This document shows positions 1 through 64,000 of a stretch of DNA of 64,000 nt, piece by piece. The first letter of the stretch is position 1, and each line of letters starts with the position of its first letter. The notes below the pieces were generated by a model that was not told the origin of the DNA, ran no database searches, and saw only the letters and a list, made by a program, of their open reading frames with translations. The stretch comes from Mytilus edulis. Its lineage: Eukaryota. Both the position numbers and the translations under genes were made by a program. The DNA lies in NCBI RefSeq assembly GCF_963676685.1, contig NC_092344.1, forward strand, positions 86,118,001 to 86,182,000. The letters are read 5' to 3'.

Positions 1-529
1 TTGCTAAATGGTATAATATCTGTTACGGATAGCGACGATAATTATGAATGAAGAAGAATTTGATTCCGAGATAAACATTTCTGCTCGGGGATAACATATA
101 GTTTTTAATATATTATTTGTTAAATACGTATGTGTTTTTATAAAAAGAAAGTCGGAACCTAAAGATTATTTTTTTCTGCCTTCCCCGTCCGAAGTGTATG
201 TACATATTGTAAATACTGTATTTGATATGTTAACACATCGTTTTATACGTAATGAAACACTTGTTAAAATACGATGAGGTATTAAATGTATATTTAGTAT
301 TTGTAAAGTGACAGCAACTGTTCTTCTTCCAAGTAAGGAACATCATTCAATTTTTGAATGTTATAGGTCCCGCAAAAACTGCAACTGATTTATCTAAATT
401 ATTTTTCTGTGTATTCTGCATGTTTTTAAATGTGAAAATAGCCGCTTTTCAGTGTACAGTGAAAAGATCGATCCAATGTTAATTCATACTGGAAATGAAT
501 CAATATTTTGAAAGTTGTGAAATAACTAG

Positions 530-1045
530 CAGTTTAGAATGAGTTGAGTCATTGTTGAAGATAATAAAGAAACCTACAATATTTAACACTTGCATAGTGG
601 ATAGTTGTAATCATCATCATATCACTTCTGACTGCCGTTTCGAATTTATTGTTGAAGGTCACAAAGTAACACAATTTCTTATACATTTGCATGGTGGACA
701 ATTGTCTCATTTTTAATTATAGCACCTCTTCTTATTTGGATTACATTTTCAAATTTGTCAAACGTAAAATGTAAATAGCCAGCTGATTTGTATGGTTTAT
801 TTCATTGTTGAAGGTCATATAGAAACTATAATGTCTGTATAGTATGTGGAAAATTTGTCTCATTTTCAATCATCATGATCATACCACAGTGCATGTTTGG
901 ATATGCGAAATGTAAAATGTAAATAGCTTAATTGTTGTTTAGAATGGTAATTCATGGTTGAAAGACGGATAAAACCTATAATGTGCAGTTAATGCCAGCT
1001 TGTCTGCATTGTGAATGATTGTCTCATTTACAAAATACCACTTTC
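530..1045. repeat. Decayed tandem copies (~100-150 bp period) of the ubiquitous SINE-like repeat core
   Basis: The motif TCATTGTTGAAG...CTATAAT...TGTGGA...TTGTCTCATT...ATACCAC recurs at ~550, ~650, ~800 and ~955. It is the reverse complement of the GTGGTATGATTGCCAATGAGACAAC repeat seen elsewhere in the window. Confidence 0.55.
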
Positions 1046-1363
1046 TTTTATCGATAGCAGTGTACATTGTACATGTATATACAATAATCAATTATTTCTC
1101 TTTTTAGAATAATAAAAAACAGCTTTCAAATCGAATCATACATGTATTATTTATTATACATTAATTTGTGTAGCAATACAAAATGATTGATATATTTATA
1201 CTTTCTGTTTTCAGGATATCAAGCAACATGGTACTTAAATTAAAGACAATAACAAACACAAATTAAACAAAAAAAATAAAATATCATAGCTAACATGAAT
1301 AAATAATGATCATTTGATATGTACATTTTACAGTTATATGTAATGTTCATTGTAAAGTCAGAT

Positions 1364-1680
1364 TTACTGCTTTGTTGCTGGTCTCCTCAGATATTCGTTG
1401 ACCCTCGGTATGATGGCATCCTTCCATGCTCTTGGTTCTGACAACCCTGGGTAAAAGTAAAGAACATATCGTTGAAATACTGTCTTTCTCTCATAAGGAA
1501 GTTCTGTTTTGTTACATTTTCCACCACCGTGGTAGGAATGCTGCAATCTGTAGTTCTGGGTTGTGAAAAGCTCAGGGAACAAACGTTCTAATAATTTAGT
1601 GGCGAAATGTCCTGGGCAGTTGCTATGTGTGTTCATTGAGTTGAGGTCTGCCATTGTGATTCGGTATATCTCTGGGACAT
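1364..1680 (-). CDS. BEN-domain (BEND3-like) terminal coding exon, antisense within a UBE3C intron; upstream exons not identified
   Basis: Translation GHFATKLLERLFPELFTTQNYRLQHSYHGGGKCNKTELPYERKTVFQRYVLYFYP...WKDAIIPRVNEYLRRP resembles the BEND3-type BEN domain pattern (GNFA..LL..LFPELF..N.R..Y...G...K..L...R.....YV...YP....W....P...E..RRP). A minus-strand acceptor TTCTTAG|AT lies at 1681/1680 and an AATAAA on the minus strand at ~1150-1155. The N-terminal part of ORF 1364..1906 is probably intron or repeat. Confidence 0.7.
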
Positions 1681-3158
1681 CTAAGAATGGATAAGTCTCT
1701 GGATTTGTTGATATTGGCTGGCATTTTGTTTGAAATGTACTGTATGTGTGACTGCCAATGAGACAATCCCCCCCCCCCAAGTTATAATCTGGTTGGGAAC
1801 AACCCCTTAATGTTATAAATATCTCTCTTATGAGGGGTGAATATAAGTTATAACATATTTTTTTGTAAAAAACACTTTTTAGTACAAAAGGGATCATATT
1901 TTCCAAAAGAAACTATATATCTATCTGGTATTAAATGGTCAAAACATGTCAAAGAATTTTGTAATATTCCTGGACTTTAACCATGTTATTGTTAACACAT
2001 TTACTTTTAACAGTTTATTAAATTCAAATTAAGTCGACCCCTCTTTTGGAAAAGTTGTTTAAAATATAATGTATTTCTCCTCTTTTTGAGTAAACAAAGT
2101 TTTCAGGGGTTTTGTATAGTAGCACTCTACACATCCTTGGTATTTCTATTTTCTTCTCTACAACAGTAAAATGACCCCTTGTCTGAGGCAGGGTTGTTCC
2201 CAACAAATTGGTCAAAGTACGGCCTTTTACACAGGGCTTGATCCAGACCAAACATCAAGCTATAAGGGACCCCAAAATTATAAGTGTACACAACAAAGTT
2301 GAACAGGAAAACCAACAATCTAATTTATATATACAAATGGGAAAATACCAATGAACCACATCAACAAACGATAACTGCTGAACGACAGGCCCCTGAATAA
2401 ATCAGGATAGGTGCATAAACATGCAGAGGCTATAGATAGTTTCTTTTTGCCAGCATACAATATAATTGCAGTTGATGCAAATCCTTCAGAAGTTCTTTGT
2501 ACTTTATTTTTACAACGAACATTTTTGATAGGGAATATTAGTAAGGGGGAAAGAAACTGATGTATTGTACTGTACAGGTATTTCTGCTGTTATATTTTAT
2601 ATCGCAGCACTCCCATGTGGGATAAATTGGTTTGATGCTTAACCAAATATTCTCACAGATATTTACAAAGTGTGGTGGGGTGCTTATAGGTTTAAAATCG
2701 TTGTATTAAGGTTAGACTGTGATTTTAAAAACAAATGGTGATATTTTTTTATAATATTTACAAAAAAACGGTGTGGGAAATGGACATGATTACAATTCCG
2801 GATGCGGGATTATAAAAAAAATAAAAAAATCTGTTTTGAAAAAAAAAGGTGCAGGTGGGTCCGTTGAACAAGGAATTAAATTGGTGTGGCCTAAGCTTGC
2901 AATTTATTTACGCAACTTGATTGGTAAGAAATAGGCTGAATATAGATTGTCTTGAATGTGTCAAATTTTTATCTTTCCTAGTAGGAATGCATCTACAAAA
3001 TTGGAATACAGTGAAAATAAATTGCAGCAAAGTAGGCTATAATGTACTAAATACATAAAAGAGTTTCTGCAAAAATAAGGTGATTACCAGATAATTTCCT
3101 TTTATACAAATATTTGTTATAATAAACATCTATAGATTATGAATGATGTTTTTTTTAG

Positions 3159-6100
3159 ACTTTTATACAGTTTAGCATTCAACAGAGAGTTCATGGTGAA
3201 GTTGTGGTATACCTGTGTCTCTATGTCTATTGTATCTGTTACAAGGTATGGTATAATATATTAATCACCAAAGCTTTCTGACTAAAACTGTGAATGTGTT
3301 GAATAGGAAAGTGAAGATGCCATATTTTACAATAGTCTTAACCAGGGTTTCCCCTGGGTCAATTATTTTTTTCGCCACCTCTTTCGCCAAAACATATTTT
3401 TCGCCACTTTATTATTTTTTTCGCCAAGTAAGATATAACTATATTTTTCTTTAAAGATTTACCTTTTTTTCTTACACCCCACCCCCTTTTTTCCTTAAAT
3501 GAGGTGATTTTGCCCAATTGTGTCTATGATTATTCTAGAGTCTACATTTAATGAATAAACACTAAACATTTACTTTAAAACAACAGATTTTGTTTTTAAC
3601 ATAAAAGGGAAAAATATTCATTGTATTTTAAACAACTTTTCTAAATGAGGGGGCCACTATACTTTTAATAATAAAGAAGATATAAGTCCTGGAATACAAC
3701 AAAATTAATGGACAGGTTTTGATTATATAATACCAGTATAGTTCATAGGGAAAGTTTCTTTAAAAGAAAAATATTGATGTGCCCTTTAATTTTGTACTAA
3801 GAAGTGGTTTTTACAACAAAACAAAAGCTTTTATCACATGATATTTTGATCCCTCATTTCATGTGTAATCATAACATTGAAGGGCTACTCTCATTCAAGG
3901 GGTTGTTCCCAACCTTTTGGATAGATTCTTCATAACGACAGGTTTCATTTTTTGACCATCGTAAATGAAAAAGTTGAGACGTAAAACTATGCTTGAAACA
4001 CACGTGTCACTCAAACGACTTTAAAGTAGTCTCCCTAATCAAATACCTATATTAAAGTCAAAGGATAATTAAAGTTTTAAATCGGAGATTTTTCTTGTTT
4101 TTGAAAATTTTTCGTCACAACAACAGCTATCTTTTCTAAACTATCTTTAAAAAGAGAGGAGACGTCAAAAGTTTGCTTCAAACACGTGCGTCGCAAAGTG
4201 GTAAATAAATTCTGTATGTGACATTTAGCGGAAGCCATTTAACCATATCATTTTGTCAAACAATTCAATCAACACCTTTATTAATTAGTCCTTTGTTGTC
4301 GATAGCTATAAAATGCAATCAGCTGATTATTGATTTTTTGTCCAAATCTTAATGATGTCAAGGTGAATTCCGAGAATTGTCTGATAGGTAAAGTCCGAGA
4401 AACTCGAAAAAAGTAAATAAACAAGATGGAGGAAAATAAATCGTTCTTTCGCAAATGACGAATTTTTATCGCCACAATTATTATTTTTTCGCAAATTGCG
4501 AAAATGGCGACCGCCAGCGGAAACCCTGGTCTTAACTATTAAAATGTTGATTGTCACATGAGAAATCAACGCATTAATCGTTGATAACTGCTGCAGAGTC
4601 CAGCTATCAAAATTCTTGACTAACCTTGTTGATGTGAACTTAATGGAATTAATGGTATGAAAGAACGGAATGACACATTATTACAGATCTTTAAGAGAGA
4701 AATAAGTTCTTTGAAATTTTATGAACATATTTTGAGTAGTTTTGTACACTATTAAAAAATTTAGAAATTATTTTTTTGATATTTGTAGTCATAAGTAAAC
4801 CATAGATGTATTTCAAATTTGATTGTGTATATTACAGAACTGAAACAACGTTATTACAAACGTTATCTAGAGGATTACAGATGTCAGAGGAGGATATTAA
4901 TCGTATAGTACCAATGTTGTCAGTGTTTTGTTCCATGTTTAGTCATTCTCTGTATACATTACATGACGCTGATTTCTATGGAGAAACATTCAATGGTAGG
5001 TTAAATATGAATAAGTGGAGTTGTGAGGTATATTTCAAATAAACAGCAATATAACTTTATCAAAAAGACATCTTGGGTTTAACAGTAGACAATACTGTAT
5101 TTGAGCCATATGCATATGTCAAGCTCTAAATTGTTCTTGATAAACTGTTGGTGTGGTGAATTAAAAAGACTACAAAGTACAAACTATATGGTTTACAATT
5201 TTGAGTATTACTGCCTTCTTATTTTTGAGTCAGTGGCCTTGTCTGAATTGGAGAGGAACAAAGTCTATGCATGCAAAATTTAGAGAAAGATTGGCATTCT
5301 TAGATTGAAAATGTTTTAATCATGTAGGGTGACTGTGAACTAATCTAAGTTATCAGTAACTTATTTTACAAGTCTCAAGAATCATACATTATTTGTTGAT
5401 AGTTTGAACAACTTTTGACTTTGAAAATGACACACAACACTTTAAAAATTTTTAAATTCTCAGTATTTGATTTTTTTGTTTGTTAATTTTCAGATAAAAC
5501 CAATAGTATGCCCTTTTCTCTGGATGAGTTAGTACCAATGATCTTGATGTTAAGAGATTCCTGTTTAGGAATTATAGAGCTAGCCCATCCTGATGCCAAA
5601 CCAATGATCACTGATGATTACAAAGAAGCTCTAAGAATCACAGGTGTCAGAGATGTCACCAAACAATCTAGAGATGAAGAAACCAGAAGATGGGCTTATT
5701 TATTCAAGGTGAATAGATATATGATTAATGGTCTTAGCTCTTATGTGCTCTTTGGTCTGATTGTTGTCTCTTTGACATATTCCCCATTTCCATTCTCAAT
5801 TGTATGTACATGTATATACCTATGTGTGAAAGGTTTGTTTTTATGCCCCACCTACAATAGTAGAGGGGCATTATGTTTTCTGGTCTGTGCGTTCGTTCGT
5901 TCATTCGTCCGTCTGTGTGTCCGTTCGCTTCAGGTTAAAGTTTTTGGTCAAGGTAGTTTTTGATGAAGTTGAAGTCCAATCAACTTCAAACTTATTACAC
6001 ATGTTCCCTATGATATGATATTTCTAATTTTTATTCCAAATTAAAGTTTTTACCCAATTTCAAGGTCCACTGAACATAGAAAATGATAGTGCGAGTGGGG

Positions 6101-9100
6101 CATCTGTGTACTATGGACACATTCTTGTTTCTATATATGATTTGACTGGTAACAAATCTATTAATGAGTTCTGTGATAATTGGTCGTATTACATTATTAT
6201 ACATAGCATACCGTCATTAGTAAGGATCCATATAGATTATCTACGACCAATTATCACAGAACTCATTAATAGATATAACTATTTGAAAGTTTCCTTAAAT
6301 GTTTTATGTAAGATTGCAAAGTAAAACAAAATTATTGTTATGATAAATTTTTTCATATCTGATTTTCATAGAATGTTTAAAATTCTAATGTGATGACCTA
6401 TATATCGTCAACCAGTATAATCACAGTATATATAAAAAAAGAAGATGTGGTATGATTGCCAATGAGACAACTACCTAAAGGGCAATCCCATAAATACATA
6501 AAACTGGCTGTTCTGTGTTACGCCCAACTTATTTATAATGTACTACAAGGTATACTAAATTTTCGACATCAAAACCTACAGTTTACGTAGAACAAGTAAA
6601 ATTCTTTTAATGAAAACTTGCCCGAAATGATGTTATCATCTTGGGCAACTGAACAAGGAGACGTCATATGTTTGCTTCTGGGATCAAGGTTAAACAGTGG
6701 TCATTCTAAAGTTTCTTTTATACCTCAGAATGCAATAAAATTACATTAAAAGAAACATTTTGGTGAAAAATATGAGTTGGTTTTTATGCTCCACCTCGAT
6801 ACAACCTACGATAGTAAAGGGGCATTATGTTTTCTGGTCTGTGCGTCAGTTTGTTCGTCTGTCCTTCCTTCCGTTTGTCCCGCTTCAGGTTAAAGTTTTT
6901 GGTCAAGGTAGTTTTTGATGAAGTTGAAGTCCAATCAACTTGAAACTCAATACACATGTGCCCTATGATATGAGCTTTCTTATTTTGATGACAAATTAGT
7001 GTTTTGACCCCAATTTCAAGGTTCACTGAACATAGAAAATGATAGTGCAAATTACAGGTTAAAGTTTTTGGTCAAGGTAGTTTTTGATGAAGTTGAAGTC
7101 CAATCAACTTGAAACTTAGTATACATGTTCCCTGTGATATGATCTTTCTAATTTAAATGCCTAATTAGAGTTTTCACCCCAATTTCACAGTCCACTTAAC
7201 ACAGAAAATGATAGTGCGAGTGGGGCATCTTTGTACTATGGACACATTCATGTTTTTATTTGTTATTGAATAATAATATGCTTTTATATGGGGGTAACCA
7301 GAACAGCCAAAACAATATTGAATATTGTGTATGTAGGGCTTTTACAGTTAACAAAATTACTGAATGTTTGTTTATATTATAGGTGATAGCAACATTAGTA
7401 CGACAAATCTATATCAGAGATGCCAGGCGATCTTTTTGTCCAAGACAAATGTGGTTATCTGACAGAGTACATATACAGGCTGATAAGGTAAGATAACCGT
7501 TGTGATGGGGCACTAAGTTTTACCCTTGTCCATCTGTACGTCATTCCTTATGTCCGTACATCCCAAAGTATGGTCAGATCATATGTTTTCATACAACTTA
7601 TGTTTTTGAACTATGCATGCTATTTCAATGGAAATCGTGATGTTGTAATGAATTCTTATCTTAATAGAACAAAACTCATGAGACAAGGATATTTTTCCGT
7701 TCTCTAACTTTAGTTTGACTTATCCAAATGTTATGGAACTTATACACAATGATTATTACCTCAAAACACAGATTAAGTTTGAATTTTGTTGGCATCACAT
7801 TAAATGTTCTAGAGTTATGTCCCTTTAAAAATGGAAAAATTGCTGTATTTTTTATTTGATTTCATGACTAAAATAAAATATCAACAAAGAAGGAATCAAA
7901 AATTGTTTCTAGTATTATTTCTTAATGGACATCTTGTATACTAGTAGTATTTTCTTTGCAAGTAACATTTTTAATGTTTTAGTTGTTATCTTTTCAGCCA
8001 TCTCAAATTTACAGAGCACAAGGTTCAGTCTTCACAAGAAGACCATTTGGTACAATGAGGTCATTGACAAAAGTAAAAATTGGTAAGTCATTAAAAATTG
8101 GTTGCTGTCTCTTTTAAAGCAGGGGTCACCACACCAGGCGAAGTGAGCGACAAGTCGCTCTAGGTCTCCCCACTTGGCTCTAGGGAAGCTCCAGGGAGAA
8201 GTTTATGTCGCCCTCGATTTTCAGTAAAATTTCCCAATGTCGCCTCATGATTTTTGAGAAATTCTCTATTCAAATGTAAACGACCGATAGGTTTTGAAAT
8301 ACAAAGCATGTTTTCCCCAAATTCAGAACTGATTTCTCCGCGATAGTATCATACTTCAACATAAAAATTGCTTGCCTGGGTGTACTATAAGCAAGAAAAA
8401 AGAAAAATCTTGATTTTGTAATGATTGTTTATTGTCCGCCATCTTTGTTATTGAAAATTGTAGATGGCGCCATTTCATCTTTTCAACTTTCATCATTTAC
8501 CTCATCCATATTGATATGCACTATTCATTTTCATTTTCTTGTATTTACTGACAATATGTGATGCCCAATAAAAATCTGTAAATTAAAATTTCTTTTCAAA
8601 AACGGGATCTTTTCAACTGGTATCCGCTTGTATTTTTACTACGGACGTAGTTTAGTACACCGCCGGGAACCAGCACAACGATTATAAACTACAAAATGCA
8701 GTCGGTTTTTCGTTCAGGATTTTGTTTTACAGATTGATACATGTGCTTTGTTTCAGCTTAAGGTCCTTTAAACAGTATTTCAATGAATATCTGCTCATTA
8801 ATTTGATTACTTCCAAAGTTGTATATTTTTGAAAAATATAAAGTAAGAATTTTTTACGTGGATTGCACCGTATTTGTTTTTGATTTACAAGTACCTATTC
8901 CGGTTATGACAAATACAACTTTTCTGATGTTACTTTTTGTGATTTAATCATATTTAAACACTCGTGAATCAATTACATACATTTCTAACTGCAACTTCAT
9001 TTTGGAAATCTGCATTTCCATGAAAATACCGCAAACATGTGCGATTACATGTACACGATTTAAATTTACAGTTTTACTTTACGTTTTCAACACATGTCAA

Positions 9101-12100
9101 ACAGTTTTCTCTCTGAATTCTTATTAAATGTTATTTTAAGAACAAATACATTTTTGAATCATGATCTTAGCTATGAAAGACAGTGAAACCATATTTTAAC
9201 TTTTCTTAATTGATTATTATTTTTGTTTTAAAAGGTTCTTGGACTTGGTTTAATTTTAAAATCGTTGAAATGCAGCATAATTTGATCCATGTCAAATCTT
9301 CAATTCATTCAGACCTACCAGAATAATCAGCTCTTATGCCATCAACTTATGGTCCTTATGTCATGATACTTTTTGACAATTTGCATAGGTACACATGTAA
9401 ATAAAAAAGTATTTCAGACTACAAGCATGGCAAGACGAGGACTTACAAAAATGTACTTCCTTAGCAATTGTCATGCAAAAATGATTAGAAAAGTAACAAA
9501 AAGGTATAGATTCTTAGAAAATTTTATTCATAAAAAGTATAAACGCAATCTGTCAATTTTCCCTGAAGTCTCCCTGTTGGCCCTTCACTTCTCCCAGAAG
9601 TCTCCCTGTTTGGTCTTCACTTCTCCCTATTATTTTGAAGTGTGGTGACCCCTGTTAAAGTTGACCTAAGATTCTCTTTAGTTAAATTAAATAATTCAGA
9701 TAAATTGTTAATTTCCTCAATATATTTTTATACGACCGCAAAAATTTTTTGGTCGTATATTGGTATCACGTTGGCGTCGTTGTCCGTAGTCGTCGTAGGC
9801 GTCCGAAGACTCTTGGTTTTTGCACTATAACTTTAGTATAAATTAATAGAAATCAATGAAATTTAAACTCAAGGTTTATGAACACAAAAGGAAGGTTGGG
9901 ATTGATTTTGGGAGTTGAGGTCCCAACAATTTAGGAATTAGGGGCCAAAAAGGGGCCCAAATGAGCATTTTTCTTGGTTTTCGCACCATAACTTAAGTAT
10001 AAGTAAATAAAAATCTATGAAATTTAAAGTAAACACAAGGTTTATGACCATAAAAGGAATGTTGGGATTGATGTTGGGAGTTTTGGTCCCAACAGTTTAG
10101 GAATAAGGGGCCCAAAGGGTCAAAAATTAAACTTTGTTCAAATTCATCAAAAATTGAATAATTGGGGTTCTTTGATATGCCGAAACTAACTGTATGTAGA
10201 TTCTTAATTTTTGGTCCCATTTTCAAATTGGTCTACATTAAGGTCCAAAGGGTCCAAAACTAAACTTTGTTTGATTTCAACAAAAATTTAATCCTTGGGG
10301 TTCTTTGATATGCTGAATCTAAACATGTACTTATAATTTTTATTATGGGCCCAGTTTTCAAGTTGGTCCAAATCGTGGTCCAAAATTAAACTTTGTTTGA
10401 TATCAACAAAAATTGAATCCTTGGGGTTCTTTGATATGCTGAATCTAAACCTGTAATTAGATTTTTTTATTATAGGCCCAGTTTTCAAGTTGGTCCAAGT
10501 TGCAGTCCAAAATTAAATTTTGTTTGATTTCAACAAAAATTGAATATATGGGGTTCTTTGATATATGCTTAATCTAACCATGTATTTAGATTTTTGATGT
10601 TTGGGCCCGGTTATCAGATTGGTCCACATTGAGGTCTAAAGGGTCCAAAATTGAACTTTATTTGATTTCATCAAAAATTGAATTCTTGGGGTTCTTTGAT
10701 ATGCTGAATCTAACCATGTATTTAGATTTTGGATATTGGACCATAATAGGTAATGTTCAATTTAAAATTCAAAGTTTTTAAGTTTAAGTTCTTAGACCAC
10801 ATTCATTATGTGTCAGAAACCTGTGTTGTGTCAACTATTTAATCACAATCCAAATTCAGAGCTGTATCAAGCTTGAATGTTGTGTCCATACTTGCCCAAA
10901 TGTTCAGGGTTCAAACTCTGCGGTCGTATAAAGCTGCGCCCTGGTTTATTAGTTCTATAGTCTTATTGATACAAACGTTGCAACTGTTTTTATTTATTTA
11001 TGTAATTTCCCTAGATGCTAGTTAAAATATAAAATAAAATGGATGGGATTAACTTAGTAATTACAACACAATTTATGTAATTTCTCTGTAAAGGGGATTG
11101 ACCAAAAGAAAAAAGCTTACTATATGAAATGTCCTTTTCAAATATGTACTTTAAAAAGAAATACCCATCATATATGTGTTATTCAAGATGCTGATTTATC
11201 ATTGTTTACTTTTGTTATTATTGTTGACATATATTCTAACCTTAAATTATATTTAGATGATGATGGACCTCCACTTTCTAACACTGATGTAAAGAACCTT
11301 GTCATACTCACAGAATTACCATTTGTTGTCTCATTTGCTGAACGTGTCAAGGTATGGCATTGCTGCTTTGTCAATTCATTTTTTAATGATGAAAAAGATT
11401 AAAATCTGAAACATATAAATGGACTAAAATTAAAAAAAACACAAGACTACCAAAGGCTATAATTTCCTGCCTTGGGACATGTGCATAAATGCAACAGGTT
11501 TTTTAGAACTCAACCCTCCCCTTTACCTCTAACCAATGTAAAATAAAGAAACACATCGCAATAGGCACAGTCAGATGTTAGTAGGTAACAGAAGAAATTA
11601 ACTAAAATAATAATGATAAATTAATAATTGCTTATGTTCTTTGCTCATCAATCTACTGTTAACTGAAATCTTAAAAGTGGAAGTATTACTGAACAGTTTT
11701 ATTTGTTCATAATGTTTTAGATGTTAATACAGGATTCTTGTAGGAAACTTTCAAATATGTAATCATTGATCAAATGCCTTTTTCTAGTAACCTGTAAGGT
11801 CATTACATTTAATTGATATTTCCTATTACAGATATTACAAAAGTTGATTCAGAATGACAGAGAAGAAAACCAGGGAGATAGACACCACTTCCTGTCCGGT
11901 CCTGCAATCAGTGTAATGATCAGGAGAAATTATATCTATGAAGATGCATTTGACAAACTCTCACCAGAAAATGGTTGGTGTTATTTTATATTGTTTGAGA
12001 GCTGGTATTCAAATATTTGCCACTTGACTTTAAGAAAAAACATTCGTTCAATCCATTCATCAGTACCTTATGAACAGTTTTGAGTTTATATTGACTATCT

Positions 12101-15100
12101 GCTTACACCTATCCTATGCTATTGAGTTACAATGCAGTACTCCTATTTACAAGATTTATACCTTGATAGCAAAATAATTCATGTATTGAAGCATCAAGAA
12201 AATTATTTGTTTGACATCAGATTTTAAGAACAATGTTTACCAATCACTAAATATAAAAAAGAAGATGTGGTATGATTGCCAATGCGACAACTCTCCACAT
12301 GAGACCAAATGACACAAAAATTGACCTTCAACAATGAGCAAAGCCCATACTGCATAGTCAGCTATATAAAAGGCCCTGGAATGACTAATGTAAAACAATT
12401 CAAACTAAAAAACTAACGGCCTAATTTATGTTAAAAAAATAAACGAACGACAAATATGCAACATATTAACAAATAACAACCACTGAATTACAGGCTCCTG
12501 ACTTGGGTCAGACACAGACATACAGAATGCAGCAGGATTAAACTAAGTTTTGTGTATTCTTTTGAAAAATTCTAATACATTAAATTATAATATTACATTG
12601 TAGAACCAAACCTAAAGCTGAAGATGAGAGTACAGTTAGTAAATGCTGCCGGTCTGGATGAGGCTGGTATTGATGGTGGAGGTATATTTAGGGAGTTTTT
12701 ATCAGAGTTGTTAAAGACAGGATTTGATCCTAACAGAGGTCTATTCCTGAGTACGACAGACAGATTATTATACCCTAATCCACAAGCAGCATTGTTGATG
12801 GATAACTTCACACAGCATTATTTTTTCCTAGGAAGGATGTTAGGAAAGGTATTCTTCAACAAGATATTTTGCATGTGTAATTTTTTTTCAGAGACTTAAC
12901 AATAAATACAATCAAATTAGTTGTAAGACAATACTATATTTAGATAACTCACTTTAAAATTAAAATTCATTTTAAACACTACCATATACGGCCGTGTATT
13001 GTCCGCATTTGTGTATAGTCCGCACCCCCTCTTCATCCCCAAATATCGAGGAAAAAGTCTAGTTCGCTTGTATAGTCCGCGGCAACTTTTGACAAGATCG
13101 GGTCCGCGAACAATGACGGAAAATGCCGAATTTGCGTATTTTTTTATATTTTTTTTTTTTGCCGAGATCGGCAATATAGTAAGTATTGTTGTTGAAAAGA
13201 TCGATAGTCACTTAAAACTTATGATAAGTTTTTGAATGGGATCTTTAAAGATTTGTTTTTAATCTTTGTTAAAGACTGGCAGTAATCATTGTTGTTAATA
13301 GATCGATGATTAATACAAAATTATGATCAGTTTGTAAAAGAGGACTTAAAAAGATATGTATTTTATCTATTTTAAAAGTTTTCAAAAGATTCTGTTTAAT
13401 TGCTCAATTAAATCGTCTTTCAGACTATCATTCTTTACTAATTAATTTAAAGTCCTAAACAATGAAAGTAAGAACTGTATTCATGTAATAAATGTTCATT
13501 AATTCAATCATGTACATTTAACTATCAGTGTTATCACTTTTGATAACATTGAAAGTGGTAGCTTGCCCAAGCCAATAAACTGTTTAAAATTCTAAAAATA
13601 AATATTTGGTATGCTATTAAACAAAACAAAATTAAAGATCAACCATTTAAGATCGAAAGTTTGATGTTTGATGTTTAAAAATTGATTAGAACTCATTAAA
13701 ATATTATAACTCTTTAATCTTATCATTTCTTTTATTGATTTGAAGAACTGCCTTAGGTTATTGAATTACATTCATCACTTGTCAAAAGTTGACATGGTTA
13801 ATTAATTGCTTTACACACAATCCCGTAAACTCATTCATGTAAGACGATACACCTGCACAATGTGACCTTTCACCTGGAAATATAGTTTCGTATACAAAAT
13901 TCCACTTCTTTCAGGTTTACACTTTCAGTATTAATGGTTACGATTTACAATTAAAAAAATGTTAGGTCTTGATTTATTTACGTCGATAAGTTAAGAGTTA
14001 AACACAAAAAGTCAAAATACGAAAATTTTTGATACTTTAAGCACACATTTTCAAAATGGCGCATCATGGTTTACTTGTACTGTACACACGCGAATAACAT
14101 TAAACAAAATCGATCTTGGGAAGATTTCACTAGCTTTCAACTTGACTATTATGGTTTTACCATTGAAGGGTTCATCTTTCATTGATATTCAGGATTCAGG
14201 TACACTGTTAAGATGCAATGACACAAATTTGACCAAATCCGAAACAAAGCGGACATTCGATCAAAGGCTGATTTTTATGCAAATTACTAAGTCAACACTG
14301 TTAGATTGTTTATTTTATTAAAAACAAATAACAAAGAGTAGTCAAGAATACAGTTAGATTGTTTATTTTATTTCTAAATAATACAAAGAGTTGTCAAGAA
14401 TACATTATAACATTGACAACACATGATGTTTCTGTTTACTTGGCCAAACCTCGTTCAACATCGTATCCCAACATGGAAAAAAATGTCACGAAATCCTATA
14501 GTACTGCATAGTCCGCACCCCTTCCATCAATTTCATTCCCAGGGAAAAAAAAACGCGGACTATACACCCCTTTCTACGGTATAAGATGAGAAATTACAAA
14601 GACAAAAAAAATGATTTAAAATATTTTTTTAATGAAATATATTGCAGTAATTTTCGGATTAAATGCAGATTGTTATATTCTAACATACTCTAAATTGTAT
14701 TCCAGGCTATATATGAAAACATGTTAGTAGAGATTCCATTTGCTAGTTTCTTTCTGTCAAAGATTTTAAGTCGACATGGTGGCGACCTTGACATTCACCA
14801 TCTAGCATCATTAGATCCAGAAATGTACAAGTATGTAGAATATTATAATTGTTGATGAGAGATCTTAAGTATTGATTCTTTAGTACTCAAGTTATTTTGC
14901 ATTTTAGTCTTTCTGCCTTGCCTTTAAAAGTTTTAGCAGAAAAGAAGTTGTAATTTGTAAGTTGCTTCTAATCGGCAATTTAATATGTGATCAGTTTTAT
15001 AATAAATAACATAAAACTTTATTACAAGATGAAGGCAGAAACTCATTATTTCTAATGGCTTAAATGATTCAAATTCAATATATCATGTATTTTACAGAAA

Positions 15101-17759
15101 TTTGTTATCGCTGAAGACTTATGATGGTGATGTAGCAGACTTGGGCTTAGATTTCTCAGTGGTCAACAATGATTTTGGGCAAACTAAAGTGAGTGTTTCT
15201 TCCATGAATTATGTTTTGTTCTAGGAATTTATTATTTGTTTAAGTCTAGAAGTCATAGTTCTTGTGTCATACTTGGTTTAGATAGTATAACAGACTTGAC
15301 AGCCTTATATAAACTTTTATGACTTACTGAATATTCAAAGATTTTCTTGGGAACATTTTTTTATTTCAAAATAAGTAAAAGAGAAAGGATCCATGTATAA
15401 TGCTCATGAAGTGTTGTTACTTTCATACATTTCATTTAAATAAAAAATGGAAAGCCTGAATAAAAAAAAAGACAGTATTTTTTTCAATATTTCCATACCA
15501 GTTTACCCATGTTCCTAGATATGTTTGTTTAACAATTAGTTTATATTTACTTGGATTGATTTGATTATTTATTGTAAAATACATAATTATACATTTGTAT
15601 ACCCAAAATAGAGTCAATAAAATGATGTTTTTAGAAAGGTTAGATTTAAGGTAGATGTAAAAAAAAATCTATGAAATTCTAGTAAAGTGTTAATCTGTTA
15701 TTGCTATCCACATCTTAATAATTGCTTGAAGGTTAAGTTGAAAACAAAAGTTTGAAGAAGGATATCTCCTAATGAGGATAGTCGGAAAAGTTCTTTGAAT
15801 CATAAACTTAAAAATGTCTTGCTGTATGTAAAAGAAGGTATGATTTTGATTTAATGAATCTTATATTTGTGAATTTCAGATAGAAGAATTAAAACCTGGT
15901 GGTCGTGATATAGCTGTAAACAACAACAACAAAATTGAATACATTCACTTAATGGCAGATTATAAAATAAACAAACAGGTATGTTTATTGAAATGTTCAT
16001 ATACACTATTGCTTATGTAAGCGATATACAAGATTTTTTTTACATTGAAAATTCAAGCAAGTAACTTTTTTAGTCATTTAGTCATGAGAAATTGTTTCAA
16101 TTAGTGAAAATCTATCAAATGAGAAGAACAATAGTTAGATGATTTTATTTCAATATGCTTTATAACAAAAAGTCCAAAAATGTTGATGGAGATCTTGAAA
16201 ATATTTTAGTTTCTGTTGATTTTCAAAGAATAATCAATTGTAAAACATTGAATAACTAATAAAATGCTCCAAAAAATACAGTTTTTTTAATTGCACTGAT
16301 CAAAACCTTGTGTCATAAAAAAAACTTGTAAGTCACAAAAACTGCCATCTGTAAAGAGAACTTTGTTTATATTTAGATAAGACAACATTGTACGGCATTC
16401 AGACAAGGAATGGCTGATCTCATTAACTTGGAATGGTTAAGAATGTTTGACCATCAAGAACTACAAGTTCTTATATCTGGCGCCCTTGTTCCTGTTGATA
16501 TAGCAGATCTCAAACACCACACAAACTATTCAGGTAAATATTCAATAAGGGGAGACAACTTATATTTCAAACATGATATTTTTAAACACATGTTAAAATT
16601 ATGATATTATATGTAAAGTTAATTTAAAATATGCTGCTCTATCAGGTTTTCTGTATACTAAATTGAATGGAATTGACTTAGTCAAGCAATAATTAATGAA
16701 AACTAATAAGTATAATCATTTTATAATGAACCTGTGGGAATAGTTTGCTTTCCTGAAAGTTTTTACTAAAAAGTAGATAGATGTACACAAGAATTCAATA
16801 TCATATTGTCATATGTTGTGACATGTTATAGATGATACTTTTACTAAATTTTGTGAATTGGGTAAAACAGTAATTATTGTATTTAGTAGATTTTTTGTTT
16901 TTTGTTATGTTTGTATGAATGATCAATTGATATAAGAGTGACTGCATCCTTATTCCAGGTTGTATTATAGTTAAATGTTAAATGATCAACGAATTTGACA
17001 TGAATTTCAAATTATATTAAGCAAGTAATAATCAATCATTAAGTTATGATTGTTTATTTTTAGGAGGCTACACATCAGATCACAGAATTATTAAGTGGTT
17101 TTGGGAAGCAGTAGAAAGTTTTACAGACCATCAAAAGAGACAACTATTAAAGTTTGTGACTAGTTGTTCGAGACCACCACTGTTAGGATTTAAAGTAAGT
17201 GTGAAATAATTCAGGAAAAGTACAGTTACTGCTTATATTTATCAGTTAAGACAATTATGGCCTTTCTACAAAGGAAATGATAGTAGAAAATCATCATAGT
17301 TTTAATTTGATTGTGTGCTGAAACAGACATGTAAGTTGAATATATGCCAAATTGCAATGAGACAGCAACCAACCACACAAAGAAGGGAAACCAAGATAGA
17401 ATTCAAGAGGTGTCTTGCAGAACTTTGTTACAAAATTTTACTGTTTTTTATTGTTTGTTGTAAATGAAATGATATATATTTAAAAAAAAAGATTAAAAGC
17501 TTACAATAGCAAAGAGATAAACCTATGTTCATTATGTTTTCATTGTAAAATTATATACAGTATGATAAAAAATAAATTTTATATTATCTAGGACCTGTAC
17601 CCAGCATTCTGTGTTCATCATGGTGGAAGTGAAGAACGTCTTCCGACAGCAAGCACCTGCATGAATCTCCTAAAACTTCCAGAATTTGGCAATGAAGAAA
17701 CACTCAAAAATAAACTGTTGTATGCCATTGAATCAGGTGCTGGTTTTGAATTGAGTTGA
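3159..17759 (+). CDS. UBE3C: Ubiquitin-protein ligase E3C (HECT), 3' portion; the 5' exons lie upstream of the window
   Basis: Exons 3159-3245, 4838-4995, 5494-5708, 7383-7487, 7998-8082, 11257-11351, 11832-11973, 12604-12848, 14706-14830, 15098-15188, 15880-15978, 16377-16533, 17064-17194, 17592-17759 are all GT-AG and phase-compatible. Peptides [79 protein letters not shown] (catalytic Cys) and C-terminal GAGFELS* are characteristic of UBE3C. Confidence 0.96.
3343..4528. mobile_element. Non-autonomous hAT-type DNA transposon (MITE)
   Basis: TIRs CAGGGTTTCC...GGAAACCCTG; exact 8-bp TSD GTCTTAAC (3335-3342 / 4529-4536); subterminal TTTCGC repeats; no transposase. Confidence 0.88.
5839..6130 (+). 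mobile_element. Helentron-associated interspersed element (HINE-like)
   Basis: T-rich flanks, subterminal inverted repeat ATGCCCCAC...GTGGGGCAT, (CGTT/CGTC)n microsatellite and a 3' hairpin (GTGTACTATGGACAC). Confidence 0.7.
6781..7256 (+). mobile_element. HINE-like element, same family as 5839-6130, with an internal tandem duplication
   Basis: Near-identical to 5839-6130. The core CAGGTTAAAGTTTTTGGTCAAGGTAG...GAAAATGATAGTGC is present twice (~170-bp unit). Confidence 0.7.
8120..9654. mobile_element. Non-autonomous DNA transposon, hAT-like termini
   Basis: Perfect 15-bp TIR CAGGGGTCACCACAC...GTGTGGTGACCCCTG, flanked by TTAAAG on both sides (8114-8119 / 9655-9660). Confidence 0.82.
9726..10945 (+). 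mobile_element. HINE-like element carrying a ~117-125-bp tandem array
   Basis: SubTIR TATACGACCGCA...TGCGGTCGTATA, (GTC)n tract, and repeated GGGGTTCTTTGATATGCTGAATCTA units between ~10160 and 10730. Confidence 0.72.
12256..12545 (+). repeat. Dispersed SINE-like repeat (GAAGATGTGGTATGATTGCCAATGAGACAAC family)
   Basis: Homologous copies at ~19400-19660, ~61190-61480 and (reverse) ~51822-52122; fragments at 6440, 24285 and 61660. Confidence 0.65.
12982..14579. mobile_element. Tc1/mariner (pogo/Tigger-like) non-autonomous element
   Basis: TA on both flanks; imperfect TIRs CCATATACGGCCGTGTATTGTCCGCA...CGCGGACTATACACCCCTTTCTACGG; internal TATAGTCCGC repeats. Confidence 0.72.
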
Positions 17760-18765
17760 TTGACAGCACACAGTTTAGGAAACATTATTTATGAATTCTG
17801 TAATGAGATATAAATATGCCTTCATGTCTGATTTGTTTTTGTCAATATTAGGGATGTTGTTTCTTAAAAATTACTAACTTTTAACATAAAAGGAGTAAAA
17901 ACAAATCTTTTTAGTCTGTGTATTTACTTTTCTTTGTATTAAAAACATTGAGATGACTTTTTACACCAGGAAGTAATTCAAACTCATTACTACATAGAGT
18001 ATAAAATGATGAATTTATGAAAAACTAAAGTTCATACATGGTTACTTTTGATAAAAAGACTGTTTCAAATATAAAAAAAAAAAATTCATTGATTTTCAGT
18101 TTTAGTATTCCAGTTCTCATGTTATTGTTACAGAGTAAAGACTTTTCAGGAGTATAGAACTAAACAACATTGAATGAGTTTTATTACAAAATCAGATCTT
18201 GTTAAATAGTTTAATATGATCATATCAGTATTATTCTCAACATTTTTTGCTTTATCCATATCATGCAGACAGAAAAATGTGTATCAATTATAACATACTG
18301 AAATTATCTATGAACAAAATAACATGTATATATGTACCTTGGTTTGTGATAGTTATATGTAATAACCAACTTATTACAGTTATTTCAGCCATTTATGAAT
18401 GTATTGACATTAAATAATTATGGATTTAGGTGATACATGTACCATGATATATCGTTTAGTAATTTATTCATTACTGTACATTTAACAAATGTTATCCTTT
18501 TCTGTAAGATTTGTTAATGTATATTTAAGTTAAGTCTTTCAGTATTTATAAAGTTAACTTTTTTCGTTTTTACTATTTAATGAAAAGTTCATCAAACATT
18601 GTCAGCTTGTACTTGAACACTTCATGTATGAAAATATTTACTGCTCAGTGCTGAAAAAAATAAAGGTTTTATGCTTGTCAACAATTAATGCAAATAGATA
18701 TATATTCTAGCTTGGGTATATCTTTTACTAAGAATGTTCAAATTTGGTTAAGTTCTATGTTTTAC

Positions 18766-18789
18766 CTGGGACAAGTATAATAGTCCCAG
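18766..18789. mobile_element. 24-bp hairpin with 7-bp TSD; candidate P/Galileo-type excision footprint
   Basis: CTGGGAC-AAGTATAATA-GTCCCAG, flanked by GTTTTAC at 18759-18765 and 18790-18796. Confidence 0.65.
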
Positions 18790-19978
18790 GTTTTACCTTA
18801 TTTTTTCAAGGAAAAATGTTTTTGATCTTTTGAATAATGGCCTGATTAGTGTTGACCTTTAGAAATCTCAATGACTTTTTACCAACATCTTGTTTTATTC
18901 ATTTTCAGGTAATGACATTTTCTTTTTCATTACATGCTTTAAACAGAAACTGTGATATTTTGTTTTAAACATGATTTATATTCTGTAATTATCATCACTT
19001 TGAAAGGTACAGAGTAAATGTGATTTTTTGTTTGCATTTCCCCTGCACTATTCCTTTTAAAAGCAATGCTCTAAATGAGTCTAAAAAATGTCCAGAAAGG
19101 TAGTCAAAATTGGTGAAACTGTTTTTGACTGTTATTTAAGATTTATTTATAGATAAATGTAAGCATATTCATTACATTTAAAGATTACTGTACGGAATTT
19201 GTTTGGACATTTTAGTCAGATAGTTATTATAAGAAAATATTACCACACAGTTAAGAATCATTTCTTTTATTTATTATGTTTTAAGTCTATTATTTGTGTA
19301 TTTTGTTGGATGGATTTTAAACATGTTCAATAAAGTAAAAGAACAAAATGTGATTGAAGATTTTTTTTTATCTTGAATTGAATAATGTACTTTTTGAAGA
19401 TATGGTATGATTGCAAATGAGACAACTCTCCATAAGAGACCAAATGACACATATATTAACAACATTAGGTAACCGTATGCAACAATGAGCAAATCCCATA
19501 CCGCATAGTCAGCCGTAAAAGCCCCCAAGATGTCAAATGTTAAACAATTCAAACAAACAAAACTAATTGCCTAATTTATGTACAAAATATGAATGAAAAA
19601 CAAATATGTAGCACAGCAACAAACCACACCCACTGAATTACAGACTCCTGACTTGGAACTGTTTATTTGTGATCAAAACAGTTTATCAGACATATGTTAA
19701 TGATCTGATCAGAGCCCTCTAGTTACATGGTATCAATCATTTAATACCATAACCTCTGATGATGTTATTAATGTTGCTTGAGATTATCTAGACTTATACT
19801 GAGGTTATGAGTTTTAATCTGGAATGAATGTTTGACTCCTATCTTAATTGACTTGGATTGTCACTTTTCTTGCAGAAGGTAGGGACTCTTTATTGATACT
19901 CAAACTTTCTCCAGCATTAACAAATGACAGCCACAATAAAGCCAATATTCCTGAAAGTTTTATAGTTAATAATTATAA

Positions 19979-20531
19979 GGAGGCTCACGGGTATAAGATT
20001 TTCAGAAAAAAATCAAATTTATTTTTCATTACAAATTTTATTAATTACCTTCAGTAGTTGTTACTTTATCATATGGTACAAAAAACATTCCAAAATATCA
20101 ATTCGTGTTGACCCCAGGTGACTTTTAAAATGTAGATATTATTGAAAAAGCTCCAAATTATCTCCCTTTGGTGCAAAAATACCATTTTTCGGCGTTAAAA
20201 TTGAAATATCTTGTTTAACTCATCGGTGACCTATATTTCTTAGTGTTGTTTTCCAATAAGCTGTACATAAACTAAATAATTGTAAAATTTAAGCGATTTC
20301 TGTAATTTAGTTCTATTTTTATTTCGATATTACCGATTTCTCCTATTAGTTCAACAGAAAAAATTTACAAAAATGTATGCTTTTTTCAAAAGCAGATTGT
20401 GAGCGTAAATTAACGGTGACCCCATTTTTTTATTTCATTTTTCTATTAAGTATAAGATAAAGATCCTTTATAGAAAAATATAGCGAAATCCTATATTAAA
20501 TAAAAAAATTGATTTAGACCAGCGAGCCCCC
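19979..20531. mobile_element. Kolobok-like MITE
   Basis: Termini GGAGGCTCACGGGTATAA...TTAGACCAGCGAGCCCCC (imperfect TIR); flanks ATAA / TTAA. Confidence 0.6.
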
Positions 20532-21715
20532 TTAAGTCAATATATTGTATGAACATGAATGTCCTGCAGATAATAGATTATGAAAAATTATGTTCATAGA
20601 ATGTATAATTCTATGATATAAATGTTGGTACCTAGATTAACTATGCATAGTTTTAGAACTTTTCATATATTTTTTCTTACCTTTTATATTTTCCATTGCA
20701 AACTTGTTTTATTCTCTTTAGAATCATCTGGTTTGAAAAGGACTAAGGCTTAATTTGGCTATTTTAATATAAACAGGTTTACCTTAAAAGCTGTCTTATG
20801 ACCCAGTGGAATGACTAGTATCACCGTTGTTATTAATAGAACAAAATTGTATGTGTTCAATGAACCAGAACCAAACAAATATTTCAATCAATTAAACTAA
20901 AAGTGTCCAATTGCAACCAAACTTTGAATAACAAATGAAAATTATTATAAATAATTACCAATCTTCATGAAATTTATCCAATGTGGGACAAATTGGAGTC
21001 CTTGATTCCTAACTGAATATCAAAGATTTCAGGCACCATAGAGAATCAGTTATTTGTATGCAACAACATCCAGTACTTGTACCTTGATTACAAAGTCAAA
21101 GGTCAAGGTCCCTCAAAACCTGTATCCTATTCAAATGCAAGGTCAAATATCAAGGTCACAAGCCTATTATGGAAAATAGAAATTCAAATTGGGGGATAGT
21201 GAACAGATATTCAGGTTTGCAGTAACCGAAAGATAGAACAGGTACAGCAGTAAAATAATTGGGAAAACACAGCTGTTTTTATTCTATGGGAATTTGAGGA
21301 GTAACCTATCTTGTTCTAAATTGTTGATGTTGTATGCACAGCAAGTGAAACACTTAACTGTTTGAAGAAGGTAAGCTAATTGAACCAAAATAGAATGTTT
21401 GGTTCAGATTTGTAGTAATGATGAATGCTTTAAATGAATATATACTGGTACTTTTCTTTTAAAAAACACAAGAGAACTCTTTTTGTCAGGAAACACTGTC
21501 AAACATCCAAACATACTATCCACACTGATCTGTGTCCACACTTGTACTTTTCTTTAAAAAAATTGCTACATATCTTCTTTATTGAACAAAAAAAACTAAA
21601 AATATCATATAAAACAATCTTTAATATTTTTAACATTGCACTCTATATATTTTATAACAAATTTCTGGCAAGCAAATTTCAAACAATATAGTGCAAATAA
21701 ACTGTTATCTGAGGC

Positions 21716-24700
21716 TCAGACAGGACCAGTGACCCCATTTGAGTCTCCTCCGGTTATTTTTCTTATCTCACTGAAGGCAAGAACGGCTGATACAGTTGTC
21801 ATGACAACAGAAATCAGTGCTAAACCAAAGGACCATGACATAGATGAATTTTGTTGAGAGAAGTTCATTCTGATAACATCGATTATACTATCTTTGACCT
21901 TGATGGCATACACTATCATTGTCATCATCTGTAAACAGGCTGGAATGTAAAAGGAAGAACGGTATTAAATAGATAATTTTACTAATCTTTGTATGTCCCT
22001 ATAGGTCATCAAGCTCTTCACGTTTCCATGTATTTGTACATATCACTGGCTTTCCAGTGTTTGAGTTTTAGCATTGATGCCCGATGATTTTAAATCCAAA
22101 AAAAAAGCTTCAGACGCACACAATTTATAAAAAGAGAGTCATTGCTATTTGAATGTTGTTATTGGCATATGTGTTGAAAAAATTCCAGTACTGTGGAAGA
22201 CAGCCAAATAGACATGACCAGGCATTAACACTCGAATGTATATCAACAAATTGCAAAGACATACATTTGTAAAATGCAAGCGATGTGTAGTACGAACACC
22301 CTAAAAAAATCTGGAGTGAAACCGATTGCTCTCGGAGTATAAGGATGTTGCATTTCTATGTTCTTTTGAGTTGATGATAGTACGGAATGGTTCAGTGTAT
22401 GTCAATTTGTTTGGTTTTATTGGGTTTCTGTCTCAATGGTGTTTACATCTGTCTCCTTTTATTCATTGGTATGTCACAACTATTCATCATGCTAAAAGTT
22501 GTTGATTTAGAAAAGACTTTTTAGACTAATAACCAGCTTTCTGTATAATTCAAATGCTTTTTGGGTCTTCTCAGAATTCAAAGCAGCTTTTTCAAGACAG
22601 TCTTCGAATAAAAAATTATGCTTATGAAATAAGGAGATTTGGCATGATTGACAAAGAAACGAAAATTCACCAGAGTTCAAATGAAAAAGATACCCTAAGC
22701 CTAATCTTCGACTAAACGCTAGAAATACCTTCACGTCATGGAAACAAAATATCGATTTTTCCAATTCACATTCTATAAATATATAACATTGAATTACCTA
22801 CCTATACTCAAACACAGCAAACATAACGACAATGTAAGAGAGAACATCGTAGACGTCGAGGTTGGACATTTTATAAAGATGATTAGAAATACTACAGTTA
22901 GAACATATCCAAAAATACACATCACCGAAAATGCCTGAACAGCAACTGCAAAATCTGGAGATAAAATGAAAAGAAAAGAAATATTTACATTGCTTATTTT
23001 TCATTAGGTTGTATTTATAGTATATAAATACAAGTTTTTCTCTCTCGATCTTAGAGAAAACAATAAGTAGCTTAACATTTCTAAGATATATAATTTTGAT
23101 AACTTTCAGCACACAAACTAGTAGTCTGATGTTATTTATGTATTATAGTCATTTTGTTTATTTTCTTTGGTTAAATCTTCTGACATCAGACTCGGACTTC
23201 TCTTGAACTGAATTTTAATATGCGTATTGTTATGTGTTTACTTTTCTGCATTGGCTAGATGTATAGGGGAGGGTTGAGATCTCCCATACATGTTTAACCC
23301 CGACGCATTTTTGCGCCTCAGTGTCCCAAGTCAGGAGCCTCTGGCCTTTGTTAGTCTTGTATTATTTTAACTTTTAGTTTCTTGTGTATAATTTGGAGTT
23401 TAGTATGGCGTTCATTATTACTGAACTAGTATATATTTGTTTAGGGGCCAGCTGAAGGACGCCTCCGGGTGCGGGAATTTCTCGTTGCATTGAATACCTG
23501 TTGGTGACCTTCTGCTGTTGTCTGCTCTATGGTCGGGGTCCGTGTAACACTTATCAATTCACAGTTTTAAAAAGTTTTGAAATTTTAGATTTTTAGAATT
23601 TAGATCAAAGTTTTAAAATATCAAATTTCCAAATTGTGTAAAAGTTTTGAAATTTTGAAATTTCAACCAAATATTTAAAATATTAAAATTCTTAATATCA
23701 TTTTTAAAATTTGATAGTTTAGAAATTTGATCAAACTTTAAAAATACTAAACCTTATGTGCAATTTTGATTATTTCACTTTTTGAAAGTTTGATTTTTTA
23801 AATTTTTGATTAAGATATATCAAAACTAGAAAAGGGGCGAAAAGAGGGGTACCTGTAAACTGCAAAACGAAGTAAAAGCGGAACGAAACAAAACAAAATA
23901 AAATGAAAACATACTGATACTTAAAAGTATATCTATATGTTTAAAATAAAACCACAGCCAGACAGTTGTAAGCGGGGAAAAAATTGGATGACAAAATAAA
24001 TTCGTTTTAGAACAAGACTCACGGCTCTGATAATTGGATATAGAAGAGCTAGGATACTGTTATAAAGTATCTACATAAACTCATCGTAGATAAATAACAG
24101 AATGTAAATTTTGTATTTGCGCCAGACGCGCGTTTCGTCTTCAAAAGACTTATGTAATAGTTGCCGCTGTATCTATATATTTAAAATAAAACCACAGCCA
24201 GACAGTTGTAAGCGGGGGAAAATTGGATGACAAAATAAATTCGTTTTAGAACAATACTCACGGCTCTGATAATTGGATATAGGAAGATGTGGTGTGAGTG
24301 CCAATGAGACAACTCTCCATCCAAATAACAATTTATAATGACCATTTTACTTGCTGGTTTCCAAAAAACAATTTATAATGACCATTTTACTTGCTGGTTT
24401 TCCCAGCACCAATATTTTAGGAGTAACAGTAAAATCTGATCAACTCGCAGTAGGTCAAATAATATGGTTAGGTTGAGTATATATTTATATATTTTCTACT
24501 GAACTTTAAGCAATAAAATGGCTCAATACATGTTGTATTATATTTGATTTCAATTTTTTTTTCTGTTTTGCTCTACGAATTCTTACTTTCTGCAATCATG
24601 TCGGCAGATGAATATATACTTCCATGTACATTTTAAACGATCTCATCTTTAACGTTTTAATCAACTATTTCTGTTCTTTATAAATGGTTGGCCATAAATA

Positions 24701-27700
24701 TTTAGCTTTGAGTGTTCCTAAAAAAGGTAGATCCAGAACAGCGCTTCGGTCGTATTTTTTAACGTTTTGTTTTCATTTTTTATCGATTGCCTGACGATCA
24801 TACACATATTGCTTTGTATCAATGATTCCAGTTCCAAGTATTGGTACGGTAGGAAATCTGAATTCATGAAGTATTGGTACGGTAGGAACACTGAATTCAT
24901 GAAGTATTGGTACGGTAGGAACACTGAATTCATGAAGTATTTGTACGGTAGGAACACTGAATTCATGAAGTATTGGTACGGTAGGAACACTGAATTCATG
25001 AAGTATTGGTACGGTAGGAACACTGAATTCATGATGTCGCAATGAACGTTGTGCTAGTCTGGAATGTGGGAGGTTTTTGATATCTTTTTTTATGCTGAAA
25101 TTAAGAGTAAGATCAAATATAAGTAGCTTGGAGCTAGGATACTGTTATAAAGTAGCTACATAAACTCATCGTAGATAAATAACAGGATGTAAATTTTGTA
25201 TTTGCGCCAGACGCGCGTTTCGTCTTCAAAAGACTTATGTAATAGTTGCCGCTGTATCTATCTATCCTTTTGTAGGTGTCGGCATTTTTGAAAAATATTT
25301 TCAAAAGTTTATATTAGCGATAAATGTTCATCTTTTTGGGAATCTGATATATAAATATTGTCACTAAGGTGACACTTTCAACTTGGCCGGATACTTCCAC
25401 GAGGGGCTTCAATAATGGTACATAAAATATTCTTATCCCCAATTCGATAAGAAAAAATATTCTATGCAAGCATAGGACAAAATAAAATATTTTGAATTCA
25501 GATGTTCCCCATGCCTTATAGTGTTGAACTAAATTATTTGATTAATAGTGATGAAAAACTTTATAAAATTATTAGCGCTTAGCGCGATTTTTTTTCTTTT
25601 TTTTTCGCTTCGACATAACAACCATATCCCTATTTTTGAAGTTAAATTGTTGCTCCCTTGGACAACGTTTTACTGTGCGTATTGCTGTGTGTGTTTTTTT
25701 TTTATTCTACATTGGTTAGAGGTAGAGGGGTAGGGTTGTGATCTAAACAAACATGTTTAACCCCGCCGCATTTGTGCGCCTGTCCCAATTCAGGTGCCTC
25801 TGGCCTTTTTAGTCGTGTAGGATTTTATTTTTAGTCCATTGTTATATTTTGGAGTTTAGTAGGACGTCTATTATCACTGAATCATCACTGAACAAGTACA
25901 CTTATTTGTCTAGGGACCAGCTGAAGCAGGCCTAGCACAACGTTCATTGCGACACCATGCATAAATTTAGTATTCTTTCCGTATCAGTAATTGGAACTGA
26001 TATCAATCATAAAAGGCAATGCAATTGATAAAAAAAGAAAACAAAACGTTGAAAGTTGCATGCAACTGAAGCGCTTTTTCTGGATCTACCTTCATCAGGA
26101 ACGTCAAAAAGGCGAATAATACTAGTCAGTTGGCCTACTGCGAGTTGGTCAGTTTTCACTGTTACTTCTAAATGTTTGGCACTGGGACACCAAATAGCTC
26201 TGAATTATATTTGTCTCAAACTCTCACCTTGTATTAGAGATTTAACTCAACTTATTTGATGCCGGTTCAAATAGGTTTGAATATTGATATATTTCGTGCT
26301 ATTTATTCCAAACTAAGAATGATTATAATCAGAGCCGTGTTTACAGGTACCCCTCTTTTTTAGCCCCTTTTCTATTTTTGATATTTTAATCAAAAATTTA
26401 AAAAATCCAACTTTCAAAAAGTGAAAAAAATCAAAATTGCACATTAGGTTTAATATGTAAAAAGTTTTATCAAATTTCTAAACTATCAAATTTAAAAACG
26501 ATATTTAAAATTTTAATATTTTAATTATTTGGTAAAAATTTCAAAATTTCAAAACTTTTACAAAATTTGGAATTTTGATATCTTAAAACTTTGATCAAAT
26601 TTCCAAAAATCTAAAATTTGAAAACGTTTTAGAACTTTAAATTGTTAAGTGTTACACGGACCTTCGGGTTGTTGTCTTTTTGGCACATTCCCCATTTTCA
26701 TTCTCAATTTTATAGGTTGTGATAGTGTAATGGAAATAAGTAAAATGGGTAAATACAAGATTTTCTTTGAAAATAATGTCGAAGTTAACTACATAACAAT
26801 ATTATGACATAACATTTTTGGGAGAATTCGGTGTGTGATCATTCCTGTGTGGTCGCTCTTGTTGATAAGTTTGTAACGAAGCGATGCATTTTGTGTTTGC
26901 CAACTTAATATCATATTGAGCATTCTGAATGAAGTTAAATAATAAAAATAAATCAAAGTACTGAAGTACTGAACATCGGATGACCGCAGGTTCTTGTGGA
27001 TAGTCAAAAGCGCATGTCACAGAAACAGATCACATCTCTATACCTGAAACTTGGGTTAATTTACAGAGATATTTTTTTCTAATAGAAGTTCGTGCTTGGA
27101 TGATGAATAAATGACAGGAAATTCAACCTCACCGTAATAACTATTATATTGTAGTGCAAGAAATCAGTATACCTTGGACTATTATACTTATATAATAATA
27201 GTCGTAGAGAATACACTGGTTTGTTGTTATATAAGTTATTAATATTACGATTGCATGTATATATAATTTTCATCTATTTGTATGTGATAATTCTATTCTA
27301 CTATTATTATAGTGCAGTGGAAGTGCATGGTGGACACTCTTCTGTAAAAAAAAAAATCAAAGCCTTAAAGGCTGTTAAAGCAATTGCTGCCATGTTAATG
27401 TTTTGGGGACTTTTATTTTTCATCTACATATATAAGAATTAAACCTGACAGGACATGGTTGTCTAGTGAAAAGCAAGAAGGTTTTGACTTTATGTCAATA
27501 AAAGACTTAATTTACCAGGCTAAAGTTGGGGGTAATTATGGATTATCCCCTGGTAGTGATTGTAACTCGGCAATAATTACTTTTATTTATTTAATTTTAA
27601 CAATTTTCATAATTAATTTAAATTAACCATTCAGTTAAAACATTTCACCTTTCGAGACGCTGATGTTGAAAAATGGGACAGAAATAAAATAACTTACAAG

Positions 27701-29111
27701 ACATAAACATGTAAAAAATAAATATATATTTCAGCTTACTAAAAATATTTTCATAGTGTTACTTTGACATCATTTCTTAAAACTAAGTCCAACACATAAT
27801 TGTTCATTTGATATGTGTCATCCTCATGCGATACGAGAAGTTTTCATGTCGCTAAATAGTCTTCTTGTCGCTTAATTTATTCTTCTTGTCCGTTCTTGAC
27901 GCTTCTTGTCGCTAACATTCTTCTTGTCGTTATTAGTGAGACCGCTATTTTTAGATTACAGGTGGTCATTTACACTACACGTATAACCTGTGTAGTGATT
28001 TTTATTTTACGATAAATTTATGAATGAACGATAATTTTATGAATGAACAAGAGCACCTGGCCTCTTTCTGAAACACCAATTAAACATATAAAATCGTATT
28101 TATTAAGATATAATTCAGTCAAATTTTCACCACTAAATCAACAACTGAAATGATTCCGTATTTTGTTGAAACATCGTACAACCGGAGAACAGAAATCGCA
28201 GGTATGAAAATGCACTTTTTTCACTGGTGTTGAAAACCCAAAACTAATTTGACTATAATTTATGAATGAAGGAAATTTAAGCGATAACAATACATCGGAG
28301 TGACCTCAAGGTCATCATCTGTAAAAACGCTTTAGATGCACCAAATGTATAATGCTTTATATTTCTAATTTTACGACGGTGTATATCGCTGTTAGTCACC
28401 GAAAATCTACCATCAACTCACAAGTCAGTTTTTCCGTACTTACAAGAAGATTTATAACACACACATTGCTTTAATTCTCCGTTAATAGATTTAAAATTAG
28501 AAACTAATAAAAAAAAAAAACTTCGCTTCCAGCTGTTACCTTTAGTAAATGTTGACCGTGGGTTGATTTTGGCAAAGTCTCGTTTGATCTTATAGTTCCT
28601 CGTTAAGTATTTACATCCTTGGCTGATTTTTTTTTTTTTTTTTTTGTGTTTTGTTTTTTTGTATTGTTTGAGTGGGTTTTTTTGGGAGGGGAGAGGGGTT
28701 GAGAGTTGCTTATGCCTGATTAAGGTAAATCCAGAAAAGCGCTTCAGACGCATAAAGGGTCAATCTATGCTTAATACTCCAGTTCTGGTAATATATCTGG
28801 CATCATTATTTTTTTGATAGTTCTATTTGCATTTCATTTTCTTATTCATTTCTAACGGATTTTTTCATTTTATTTCTTTTCTTACCAGATTTGAAGGAAT
28901 CACATTTCCAGTGGTTCGATGTGGTTTGGAAGAGACATATATTCCATATGCCCGTTTTCACTTTGGTTCCACATAAAAACCATTCATTTGTAGATACTGC
29001 TATCACAAACATTAAAGCTGATAGATAAAGAGTTAGAAATGTCTGTATTCTACAGGAAACCTTTTCTATTATTTTTGAAAGGAAAGGACTGCACTTTAAC
29101 GTCCATGGCAT
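21716..29111 (-). CDS. Claudin/PMP22/EMP/MP20-superfamily four-TM protein (200 aa)
   Basis: Exons 29111-28886, 22954-22802 and 21939-21716 are GT-AG with phases 1/1 (603 nt). The first loop carries W...GIWNIC...C (W-GLW-C-C signature); there are four hydrophobic segments, SWSFGLA before TM4, and a C-terminus ending GPV*. Confidence 0.85.
24836..25033. repeat. 33-bp minisatellite, 6 copies
   Basis: (AAGTATTGGTACGGTAGGAACACTGAATTCATG)x6, near-identical units with no spacers. Confidence 0.95.
26064..26104 (-). ncRNA. Hammerhead-like motif (variant stem II)
   Basis: Minus strand reads TCCTGATGA-AGGTAGATCCA-GAAA-AAGCGCTTC. The core CUGAUGA/GAAA is present but stems I and II are imperfect. Confidence 0.4.
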
Positions 29112-29187
29112 CTAAATTAAAATCGAAATTGCAAATTTACAAACAAAAATGATAACAGTTTTATTTCAACATCAGTAAAATGTATAT

Positions 29188-31080
29188 GAGGGGGGGCAAG
29201 GGGGGTCCCAATAACAGCAAAACAGCAAATTGATTTGGCTCATAACAGATAACAAGGAATTAAAATGGACAAAAACAGATAACAGTAAATGAAATATTAA
29301 AATAATTCGGTCTTTGACAAATCAGTATTTGTTATTACGGATATAATCCTTTGTAATGCATTCCATTTTCTATGACTTTGTTTTTAGTATTAATTTATGT
29401 ATCTAGAATGTGTTTAAATTACTACTCAATATATAATAATATTTTTTATACGCTCGTTTACGGAACGTATTATGGTATACTGTTGTCAACATGTCGGACA
29501 TTAACTCAAAAACTCTTTAACCAATTTGCTTTAAACTTTGGGAAATTGTTTATATCTATTGACGTGAGCTCCTTTTTTTTTTTTTTTTTTTTAATTTTAG
29601 ATTTTAAGTTTCTGGGTAATGGGTTTTCATTCAATAAAATTGGTGTTTTTTTTCAGTTTTCTGATAAAATCTCAAAAATGCTTTCACAAATCAAGGAATT
29701 TTGGTGAATTGTTTATATCTATTAACACGAGGTCACTTTCAATTTTTATAAATTTTAGATTTTACGTTTCCGAGTTAACGGGTTTTGTTAATTAAAAAGG
29801 GGGGGATTTTCCAGTTTTCAGACATTAACACAAAAAGTGTTTCCAGCAGTTCTCATGAAACTTTTCTGAAATGTTTATATCTATTGTTGTAAACTCCCTT
29901 TCGATTTTTATTAATTTTAGATTTTATATTATTGAGTTAAGGGATTTTATTCATTAGAAAAAGGTGGTATTTTCAGGCTAGTTTTCAAAAATAACTCAAA
30001 AATGCTTTCAGCAGTTCTCATGAAACGTAGGTGTATTGTTTATATATATTGACTGAAGCTCCCATTGTTCCTGATAAAAAAAAATTACCTAAAAGAGTTT
30101 GAATATTCTGACTTTTTCTAAATGACCATTTAATGAGGTGTGTGAATTTTTCTTAATAAGACTATGAATCAAAGTGGTATATAGGTAGAAAAATGAAAAG
30201 CACCAATTATAAGCATGCAATTTATCAAGTACTTTGAATGAATTTTGACACTCCAAAAGCAATTTATTCCACTATTTTCAAAGGCCTTATTTGAACAATT
30301 TTTTATCAGCTTAGGTTTTTGATTGTACCAAGTGTACTAGTAAGTAGAATACATAGTTTAGTAGGAAAACAATGGCTTGAAACGAAATAAATCTTTGTTT
30401 GTAATGAGTTATATGCAGCTTCGGACCCAAGTACATGGTTGGAACTTTCATTGTACAATGCATTTGGTTCTGCTTTGAAAATAATCACAGAGCTGAGTCT
30501 ATGTACCATGTTATATAAAAGGTTAAGTGGTTGTTAGGACCTAGTCCTTAATTGAGATCCTTGTCAGATATTCCTGGCCATATGTTTTCCTATTTGTCAT
30601 ATTAAGAATTGTTTTAATTTAATATGTTCGTACGGGAAACAAGGAACATTATTCTCATACAAAAAAAAATTAAGATAATTCTAAATACACATTCATAAAA
30701 AAATGGAATTTATTACAAAGGATAATCATAAGATATACTTGAATTGTCCTGGACCTCACTTCTGAGATGGGTATATGTTAATGGAATCCTTCTCTGAATA
30801 CGGGACAAACATATTAGTAGTGGTAGACCCCAATGTCCAATGATCTTCAATTTATACCGAATATTGACTGTAAAAAAAATGCTAACATTCCAATTTTCAA
30901 TAACAGTTAACAGCAAATACATTATCACAATAACAGATAACAAAAAAACTAAAAGCCCAATAACAGCTAACAAAGAATAAGACAATAACAGCTAACAGCA
31001 AATATATTTTCAAAATAACAGATAACAAAGAATTAAATTGCCCCATAACAGCATAACAGTTAAACCCCTTGCCCCCCCTC
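29188..31080. mobile_element. Composite non-autonomous DNA transposon with GAG...CTC termini and 6-bp TSD
   Basis: TIR GAGGGGGGGCAAGGGG...CCCCTTGCCCCCCCTC; GTATAT at 29182-29187 and 31081-31086; ATAACAG subrepeats at both ends; an internal HINE-like segment at ~29446-30060. Confidence 0.8.
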
Positions 31081-32339
31081 GTATATATACATAAACGAGC
31101 AAGCAACCAGACAACACGGTTATGCAACAACAAACAATTTCAGCAGTGAAATTCAAGTTGGGTGCATGCATGTCTACTCAGTCATTAGTTAATACTAAAA
31201 CCTGCGTAAACTTTGAAATTTTAGAATGGTTTTGGAATATTAATTAAGAAGTTACAACAGCTGAAAATGAATTTTGAATAAAAATAGTTGCTTTTGTATT
31301 GTGCTACATTATCTGTTTCCTTTCTTTAATATTGGTGTTGCTTTGTTCATTTTTGATACGTATATACTACAGAGGCAAGTAGACAAGAAATATGAAACAC
31401 AAATTCTAATTGCAATTATCAAAAATATACATATGAACCAATACCTATATGGCGTTTTTTCTTGATTTATCGCAAAATATGCAATCGTTTCTATATTTTT
31501 TTTTTACTAAACACATTGAAAAAAATAGATGTGGAATTCGTATACATTGTATAAAGGACTTGACTATTGATTTGTTCCAGGAAAAAATAATTTCCGTTAA
31601 TTCATATAGGCACTGGTTTAATATTTTCGAGTCATTTTGAGCATTATACTAGCAGATTTGAAACATATTTTAAAAAAAAATACACGAAAAAAATAGAAAG
31701 AAGAAAAAACACAATTTTTCCTACCTTTACAAGGAAAATTCCTAAAATTTTAAATCTAACATTGTTTCCTCCAATAAAAGTTAAACAAGTATATAGCGCA
31801 TGAAAGAAGCGATATATGTCAGATAAATAATTTTCGAATGGTATAAATATTAAAGTTTATGAGAAACAGTTTATGTTGATGTAATTTTCTGGTATAAAAA
31901 TAATTATTTTTCAAACAGAGATGAAATGCTGGGACTCGCCAATTAATTATTTTGTAATTTTATAATCAGATGTTATTGTGATTATAGAGAAGGAAGTCGG
32001 GCGAAATATTATTTAAAAAGATATTAAACGCTCTAATATATATAACAGCAACCCTATTCAAATAATCATCTGACTTTGATAATTAAGTTCATTCAGTAAG
32101 TAAAATGGGGGGGGGGGGGGGGGGGGGGGGGTTTAAAAAATTGATATTATGTGTAAACTTCTGATGAAAAGTCAGATGTCCTGTGTTCTGACGGAATGGA
32201 CAAGGAATCACGTAGTTGCTGCTGTGTAAAACCTGAATATCCTTATATGAAAAAATTTCCCAGCATATGTATATATGAATACACAAGCATCACAGTCATT
32301 CTAATTGTAAATGAGACTTTCGCTTAAAAAAAAAAGTGA

Positions 32340-32990
32340 ATTTAATTGCATTGCATAACATTGGCATTGCATTGCCTTGCAATTGTAATTGTAATAGTAT
32401 TGCATTGCTATTGTAATTGCATTGAATTGAATTGAATTGAATTAATTGAATTACATTGCATTGAATTGAATTGAATTGAATTGAATTGAATTGACTTATA
32501 ATTGCAATCGTAGTTGTATTGCTATTGATGTGATATTGCTATTGTAAATGTATTGCTATTGTAATTGTAATTGTATTTCTATTGTAATTATTATTGTATT
32601 GCTATTGTTATTACATTGCATTGCAATTGTAATTCCTATTGTAATTGCAACGTATTGCATTGTAATTGTATTGCTACTCTTATTGTATTGTAATTGTAAT
32701 GCTATTGTTATTGCATTGTATTGAATTGTAATTGTATTGATATTGCAATTGTATTGATATTGCAATTGTATTAATTTTGCTAGTAATTGTAATTGTATAG
32801 CTATTGTTATTACAATGCATTGCATTGCAATTATAATTGTAATTGTATAGCTATTGTTATTACAATGCATTGCATTGCAATTATAATTGTATTGATATTG
32901 TAATTGCAATGTTTGGCATTGTAACTGTAATTGTATAATTATAGCTATTGTATTTGTAATGCTTTGCATTTTGTCAATATCAGCTTGAAC
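32340..32990. repeat. Degenerate ATTGN / ATTGTA microsatellite tract
   Basis: Runs of (ATTGA)n, ATTGC and ATTGTA; these explain the low-complexity ORF 32556..32993. Confidence 0.9.
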
Positions 32991-33612
32991 CAATAGATGA
33001 ATTAATACCTAATGTCAGAACTTATTTACCTCCGACGTTCTCTTTCGGAACTCCAATTTGAACCATGCGTGAAAGTGAACACTACATTCAATACTAAATG
33101 TAAGAAAATAAAAAGTGCTATTTGGTTAAAAAGAATCACAAATTATTAGTTTTGTCTATCACTTTGAAGATTATAGTAGCAGGATTTTATTCTCTGAAAA
33201 TAATTGCAATAGAGCAGACTAGCTGGGATAAGAGTCCCAGAATCGCTTGACGCAAAATATTCACCGTTTCCGATTTCATTATTATTGTACTACATCCGGT
33301 TTTTACTTTCACTTTCTGTTTCTCGTATCTACACTGGTTTTTGTCAGCTGAGTAGTCACTGTGGTTCGCATTATTTAAACTAACTTCTAAGAGTACAGTC
33401 TAAAGGTTTGGATATTTTACATAATACAAATTTACGTTTCATCTTGTGACTGTATCCAGAAATTACCGTTTTCTCATGTTGTCTTAATTTCGATGTAACA
33501 CTTTTAGTTTCCATTCTGTGTTTGTTTTTTTAGATCTAGATGCATCTTTATTTACAAAATACACCTATTTAATTTTGAATCCATATTGTATCATATAGAC
33601 AAATGGAGTTAA

Positions 33613-33695
33613 ACCGACCTTAAAAACCATCCATGATTCTGTAATGAGGAGTACCGACCTTAAAAACCATCCATGATTTTGTAATGAGGAGTACC
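33613..33695. repeat. 40-bp tandem duplication
   Basis: ACCGACCTTAAAAACCATCCATGATTYTGTAATGAGGAGT x2. Confidence 0.85.
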
Positions 33696-35226
33696 CGATT
33701 CACCTCTATAAATATCAAATAACTGATGTTTTGTTTTATTTCTTCAAATAATTAAAACAATTTGACAATAATCCATGCATATTTTTTTTTTTTTTTTTAA
33801 ATGGATGCCAGAAACATTTTTTAACTGTTTATTTTGAAAAGTTGACCTTTTTGTGGACGTTGCATACATGGCATAGTGGCATATCGTCGTGTCATATGTT
33901 TTCGTATCATCCATATTTCATCGGTTTGGATTGCACACGCATATATCGTTACGGTTTTTCGGTTTTTATATTTAGAACAACAACACCACTACAACTTGAC
34001 AAATTTAAACCATATTCAAAGTCGCTTTTAAAGACGTTAGAACAAATTTAATAAAACTAACATATTTAGCCATTTTTATATAATGTCAAAAATATGCATC
34101 ACTAGAATAGTTGTTGAAAAAAATTCTGAAAGGTTAAAAATAAAGTCCAGACATGTTTTTTGGCTGTTAGACACAGGATCTTCAAGAAATGTGACTGTCA
34201 TGTGTTCTTTCAGCTGTTTTAATTACAAACCAGCGAGTTAAAATTAATAGGGTGCATATATAAAATGGTTGTTCAACCTCCATTCATTCAATATTCTATT
34301 GACAATTTTTTTTAACTATCCTTAATACATAATAAAGATGAAAAAAGTCTTAGCTTTTCACATTTAATCATATATTTTGAAAATTGCATTTTAATTCCTC
34401 AAAATAATGTCTTTAGTAGAAACCTGGTGCCAATCTGAAAAAAAAATCACAATGTTACAATTTCAGCACATGAAACATCAACTAAAACTATTTACAAGTG
34501 AGCTTTAGTACTGAAAAGAATTAAACATTTTTTGGGGGATTGAAGCATTTATAGAAAATACTCATTTCCGGATTTTAAATTCATTTCCTGTCAGTGTACT
34601 GATCCAGTTTCTTCTTCATACGAAAACATATGACGCTGTTTTTTTACATACGATTTTAGCAAAATAATCGGAAACAGTAAAAAATCGTAGTAAGCCTTGA
34701 CAAAATAATTCAAATACCTAAAAACATTCGACAGAACATGCCTTTTAAAGTTTGAAAACAAATGTGAATAAAAAATCAACAGTGAAAACCGTAAGCAGTG
34801 AAAATTGTTGTTAGTACGAAAACACAACACGAGGATACTGTACATTTTATTTTTTAGAGTAAATTGTTAATCTGTTGATACTGTGAATGTTTTGTGCATA
34901 TTTAAATATAGCTATGTCGACACGAAAGAAAGACCTGCATATTGTCAAATGATAAAAATACAAATTGTTATTCTCTAAGAAAACATGTCATGCATGTAAT
35001 ACTTCTGCTTCAATTTTTGCTGATGTCACTGATTTTGGTATAAATTTTCATGCAACATTGTCATTGTTACCGAAAATTATAAAAACAATGCATTATCTCA
35101 TTTATTTTGTGTAAAATGAACAATTGAATTCTGTCAAAATAGGTGATTTTGAAAATATTTTCATATGATAAATTTAAGATATTCTGTATTGAGAGTTTAT
35201 TATGTTTTATAGTAGATGTACTACAG

Positions 35227-38200
35227 ATGAAGATTATTTTTCATAGTATAAGAACATTGTGTAAATATCATAGTTTAACATTTGTACCTTATAAATACCT
35301 GTCAACAATGTCTACCGTTGATGCCAGTAAGCTAAAACAGCCTAATCCTATCATTGGAGTGTGTCAGTTGACCTGCACAGTGGATAAAGACAAAAATTTC
35401 CAGATTTCTAGAAGTTTGATAGAAAGGGCAAAAAGCAAAGGTGCAAAGGTTTGTATTGAGGAGTTGCAATAAATAAAGAGTGATAGACAATATAAGACAA
35501 TAAGACAATATTTTATTCGCACAAACACATTTACATTAAATGGTTATGGCATATAACACCAGTACTCCAAGGTTTGTTTTTAAGGCACAATAATCCTAAA
35601 CTGAAGTGTCAGAACCATGTTTTTAAAATTCATTCTCATCAGTCTTGATTTGACTAAGCACTTTTGAATCTGTCTTAATGTACTCCAAAATAAGGGCATC
35701 ACATGTTACGAGGAATATATATTGAAAAGCTTTCATTTACTACAGTATAGATCAACCATAAAAAAATCATGAATGCTTAAGGAAAGAGGTAGACAATACC
35801 AAAGAGACGTTCAGAAACAATAATTGTTTATAGAAAAAACAGAAAACCATAATCAAAAGAAAAACAGACAAACAAATCTAGAAAGCGCAGAAAGGTTAAT
35901 AATGAGCAACATGAACACACCAAACGTATCAAGTATACATTAAAGGGGATATGAGATGGACATTAATGAGGAAATTACTCAATAATACCAAAAAAATCCA
36001 CAGAATAAAACGTTTCTTTGATTTTTAGATGGTATTTTTACCAGAAGCAGTAGATTACATTGGAGAATCTAAACAACAAAGTATAGACATGGCAGAGGAT
36101 CTAAACGGTATAACTATATCCAAATATCAAGATTTAGCAAAACAGCTTGGAGTATGGATATCAGTTGGAGGATTCCACCAGAAGGTAAAATTAATAACAT
36201 TATATCAGTTGGGGTGTTCCACTAGGAGGGAAACAAGAAGTTTTATTAGCTGGTAACCAAATATGAATCCACCTTTATGATTTATTTTAAATTCAGTATA
36301 TTTTAAAGGTCATTGTTTTTAATTAACGTCATTGTTTTTAATTAAGTTTAACGTCTGAGCTGATACCTAGATAACTGTCATTTAATAGCTCAGCCTCATG
36401 AATCGTGTAAATACATGTATGTAGAGTAGGTGAGCATTCAATGAAAAGTTGGACACTGTGACTAACATTTCATGCTTCATTGGCATAAATAGAGTTGTTG
36501 TATATATATAGTATTTATGTGAATATAAGTAATAGGACTTCTTCTTTGACGAGGGTCATCATTAGGGCAAAGTTTTGACCATTGGTTAAGTTGAAAGTTC
36601 TTATCTCGTGTCTCAGTACTTATTAGACTGAAGATCATTTAAATGTGTGAAGAGATGAATAGGTTATTTTGACCAAATTATATATTTCCTTTTTATATTT
36701 ATTCAATTAAACTTATTGTGAATAACAAGAAAACCCATGTGCTTGTAAATAATTTAAGTTTTAAACTATGTCTATGCCTTATATTTAGTATGTAAAAAAG
36801 GATAACTTAAATTAAGAATAATCACCTCATGAAAGCTGGCATATATATAAGAGAGAAAATTCGACTGAAACACTATAAAATGTCTATGCATCCCTACAGA
36901 GTATAGAAGGGGTTTCAAGAGCATGCACATGAGACAACACTTGAAATCTCAGGACAAATTCCATACATCTGTCACCGCCCACCGGAGTTATAGCCCTTTA
37001 TTAGTTATAAGAAGAGAAAAAGTATTCTTAGTTTTATACATGCATCAATATTTCAGGTTAAAGAAGAGAAAAGATTGCTGAACACACATGTGCTGATAGA
37101 TAACAATGGTGAGATACAATCTACCTACAGTAAAGCTCATTTATTTGACCTTGACATTCCAGAGAAGGTCAGACTATGTGAGAGTGATTATACTGTTCCA
37201 GGAGACACAATGGTATCACCAGTGGAAACTCCTTTTGGCAAAGTTGGACTTTCTATTGTATCTTTTCTTTCTAGAATATCAAGATGACAGGCCAATTTTG
37301 TTTCAGTTTCTGAACATCTTACAAATGATTATGCCATTTTTAAATGATATAGAAAACCAAAACTATATAATATATTGTTAGATTTAGTGCAACTTTCTAG
37401 TAGTTCTATTAATCATGGACATATATCTCTTGATTACTAGTCTTTGTCTTAATATTTACTCTCTAAGTTTGTAAATTTAGATAGAACTGTTTAATATGCT
37501 CCTTAATACAGGCTATATCACTCTCTTTGAAGAATATTTGCAAATGTAGACATTTTATATATGAAACTAGTACAGTCATCCTGCAATTTCTGTCAATATA
37601 AGGACTATATAACAATGACAATTAAGACAACAGACAATTAAATGAATCTAAGTTTTGTAGGAAACATTGACATGGATTTTTTCCTTAATTTAGTTAGTGT
37701 TATGATTTAAGATTTCCAGAAATGTCTACTGCCTTAGCTAAGGAAGGAGCGGATATACTGACATATCCTTCAGCATTCACAGTACCAACAGGGATGGCTC
37801 ACTGGGAAGTAGGTAATAAATAAGTACCCCTTAGCATGCACAATCCCTACAGGGATGGCTCACTGGGAAGTAGGTAATAAAGAAGTACCCCTTAGCATGC
37901 ACAATCCCTACAGGGATGGCTCACTGGGAAGTAGGTAATAAAGAAGTACCCATTAGCATGCACAATCCCTACAGGGATGGCTCACTGGGAAGTAGGTAAT
38001 AAAAACATATCCCTCTTGTTTCACAGTCCTAACATAGATATTTTTCTAGGAAAAGCTAGGAAGTAGCCTACTCATTGAGGTCTAAGGGTGACAAGGGATT
38101 GCTGATTTTTTGTTAGCGTTACACGTGAAAGTCAAATTATTGTGCCGTGAACCGGGAAATGAAGTCTAGTGGGAAACAGGAAATTACAAAAAAATGAGAA

Positions 38201-41200
38201 TTGCTTACATGCATAGTGTAAGTGGGATACAGTAACCTGACAAAACAGTATGCGGGATCTGGGATCAGAACCCCCCAATGAGACCCCCTTATAACGAGGT
38301 TACCCTTAGCATTCTAAGTCCCTATAGTGATTGCTAAATTTATAAATGTATATCATATCAATGTACTCCTCTAATCCTTTAATGTGAAATTCATATTTTC
38401 TAATGAAAATGTTGACTGAGGGATTAAGGACTAAGCAATTTTCTTCAAATTTTCATCTTCATCTTCAGATGGAAAAACAATATTAAACAATAAATTTATC
38501 TTTTTTTAAAAAAAACCAAGAAAGTGTGATCATATGGTAATAATCATAATATGTTTTAGGTTTTATTACGAAGTAGAGCTATAGAGACACAGTGTTATGT
38601 GGTAGCAGCAGCTCAGACTGGGAAACATAATGAAAAAAGACAATCCTATGGTCATGCTATGGTATTTTTTTTTAATATATATATGATAAGGGGATGTGGT
38701 ATACTTATATATATATATATGATAAAGGGATGTGGTATACTTATATATATATATATGATAAAGGGATGTGGTATACTATCTATACCTAGTATCATATGAA
38801 TAAACGGTAGTATGTAGAATGCAACAGTGAGACAGCAACTCAATGAAAAAAAAAGTTGTGATGAAATGTAACGACGTTTGGAGATTACAAGCTCTACATT
38901 AACCAGTCTTAAAAAGTTGTGGATACATTTGACTGATAAAATTGAGAATGGAAGACGGGAATGTGTCAAAGAGAAAAAAATCTGAAGGCCACCAATGGGT
39001 CTTCAATACAACGAGAAAATCCTGCACCTGGATGCTATCAACACTACATTCCCAAGAGACAAAAATAAAGAATACCACAAAGATTACCATTTTTCTTGTT
39101 ATACCAGTAAGTTCACCTGATTAGAAAAAAATCAGCATAATAAAGTTGTGTCTAGACATTGATAGATTTAACCTTTAAAATCATAGAAAGAGTACTGTGA
39201 ATTCACTATTATTGGACACCAATTTTTGTTGGTTTTGTTGGAACAGGTGAACCACGAATTTAAATGTTCAACAAATTGCAAATTTTATTTAGACCTTGTA
39301 TGCAGACAGTTTTCCTCCATCTACAAAAATTGATACCCACGAAAATAAATGAATCCACAGTATGTAGATAGACTAGAACAACAAAACACTTGAATCACAA
39401 AATAAAAGATAACTGGTATCAGGTTTTCTGAACGTTTGGTGGTTGTAGTTAAAGTCATACACTTGTAATAAGGAATATTTTCTTTTATTGTAATAATTGT
39501 GTTCTTATTTCATGTTCTTTTCATTGAATTACACACTTGCCCTTTAGAAATATCAATGAAAGAATTGTCCAGAATATGTATGAAATATTTGCCACTGGAC
39601 GTAAAGAAACCAATGATCACTCAATCAATAAAAGAATAGTACAACTTCATAGTATTTACATTACCTGTAAACATTCATACAGCTGTATTAGCAGAATTGA
39701 TATTTTACTAATACAGGTAGTAGATCCCTGGGGAGCAGTAATTGCACAGTGTAGAGAAGGTACAGATGTATGTGTAGCAGAAATAGATCTTTCCTATCTC
39801 AAAAGTGTCAGAGCCAACATGCCAATATGGAGTCATAGAAGACCAGACTTGTACGGAGAAATACAAAACTTATCAAAAAGTAATTTAACTTAACATTTTT
39901 ATGATTCTTAAATGGCACTGGGGTGTCATAAAATAATAAATTATTATTACAATATACATGTATTACTGGTACATTAAAGTTGAGGTATTAAAAAATACAA
40001 GATGAAAGTAGATGCATTTATTGCTCTTGGTAAAATTTAGGTTCTCAATCTGAAGTTTCTATTAAACGCAATAATGACTATTGTTTTGTCCTTATCTTTT
40101 AAACATTGTGTTGTGCATAATTTTTCATGTTTGTAAGATTCCATTAATTTTTGTGTTCACTTGTCAGAAAATTGAATATATAAATAAATTGTAGATTCTT
40201 CTAAGAATACAGTTATTTTGAAGACCCATTGGTGGCCTTTGGCTGTTGTCTGCTCTATGGTCGGGTTGTTGTCGCTTTGACACATTCCCCATTTCCTTTC
40301 TCAATTTTATTTCCTTGGAAATTTCATTTAACCCACATATTTCTTTTCAGGTCCAGGCTGTGATATTGATAGTGAAGAGAAGTACCAGTTTGGACATTGT
40401 TGGATTAAAAACACTCAAGTTTTCTATAAAACCAAATTAAGTTATGCTTTTGTGAATATAAAACCTGTTTTTCCTGGTCATATCCTTTTAAAAATTCAGA
40501 TAAAAGTGCTCAGTAGGTGGAGGTTGTGAAATTGACAAAACATTTCTTACTGTCATTAGTAACAATTGCACCACATACAAACAATTATAAGATCTCTGAC
40601 TTTTCTCTGCTGTCAAAATTTTAAGAGAATACAGGAGTTCCAAACAAAATGGAGAACATGTATAATCATACCTAACCTTGAAAAACCTTACCCTAGCACA
40701 GAACAAACCCATACTATAAATTAGCTCAACTCTAAAAAAACAAGGACCCTGTAGTAAAGGAGGGTCATAGTTGACTAAATATTCAGACATGAAAGTTTTG
40801 GCTCATAAAAAAATGCAAATTCTGAATAAACATGAATCTTAAATGATATAAACATACAACAAATTTTCTTCAAAATCCCTGAAATTGTTATAAAATTTTA
40901 TTACTGTGGTGAATCAAATACTGTTTTGTTCTGTAAATCTGTCAGTTTTAGATTGTTGTACCTCTATACTGCATTTTTTTTCTTGAAACAAATTATAGCA
41001 ATTCTTATCCTTAACTTTAATGCACATGTATTAGTTGCACCTTTACGTCTAGCAGAGAGACTGTGTGACTTGTCACCTACAGAAATATCAGATGTGTTCA
41101 ACACAGTTCAGACTGTTTCTAATGTAATAAAAAAACATTTCAATGGGACATCACTGACAGTTGCTGTTCAGGATGGCAAAGATGCTGGACAAACAGTTAA

Positions 41201-42694
41201 GGTAACTTATCAATGTATTTACAACAAGAATGTGTCAATAGTACATGGATGGCCCATTCACACAATCCTTTGCTATGTTCAGTGGCTTGTAAAAGGAGTA
41301 GGTTCAGTAAGACCCCTTTTTGGGCCCCAAAATATAACAGTTTTACAAAATTGTGAAAATGTAATCTTTTATCTATTTATTGGAAAGTAGAATACTTCTG
41401 CTACACAAATATGAGCTGTTTTTGACAATTCAATGCACATATATTGGGTACTAACATCATTAAGTCATGCTAAATTACTGAAATCTTCACAGTTTTAGCA
41501 TTTTAGTTAAATTTTAGACGGTTTCTGTCTTAAATGAAAGTGGCCGCATTCATGTTCATTCATATTATTGAAATGTTAGTTGTATTTGATGATAATACAT
41601 AACATATATAAAGGTTGACAAAAAACTTCTGAAAAGTGACGATTTTTTGCATAATAGATTTTTCATATTTAAGCTTGAATCTGAGCGTTTTTAATGTCTT
41701 AATCAGTTAAAATCTTTCACCTAAACTAATTGAATCAATTGAAATAGACACTTAAGTGTTTAAAAAGTGTCCAAAATATTTCGTTAGACGAATCCGGAAT
41801 TTGAGGCCAAAATCGGCCCTTACCTGACCTACTCCTTTGGGTAAAAACTCTAATTTGGCATTAAAATTAGAATTATCATATCATACAGAACATGTGTACT
41901 ACATTTCAAATTATTTGGACTTCAACTGCATCAAAAACTACCTTGACCAAAAACTTTAACCTGAAATGGGATAGACAGATGGATGAATGGATATACAGAC
42001 AGAAAAACATAATGCCCCTAGTTGTGTCATATGGATAGATAAAACTATAATTTTGTGACTAAACTGTACAAAGAAAGCAATTCAGTTGAAAGAAAGTTGA
42101 AAGCTCTCATCTTTTTCTTTTTAGTAAATTATGTCCTTGAAATGTAAATAATAAAGACAAGTGATTGTGTTTTGTACAACCATGACAACTCTGGCTGTAT
42201 TTTACAATTGTAATATAACCAATTTGGCTTTTTTTCAGCATTTTCATGTTCACATCCTACCAAGAAGAGAGCAAGATATTCCAAATAATGATGATATATA
42301 TCATGAGGTATGCATTATTAACTAAGTTCTTTAATGAGGCACACTTTTCACATTTTAATTTGAAATCTAATGTTGAAACTTATGTAAAAAATGATACAGG
42401 GTAAACATAGACAATGAAAAATACTACCCAAGAAGTGATACATTCAAAAGATTAGACCATCAACTGAACATGACCTTTTTTAAGTTATTAGTAAACTTTT
42501 ATAAATACAGTGTTATTTAATTCAAGTTATCATTGCAGTTTCTTAAAAAAAATATTTATGAAAAGCATATTACCGTTTTTGAATTTTATTTACAGCTTGA
42601 GAAGCATGATAAGGTCATGTTACAGTCTGATATGAGATCTGAAGAAGAAATGGAGAAAGAATCAAGAGAATTACGAAAGTATTTCAACCTATAG
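35227..42694 (+). CDS. NitFhit: Nitrilase and fragile histidine triad fusion protein (Nit1 deaminated-glutathione amidase domain + Fhit Ap3A hydrolase domain), 475 aa
   Basis: Exons 35227-35448, 36029-36184, 37057-37257, 37698-37808, 38560-38661, 39717-39879, 40351-40479, 41026-41201, 42239-42307, 42596-42694 give 1428 nt in frame. The nitrilase triad is present: E (FLPE), K (YSKAHLFD), C (ICYDLRFPE). Fhit motifs [30 protein letters not shown] motif HFHVH and RSEEEM are also present. Confidence 0.96.
37258..37697 (+). other. U12-type (minor spliceosome) GT-AG intron
   Basis: 5' splice site GTATCTTTT; branch site TTCCTTAAT at 37681-37689, about 10 nt before AG 37696-37697; no polypyrimidine tract. 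Splicing restores ...GLSI|CYDLRFPE. Confidence 0.85.
37760..38003 (+). repeat. 61-bp tandem repeat made of the exon 3' end plus the 5' splice site (4 donor copies)
   Basis: CAGGGATGGCTCACTGGGAA|GTAGGTAATAAA occurs four times at a 61-bp period (donors 37809, 37870, 37931, 37992). Confidence 0.92.
38676..38780. repeat. ~36-bp tandem repeat with (AT)n, 3 copies
   Basis: (ATATATATGATAARGGGATGTGGTATACTT)x3, just downstream of the donor at 38662. Confidence 0.85.
39195..39360. mobile_element. Small Tc1/mariner-type MITE
   Basis: TA|CTGTGAATTCA...TGAATCCACAG|TA. Confidence 0.7.
40480..41025 (+). other. U12-type AT-AC intron
   Basis: 5' splice site ATATCCTTT at 40480; branch site TCCTTAAC at 41008-41015; ends ...TGCAC at 41025. 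Splicing joins C|AT (His) to restore PGHVLVAP. Confidence 0.95.
41292..41838. mobile_element. Kolobok-like MITE nested in a HINE (~41222-42030, minus strand)
   Basis: TIR AAAGGAGTAGGTTCAGTAAG...CTTACCTGACCTACTCCTTT. The flanks rejoin into the same HINE family as 5839-6130, in reverse orientation. Confidence 0.7.
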
Positions 42695-43669
42695 ACTGAA
42701 ATGAAATGGAAAAGCCAATGGATACTTGTTGCAATATATTAGTGTTACTTTGTTGATCTCAGTTATTCAGATCTCCTTTTATTAAACAGAAATGCAAAGT
42801 ATCTTATACTCAGACATACAAATGAACATTGTGAACAAATAAAAATGTTGCCCTCTTTAATTTGAGGAACCGATCACTTTAAGAATATGGATAAGTTTAT
42901 GGTTAGGGTCAAGTAAGATGAAATTTGACAAAAACGTTCGGGTTGACTTACTATAAGTCACCCCTGGTTATGATAATAATTAGGGATAGTAATAATTTAG
43001 ATTCATGTTTTACTGAAGCAAGGATTGTTTAGTAATTGGGTTGTCATCCAGTTGTTAAGGAGTGGGTCCTCTCCTCCACCAAATAGGGCTGTAAATAGTA
43101 AAGAACAAAAAAATCAGTTGCATTATTGAAGTTGCATGTTATAGTTTATTAGCAGATATCATGAAAAGTTTCATTTAAAAAATTATGTACAGTACATTAG
43201 GTTGATAATATAAATATAACTCAAGAATTTCCTCAATTTTAACAAGAACAACAAAGATTTCAAAATGATTTTTGATTGTAATCAGATTTTATTTTAAGTA
43301 TTGCATTTTAAGAGTGGGTACTTATTACAGATTTTGTTAGGCAGAGTCGCATTGTTTTAAAAGGAGGTTTTAAGATGTTTTTTATGCTCGTTATATTCTT
43401 TTTAAAAGGTGTACATGAGAGTATTTCATTTTGCTATTGCTTTAGCAATAAAAATATTGAAAGCAATTTAAGTGTTTATTTCTTCATCATTGCATTAATA
43501 TTATGGGTAGACATATGTCTACGTTAGTAGAAGTAAGTAAGTAGATTTTATATAGGAATCTAAACAAACTGAAAATATTGCTTGTTTTATCTTTCATGTT
43601 GTCTAGGTTATAACTTGTAAGGCTTCTTTAAAATAAATGTAAGACAAGTTTTCTTTATATGGTACATTT

Positions 43670-45530
43670 CACTGACGAATGAACCATGAAAGTTAGGTCA
43701 CGTTCAGATGAACTTGACAGATTGTGCACCACTCAATCATTTCAATCACACCAATCATTCCATACACCAAATTGCTATAGTAAATGAAAACGATGTCAAG
43801 GACAATGGACATAAGACTGACTGAAACTTTATATGATAAGGCATGTGTATGCATGTGGGAAGCATCCAGGTCTTCTACCCTTTTGTCAGTGGTGAGATAA
43901 AAACTGTACATTGAACAATGAATAATGAAAATGAGGTCAAGGTCAGATGAGACCTGCCAGACAGACATGCACCATACAATAATTTCGTTTACCAAGTGAA
44001 ATTGACATAAGGCTTATAGTACAAAAGGATCAACCTTACAATAAAAACTTTACATTGACCAATGAACCATGAAAATGAAGTCAAGGTCAGATGAACTAGA
44101 CATAATTTTGCATTTTACAATCATTACATACATCAAAATATAGTTGACCTACTGCTAAGAGTTTTGGATTAACAGATTTAAATACAAGAGTGCACACTGA
44201 AATTTCTCGCCTTCTTTTCTAACCATTGATATTATGTTGATAGTCCTAAATAGAAAGCTTTACTACAAATATTACATAAACTTAACATGATCTTAGAAAA
44301 TGAGGTCAAGGTCATATAAAACAAACAACAAGAAATACTTGTACACCTTACAATCATGCAATATACTAAATATAGTTCACCTATTGCTTATAGTTTCTAA
44401 GAAACAGACTTAAGACCAAAGAACCATGAAAATGAGGTCAAGGTCAGATGAAGCATGCCAGGCAGACATTTACAGCTTACAATTCTTCCATTCAACAAAT
44501 ATAGTTGACCTATTAAATATAGTTTAATGAAAACAGACCAAAACACATAAAATTAACACTAAGCAATGAACTGTGAAAATCAGGTCAAGGTCAAATAAAA
44601 CCTGTGAGACTGACATTTTCATCATAAAATATTTCCATACACCAAATATAGTTGACCTATTGCATATAGTATTAGAAAAAAAGACCAAAATTCAAAAACT
44701 TAACTTTGACCATTGATTCATGAAAATGATGTCAAGGTCAGATGAAATCTGACAGTTGAACATGTACACCTTACAATCATTCCATACACCAAATTTAGTA
44801 GACCTTTTGAGTACTCTATAAGAAAAACAGACCAAAACACAAAAACTTAACTATAACCACTGAACCATGAGGTCAAGGTCAGATGAAACCTGTCAGTTTA
44901 ACATTTACACCTTACAATCCTTCCATACACCAAATATACTCGCTCTATTTCTTATAGTATCTGAGATATGTACTTGACCACCAAAACTTATCCTTGTTCA
45001 CTGATCCATGAAATGAGATTAAGTGAAAACTGTGTGATGGGCATGAGGACCTTGCAAGGTAGGCACATACCTGTCCAAATATATTTAACCTATTACTCAT
45101 AAGAGAAATTAACATTATATAAATACTTTTTTCAAGTAGTCGTTGAACCATGAAAATGAGGTAATGGACATGTGACAGACGGAAACTTCGTAACATAAAG
45201 CATCGATATACAAAATATGAAGCCTCCAGGTCTTCCACATTCTAAAATATAAAGCTTTTAAGAAGTAAGCTAACGCCGCCGCCACTACCACCAGATCGCT
45301 ATCCAAAAGTCGCAGATCGACAAAAACTTACTGTTGGCCAATGAACTATGAAATTGATGTCAAAGTCAGATGAACCCAACCAGGCAGACAAAAATCCATC
45401 TTACAATCAATCCATAAATCAAAGTTGACATACTGCTCATAGTATCTTAGAGATAGACCTGTTTACGAAAATTAACGTTGCTCGCTGATCCATGAAATGA
45501 GGTCGAGGTCAGGTGTGCCTTGTTTCACGG
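43670..45530 (-). repeat. HINE-associated ~140-bp satellite array (possibly one HINE inside another)
   Basis: Recurrent GAACCATGAAAATGAGGTCAAGGTCAGATGAA...CCATACACCAAATATAGTTGACCTA units; HINE-like ends near 44184 and 45325. Confidence 0.75.
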
Positions 45531-46437
45531 ACACGTATACTTGTTCCTTTGAAATTTCAACCAAAGATGAAGAACTGGATCTTCCATCACTGTATTGGAT
45601 TCCTAAATTACATAAGTGTCCTTACAAACAACAGCTGGGTCTTCCAAGTGCTCCACAAAACCTTTCTGAATTATTAACATCTACTTTATCAGCAATCAAA
45701 GACGGGCTTCAAAGTTATTGTGAAACTGCCTATTCTAGAGGTGGCGTGAATCAGATGTGGATACTTAAAAATTCCAAAGATCTTTTAGAGTACATACAAT
45801 CTAACTCTCTTTCATCTTGCAATAGTATTAAAACTTTTTTATTTTTCTACACCGTTTACACAAGTATTCCCAAATCCAAACTAAAAGACAAATTGAGAGA
45901 GTTGGTATTGCTTTGTTTCATAAAAAATAATGGCCAACGTAGATACAAGTATCATTTCTTAGGGAGGGATAAATCCTACTTTGTAAAGGATCACTCTGAT
46001 TCAAACAAAAAGTTCTCTGAAACTGACATTATCAAGATGCTTGATTTTTTATTGACAACATATTTGTTACGCTCGGAGGACGTGTTTTTCAACAAACTGT
46101 CGGCATTCCAATGGGAACCAAGTGTGCTCCTCTTATTGCCGACTTGTTTCTTTATTATTATGAGGCTGACTTCATACAGGAACTTTTTAGGAAGAAAGAT
46201 AAGAAGTTGGCAATATCCCTTAACTCTACTTTCCGCTATATAGACAACGTTCTTTCACTAAATAATTCAAAATCTGGTGACTATTTTAAACGCATCTATC
46301 CCATCGAACTAGAGATAAAGGATACAGCAGATACAGTTAAGTCGGCCTCATATCTTGACTTACATCTAGAAATTGACAATTAGGGTCGGTTGAAAACAAA
46401 ACTTTACGACAAAAGATATGATTTCAGCTTTCCAATT

Positions 46438-49400
46438 CCCGTATAGAAAATGCTAACAAAAGCATATAAGTTGCATATATGAAACTAACAAATTGCACAT
46501 AAGAAATGTATGCAAATTAGTTTGCTCATATGTGCATTTATATAGTAGTTTTTGGTGGGGTTTGTGTTTCTCAATCCTTAGTTTACTATGTTGTGTTTTG
46601 TGAACTTTAGTTTTTCTGTTGGTCTGTTTCTTTTTTAGCTCACCTGGCCCGAAGGGCCAAGTGAGCTTTTCTCATCACTTGGCGTCCGGCGTCCGGCGTC
46701 CGTCGTCCGTCATCCGTCGTCCGTCGTCCGTCGTCGTCGTCGTCCGTCGTTAACTTTTACAAAAATCTTCTCCTCTGAAACTACTGGACCAAATTAAACC
46801 AAACTTGGCCACAATCATCATTGGGGTATCTAGTTTAAAAATTGTGTCCGGTGACCCGGCCAACCAACCAAGATGGCCGCCATGGCTAAAAATAGAACAT
46901 AGGGGTAAAATGCAGTTTTTGGCTTATAACTCAAAAACCAAAGCATTTAGAGCAAATCTGACATGGGGTAAAATTGTTTATCAGGTCAAGATCTATCTGC
47001 CCTGAAATTTTCAGATGAATCGGACAACCCGTTGATAGGTTGCTGCCCCTGAATTGGTAATTTTGAGAAAATTTTGCTGTTTTTGGTTATTATCTTGAAT
47101 ATTATTATAGATAGAGATAAACTGTGAACAACAAAAATGTTCAACAAAGTAAGATCTACAAATAAGTCAACATGACCAAAATGGTCTGTTGACCCCTTTA
47201 GAAGTTATTGCCCTTTATAGTCAATTTTTAACCATTTTTCGTAAATCTTAATTATCTTTTACAAAAATCTTCTTCTCTGAAACTACTGGACCAAATTAAA
47301 CCAAACTTGGCCACAATCATCATTGGGGTATCTAGTTCAAAAATTGTGTCCGGTGATCCGGCCAACCAACCAAGATGGCCGCCATGGCTAAAAATAGAAC
47401 ATAGGGGTAAAATGCAGTTTTTGGCTTATCACTCAAAAACCAAAGCATTTAGAGCAAATCTGACAAGTAGTAAAATTGTTTATCAGGTCAAGATCTATCT
47501 GTCCTGAAATTTTGAGATGAATCGGACAACTCGTTGATAGGTTGCTGCCCCTGAATTGGTAATTTTAAGGAAATTTTGCTGTTTTTGATTATTATCTTGA
47601 ATATTATTATAGATAGAGATAAACTGTAAACAGCAAAAATGTTCAGCTAAGTAAGATCTACAAATAAGTCAACATGACCAAAATGGTCTGTTGACCCCTT
47701 TAGGAGTTATTGCCCTTTATAGTCAATTTTTAACCATTTTTCGTAAATCTTAGTTATCTTTTACAAAAATCTTCTCCTCTGAAACTACTGGACCAAATTA
47801 AACCAAACTTGGCCACAATCATCATTGGGGTATCTAGTTTAAAAATTGTGTCCGGTGACCCGGCCAACCAATCAAGATGGCCGCCATGGCTAAAAATAGA
47901 ACATAGGGGTAAAATGCAGTTTTTGGCTTATCACTCAAAAACCAAAGCATTTAGAGCAAATCTGACATGTGGTAGAATTGCTTATCAGGTCAAGATCTAT
48001 CTGCAACAACAAAAGAAAGAGAGTTTTTAACGACCTCAGCTGGCTATACAACCCTTGCACAATCAACTGAATTTTGCAGAAATCATTAATAGGATAGATT
48101 GCCCTTATATGATAATTTTTTATTACCTTTTTGGTTTTTTTGGCAAAGTGGGGGGGGGGGGGGGGGGGGGGGTTGCGCAAAAACAAAACTACTTCACAAC
48201 TTTCTCATTACTTTGCATTTCTTGTTAGATAAATTTTACAAAAATTCTCCCCTGAAACAACTGTTGAATTTAAACAAACTTGGTTTAAATCACCACTAGG
48301 ATATCCAGGGACCACTGTGTATGATGACCCTGCCTGCCCACATGGCTGAAATTAAACATAGGTTTCAAATGCCCTTTTTAGTATTATATCTCTGAAACTA
48401 AACGACAGTACAACAGTTGCATTTATCATGCAACAATTGTAAATAAAAATATCAGGTGAGCGACACAGGGTCCTTGGACCCTCTAGTTTAGCCATGGCTT
48501 TGTCAGTTTGTTTTTTTTACTTATGAGTTTGAATGTCCTTCTGGTATCGTTCGCCTCTCTTATTATACTTATAAATCATTTTTTACATTTTAAGTTAGTA
48601 AGTACTTGAAACATATTAAGTATTTAAAGTAAATATTGAATCTTTTGACTTATATTTAAAATTAAGCCAGTTGTATATGATATAACAATACACACAGAAA
48701 AATATTGAATTAAGAATCAAATACTTTAAATTGGTCAGCAACTAATTACAGTGATGAGTTGTAGCATATGGGCATTTTTAGATTTGTTGAACACCCACTT
48801 CATATAAATAGGTACTTTGAATTTTCTGTGATATGTTGGCCAGCACCTTAACAGTGATTTTATAGTTGTAAAGTATGTCAGCACTTTTGGATCTGTCTCT
48901 GTCAAACACATATATACTTTCTGTATGGTGATACATCAAAGTAGCACATCACATGAACTCTTGCTGTTAATATTGTAACACATACTTTTCAACTTTTGCA
49001 TTTCTGACATAAATGATTTTCACGATAACAATATTGCATTGTCTAACAAGATTATTGGAAGTTAATCTTAAAGTTCAAATTCACGCCCCCCCCCCCCTTT
49101 TTTCATTCCAATCACAAAGGACTACCGACAGAGTGCTGCAATACAAAGCTGTCAAATATTTCAGAAATGCTCACCAGAAAGATCCGTTTGCACGTATGCA
49201 ATAATTTTCTAATATGAGCAAATTGCACGTATGCATTTAATTTTGAATGCTTCCAAATAAGGGAATGCTCATATGAAAACTAACGTGAGCATTTGCACGT
49301 AAGGTTTTTAACATGCAAATTAGGTTAGTTGCATACGTGCAAATATAATTTTTCTAACATAAATGCTCACCTAATTTGCACGTTAAAACTCTTACGTGCA

Positions 49401-49475
49401 ATCATGTTTATAGAAACTAACGTGAGCAGCATATATGCATGATATATGCAAAATTTAAGCACCATTTGGTAAGGG
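46438..49475. mobile_element. EnSpm/CMC-like non-autonomous element (CCC...GGG termini, 2-bp TSD TT)
   Basis: Left CCAATT|CCCGTA, right TAAGGG|TTGTGAAC; subterminal GCATATG / TTGCACGT / TGCTCA repeats at both ends. Confidence 0.65.
46635..48488 (+). mobile_element. HINE with 502-bp tandem units (about 2.5 copies)
   Basis: SubTIR GCTCACCTG...CAGGTGAGC; (GTCC/GTC)n tract; 3' hairpin AGGGTCC-TT-GGACCCT. Near-identical ORFs at 46805, 47307 and 47809 give the 502-bp period. Confidence 0.85.
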
Positions 49476-50465
49476 TTGTGAACTTTCCATTTCTAAGTAG
49501 CAACATTCCAGCAGCACCTGCATACGGGGTATGTATCTCCCAATTGATACGATATTCCCGTGCTTGCATTTCCTATCATGATTTTCTTGATAGAGGGTTG
49601 CTGCTCACAAGGAAGCTATTAAACCAAGAGTTCCAAATGGTGAAGTTATAATCATATCCATTCATAAATTTTACGGACGCCACGGGTGCCACATGTGAAG
49701 CAGGATCTACTTAACCTTCCGGAGCACCTGAGATCACCCCTAGTTATTGGTGGGGTTCGTGTTGCTTATTCTTTAGTTTTCTTTGTTATGTCATGTGTTC
49801 TATTGTTTGTCTGTTTGTCTTATTTCATTTGTAGCCAGGCGTTGTCAGTTGATTTTCGATTTATGAGTTTGACTGTCCCTCTGGTATCTTTCGTCCCTCT
49901 TTTGCAAGAAAGGTCTTTTCAAAATATAGTTAATCTCATTACTCATTAGTGAGAAATTCACACGACAAATAGTGTGTAAGAATTTTAAAGTTTGTTCTTA
50001 TGTTGTGCTGTTACACCAATGCCCCAGGTTAACATTCGGTATGTGGCAGTCCAATGTCAGGAGCATAGATAATTCACTGGTTGTTGTTCGTTGTTGTATA
50101 CTATTATAATTTTAGTTTCTCGTTTGTTTTAATTTTTTACACAAATCAGATCAGGCCGTTGGTTTTCTCGTTTGATAAGTTATACATTTGTCGAACACTG
50201 TATAGCTATGAGGTATTGGTTCTGCTCATTTTTACAGTTCTATGGTGATCTAGAGTTTCTAATATCTACGTTAACTTATTTCGTCTCTGGTAAATTGAAT
50301 CCGTACGACGTGGCACATACTGCCACCTTCATCTAAAGCCTTCTTATGTGAGGAAAAGGGGAATATGCTAGCTATACTGTGATGATATGATTGAAGCTTT
50401 GATCTTTTTTAATTTTTATTTCATAAACATATGTAGACATAACTCTACTTGATTTTTTTCTTGAT

Positions 50466-52628
50466 TTATTCCAGAAAATAAAAAGAGCTTTTTAACTCTT
50501 CATCGAATGGCATAAATCCTGTGCAAACATTTGAATTACAATAACATTTTGTGCCTGTTTTCTGGTCTGGTCTTAGCGTCCCATAAACAAATGATAGCTC
50601 TTCAAGGGGTTCAATATCTCTATTGGCAAATAAGCAAACTTTTGGAACCATATTATTTACTCGTATGGGAACCATTGATAAATTAGGAGAACAACTGTGA
50701 TTTATATACCTCCCGATATTTCCTAACTTATCTGGATCGACAAAGGTTTTTAGTATGTCATTTTTACAGTGCTCCTTTACAGTGAGTATATAATTCATGT
50801 CCGTATCTTTCTGTTTGTTACATCTACTTTGTGCTTCTTGTAAGGATATAATTTCTCCTGCATATTCACATACAAACGTTCCTGATTGTATTTTCTCCAA
50901 AGTCTGAAGACCAAGACCTTTATTGTCCGTATTGAAAATTTGTAATTGTACACTGATTCCGTGCTGTACTACCCTGTTTTGACACTGCGAAGAACATGAA
51001 CAGTTAGAATTACATTCAAATACAGGTGTTACACTGGACCCTAAAAGGGTTAGGTCTATTTTCTTGTCTTTGTATGCATTTCCATATTGAGCAGTACATT
51101 TGCAGTCTCTATCACAAGCTAGGCATTGACAGCCGAGAAGTTTATCTTCGAAATCATCCATCTCACAGCCTGGACCAGGAATGTTTTGTGTGACATACTA
51201 AAATGAAAATTCACAAAGGTAAGAAATAATAAGCAACAATGTCAGGTTAACGTTATCATGGTTATTGTTAAAATAAAAAATGCCGAAACCTTGTTAATGT
51301 ACTAAAATATGAATAACTGACCTGATATGAAAATGTTTGGTTACCGAAAAAAAGTAAACATTATTCTTTAATTATCATAAATGTTTCATAATTTTTTTTT
51401 AAAGATCTACATTGTAGCTCAATATATCTGTTTGTTTACCATGGACAGACGGTATTAACAAATTGCTGCTGAATTTCGTGACACGTATTAACCTGCATAT
51501 TTGGGATTAAGATGTCGAGTTGGGAATCATAACCCACTGGCTCACGTGATAAGACAGACTCGACAGGAATACATAACATCCTACCGGTACCCGGATACAT
51601 TTTCTGACTCTAATTGTAAAAAAGAAGATGTGACCATACCACAAAGTCAGCCATAAAAGACCCCGAAATGACAAATGTAAAACATTTCAAAAGACAAAAT
51701 TAACGGCCTAATTTAGTTCTGGATCCGCAACTGGTGTCGTTAGTCATGTTAGTACCAGAGACATATAATACAATGTATTATATGTCTCTGTTAGTACTAA
51801 ACTATACAGACTAATTTAATCCCGCTGCAAATGTTTGCACCTGTCCTAAGTCAGGAATCTGATGTACAGTAGTTGTCGTTTGTTTATGTAATATATACGT
51901 GTTTCTCGTTTCTCGTTTTGTTTATATAGATTAGACCGTTGGTTTTCCCGTTTGAATGGTTTTACACTAGTAATTTTGGGGCCCTTTATAGCTTGTTGTT
52001 CGGTGTGAGCTAAGGCTCCGTGTTGAAGGCCGTACTTTAACCTATAATGGTTTACTTTTTAAATTGTTATTTGTATGGAGAGTTGTCTCATTGGCACTCA
52101 CACCACATCTTCCTATATCTATAATAGATTCCCCTTACAACATTTTTAATGACCTATACTACCAACAAGTACGCAAACATGCAGTGATTATACACAATGA
52201 AATAATTGTCTGACAATCTTTTGACATGTTTTGACAAAAATTACAATAAAGATATTATTTGACAATTCACTAAAGTAATTATTTTTCTAACTGTGTCTGG
52301 TGAGGAATCAAGAATCCAAGAAAGTAACATGGCAGCATCTTTTATCATCTATAATGTTGGTCCTGAGACTACTGACTACTATAACACAGTGTTACAGTAG
52401 TCATAGTAGTCTCAGATTGATCACACAATACAAAATAATAAACAAGTCCGAAATGTTATACGTAGTGTACATAAAATTAACACTTTATAGATATACTGAT
52501 TTTCGACACCAAATAAGAACCTTGGGACATACCTTCGATTTCTTCATCTTGAAGATAAGAACTTTGTCATTGCTAAATATTGCTTTGTTTTCAAGTCCTT
52601 CAGTCCAGTCAAACTTATTAATATCCAT
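50466..52628 (-). CDS. SETMAR: SETMAR-like histone-lysine N-methyltransferase (pre-SET/SET/post-SET, no mariner domain), 275 aa
   Basis: Exon 1 is 52628-52533 (MDINKFDWTEGLENKAIF...K|gtatgt) and exon 2 is 51197-50466 (tttag|YVTQNIPGPG...GCQC...FECNSNCSC...KGLGL...FVCEYAGE...RYINHSCSPN...EELSFVYG...CYCNSNVCTGFMP). Confidence 0.88.
51756..51790. mobile_element. 35-bp perfect hairpin (17+1+17) with 7-bp TSD; candidate P/Galileo-type excision footprint
   Basis: CAGAGACATATAATACA-A-TGTATTATATGTCTCTG, flanked by TTAGTAC at 51749-51755 and 51791-51797. Confidence 0.8.
52363..52415. mobile_element. 53-bp hairpin with degenerate 7-bp flanking repeat
   Basis: CTGAGACTACT...AGTAGTCTCAG; flanks GTTGGTC / ATTGATC (5/7 match, both differences are transitions). 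Confidence 0.5.
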
Positions 52629-52740
52629 AGTTTAATTTTCCGGAATTCACTATTCTAAATGTTGGTTCGTATTCGGATACACTTATCAATTACCGTGTTT
52701 TAGTCGAGAACTGTACGACAAGGCGAGCAAAGAAAAATAT

Positions 52741-52832
52741 TGCTAAACTGGATAAAAGAAAACGCACTGCTAAACTGGATAAAAGAAAACGCACTGCTAA
52801 ACTGGATAAAAGAAAAAGCAGTTGCTAAACTG
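52741..52832. repeat. 27-bp tandem repeat x3 upstream of SETMAR
   Basis: (TGCTAAACTGGATAAAAGAAAACGCAC)x3 plus a partial copy. Confidence 0.9.
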
Positions 52833-53809
52833 AACCCCAGTATAGAAAGTATATTGAAGGAGACAGTTGTTAACCGTTGGTGCTCACGTAGGATATTGCA
52901 TGTCATTTAGCATGTGAGTTTTGCCTAAGTTTGCTATACTTGAGTCGCCAGGTGTCCCTCTAAGTCTTCCGCCTCATTCATATTTTATTTTAATCGGTTC
53001 TCTATAGATATATGTGCAGAACTAAAAAAAAACAGTATGCCTGTAAAAAACGGACGGCGATTTTTCAGGTCCATAGCATATAGGCAAAAATTCAACATGT
53101 CTAACCATGCTAACATTACAGCTTCATTCGGGAGCTTATATATAAACTGATACAACACGAAGCAGGTGCTACCTGATGAATTTCCGAAGGTTATTGTTTG
53201 AATGGGAAGAATTTAATATTCACAAGTCAATGATTGCTCCTTTTTTCACTAATATTTTCCTTAGCCAACTCAGACGACTTTACCTGTTATAGTGTGTTAA
53301 ACTTTTTCATGATCATATATATATATATATCAACAGAAGTATACCTTCTCTATAAATGATACTAGTAGTAGGTTAAGAGGAAACGCAGCTGAGTTTACAA
53401 CTTCACCATGTCTGCTTTCATGTCGATATGACAGTGCTGTTACTGGATGCTGGACAAAATGCTGGATAAGACGCGGAGTCCACATCTCGAATACATACAG
53501 ACTCTCATCATGACATGTTTGTCGGTTTATATCTCAGTGGACCTGTGGTCCTTTGTCTTAATCATCTTTTACTCCTTATGAGTTATTTTTCATTTGGTAC
53601 AAATTATCATCACTTCGTATTTTATATTTGAATAAAAAACGTAATAGCAAATGTTTTGATAAAACTTTTATTTTACATTTAAGCACTAATAAATATGATA
53701 GCAGTTATGTACAAAAGTATACAATTATAAATACAAGTACATGTACTTTTTTAAATGCAGTTCTTAATGTTTGATTTTGGCACTTTATTACATCTTTGTT
53801 TTCATTTTC

Positions 53810-55210
53810 TCAGCACATGATTTCTCTATCGTCGTCTAAGTCCAGCTGTGGCATGTCCAGATGTGGCATGTCCAACTGAGGTGACCGGTACAACATTGGT
53901 GTCCTTGATCTTGGAGTTTGCATGACTTTTTGTAGATGCTGGGGAACATTCCTGAAAAACTGTGAAATCGGAGATCGAGAGATGGGTTTAACCATGGCAA
54001 CAGGTTTGTTTTTGGTTGTCGATGGAGGAAAATTCCATTGCCTCTGTTCTGGTTGGTTTTTGGCTGTACAACACTTCTCGTCGACTTTGCTCACCACGAT
54101 ATCTGGAAGAGGTCTCCTTTCTGGTAAACTGGCGTCACTGCTCTCGCTACTTTGTCTATGGCGGGGTGAAAACAAACCACTCTTCCTTCTTTTATCTGGT
54201 GAAATTCCTAAGTCAATGACATGAACAAGAGATCGTCTTCCTGACTTCTTTTTTGGAGTTAGTTTAGGCGATTCTGTCAACACGCTGTCATCTAACGTTT
54301 TCAGTGGCCGATTGTTTTTTGTAACACTTTGAAGATACAAATGATTAGGAATTTCCATCTCTTTCCAAAAACTTGACACTTCTTCAGCAAGATCTTGTGG
54401 AATTTTAAACAAATTGTTTCCAGATTCAATCATAAATGCAACCAGGTGACAAAATGTCTTAGTAGTTGTTTGCAGTTCAGTCCCGCTTGATGATTTATTG
54501 CAGAGAAAATGAGGAGTGAATATAATAGCCAGTGAATCCGCTGTCATGAGATTTTCCGGTGTTTTTGAAGTACGATGAAGTAGTGTGATCAATGGTCTCA
54601 GTAAGCAATAGTTGTCACTTGGCATCAGTAACATCAGCATTTGTAGAGCTTTCAAAGTTGTTGTTTTGGCTTTATCTTCGGTTGTCAGTAGACATGCTAA
54701 TCTAGTATACACATTATGGAATCTGTTCGTTAGAAGTGGTTCACAGAGGTCTCGTATGAAGTTCTTTAGCACGTTAGCTCCATCATGAGACGAAATTAGT
54801 TCCAAGTCAATCATGGAACACTCCAGAAGTTGTTTTCTAACAGTTTTCTGGCGGCTTATGTTTCCAGTTTTACGGAATAGTCCTTCATCTTTGATGTTGT
54901 AACTTTTTCCAATGAATTCAATCAAGACTGTGAGAGCAGAAATGGAATCTGGTGTTAGCTGTGTGAATTCCCTCTTTTTAATAGACTTTCTGTAGAACGA
55001 GAGTCTGGAGCTTTTGCGTTTGAGTGTAACCTTCTCAGGGCTCTTTCTGTTCACTTGAGAGTCTATTTCTTGTGTTGTCATAGTCACTGCTTTACCAAGA
55101 CTACTAAGCACCATTTCTTCGAATTTGTTTGGCATGCTATTTTTTAATCTGAAGACATTCCGTTCTGCCTGTTGCTGGCATCTATTGCGTCTAAGAGAGG
55201 ATGTAGACAT
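53810..55210 (-). CDS. Rho GTPase-activating protein, ARHGAP19-like paralogue A (single coding exon, 466 aa)
   Basis: RhoGAP motifs EGLFRKTGN (Arg finger), ANVLKNFIRDLCEPLL and NLMTADSLAIIFTPH; the N-terminal segment RLKNSMPNKFEEMV resembles ARHGAP19. Confidence 0.9.
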   Translation of the reverse strand: MSTSSLRRNRCQQQAERNVFRLKNSMPNKFEEMVLSSLGKAVTMTTQEIDSQVNRKSPEKVTLKRKSSRLSFYRKSIKKREFTQLTPDSISALTVLIEFIGKSYNIKDEGLFRKTGNISRQKTVRKQLLECSMIDLELISSHDGANVLKNFIRDLCEPLLTNRFHNVYTRLACLLTTEDKAKTTTLKALQMLMLLMPSDNYCLLRPLITLLHRTSKTPENLMTADSLAIIFTPHFLCNKSSSGTELQTTTKTFCHLVAFMIESGNNLFKIPQDLAEEVSSFWKEMEIPNHLYLQSVTKNNRPLKTLDDSVLTESPKLTPKKKSGRRSLVHVIDLGISPDKRRKSGLFSPRHRQSSESSDASLPERRPLPDIVVSKVDEKCCTAKNQPEQRQWNFPPSTTKNKPVAMVKPISRSPISQFFRNVPQHLQKVMQTPRSRTPMLYRSPQLDMPHLDMPQLDLDDDREIMC

Positions 55211-55251
55211 TGTTTGTCGTCTTTTGATCGCTGTGAATGTGCAAAAATAAT

Positions 55252-55292
55252 TGAAGTATGAATAACTAATTTAATCTACTATTTTTATATAC
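55252..55292 (-). promoter_or_regulatory. Candidate TATA box and Inr for RhoGAP paralogue A
   Basis: Minus-strand TATATAAAAA at ~55291-55282, with an Inr-like TCATAC about 30 nt downstream and the ATG at 55210. Confidence 0.35.
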
Positions 55293-56359
55293 TAGAAATT
55301 TTACTCTATTATGACATTACTCGTTATGGACTTGGTAGACGTATTGAGGGATAGTTGAGATGAGCTGTCATTAAGTATAGGGAGTCATTAATGAGGTGGT
55401 CTATTTTTGTTTTGATAATTTATTCTTTTACCTATTTCATACATATATCCAAAAAGAAATTAAAGACTTTACAGAAAAAGTAAGTAAATACATATATGTT
55501 TAAATGAATTAAATGCATGAATGTTAAAATGAAATATTTTTTAATTGGGACAATACATTTTCTCAAAAATTATTAGTAAACAGCTTTTATTTCCTATGTT
55601 TTGTTCAATAAATTACAATTTAAAAATGTTAAATATTGTTCCAGTAAATATTTCCGACATCTTCAATCTTTTGTTTTATAAAATTACCTGAATGTTTTTT
55701 AGCTTTAAAACTTCTGTATTTATTTATTTCTCTTGACAATTCCATTTTCTTTTCTTTTTGTTATTTAGTAAACTCAGAAGGTGGATTCTTGTTTGAATGA
55801 ATCTCAGAACTCTATGCTTTATATAACGCTAGTTTAGAAATACTTCATTTTATCAGATTCAAAATAATGATTAATTCCTAAAGTCTATTAATTATTTTTC
55901 TATTTTAATTAAAAACAGATAAATATCTAATCATTCAGTAGTAACTTGGGGCAAAGTTTAACGATCAATTAATTAATGAAGATTAAGAACAATTAATTAA
56001 ACAATATTCATATTTCACACCCTTTTAATAACACGCACCTCTGGTATGAGCCAAGCGTGTGTTTTTTTCACACCTTGACAAATATTGGTATTATAGCTAT
56101 AAGCAATACACACTTCTGCTAAAGACAGCCAGTGCATTTTTCATAAACAAACAACACTTCATTTAATGATGAAACGTCACAACGCATTCATAAAAGGCTT
56201 GTCATACATAAAAAAAAATTGTACTGTGATCTTTATATATATATGTTAAGAACGAAAGGTTCCATACAACGATATCTTTTCTGATATATAAAACAAAAGC
56301 TTCCATCACAATTTTGAGATTTTATTTCGTATTTCAACATCGACAGTATATTGGTACAG

Positions 56360-56390
56360 CAGAGACATAATACAATTGTGTTTGTCTCTG
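56360..56390. mobile_element. 31-bp hairpin with 7-bp TSD; same family as 51756-51790
   Basis: CAGAGACATAATACAATTGTGTTTGTCTCTG, flanked by GGTACAG at 56353-56359 and 56391-56397. Confidence 0.75.
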
Positions 56391-57158
56391 GGTACAGTCT
56401 TCTTATAAATAATGACTAGTTTCAAAAACCTTTTAAAATCTTAGTCATATATTTTTCAGCGCCTATTTTTTAGAGCCATGTTTACTTCATATATATCTTT
56501 GATTTGTTTGTACGTTTACCGCATCGTTGCAATCTTTCGTTTCTATGAAGTCGAAATATCGAAATATAAGTCTTGCGAACTGCAGTCTCTTTCTCCATTA
56601 ACGAGTCTATTTGCACGGTTTCACTAACAATGTATACTTTCAGGTTTATTCATTCTGTTAGCAAAACTGTAGCAAACAAATGGATATACTTGACATCTGG
56701 TACTTTGTATACAAAATATCTTTTGGTCCTAACTTACAGACGACTGGATCAATTTTCAACTAAAATTAATATAGATGTGAAGAGAAAAAATCTTCATTCG
56801 GGTCACCCACTACTCATATTTCTTGTGTATCATTATTGGGATAAAATGCCCGTTTTCGTACTATCGAAGGTATACTAGTACAGTTTTGTATTTTATTCTT
56901 AACAAGTATATTGAATTCTTACAGTGGATTGTCATTAGTGTATTGTGAACTTTATAAATACAGTATCTTGTTGCTATCGTTATCAAAATTAAGAATGAAA
57001 TTAGTATGTATTCAGTAAGATTAATTATATATTAGGTCTATATAAAACAAGGAATTGGACCTTCACAATTTTTGTTAACAATTATCTTCAAAATAAATAA
57101 TTTCATATTTATTCACCATATAAAAAGTTATCAAAGGTACCAGGATTATAATTTTATA

Positions 57159-57200
57159 CGCCAGACGCACGTTTCGTCTACTTAAGACTCATCAGCGACG
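57159..57200 (-). ncRNA. Type I hammerhead ribozyme (minimal, retrozyme/PLE-type)
   Basis: Minus strand reads CGTCG-CTGATGA-GTCT(TAAGT)AGAC-GAAA-CGTGCG-TC^-TGGCG: full core, 4-bp stem II, short stem III, GUC cleavage triplet, and stem I CGUCG/UGGCG. Confidence 0.75.
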
Positions 57201-58531
57201 CTCATATCAAAATAGTTATAATAAAATGATATGATATGTATCTAATCCTCAATAATTTCTACCCATTTCACTTGTTTATTTGTATATACAAACTTATTAT
57301 TTTAAGGATGCCGTGTCATAAAATTACAATTAACATGACTATGGGACCCCGTTCCTTTTTCACCTAACACTAATATAGGTGTCATAATCGTCCCCGAACC
57401 TGTTAAATGTGATTGTTCATGTCCCGCAAGGGTGTGAAATCTGATAACGGGGTTGACACGTGAAAAGACAACTATATTTATTATTTATTAGTGTATTATC
57501 ATTATACCCCATCTTTGTTGATTGGGACAATGACAGATATCTATTCACTTCATTATACATAATTAATCATAACAGTATAAAAAGAAATCGCATTAAACAA
57601 AAAATCATATACTCTTGTTTTGTGAATGAAGACAACATCTTCAATATATTGTCATTATGGATTATAAAGATATTCAAGCTATGAAGTACAGAAGTTTTAG
57701 AGTTACAAGAAATACAGGTATAAATTCTTCTAAACTTAAAAATTAAAACAGAAACAGTTTTTATTTATTAATATATGCAATATCATCATTAGTTTTCCAT
57801 ATTTATAGTAACATCCGAATTTATTTTACCAAAATTTGTGTTTTATTCGTTCACTCCTGTCATAGATGATTTTTTTTTTTAATAAGAACGTTTCTATTTG
57901 GATTTTTTCGTAAATATCATAAATAGTCTTTTTTGTGTTTGCCTTACGATAAAATATAACATCTAAAATATATTGGAGGAATTCGATACTCTTATCTTAT
58001 TCATGATCATTCATCAAATATACATACATATATGTATTAAGTAGATTTTGATTCCATGCAATTTAAAAGATATAAAAAGGGAACAAAGATATTAAAATTT
58101 CGAAAAAAAATCCAAAAATATGAAAACGAAGTTTTTCAAAATAACAAGTGTTTAAAAAAGGTTTTGAAAACAAGAAATTAAACGTTTGTATCTTTGGTAC
58201 GGAAATGCATTAAATATTAAATAAGTGCAGGCAACATTTTATATTAAACTTTTAAGACAAAAGTAATATTTTATTTTCAGGTTGTAACTGACAATTCATT
58301 TGAATGCTGTCTACATCATATTATAGATAATTGACTAAAACACTCTATATTTACTTAATGTAATTTAGTTTAACACTAGAAGGTATGGGGTCATTACAAA
58401 CACACGAGAACTGTTAACCCCTCCCGGTCACGGACATGACATTTTGACACTCATTATTAAATATCATATTTCATGTTTAACTTTTTATTATCATATGAAA
58501 TTTTAACAAGGAAGGATTATAACTTATTAGG

Positions 58532-60958
58532 ATGTTTTCAAACCGGTCTTCATGTAAGTCCTCATATTTACCATATATATCCATGTACTGAGGTTATTAA
58601 ATTGTTCATTTTATTAGTTTTGAAAATGAATGAATTAAATGAATTACAACAGTACTATTTCGAATTATCGATCCAGAATTTTCAGTAAAACATTTATATG
58701 AAATTCATTGATTTTATAAAATCATTTGTCATCGAGAAGAAATTTTCTATTTTGTCAAAAAATATTAAACAAAAACCAATAAGTTTATGATGACTGTGGA
58801 GCTGCAAGTGCCATATGGACTGACTCTCGAGTCTCCCTTTATCAATGAACAAATATTGTCTAATATCATGGAAGTATTACATTCACAGGAACTTCTATAT
58901 ATATTATTAATCAGAATTATTATTTTGTATGTATTTCACGTAACCAAGGAGGTCATGTAACCTCCTTGACGTAACTTTGATATGCTCGCAATAATTTCTA
59001 TGATTAGGAAAATAAGGACATAAATAAATTAAGAATATTAGTATTATTGTGCGTATTATTCAAGAAGCAGAGTCCAAATACACTTTGAATATCAATAACC
59101 GATAGAGCAATTGCATGATTTGACAATTGCTACAGTACCCAATCACACATCGTTGGAACCCACCAAATAAGAAGCCACTAAGCAACACACACACTGATAA
59201 AAATTGAGAATTCAAAGTTATATTTTTACTAAAGAAAATGAATTTCAAACTAAAGATAATGAATGAAGCAAGTTAAAAGTGCATTTTTGGGTAACATCAT
59301 AGCACTGAACTCCGTTAAACATAATCATCAGCTATTGATATATAACTTATTTTACAAAGACCGATATGAATATTACATCCATACTTATAACACTAAAAGA
59401 GTATCACATATACAATACATATATAAGGAGATGAAGGTATTTTACATTAATGAGACAGCATCCCAACAAGACAATAAAGTCATAAAACAATTTGCAGTTT
59501 TAATAATTTATGGCTCATGATTCTATAATATATTAGCTTTATTGTGGATCTATATTAAATCTTTAGTATTAGTTATTATATTTTTATATTACATTTATTT
59601 CAGGGTCTCCAGCACAGTCCGTCAGTAGACTAACACTTCCTGTAAATAGAAGAACCCGTTTTCAACCATCAGAAAAGCACGTATGTAGACTACAGAATTG
59701 CATGCCTCTGAAGTTTAAAGAGTTTGTAAAGTCACACTTATCAACAATCCTTGAAATACCACAAGATGACCTTGAGACATTGATGATATCACCTACTGCA
59801 CCTGTTCCACAACACAAGACGGCTCTTTCGTTCAGTAAGAGAAAAGCTCAGAAACAGTCTATGTTTGGCTCCGACCTTTCACCAGAGAATATTGCATCAG
59901 TGCTTCAGTTGATCAACTACCTCTCCCAAGATGGCGTCATATCTACAGAAGGTTTATTCCGTAAAACTGGTAACATATGCAGACAGAAGCAGTTGAAATC
60001 AAAGCTAGACTCAGCAACACTTACCGAGAAATACTTGTCATCGTTATCTCCACACGACAGTGCCAACGTTCTCAAACGCTACATTCACAATCTACCAGAA
60101 CCTCTTCTAACTCAAAAGTTCTTCAATGTATATGTTCAGATTACCAACATCACCAAGTCAACAAAAGAAGAAACAATGTCTGCCAAGATCCAAGCTATGC
60201 AACTTGTTCTCCATCTTTTACCATCCGACAACCTCAACTTATTGAAGCCATTGATGACACTCCTCAACAAAGCCGCATCCATCTCTAGTAACCTGATGAC
60301 AGCTTATTCTTTGGGTATTTTATTCGCACCTCATCTTCTCTGTGACCGTCATTCGTCAGCTGACAATCTTCACTCTGTTCTACCGAAAGTTTCCGATTTG
60401 GTTTCCATAATGATAGAGAATGGCCCACATATATTTAGTATACCTAAAGACTTGTCTCGATCCGTAGCTAACTTCTGGCGAGAGATGGAGGTACCAAACC
60501 AGCTTTATTACAGAACAGTTCAAGAAACTACAGACTCAGCTGTTATAGACAGGACGTCACCGAAAGTTCACGTCGTAGACCTCTGTGACAAGCCAAAAGC
60601 CACCAGTACACTCACAGTGCCCTTCACACCTCCAACAAAATCTCGTAAGAGACTGAGTAGTGACACTAGTGATGGTATCCCAGAGAAGAGACCTACACCA
60701 GAGATGTTCCTTTCACCATTATGTAATGTACTCGACTTTAAGCCAAAACTCAGTAAGCAGACTAATTCCATCATCTTCAGTACAGCACCTGGATCTTCTT
60801 CCAAGAAACCAGTAGCACGTGTTAAACCAATTCAACATTCACCCATATCTCAGTTCTTCAAGAGTGTGCCACTCAAGCTTCAGCGGGTTATGTCAACACC
60901 GAGATCTCGTGCTCCGATGGCTCTGTTTCAGTCACCAAGCCACTGTGTGAAGTTTTAA
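58532..60958 (+). CDS. Rho GTPase-activating protein, ARHGAP19-like paralogue B (about 458 aa)
   Basis: Main exon 59604-60958 (tttcag|GG) is open upstream of ATG 59702 and homologous to the N-terminus of paralogue A. A proposed start exon 58532-58553 (ATGTTTTCAAACCGGTCTTCAT|gtaagt, phase 1) fits the frame. Motifs EGLFRKTGN, LPEPLL and NLMTAYSLGILFAPH are present. Confidence 0.88.
58945..58968. mobile_element. 24-bp hairpin with 7-bp TSD; candidate P-type footprint
   Basis: CAAGGAGGT-CATGTA-ACCTCCTTG, flanked by ACGTAAC at 58938-58944 and 58969-58975. Confidence 0.72.
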
Positions 60959-61829
60959 GACATTGATGAAAAAACTATAAATTATTTTGTGAATATACTG
61001 TTATGTTTGAGAGAGTGATATATTATTGTTATTAATTTATTAAACTATGAAAAGGAAAGAAATCTGTATTTGAATTTTCATGCATACATTTTAACTTTTA
61101 TTCGTAGTAAAATATACACTGTGATCTGCTTAAAAAGGGAGAATTTTCACAGTACACCAGTAAATTTAGATAATATAAATATACGACATTGTTGTATGGT
61201 TGCCAATGAGACAACTCTTACACCAAAACGATGTAAAAGTAATTAACTATAGGCCACCCTACAGTCTTCAACAAAACATGTATACCGGCGCTGTTACCGC
61301 ATATCAAGCTATAGAAACCCTTAAAATGACAAATGTAAAACCATTCATAAAAGAAAAGTACAGAGGTCTAATTTATATACAAAACAAATCAATAAGCAAA
61401 AAAAAATCAAATCCGACAAGCACTGAATTTGTGGATTCTGATATGGGACACAGAGATAGGATAAATAATGTGACGGGTTAAACATGAACCATCTCCTAAT
61501 ATATGAGTGGTGTTATAGCATAACATAAGAACAAACAACATGTTCATTAAAACTGTATTTTCTCAAAAGACAGTGATTCGAACATGACTTATACAGAAGT
61601 ACCAATTTACCATGGCAAGCCTTTCTCGTCAAAACTTATTGATATTGATATAAAAATAAGGAGATGTGACATGATTGCCAATTAGACAGCTATCATATAT
61701 ATTAAAATGTTAGACCACTTCTTGTAGGAGTAATTGTCCATAATAGACGACTTTTCCCATTTTTTGTCTATTATTTTGACAAACAAATTAGAATCGATAC
61801 AGTATAGATCGAAACACTAGAAACCACCA

Positions 61830-62830
61830 AAATGACCAGCATTCCACAAACCCAAAACCCTAAAAGGTATTTTAGTACATCAAAATCATTAGAAATATCA
61901 AAAGATAATTATAGAAGCCATACTAGAAACCGTCACTACTGAAAAAGCAGACATTTTAAGTCAACAATTACAGCTAGTACTCACAAAAAAAATAATAAAA
62001 TCAAACAATATTCTTGATAAAGGCCCAAGTCCATACAAAAAAATGCCAGAAATAGAAATCACACCATCTGGTTTATTTAAATTACTATACAGAAGCTAAA
62101 ACCCCACAAAGCTAGTGGTTAACGGCATCATTAGACGAGTATAAAAACAACTAAAAACACAGATCGCAGCAATGTTAATCACCATTTTTACTAAATCACA
62201 GCAACAGGCAAAATACCAACAAGCAAACCTTGCACCAGCATTTGCTATTGAAAAGATCTGGGCGAACAAAACAAGTATAAAAAAAATATAGCCATGCAAT
62301 CTCTCTTACTTGTATTTGTTAAATATTCTTGGAGCATTTTGTAACAAAACATATATGTACCATCTGGACTCTGGAGGCAAATAACATCCGTTGCGACCTC
62401 CAATATGGTTTCCGAAAATAGAGATCATGAGAAACACAACTTATTAATTTATACAAGAGCCGCATAACAACAAAAACAAAAATATTCAAATAGTCTTCAT
62501 TACAAAGATTTTAAGCGTTTGATCATAAACTTCTAGTTTACAAGCTTAAATACAACACTCTAAATTGGATTCAGCTTTTTCATTAGACCGTACACAAACA
62601 CATAGAATACATCTGAATCACAAGTCAGGCTGACGATAACATACCAATACCGTGAAATAACAAGTCAACAAGATTATAAATGGAAGGTTGCATGGCTTAT
62701 GAACTTCAAACCTGGCAAATGTACTGTTCTAATCATCACACATCAGAAAAAGATTTGAAACTATAAAATACCAAACACCAACATCAATTCCCCGATAAAG
62801 ATTCTAGAATAACCCAATCACAACAAGTTA
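61830..62830 (+). pseudogene. Highly decayed non-LTR (LINE) reverse transcriptase fragment
   Basis: Frameshifted remnants EKADILS, MPEIEITPSGLFKLL, LQYGFRK.RS.ETQL, AFD and WLMNFKPGKC. Confidence 0.55.
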
Positions 62831-63334
62831 AGACTCTTTGCTGAAATCGATAGCATTATATACCATTATACCGTGAAATAAAATATTAACAAGATTGCTG
62901 AAAACTAAAGACATATATGTTGATAACCACCTTTAATTCCTACCTTCATGGCAAATATATTGTTTATTTACAACATAATAAAACACCAAAACAACATGGA
63001 ATTTAACCAAAATGAAGAACTGGGACTTCTTTCATTTATTGGATACCTAAATTTCATAAGTGTCATTATGAACAACGATATATTATATCATAATGCTAGG
63101 TCTTCAAAGTATACCCGAAACATCTGGCTAAATTATTAACATCAAGTGTATCAGCAAAAACAGCTGAGCGGATTGAATTAATGGTGGATACTAAAAAATA
63201 CAAAGATCTCCCAGACGGTACATAAAAACTAATTCACTTTCCTCTTGCACCGACTTTTCTACTATTTACAAAAGTATTTACCATTCCAAACTCAAAGACA
63301 AGAATTGACCCTGCTATATTTTCATGCTGCATTT

Positions 63335-63742
63335 CTTGATTGATAATATATTTGTTACGTTTGGAGTACATGTTTTTAACAAACAAGCGGGCGGCATTCC
63401 CACGGGAACCAACTGTGCTCCTCTTTTAGCCGACATATTTCTTTTTCATATGTGGCAAACTCATACAGGATCTTAAAATGGAAGAATGAAAAGAAGATTG
63501 CATAATCGAACTCTAAATAAAGGAATGCACCAGATACATATGTGGAGCAGAATCTGCGTACCGTTCTGGATCACATGAGACCACCCCCGGTTTTTTTCGT
63601 GCTGCTCAGTCTTTAGTCTTTAGTTTTCCCTGATGTTTTGTAAACTGTTGGTTATCTTGTCTGTTCTTTTTGCATTGACATTGTCATTTCTTTTTCGGCA
63701 TATGAGTTTGAATGTCCCTTTGGTAAGTTCTGCCTCTCTTAT
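63335..63742 (+). pseudogene. Short Penelope-like RT fragment plus 3' tail
   Basis: DNIFVTFG...GIPTGTNCAPLLAD, homologous to 46055-46150; the tail is similar to 49690-49900. Confidence 0.65.
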
Positions 63743-64000
63743 ATCCTTCAGATGAAAGTTTCAAACTGTAAACCGAAAAATGACTTCAAGACACTATATA
63801 ATAGGTTAACGGAACCAAAATTGTCAGTCCACTACTTGTAGAAGAAAGAAACTATATTAATGTCGAAAGAAATTGTGTGTCTTAAATGCCCCCCCCCCCC
63901 CTTTTCATAAAAAGTGTTGCTAATATTAGACGAAAATTAACACTTTACCTGTGAAGGCTAATGTAATATTAAAACTAACTTCGGAGAAATATTTCCGTGT

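What the first reader, a model, noticed from the sequence alone, without database searches (positions are those of the whole stretch)
18759..58975. Family of tiny hairpins with 7-bp TSDs: probable P/Galileo-type excision footprints
Seen in sequence: five 24-53 bp palindromes, each bracketed by a 7-bp direct repeat. They are at 18766-18789 (GTTTTAC), 51756-51790 (TTAGTAC), 52363-52415 (GTTGGTC/ATTGATC, degenerate), 56360-56390 (GGTACAG) and 58945-58968 (ACGTAAC). There are three terminal types: CAGAGAC, CAAGGAG and CTGRGAC. Established: P-element transposase cuts leaving 17-nt 3' overhangs of TIR at the donor site, so end-joining leaves about 15-17 bp of each TIR between the TSDs; Galileo (P superfamily) makes 7-bp TSDs with a GTAGTAC-like consensus. 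Inference: these are scars of cut-and-paste by several P-superfamily families, at roughly one per 13 kb here. Standard repeat annotation would miss a class this short.
Basis: partly seen in the sequence, partly recalled or inferred. Interest (0 to 1): 0.8.

Follow-up and report, generated by a model that had tools for sequence, protein, structure and literature searches.

The report
Mussel P-type transposon excision scars
The tiny hairpins are scars left where P-element-like jumping genes cut themselves out of a mussel chromosome; thousands exist genome-wide, and their fixed stub length suggests that the fruit-fly P element's odd 17-base staggered cut is shared by distant relatives.

Summary
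All five palindromes with 7-bp flanking repeats are where stated. A strict scan finds 4 in the window against 0.04-0.12 in shuffles, and only at a flank length of 7. A sixth, decayed one lies at 27166-27214.

Each terminal type belongs to an abundant class in this 1.37-Gb Mytilus-like genome: 1,833, 625, 518 and 128 short palindromes, against 0, 0, 11 and 0 for reversed-pattern controls.

In the best-studied family (CAGAGACATATAATACA...) the full element has a 32-bp inverted repeat. The scars keep at most 17-18 bases per arm: 34, 35 and 36 bp make up 34 of 50 sampled. Shorter forms and forms with filler at the junction make up the rest. That pattern fits repeated repair of a fixed staggered cut, not a copied mini-element.

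Longer copies with the same ends carry remains of a THAP9/P-type transposase in a constant position and orientation. The flank logo is R-T-n-n-n-A-Y, like Galileo's GTANTAC.

Scars of different families cluster within a few kb. Two window scars are also present in contigs of runs labelled as three other organisms, and no empty allele was seen.

The scan had already reached the same reading elsewhere in this genome (s1-832309, s1-834659). The kind is known; the natural, multi-family population in a mollusc appears to be unreported.

The parts
18759..18796 (.). Scar 1, family E (consensus terminus CTGGGACTATTATAC). TSD GTTTTAC on both sides, 24-bp body at 18766-18789. The right arm keeps 14 nt and the left arm 7 nt, with 3 nt of filler.
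   Evidence: The class CTGGGAC-N0-30-GTCCCAG has 518 sites genome-wide against 11 in the control.
27166..27214 (.). TSD AGTATAC/AGAATAC (6 of 7 match), 35-bp body at 27173-27207, with mutated termini CTTGGAC...GTCGTAG.
51749..51797 (.). Scar 2, family A. TSD TTAGTAC on both sides, 35-bp body at 51756-51790, made of an 18-nt and a 17-nt stub of the 32-bp TIR.
   Evidence: The identical 35-bp form is seen at 12 of 50 sampled sites. It lies 25 bp from a very high-copy repeat, so reads could not resolve its alleles.
52356..52422 (.). Scar 3, family C (terminus CTGAGACTACTATAACACA). Degenerate TSD GTTGGTC/ATTGATC, 53-bp body at 52363-52415. Both arms carry an extra GACTACT copy.
   Evidence: 625 sites genome-wide, control 0. 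It is present in a spanning contig of run X6, organism C (record 26).
56353..56397 (.). Scar 4, CAGAGAC type, decayed. TSD GGTACAG on both sides, 31-bp body at 56360-56390. The arms have diverged from family A/B.
   Evidence: It is present in spanning contigs of X1, X3, X6 and X20, labelled organisms A, B, C and E (records 7, 23, 31 and 16).
58938..58975 (.). Scar 5, family D (terminus CAAGGAGGTTATAT...). TSD ACGTAAC on both sides, 24-bp body at 58945-58968.
   Evidence: 128 sites genome-wide, control 0. The identical 24-mer also occurs at C1:22950327.

Best explanation
These are donor-site scars of cut-and-paste transposons of the P (THAP9-like) superfamily.

Proposed mechanism:
1. An element inserts and duplicates 7 bp of target.
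2. Later its transposase cuts the transferred strand at the element's end and the other strand about 17-19 nt inside the inverted repeat.
3. Each chromosomal end therefore keeps a 3' single-stranded stub of the repeat.
4. End joining then produces a 20-40-bp palindrome between the two intact copies of the 7-bp duplication. Repair can fill in and join bluntly, anneal at short homologies, or copy small scraps at the junction.

Shown here:
- the structures and their excess over chance;
- their genome-wide abundance;
- the 17-18-nt cap on the arms in family A;
- longer family-A elements that share the termini and hold P-type transposase remains.

Inferred:
- the position of the cut, which is read from the scars and not measured;
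- the repair route;
- that families C, D and E work in the same way.
For: Structure and chance: 4 strict hits against 0.035-0.115 expected, and only at flank length 7. Flank mismatches are bimodal.

Abundance in the genome:
- CAGAGACAT..ATGTCTCTG: 1,833 sites, control 0.
- CTGAGACTACT..: 625 sites, control 0.
- CAAGGAGGT..: 128 sites, control 0.
- CTGGGAC..: 518 sites, control 11.

Cap on the arms: the family-A TIR is 32 bp. Among 50 sampled scars with both 17-nt arms, 7 are 34 bp, 12 are 35 bp and 15 are 36 bp. All 15 of the 36-mers have AT in the middle, which is TIR base 18 on each side. No arm reaches base 19. Longer forms carry scraps copied from the TIR. With 13-nt arms there are 476 sites and the commonest length is 36. 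Only 146 intact termini remain.

Parent elements:
- A 5,341-bp element has a 32-bp TIR and TSD ATGGTCT/TTGGTCT.
- At least 40 left-end copies sit at different sites.

Transposase link:
- P0008 (891 aa, Mytilus coruscus 'THAP9') has the RNase H N-terminal domain, the GTP-binding insertion domain and the RNase H C-terminal domain.
- It is 92.8% identical to the ORF in L043.
- Its N-terminus lies 1.0-1.4 kb inside the left end, in the same orientation, in L055, L057, L064, L071, L072 and L073. It also lies inside the L031 element.
- Its residues 464-891 follow a family-A left end in L079.

Flank logo (n=44): R-T-n-n-n-A-Y. Galileo's is GTANTAC (PMC4168063).

Published background: P transposase cuts 17 bp inside its repeat (PMC7776569).
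Against: - No empty-site or occupied allele was seen at the window's sites. Scars 3 and 4 are present in all runs that cover them, so excision here is inferred and not observed.
- For families C, D and E only one or two TSDs each could be read, and no parent element or transposase was tied to them.
- The same 34-, 35- and 36-bp sequences recur at many sites. Copying would produce that too.
- No THAP domain was detected in P0008.
- No intact transposase of the family-A type was found in this genome. The best copies are broken or partial.
- Some scars were secondarily amplified inside other repeats, so the counts slightly overstate the number of independent events.
Confidence: 0.85

Rival explanations
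1. The palindromes are minimal mobile elements ('nano-MITEs'). On this view 34-36-bp pairs of repeat ends are themselves moved by the transposase, each making its own 7-bp duplication.
For: - Identical 34-, 35- and 36-bp sequences recur at many unlinked sites, each with a different TSD.
- They outnumber the intact elements.
Against: - The variation is not point mutation around one master sequence. It is a graded series of central deletions, microhomology joins and junction scraps, while the outer arms stay perfect.
- Arm length stops sharply at 17-18 nt of a 32-bp TIR. A deletion-derivative origin would not predict that.
- The fruit-fly P element needs at least 138 and 216 bp at its ends to move, as cited in PMC1562414.
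- All five termini families show the same architecture.
Confidence: 0.07
2. The scars are real, but some families (C, D, E) were made by a different transposon superfamily that also leaves long stubs.
For: - Only family A was tied to a P-type transposase.
- The ends of several intact P-like genes in the genome could not be found.
Against: - The other families have the same 7-bp duplication, the same C-W-R-R-G-A terminal motif and similar maximum sizes of 36-38 bp.
- At least 47 P-type transposase matches exist in the genome.
- From my own knowledge, no other eukaryotic superfamily is known to cut 17-19 nt inside its repeat.
Confidence: 0.06
3. The palindromes and flanking repeats are chance features of AT-rich DNA.
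For: The window is 32% G+C.
Against: - Shuffles give 0.035-0.115 against 4 observed.
- Reversed-pattern controls give 0, 0, 0 and 11 against 1,833, 625, 128 and 518.
- The signal exists only at a flank length of 7.
Confidence: 0.01

Closest known systems
Excision footprints of the Drosophila melanogaster P element (17-nt staggered donor cleavage followed by end joining)
   Same: - Both copies of the target duplication are kept.
- Between them lie inverted stubs of the terminal repeat, capped at about 17 nt each, with microhomology and small templated fillers.
- The 17-nt cut is described in PMC7776569. The footprint spectrum is from my own knowledge of the Drosophila literature.
   Different: - The duplication is 7 bp, not 8 bp.
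- The cap is 17-18 nt in family A and appears to be about 19 nt in families B, C and D.
- These are old, natural scars found in four runs labelled as four organisms. They number in the thousands and come from several families in a mollusc. They are not laboratory excision products.
- The transposase shows no detectable THAP domain in the one full-length relative examined.
Galileo / 1360 branch of the P superfamily (Drosophila)
   Same: - 7-bp target duplication.
- A palindromic target preference. Galileo's is GTAGTAC, GTANTAC or GTATTAC (PMC4168063). Here it is R-T-n-n-n-A-Y.
   Different: - Galileo has very long, internally repetitive foldback repeats. Family A here has a plain 32-bp repeat.
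- The relationship of the transposases was not tested.
P-MITEs of Anopheles gambiae and BuT5 of the Drosophila repleta group
   Same: They are short, non-coding relatives that share ends and target-duplication length with P-type master elements (PMC1562414, PMC3698922).
   Different: - Those are elements of hundreds of bp with subterminal sequence, and they are copied by transposition.
- The objects here are 20-50 bp, lack subterminal sequence, and vary at the junction in the way repair products do.
Zebrafish Pdre2 / THAP9
   Same: It is a P-type system outside insects that can be excised by its own transposase and by the fly transposase (PMC10983969).
   Different: - Pdre2 has 8-bp duplications.
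- Its excision products in cells showed larger flanking deletions rather than stereotyped stub pairs.

Membership tests
P (THAP9-like) superfamily of DNA transposons | Target-site duplication of 7-8 bp | tested here: met
   There are exact 7-bp duplications at 4 of the 5 window sites, and at 20 of 20 zero-mismatch candidates in the window plus 294 kb of other loci. The signal is essentially confined to k=7: one hit at k=5 and none at k=6, 8 or 9. The full 5.3-kb element has a 6-of-7 match.
P (THAP9-like) superfamily of DNA transposons | Transposase with a split RNase H-like catalytic domain that carries a GTP-binding insertion domain | tested here: met
   This holds for family A only. P0008 and the L043 ORF carry PF21787 and PF21788, and P0008 also carries PF21789. 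Pieces of this protein lie inside family-A elements in a constant position and orientation.
P (THAP9-like) superfamily of DNA transposons | N-terminal THAP zinc-finger DNA-binding domain | tested here: inconclusive
   Pfam reports no PF05485 hit in P0008 or in the 930-aa ORF. The gene models may lack an upstream exon. More distant hits in other animals do carry PF05485.
P (THAP9-like) superfamily of DNA transposons | Staggered donor cleavage about 17 nt inside the terminal repeat | tested here: met
   This evidence is indirect. Scar arms are capped at 17-18 nt of a 32-bp repeat. Lengths of 34, 35 and 36 bp account for 34 of 50 sampled scars, and no arm reaches base 19. No biochemical measurement was made.
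P (THAP9-like) superfamily of DNA transposons | GTP as a cofactor of transposition | not testable with these tools
   Only the presence of the GTP-binding insertion domain can be seen.
Galileo-type (foldback-like) P elements | Terminal inverted repeats hundreds of bp long and internally repetitive | tested here: not met
   The family-A repeat is 32 bp and the two subterminal regions differ.
Galileo-type (foldback-like) P elements | 7-bp duplication with GTANTAC-like consensus | tested here: met
   The logo from 44 flanks is R-T-n-n-n-A-Y. T is 57-67% at position 2 and A is 67-77% at position 6. The comparison is with PMC4168063.
MITE (miniature inverted-repeat transposable element) | Copies related by descent from a master, with a uniform internal sequence | tested here: not met
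   The internal part varies as a series of junction deletions and fillers, while the arms stay perfect.
MITE (miniature inverted-repeat transposable element) | Retains the sequences the transposase needs in order to move it | not testable with these tools
   The only guide is the fruit-fly requirement of at least 138 and 216 bp at the ends, as cited in PMC1562414.

The most novel reading that the evidence does not exclude
Some of the recurrent, identical 34-36-bp palindromes are not passive scars. They would be the smallest mobile units of a P-type transposon, re-mobilised by the transposase from stub pairs alone. That would be far below any known minimal transposon substrate.
Probability: 0.07. 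Interest if true: 0.75.

Novelty: new member of a known kind. Interest (0 to 1): 0.5.

Why it matters
P-type scars can be recognised from sequence alone, because the enzyme leaves long stubs of its own repeat. This genome therefore holds a readable record of thousands of past excisions.

- **Cut position per family.** The record gives the cut position for each family without biochemistry: 17-18 nt in family A and about 19 nt in others. This supports the view that the 'unusual' long staggered cut of the fruit-fly P element is an old property of the whole P/THAP9 superfamily.
- **Repair route.** It suggests that end joining, and not only copying from the sister chromatid, commonly repaired these breaks in the mussel germ line.
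- **Insertion hot spots.** Scars of different families share hot spots a few kb wide. In this window they lie beside the 5' sides of genes.
- **Annotation.** This is a class of repeat of at least 3,100 sites that ordinary repeat annotation would probably miss. I did not test that.

Tried and rejected
- **Ends of the intact P-like genes.** I looked for repeats and duplications around the 798-, 855-, 861-, 886- and 930-aa ORFs with my own scans and with the repeat finder. No convincing termini were found, so those families remain untied to any scar type.
- **First transposase test on family-A left ends.** It used only the genome's own long ORFs and found nothing. The link appeared only when the full-length Mytilus coruscus relative P0008 was used.
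- **L079 alone.** It could have been a chance juxtaposition, since 30 other copies differ beyond about 730 bp. I gave it weight only after the N-terminal matches in seven other copies.
- **Complete short family-A elements inside the fetched loci.** None were found.
- **Whole-genome letters.** I therefore could not read genome-wide TSDs for families C, D and E or the upstream part of the C9 element. Matched letters were also withheld. I did not try to obtain flanks by other routes.
- **Other sources of DNA.** A metagenome scan with P0008 was blank.
- **Reads.** They could not resolve scar 2, because a repeat with depth of about a million starts 25 bp away.
- **Literature.** Five searches that ran found no paper describing natural genome-wide P-type scars. 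The library is incomplete, so this is weak evidence of novelty.
Full report
**1. Observation**

Reading the five sites confirms each palindrome and each flanking 7-mer at the stated coordinates. The third site has only 5 of 7 flank bases matching.

I ran a strict mechanical scan: exact k-mer flanks, an exact 7-nt terminal inverted repeat, and a body of 14-80 bp.
- It returns exactly the four perfect sites at k=7.
- It returns one non-simple hit at k=5 and none at k=6, 8 or 9.
- Two hundred dinucleotide-preserving shuffles give 0.035 hits per window. Shuffles within 500-bp blocks give 0.115.

I then took 1,262 short C...G inverted-repeat candidates from the window plus 294 kb of other loci of the same genome. 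The number of mismatches between their two 7-nt flanks is bimodal. Twenty have none, where under one is expected, five have one, and the rest follow a random distribution. The feature is real.

A sixth, decayed example lies at 27166-27214.

**2. The genome**

- The window is C1:86118001-86182000 of a 1.37-Gb assembly with 32% G+C.
- Matches fall on 14 large numbered contigs, C1-C14.
- 'Gill metagenome' runs hold the stretch.
- The closest proteins are from Mytilus species.
- Other agents' notes name Mytilus galloprovincialis.

I treat it as a Mytilus mussel.

**3. Each terminal type is an abundant class**

| Pattern (short palindrome) | Sites | Reversed-pattern control |
|---|---|---|
| CAGAGACAT-N0-30-ATGTCTCTG | 1,833 | 0 |
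| CTGAGACTACT-N5-35-AGTAGTCTCAG | 625 | 0 |
| CTGGGAC-N0-30-GTCCCAG | 518 | 11 |
| CAAGGAGGT-N0-30-ACCTCCTTG | 128 | 0 |

- The CAGAGAC class holds two repeat variants: family A (...ATATAATACA) and family B (...ATATATACACAT).
- Further termini with the same architecture and exact 7-bp flanks turned up in the other loci: CAAGGATTTGTATA twice and CAGGGACTTTC once.
- All of them begin C-W-R-R-G-A.
- The four classes sum to about 3,100 sites, or one per 440 kb. The window's one per 13 kb is therefore a local cluster.

**4. Scars or mini-elements?**

Family A allows a test, because its full repeat is known. A 5,341-bp element at C1:25624916-25630256 has 32-bp repeats that begin with the same 17 bases and continue AGAGATT..., with flanks ATGGTCT/TTGGTCT.

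Genome-wide, 164 sites have both 17-nt arms and at most 30 nt between them. The first 50 are distributed as follows.

| Length (bp) | Sites |
|---|---|
| 34 | 7 |
| 35 | 12 |
| 36 | 15 |
| 37 | 2 |
| 38 | 2 |
| 39-56 | 12 |

- Every 36-mer has AT in the middle. That is base 18 of the repeat on each side.
- No arm reaches base 19.
- The longer forms contain scraps that repeat parts of the arms.
- With 13-nt arms there are 476 sites. Of the first 50, 36 bp is the commonest (12), then 30 bp (8) and 31 bp (6), and only filler-containing forms are longer than 36 bp.
- Among 30 random loci holding the 17-mer, about 17 are two-armed scars. Their second arms are 8-17 nt and their junctions all differ.

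So the arms are perfect, the junction varies, and the length stops abruptly at 18+18. That is what repeated repair of a fixed cut predicts. It is not what descent from a master copy, or random internal deletion, predicts.

Families B, C and D show the same graded series. Their longest filler-free forms are 36-38 bp, which suggests stubs of about 18-19 nt. Their full repeats are unknown, so this is weaker.

Intact family-A termini number only 146. Scars therefore outnumber surviving elements about 6.5 to 1 (476 scars against about 73 elements).

**5. Link to the P superfamily**

- The genome has at least 47 matches to the P-type RNase H N-terminal domain, with open frames of up to 930 aa.
- The 930-aa frame carries the RNase H N-terminal domain, the GTP-binding insertion domain and the RNase H C-terminal domain.
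- A word search found P0008, an 891-aa Mytilus coruscus 'THAP9' with the same three domains. It is 92.8% identical to a broken gene in L043.
- Laying P0008 on all stored loci gives consistent matches:
  - Its first 140-170 residues lie inside family-A elements, on the same strand as the left end. They sit 1.0-1.4 kb from the CAGAGAC terminus in L055, L057, L064, L071, L072 and L073, and 2.8 kb in within the L031 element.
  - In L079 a family-A left end is followed by residues 464-891.
- On C9, two termini 28.6 kb apart enclose the L043 gene in the matching orientation.

This ties the family-A ends to a P/THAP9-type transposon. No intact gene of this type was found in this genome. No THAP domain was detected in P0008.

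**6. Target sequence**

Forty-four flanks (20 scars and 24 intact left ends) give the logo R-T-n-n-n-A-Y. T is 57-67% at position 2 and A is 67-77% at position 6. Galileo's published consensus is GTAGTAC, GTANTAC or GTATTAC, also with 7-bp duplications (PMC4168063).

**7. Clustering and setting**

- In C1:0-40.5 Mb, the 75 listed scars of families A, C and D form 10 neighbour pairs within 5 kb. The expectation is 0.69, and none of 20,000 simulations reaches 10. Five of the pairs are between different families.
- The window's cluster at 51.7-59 kb lies between three genes:
  - a SET-domain gene at 50466-51161, minus strand;
  - a RhoGAP gene at 53810-55210, minus strand;
  - a head-to-head RhoGAP paralogue at 59702-60958, plus strand.
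- Scars 2, 4 and 5 lie 0.6-1.2 kb from the starts of these open frames.

A shared preference for gene 5' regions, as is known for the fly P element, is my inference. It was not tested genome-wide.

**8. Reads**

I laid contigs of four runs, coded as organisms A, B, C and E, on 51400-57300.
- Scar 4 is present in spanning contigs of all four runs.
- Scar 3 is present in a spanning contig of organism C.
- No empty or occupied allele appeared.
- Scar 2 could not be resolved, because a repeat with depth near a million starts 25 bp away.

Scars 3 and 4 are therefore not private to the assembled individual. If the coded labels are distinct species, they predate their separation.

**9. Comparison with what is known**

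- P transposase of Drosophila cuts the 3' strand at the element's end and the 5' strand 17 bp inside the 31-bp repeat. This leaves 17-nt 3' extensions, and the donor break is repaired by homologous repair or end joining (PMC7776569).
- The objects here behave in that way.
- They are not Galileo-like in structure, because the repeat is short and plain.
- They are not MITEs in the usual sense. Anopheles P-MITEs keep about 100 bp of each end (PMC1562414).
- Five literature searches that ran found no description of natural genome-wide P-type scars.
- Within this scan, other agents reached the same reading at other places in this genome (s1-832309, s1-834659).

**10. Limits**

- Matched letters were withheld later.
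- As a result, TSDs for families C, D and E rest on one or two sites each. Their parents are unknown, and the intact M. coruscus element could not be inspected.

**11. Verdict**

The mechanism is a known one. The population, its size, the per-family cut length and the hot-spot clustering are additions worth a moderate score.

Noticed in passing
window 51815-52122 and 57126-57221: These are two pieces of an extremely high-copy repeat, with summed contig depth up to millions. Many contigs of other copies join 52122 directly to 57126. In this window, 5,003 bp lie between the two pieces, including the RhoGAP gene and scars 3 and 4. I saw no inverted repeat or duplication at the two edges.
   Followed up: partly
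L047 (G000:C1:42978000-42987999), about 3879-9837: This is a perfect inverted duplication of about 6 kb. It holds two copies of an 861-aa P-like transposase frame facing each other. It may be a foldback-like arrangement or an assembly artefact.
   Followed up: no
G000 C6, C5, C4, C9; L044:3724-6117: A 798-aa P-like open frame occurs in at least 10 copies with the same score, which suggests a recently active family. I could not find its ends, and Pfam sees only the first RNase H domain.
   Followed up: partly
G000:C1:82311575/82312338 and C1:92030086/92030851; also L010, L028, L029: Two pairs of 30-bp family-A scars share the same spacing (763 and 765 bp). Three loci share the flank next to a one-armed remnant. 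Some scars have therefore been copied secondarily inside other repeats, which slightly inflates the counts.
   Followed up: no
L006:1460-1541 (G000:C1:2709996-2710077): This is an 82-bp product between exact ATATTAC flanks. It keeps about 37-41 nt of the left end, then restarts with a second 17-nt terminus and a right arm. It looks like aborted template-copying repair followed by joining.
   Followed up: no
window 50466-51161 (-), 53810-55210 (-), 59702-60958 (+): A SET/pre-SET gene exon lies here, with the pre-SET domain truncated, so an upstream exon is likely. There are also two intron-free RhoGAP paralogues arranged head to head.
   Followed up: partly
window about 52352-52357: Contigs of three runs (X1, X3, X6) lack 5 bases at the edge of scar 3's left flank repeat. 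This may explain part of that duplication's decay.
   Followed up: no
L023:1490-1524 (G000:C1, near 26430413): A family-A single arm is enclosed by an inverted 7-mer (CTGAGAT...ATCTCAG) and then by a direct GTTTGAG repeat. It may be one scar nested within another, or a palindromic repair product.
   Followed up: no

Follow-up and report, generated by a model that had tools for sequence, protein, structure and literature searches.

INTRODUCTION

Fusion of a Nit domain to a Fhit domain in one NitFhit protein is known across the protostomes, including the Lophotrochozoa (bioRxiv 10.1101/2023.07.10.548381). The NitFhit proteins of C. elegans (PDB 1EMS), Drosophila and protostomes share the domain order and catalytic residues that we describe here for the mussel Mytilus edulis. 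Human NIT1, a deaminated glutathione amidase (PMC13445238), has a Glu-Lys-Cys triad and an N-terminal extension like the Nit part of the mussel protein; however, NIT1 is a stand-alone gene, and we did not find it in the minor-intron lists searched.

Mammalian FHIT, the FRA3B gene, is listed as a minor-intron gene, with an intron of 522,707 nt in human and 551,319 nt in mouse (PMC6717393 supplements). In the bovine gene, as far as Table 2 of PMC1513570 gives it, exon 5 ends with PG plus C (phase 1), exon 6 opens with the rest of the His codon, and intron 5 between them carries both a U12 donor and a U12 branch site and ends in AG. Sections of PMC2831892 and PMC7367187 describe SCN/CACN1 channel genes that, like mussel NitFhit, hold two U12 introns, whereas C. 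elegans has none at all. The same sections report 36 mixed-subtype clusters in U12DB, so that AT-AC/GT-AG differences between orthologues, as seen here, are a described class.

Our preferred reading, to which we give a probability of roughly 0.75, is that the mussel's single NitFhit gene is spliced at two U12-type introns, both probably handed down from early animals and both likely to affect the message as a whole rather than one of the two enzymes.

RESULTS AND DISCUSSION

The mussel NitFhit gene

The window, that is, the whole 64,000-nucleotide stretch of DNA analyzed, contains the single-copy NitFhit gene of M. edulis, and our gene model is identical to RefSeq XP_071137976.1. One reading frame encodes Pfam CN_hydrolase (residues 43-296) and then HIT (339-431). 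The protein matches C. elegans NitFhit (1EMS) over residues 30-466 with E = 2.6e-140, and its Glu-Lys-Cys and HxHxH triads are intact in alignments to 1EMS and human FHIT. Both dGSH amidase and Ap3A hydrolase activities are predicted. The 27-residue extension from ATG 35227 is likely a mitochondrial presequence. Features are as follows (window positions).

35227..35448, + strand: coding exon 1; ATG at 35227, second ATG at 35308; spliced contigs align from 35211-35212
36029..36184, + strand: coding exon 2; holds the catalytic Glu of the Nit triad (FLPE)
37057..37257, + strand: coding exon 3; holds the catalytic Lys; last codon is the Ile preceding Cys
37258..37697, + strand: intron 3, classed as U12-type GT-AG, phase 0; 440 nt, adjoins the nucleophilic Cys codon (I/CYD)
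37258..37266, + strand: intron 3 U12 donor GTATCTTTT; one mismatch to RTATCCTT
37682..37689, + strand: intron 3 U12 branch site TCCTTAAT; predicted branch A at 37688
37698..37808, + strand: coding exon 4; opens with the Cys codon (CYD)
37767..38003, + strand: 61-bp tandem repeat, 3.9 copies; its copies carry the last part of exon 4, with the donor, into intron 4
38560..38661, + strand: coding exon 5
39717..39879, + strand: coding exon 6; end of the Nit domain
40351..40479, + strand: coding exon 7; linker and start of Fhit; last letters are PG plus the first base of His35
40480..41025, + strand: intron 7, classed as U12-type AT-AC, phase 1; 546 nt, inside the His of PGH
40480..40488, + strand: intron 7 U12 donor ATATCCTTT; full consensus
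41008..41015, + strand: intron 7 U12 branch site TCCTTAAC; predicted branch A at 41014
41026..41201, + strand: coding exon 8; equals human FHIT residues 36-93
41202..42238, + strand: intron 8, major GT-AG; directly before His94 of the histidine triad, in the position of bovine intron 7
42239..42307, + strand: coding exon 9, 69 nt; histidine triad; length and ends as in bovine exon 8
42596..42694, + strand: last coding exon, to the stop codon

All nine junctions were present in spliced contigs of 4/4 runs. These runs are presumed RNA, kept as contigs; they show whether a junction is present, and their depth is not read as a measure of level. The Nit-Fhit junction 39879^40351 was found in all four, and single contigs (not single molecules) cross it from Nit into Fhit exons (X1 record 1, X3 record 9). 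Joined in this way, the exons bear out the first-pass annotation's proposal that Nit and Fhit share one transcript. A fusion beyond fly and worm is not news, since lophotrochozoan NitFhit had already been reported. Both Pfam domains were present in 120/120 homologues among the matches listed. One further fusion clade falls only loosely near annelids in a FastTree tree, and we confine our claim on the fusion to protostomes and claim nothing outside them. Where the 61-bp repeat supplies copies of the exon 4 donor, the first donor is the one used.

Introns 3 and 7 have U12-type signals at used junctions

The intron 3 junction, 37257^37698, was unambiguous in 4/4 runs from 4 studies, and the intron ends in TAG. 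The 546-nt skip of intron 7 (40479^41026) was present in 7/7 runs from 7 studies, and this intron ends in CAC. The skip can slide by 3 bases, so that its ends may be read as CA..CA, AT..AC, TA..CA or AT..AT; none of these is GT..AG, and only the AT..AC cut opens on a full U12 donor. The motif RTATCYTT is common by chance, occurring 13 times on the + strand and 12 times on the - strand in 64 kb. We take the motifs of introns 3 and 7 to be real because they are located on junctions that are used.

Only introns 3 and 7 of the nine combine a donor with at most one mismatch to RTATCCTT with a strong branch match. The intron 7 donor has no mismatch; the one in intron 3 is a T at +6, which makes a G-U pair with U11. 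The intron 3 branch site has the best score of the nine NitFhit introns. Genes for U12, U11, U6atac and U4atac all score above the Rfam cut-off in the mussel genome. Might the two nevertheless be major-class introns? Intron 3 does have T, not C, at +6, and major AT-AC introns exist (parts of PMC1557818 and PMC2831892). However, the major AT-AC introns described in that part of PMC2831892 have G at +5, where mussel intron 7 has C. Moreover, the full GTATCCTT donor is present in 20/22 relatives of intron 3, and the branch sites of introns 3 and 7 pair with the genome's own U12 snRNA, with the branch A 9 and 11 nt, respectively, from the 3' end. We consider major-class introns highly improbable here.

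On these sequence signals we classify introns 3 and 7 as U12-type, and U11/U12 would splice both. The two minor-spliceosome introns that the first-pass annotation had called are thus confirmed by spliced contigs and U12 signals together: the contigs show the predicted boundaries, not U2-type ones, and Nit exons joined to Fhit exons.

A possible third minor intron was intron 5, with the donor GTATTTTTT. A crude hand-made U11 pairing score alone fails to separate it from intron 3. We rejected it on its weak branch match and on the matching donors in L019 and L023, which read GTAAG.

Intron 7 lies at the position of mammalian FHIT intron 5

Intron 7 interrupts the same codon (His35) in the same phase (1) as mammalian FHIT intron 5, and both introns have a U12 donor and branch site. 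Exon ends of human and mouse FHIT fit this position, with a GT donor in both (PMC6717393 supplements). Mussel introns 8 and 9 match bovine FHIT introns 7 and 8 in position, and mammalian FHIT has one intron more in the Fhit domain. Yet the mammalian intron is GT-AG and 0.52-0.57 Mb long, whereas that of the mussel is AT-AC, 546 nt long and within a fusion gene. This difference in terminal dinucleotides is one of subtype and leaves positional orthology intact. We conclude that intron 7 is likely an old intron with an AT-AC/GT-AG subtype switch, orthologous by position to mammalian FHIT intron 5. The earlier proposal that it is ancestral called for alignment to vertebrate FHIT; in the bovine exon table codon and phase agree with the mussel, and the human and mouse exon ends are consistent with this.

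Intron 7 would then be older than the protostome-deuterostome split, its subtype having switched in one line from an unrooted ancestral state. The direction usually proposed for U12 subtype switches is AT-AC to GT-AG. The shared position links a mussel AT-AC intron of 546 bases to the deletion-prone, 0.5-Mb intron of FHIT, the human tumor suppressor; the FHIT intron would then date to early bilaterians, with a subtype switch added. As a small version of the FHIT intron, intron 7 could be cloned whole for splicing tests. Unlike the pair in SCN/CACN1, the mussel pair likely stems from the fusion of two genes with one minor intron each, a state seen for FHIT only and not for stand-alone NIT1.

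Intron 3 recurs in other Nit1 loci

In metagenome sequences, 22 loci in 9 sequence groups share the codon position of intron 3. All 22 pattern matches proved to be exons of Nit1, each followed at that codon by a U12 donor of the GT type, but the scan required a U12 donor and its counts have no denominator. The next exon lay within 11 of the 22 loci, and 11/11 of those had a U12-like branch site and AG. Base -1 was T in 21 loci and C in 1. We could place these loci only through short BLAST hits of 62-79% to named proteins, and the Fhit intron was unreadable in 22/22. This recurrence of codon and donor agrees with the first-pass annotation's view of intron 3 as an ancestral minor intron and supports the conclusion that it is old and common to other invertebrate-like loci. 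Intron 3 may date from the protostome fusion or earlier, and in the line leading to mammals it may have disappeared, shifted or been converted. NIT1 was absent from the human and mouse minor-intron lists searched; in human NIT1 an intron may instead sit five codons ahead of the Cys. A Nit1 minor intron is thereby indicated that mammal-centered lists miss.

Our literature search found no FHIT with a U12-type intron, no NIT1 with a minor intron and no paper on FHIT His35; Arabidopsis gene ids led only to unrelated literature. FHIT, NIT1 and NitFhit were absent from the supplements of PMC11347168, PMC2831892 and PMC3291851. Introns 3 and 7 are unreported in the literature searched, though the bioRxiv files, the full IAOD, MIDB and Larue-Roy databases and bovine files S1/S2 may list them. 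Our findings are partly unreported.

Minor introns at catalytic codons

The first-pass annotation had placed each intron at an active-site codon. This is exact for the Cys of Nit; the His at intron 7 is His35 in human numbering, however, and the nucleophile is His96. Did selection keep the introns at catalytic codons as a safety catch that holds off active enzyme until minor splicing is complete? Intron 3 adjoins a Cys found in 156/156 aligned proteins, and intron 7 splits a His found in 155/156. Under a uniform null, 2/9 introns touching six catalytic residues gives P ~0.01, and adding His35 afterwards (3/9 introns) gives P ~0.0006. However, 25% of all positions touch a residue that is at least 95% conserved, and once conservation is considered, P rises to ~0.065 for introns 3 and 7 both. 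Nor does the choice of codon matter to such a catch: retention with a stop removes everything downstream, whichever codon is cut. Besides His35 not being the nucleophile, the major intron 8 touches His94. Mammals, with NIT1 missing from the human and mouse lists, seem to manage without minor intron 3, and neutral processes are argued, in part of PMC10639083, to explain most minor-intron patterns. We regard a safety catch as very unlikely.

We would instead put the excess of introns near catalytic codons down to survival bias. Section 14 of PMC7367187 presents a proposed -1G route for conversion of a minor into a major intron. At the junction codons here the final base of the exon would be set by the protein (no Ile codon ends in G, and a His codon must begin with C), and a shifted junction would not be tolerated. 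Because the protein fixes both that base and the place of the junction, -1G conversion would be blocked and the introns would survive. The residue before Cys is Ile in 128/156 aligned proteins; it is Thr, Val or Ser in 28/156, where G is possible. Apart from these two introns, the major intron 8 also adjoins the histidine triad.

Fate of unspliced RNA

Retention of intron 7 reads His plus 15 residues and then a stop, as had been claimed. The first-pass annotation also held that retention would remove Fhit and leave Nit intact. The reading frame does so: it keeps the whole CN_hydrolase domain (43-296) and drops HIT, as in RefSeq M. californianus isoform X1 (P0168), which ends inside intron 7. 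Unspliced intron 7 contigs were present in 5/7 runs (none in X16 or X17), whereas in runs with contigs joining across them the major intron 9 was without cover in 4/4 and intron 2 in 3/4. An AATAAA also lies within intron 7, at 40825. Could intron 7 be a regulated switch, in which retention or polyadenylation yields a Nit-only protein and uncouples the fused enzymes? The M. californianus isoform is a gene model, not a protein, and the contigs, from runs only presumed to be RNA, give presence and not level. We rejected polyadenylation inside intron 7, for which X2 gives no support: its contigs tile 40512-41054, past the AATAAA and into exon 8, and show no loose poly(A) end. From the retention stop to the last junction the distance is 1160 nt for intron 3 and 741 nt for intron 7. 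A stop more than 50-55 nt before the last junction marks an RNA for decay, and by this rule RNA retaining intron 7 is a decay target. Decay is likelier than a Nit-only protein because of that 741-nt distance, and the Nit-only product is unsupported. A regulated switch therefore seems unlikely to us.

More ambitiously, the protostome fusion may have joined two minor-intron genes, with the mussel holding back the ancestral AT-AC form of the intron that grew into the human FRA3B giant, to give a Nit-only enzyme; the minor spliceosome would then reversibly un-fuse a Rosetta Stone protein and so restore the separate state seen in vertebrates. We consider this a long shot. Knowledge of minor splicing is unchanged unless a Nit-only product proves real. 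We favor instead an action on the whole message: unspliced NitFhit RNA would decay, so that both activities would fall in parallel when minor splicing is slow. Unspliced U12 transcripts undergo nuclear decay, according to part of PMC4066798.

Gene models across species

Gene predictors had been expected to mis-model this gene. The RefSeq model is correct; the expectation did hold for several genome-derived models, which fail at intron 3 or 7, and at these introns a number of public mollusc models are broken up, truncated or filled out with extra sequence. A search for further proteins reading into intron 7 gave only 6 candidates. Such read-in peptides at introns 3 and 7 can be used to trace both introns across species.

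Two U12-type introns in mussel NitFhit

Joining the ten coding exons of the NitFhit gene yields 475 residues identical to P0167 (XP_071137976.1, the RefSeq Mytilus NitFhit-like protein), with domain matches to CN_hydrolase (43-296) and HIT (339-431). Worm NitFhit (1EMS) matches the protein at E = 2.6e-140. There is one copy in the mussel's own genome, and both domains occur in 120/120 listed homologues, from molluscs, annelids, nemerteans, a brachiopod and arthropods. The fusion itself is already known and has been put at the base of Protostomia (bioRxiv 10.1101/2023.07.10.548381).

Features of the window
35227-42694 (+), NitFhit gene, ten coding exons
37767-38003, 61-bp tandem repeat (3.9 copies, 96% matches) that duplicates the exon 4 end, with its GT donor, inside intron 4
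45476-46383 (+), broken reverse-transcriptase-like piece, labelled by eye
50466-51197 (-), SET-domain-like long frame, labelled by eye
53810-55270 (-) and 59573-60958 (+), two related RhoGAP-like long frames, labelled by eye

The first-pass annotation had assigned introns 3 (37258-37697, GT-AG) and 7 (40480-41025, AT-AC) to the U12 type. The motif alone is common: RTATCYTT matches this AT-rich window 25 times over both strands. Nor is T-rich intron 5 distinguished from intron 3 by the U11 pairing score alone. Donors with at most one mismatch to RTATCCTT occur in only two of the nine introns, 3 and 7, and the same two best match the branch box of the mussel's own U12 snRNA, at 9 and 11 nt from the 3' end; in intron 1 the branch score is fair but the donor poor. 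Genes for U12, U11, U6atac and U4atac are present in the genome, each above its Rfam cut-off. With donor and branch matches at junctions that are used, the assignment is confirmed, and we infer that both introns depend on the minor spliceosome. An excess of genes with two U12 introns is already known (PMC2831892, PMC7367187), and minor introns are relatively plentiful in molluscs (PMC10639083).

The junctions come from presumed RNA runs stored as contigs, which give presence only. All nine were found in spliced contigs in 4/4 runs from four studies, with 37257^37698 unambiguous. The 546-nt skip of intron 7 occurred in 7/7 runs from seven studies, two of these runs being labelled as other organisms. 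It allows four equivalent cuts, none of them GT-AG, and only the AT..AC cut begins with a U12 donor. Alternative U2-type boundaries and a lack of any transcript joining Nit to Fhit exons, set beforehand as the two refuting results, did not occur. Single contigs span both sets of exons (run X1, record 1; run X3, record 9). At the 61-bp repeat, the first of the duplicated exon 4 donors is used in 4/4 runs.

Intron 7 and the giant intron of mammalian FHIT

In the available text of PMC1513570, bovine FHIT exon 5 ends with PG plus C, in phase 1, and the rest of the His codon opens exon 6. Intron 5 exceeds 565 kb; its donor is of the U12 GT type, its branch site CCTTAAC and its 3' end AG, and it is called the major deletion target in human cancers. 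Bovine introns 7 and 8 correspond by position to mussel introns 8 and 9, so 3/3 mussel Fhit-domain introns have a bovine counterpart. On this description, mussel intron 7 corresponds to mammalian FHIT intron 5, and the shared position and phase support the Fhit part of the earlier claim that the introns are ancestral. Human and mouse FHIT are listed minor-intron genes, with GTATCCTTT donors and introns of 522,707 and 551,319 nt (PMC6717393).

The mammalian intron is above 0.5 Mb and, in cattle, GT-AG, whereas the mussel intron is AT-AC and 546 nt long; this comparison is unrooted and carries no direction. Switches of U12 subtype have been described before (36 mixed clusters; PMC2831892), with none within insects in the available part of PMC3291851. 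Read-in peptides suggest that other bivalves share the ends of intron 7: P0168 of M. californianus terminates in PGH-ILF, and translation in the Solemya model P0027 continues through SLT into a His, so that its intron must end in C. An AT-AC miniature of the FHIT giant intron is a fresh point, absent from the literature searched.

Intron 3 beyond mussels

We scanned metagenome contigs for the Nit1 exon end followed by a U12 donor, a design that returns positives only. The scan gave 22 loci in 9 groups at 85% identity, and tblastn identified Nit1 exons in 22/22. Every donor is GT, and 20/22 have the full consensus; the next exon is present in 11, all with a U12-like branch site and AG ahead of CYD. 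Best named matches include insects for some loci and lophotrochozoans for others, a weak placement (62-79% over 45-81 residues). In the ark clam, model P0008 runs on into this donor. Judged by sequence, intron 3 is common to loci beyond mussels, and this recurrence supports the ancestral reading for the Nit part as well.

Three locus groups (L008, L012 and L026) keep the minor intron before Cys and lack the major intron after AHWE, which is present in mussel, L019, L022 and L023.

NIT1 had no matches in 8 supplementary files of PMC6717393 and 4 of PMC7507305. Intron 3 is unnamed in the literature found, large online intron databases lying outside the search. A Nit1 minor intron missing from the mammalian lists searched is a fresh point, absent from that literature.

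Introns at catalytic codons

The end of exon 3 falls on residue 168 of 1EMS, and the following codon is the Cys of CYD, by alignment the nucleophile of the Glu-Lys-Cys triad. Exon 8 corresponds to human FHIT 36-93, so the His split by intron 7 is His35, which lines the substrate site. The Glu-Lys-Cys mechanism is described in PMC13445238. The claim that each minor intron sits at an active-site codon stands for the Cys directly after intron 3 and, for intron 7, insofar as a His is split; against it, the enzyme-dead FHIT mutant is H96N (PMC9913352), and a major intron, intron 8, falls immediately ahead of the His94 codon.

Under a uniform null, P is about 0.01 for 2/9 introns touching six catalytic residues and about 0.0006 for 3/9 with His35 added post hoc. 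Residues at least 95% conserved (98/475) are touched by 4/9 introns; for both U12 introns to touch one, P is about 0.065. There is thus some excess of introns near catalytic residues, not specific to minor introns.

Why might such introns persist? A G at -1 is proposed to start conversion to the major class (PMC7367187, section 14), and the -1 bias is found only in GT-AG introns in the same paper. The -1 base of intron 3 is the third base of Ile (Ile in 128/156 proteins; T or C in 22/22 loci), and that of intron 7 is the fixed C of His (155/156 proteins). A -1 base fixed by its codon would block conversion through -1G, and a shifted junction would harm the enzyme, so that a minor intron would survive at a catalytic codon. 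Survival appears the likeliest cause of the excess.

Intron retention and gene models

Computed translations give 377 residues with a complete Nit domain if intron 7 is kept, and 202 residues with both enzymes lost if intron 3 is kept. Contigs containing intron 7 occur in runs X1-X5 and in neither X16 nor X17; those containing intron 3 are listed in X2 and X4. Coverage was absent from major intron 9 in 4/4 runs and from major intron 2 in 3/4. Unspliced minor introns beside uncovered major ones fit the slower removal known for the minor class (PMC4066798).

Perhaps retention of intron 7 is regulatory, yielding a Nit-only enzyme? The Nit domain is whole in the 377-residue product, and RefSeq isoform X1 of M. 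californianus has the truncated form. However, that isoform is a gene model only. In X2, unspliced contigs from two alleles extend beyond the AATAAA at 40825 and reach exon 8, and none of the X2 intron 7 contigs shows a poly(A) end; the retention stop lies 741 nt upstream of the last junction. We consider a regulatory role unlikely, and decay of the retaining RNA likelier than a Nit-only protein; of the earlier retention claim, the loss of Fhit with Nit whole survives as a predicted outcome.

The prediction that this gene would be mis-modelled was half borne out. Two M. galloprovincialis models, P0001 and P0175, break at intron 3 and carry extra sequence from the end of intron 7; 30 residues across intron 7 are missing from M. 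edulis P0002 and M. coruscus P0003. The Tegillarca (P0008) and Solemya (P0027) models each continue into an intron, and Saccostrea P0017 shows an unusual stretch at an intron site; four RefSeq Mytilus proteins (P0166, P0167, P0169, P0170) are correct. Predictors pad exon 8 with intron sequence (P0175) because intron 7 has an open frame over its last 190 bases, continuous with that of the exon (frame 40836-41390). Among 53 named long homologues, picked for high score and length, one changes length at the intron 7 site and none at the intron 3 site.

Gene start and related sequences

An in-frame ATG (35227-35307) puts 27 basic, acid-free residues ahead of a second ATG, giving two possible starts; by its sequence, the extension probably serves as a mitochondrial presequence, like that of human NIT1. 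An X1 contig carries 448 unplaced letters 5' of the first coding exon, upstream of 35212, and an X2 contig continues past 35200 on the upstream side. We read these extensions as an upstream untranslated exon, perhaps with a second start.

Elsewhere in the genome, nitrilase-family sequences occur at G000:C1:87749469-87750260 (a single frame without interruption, 35% identity) and G000:C4:1723053-1744215 (two copies with stops, 31-32%). Proteins P0063-P0100 and P0140 form a NitFhit fusion clade, loosely near annelids, called as entire reading frames on metagenome contigs no longer than 45.6 kb; its genes may be without any intron, including both minor ones.
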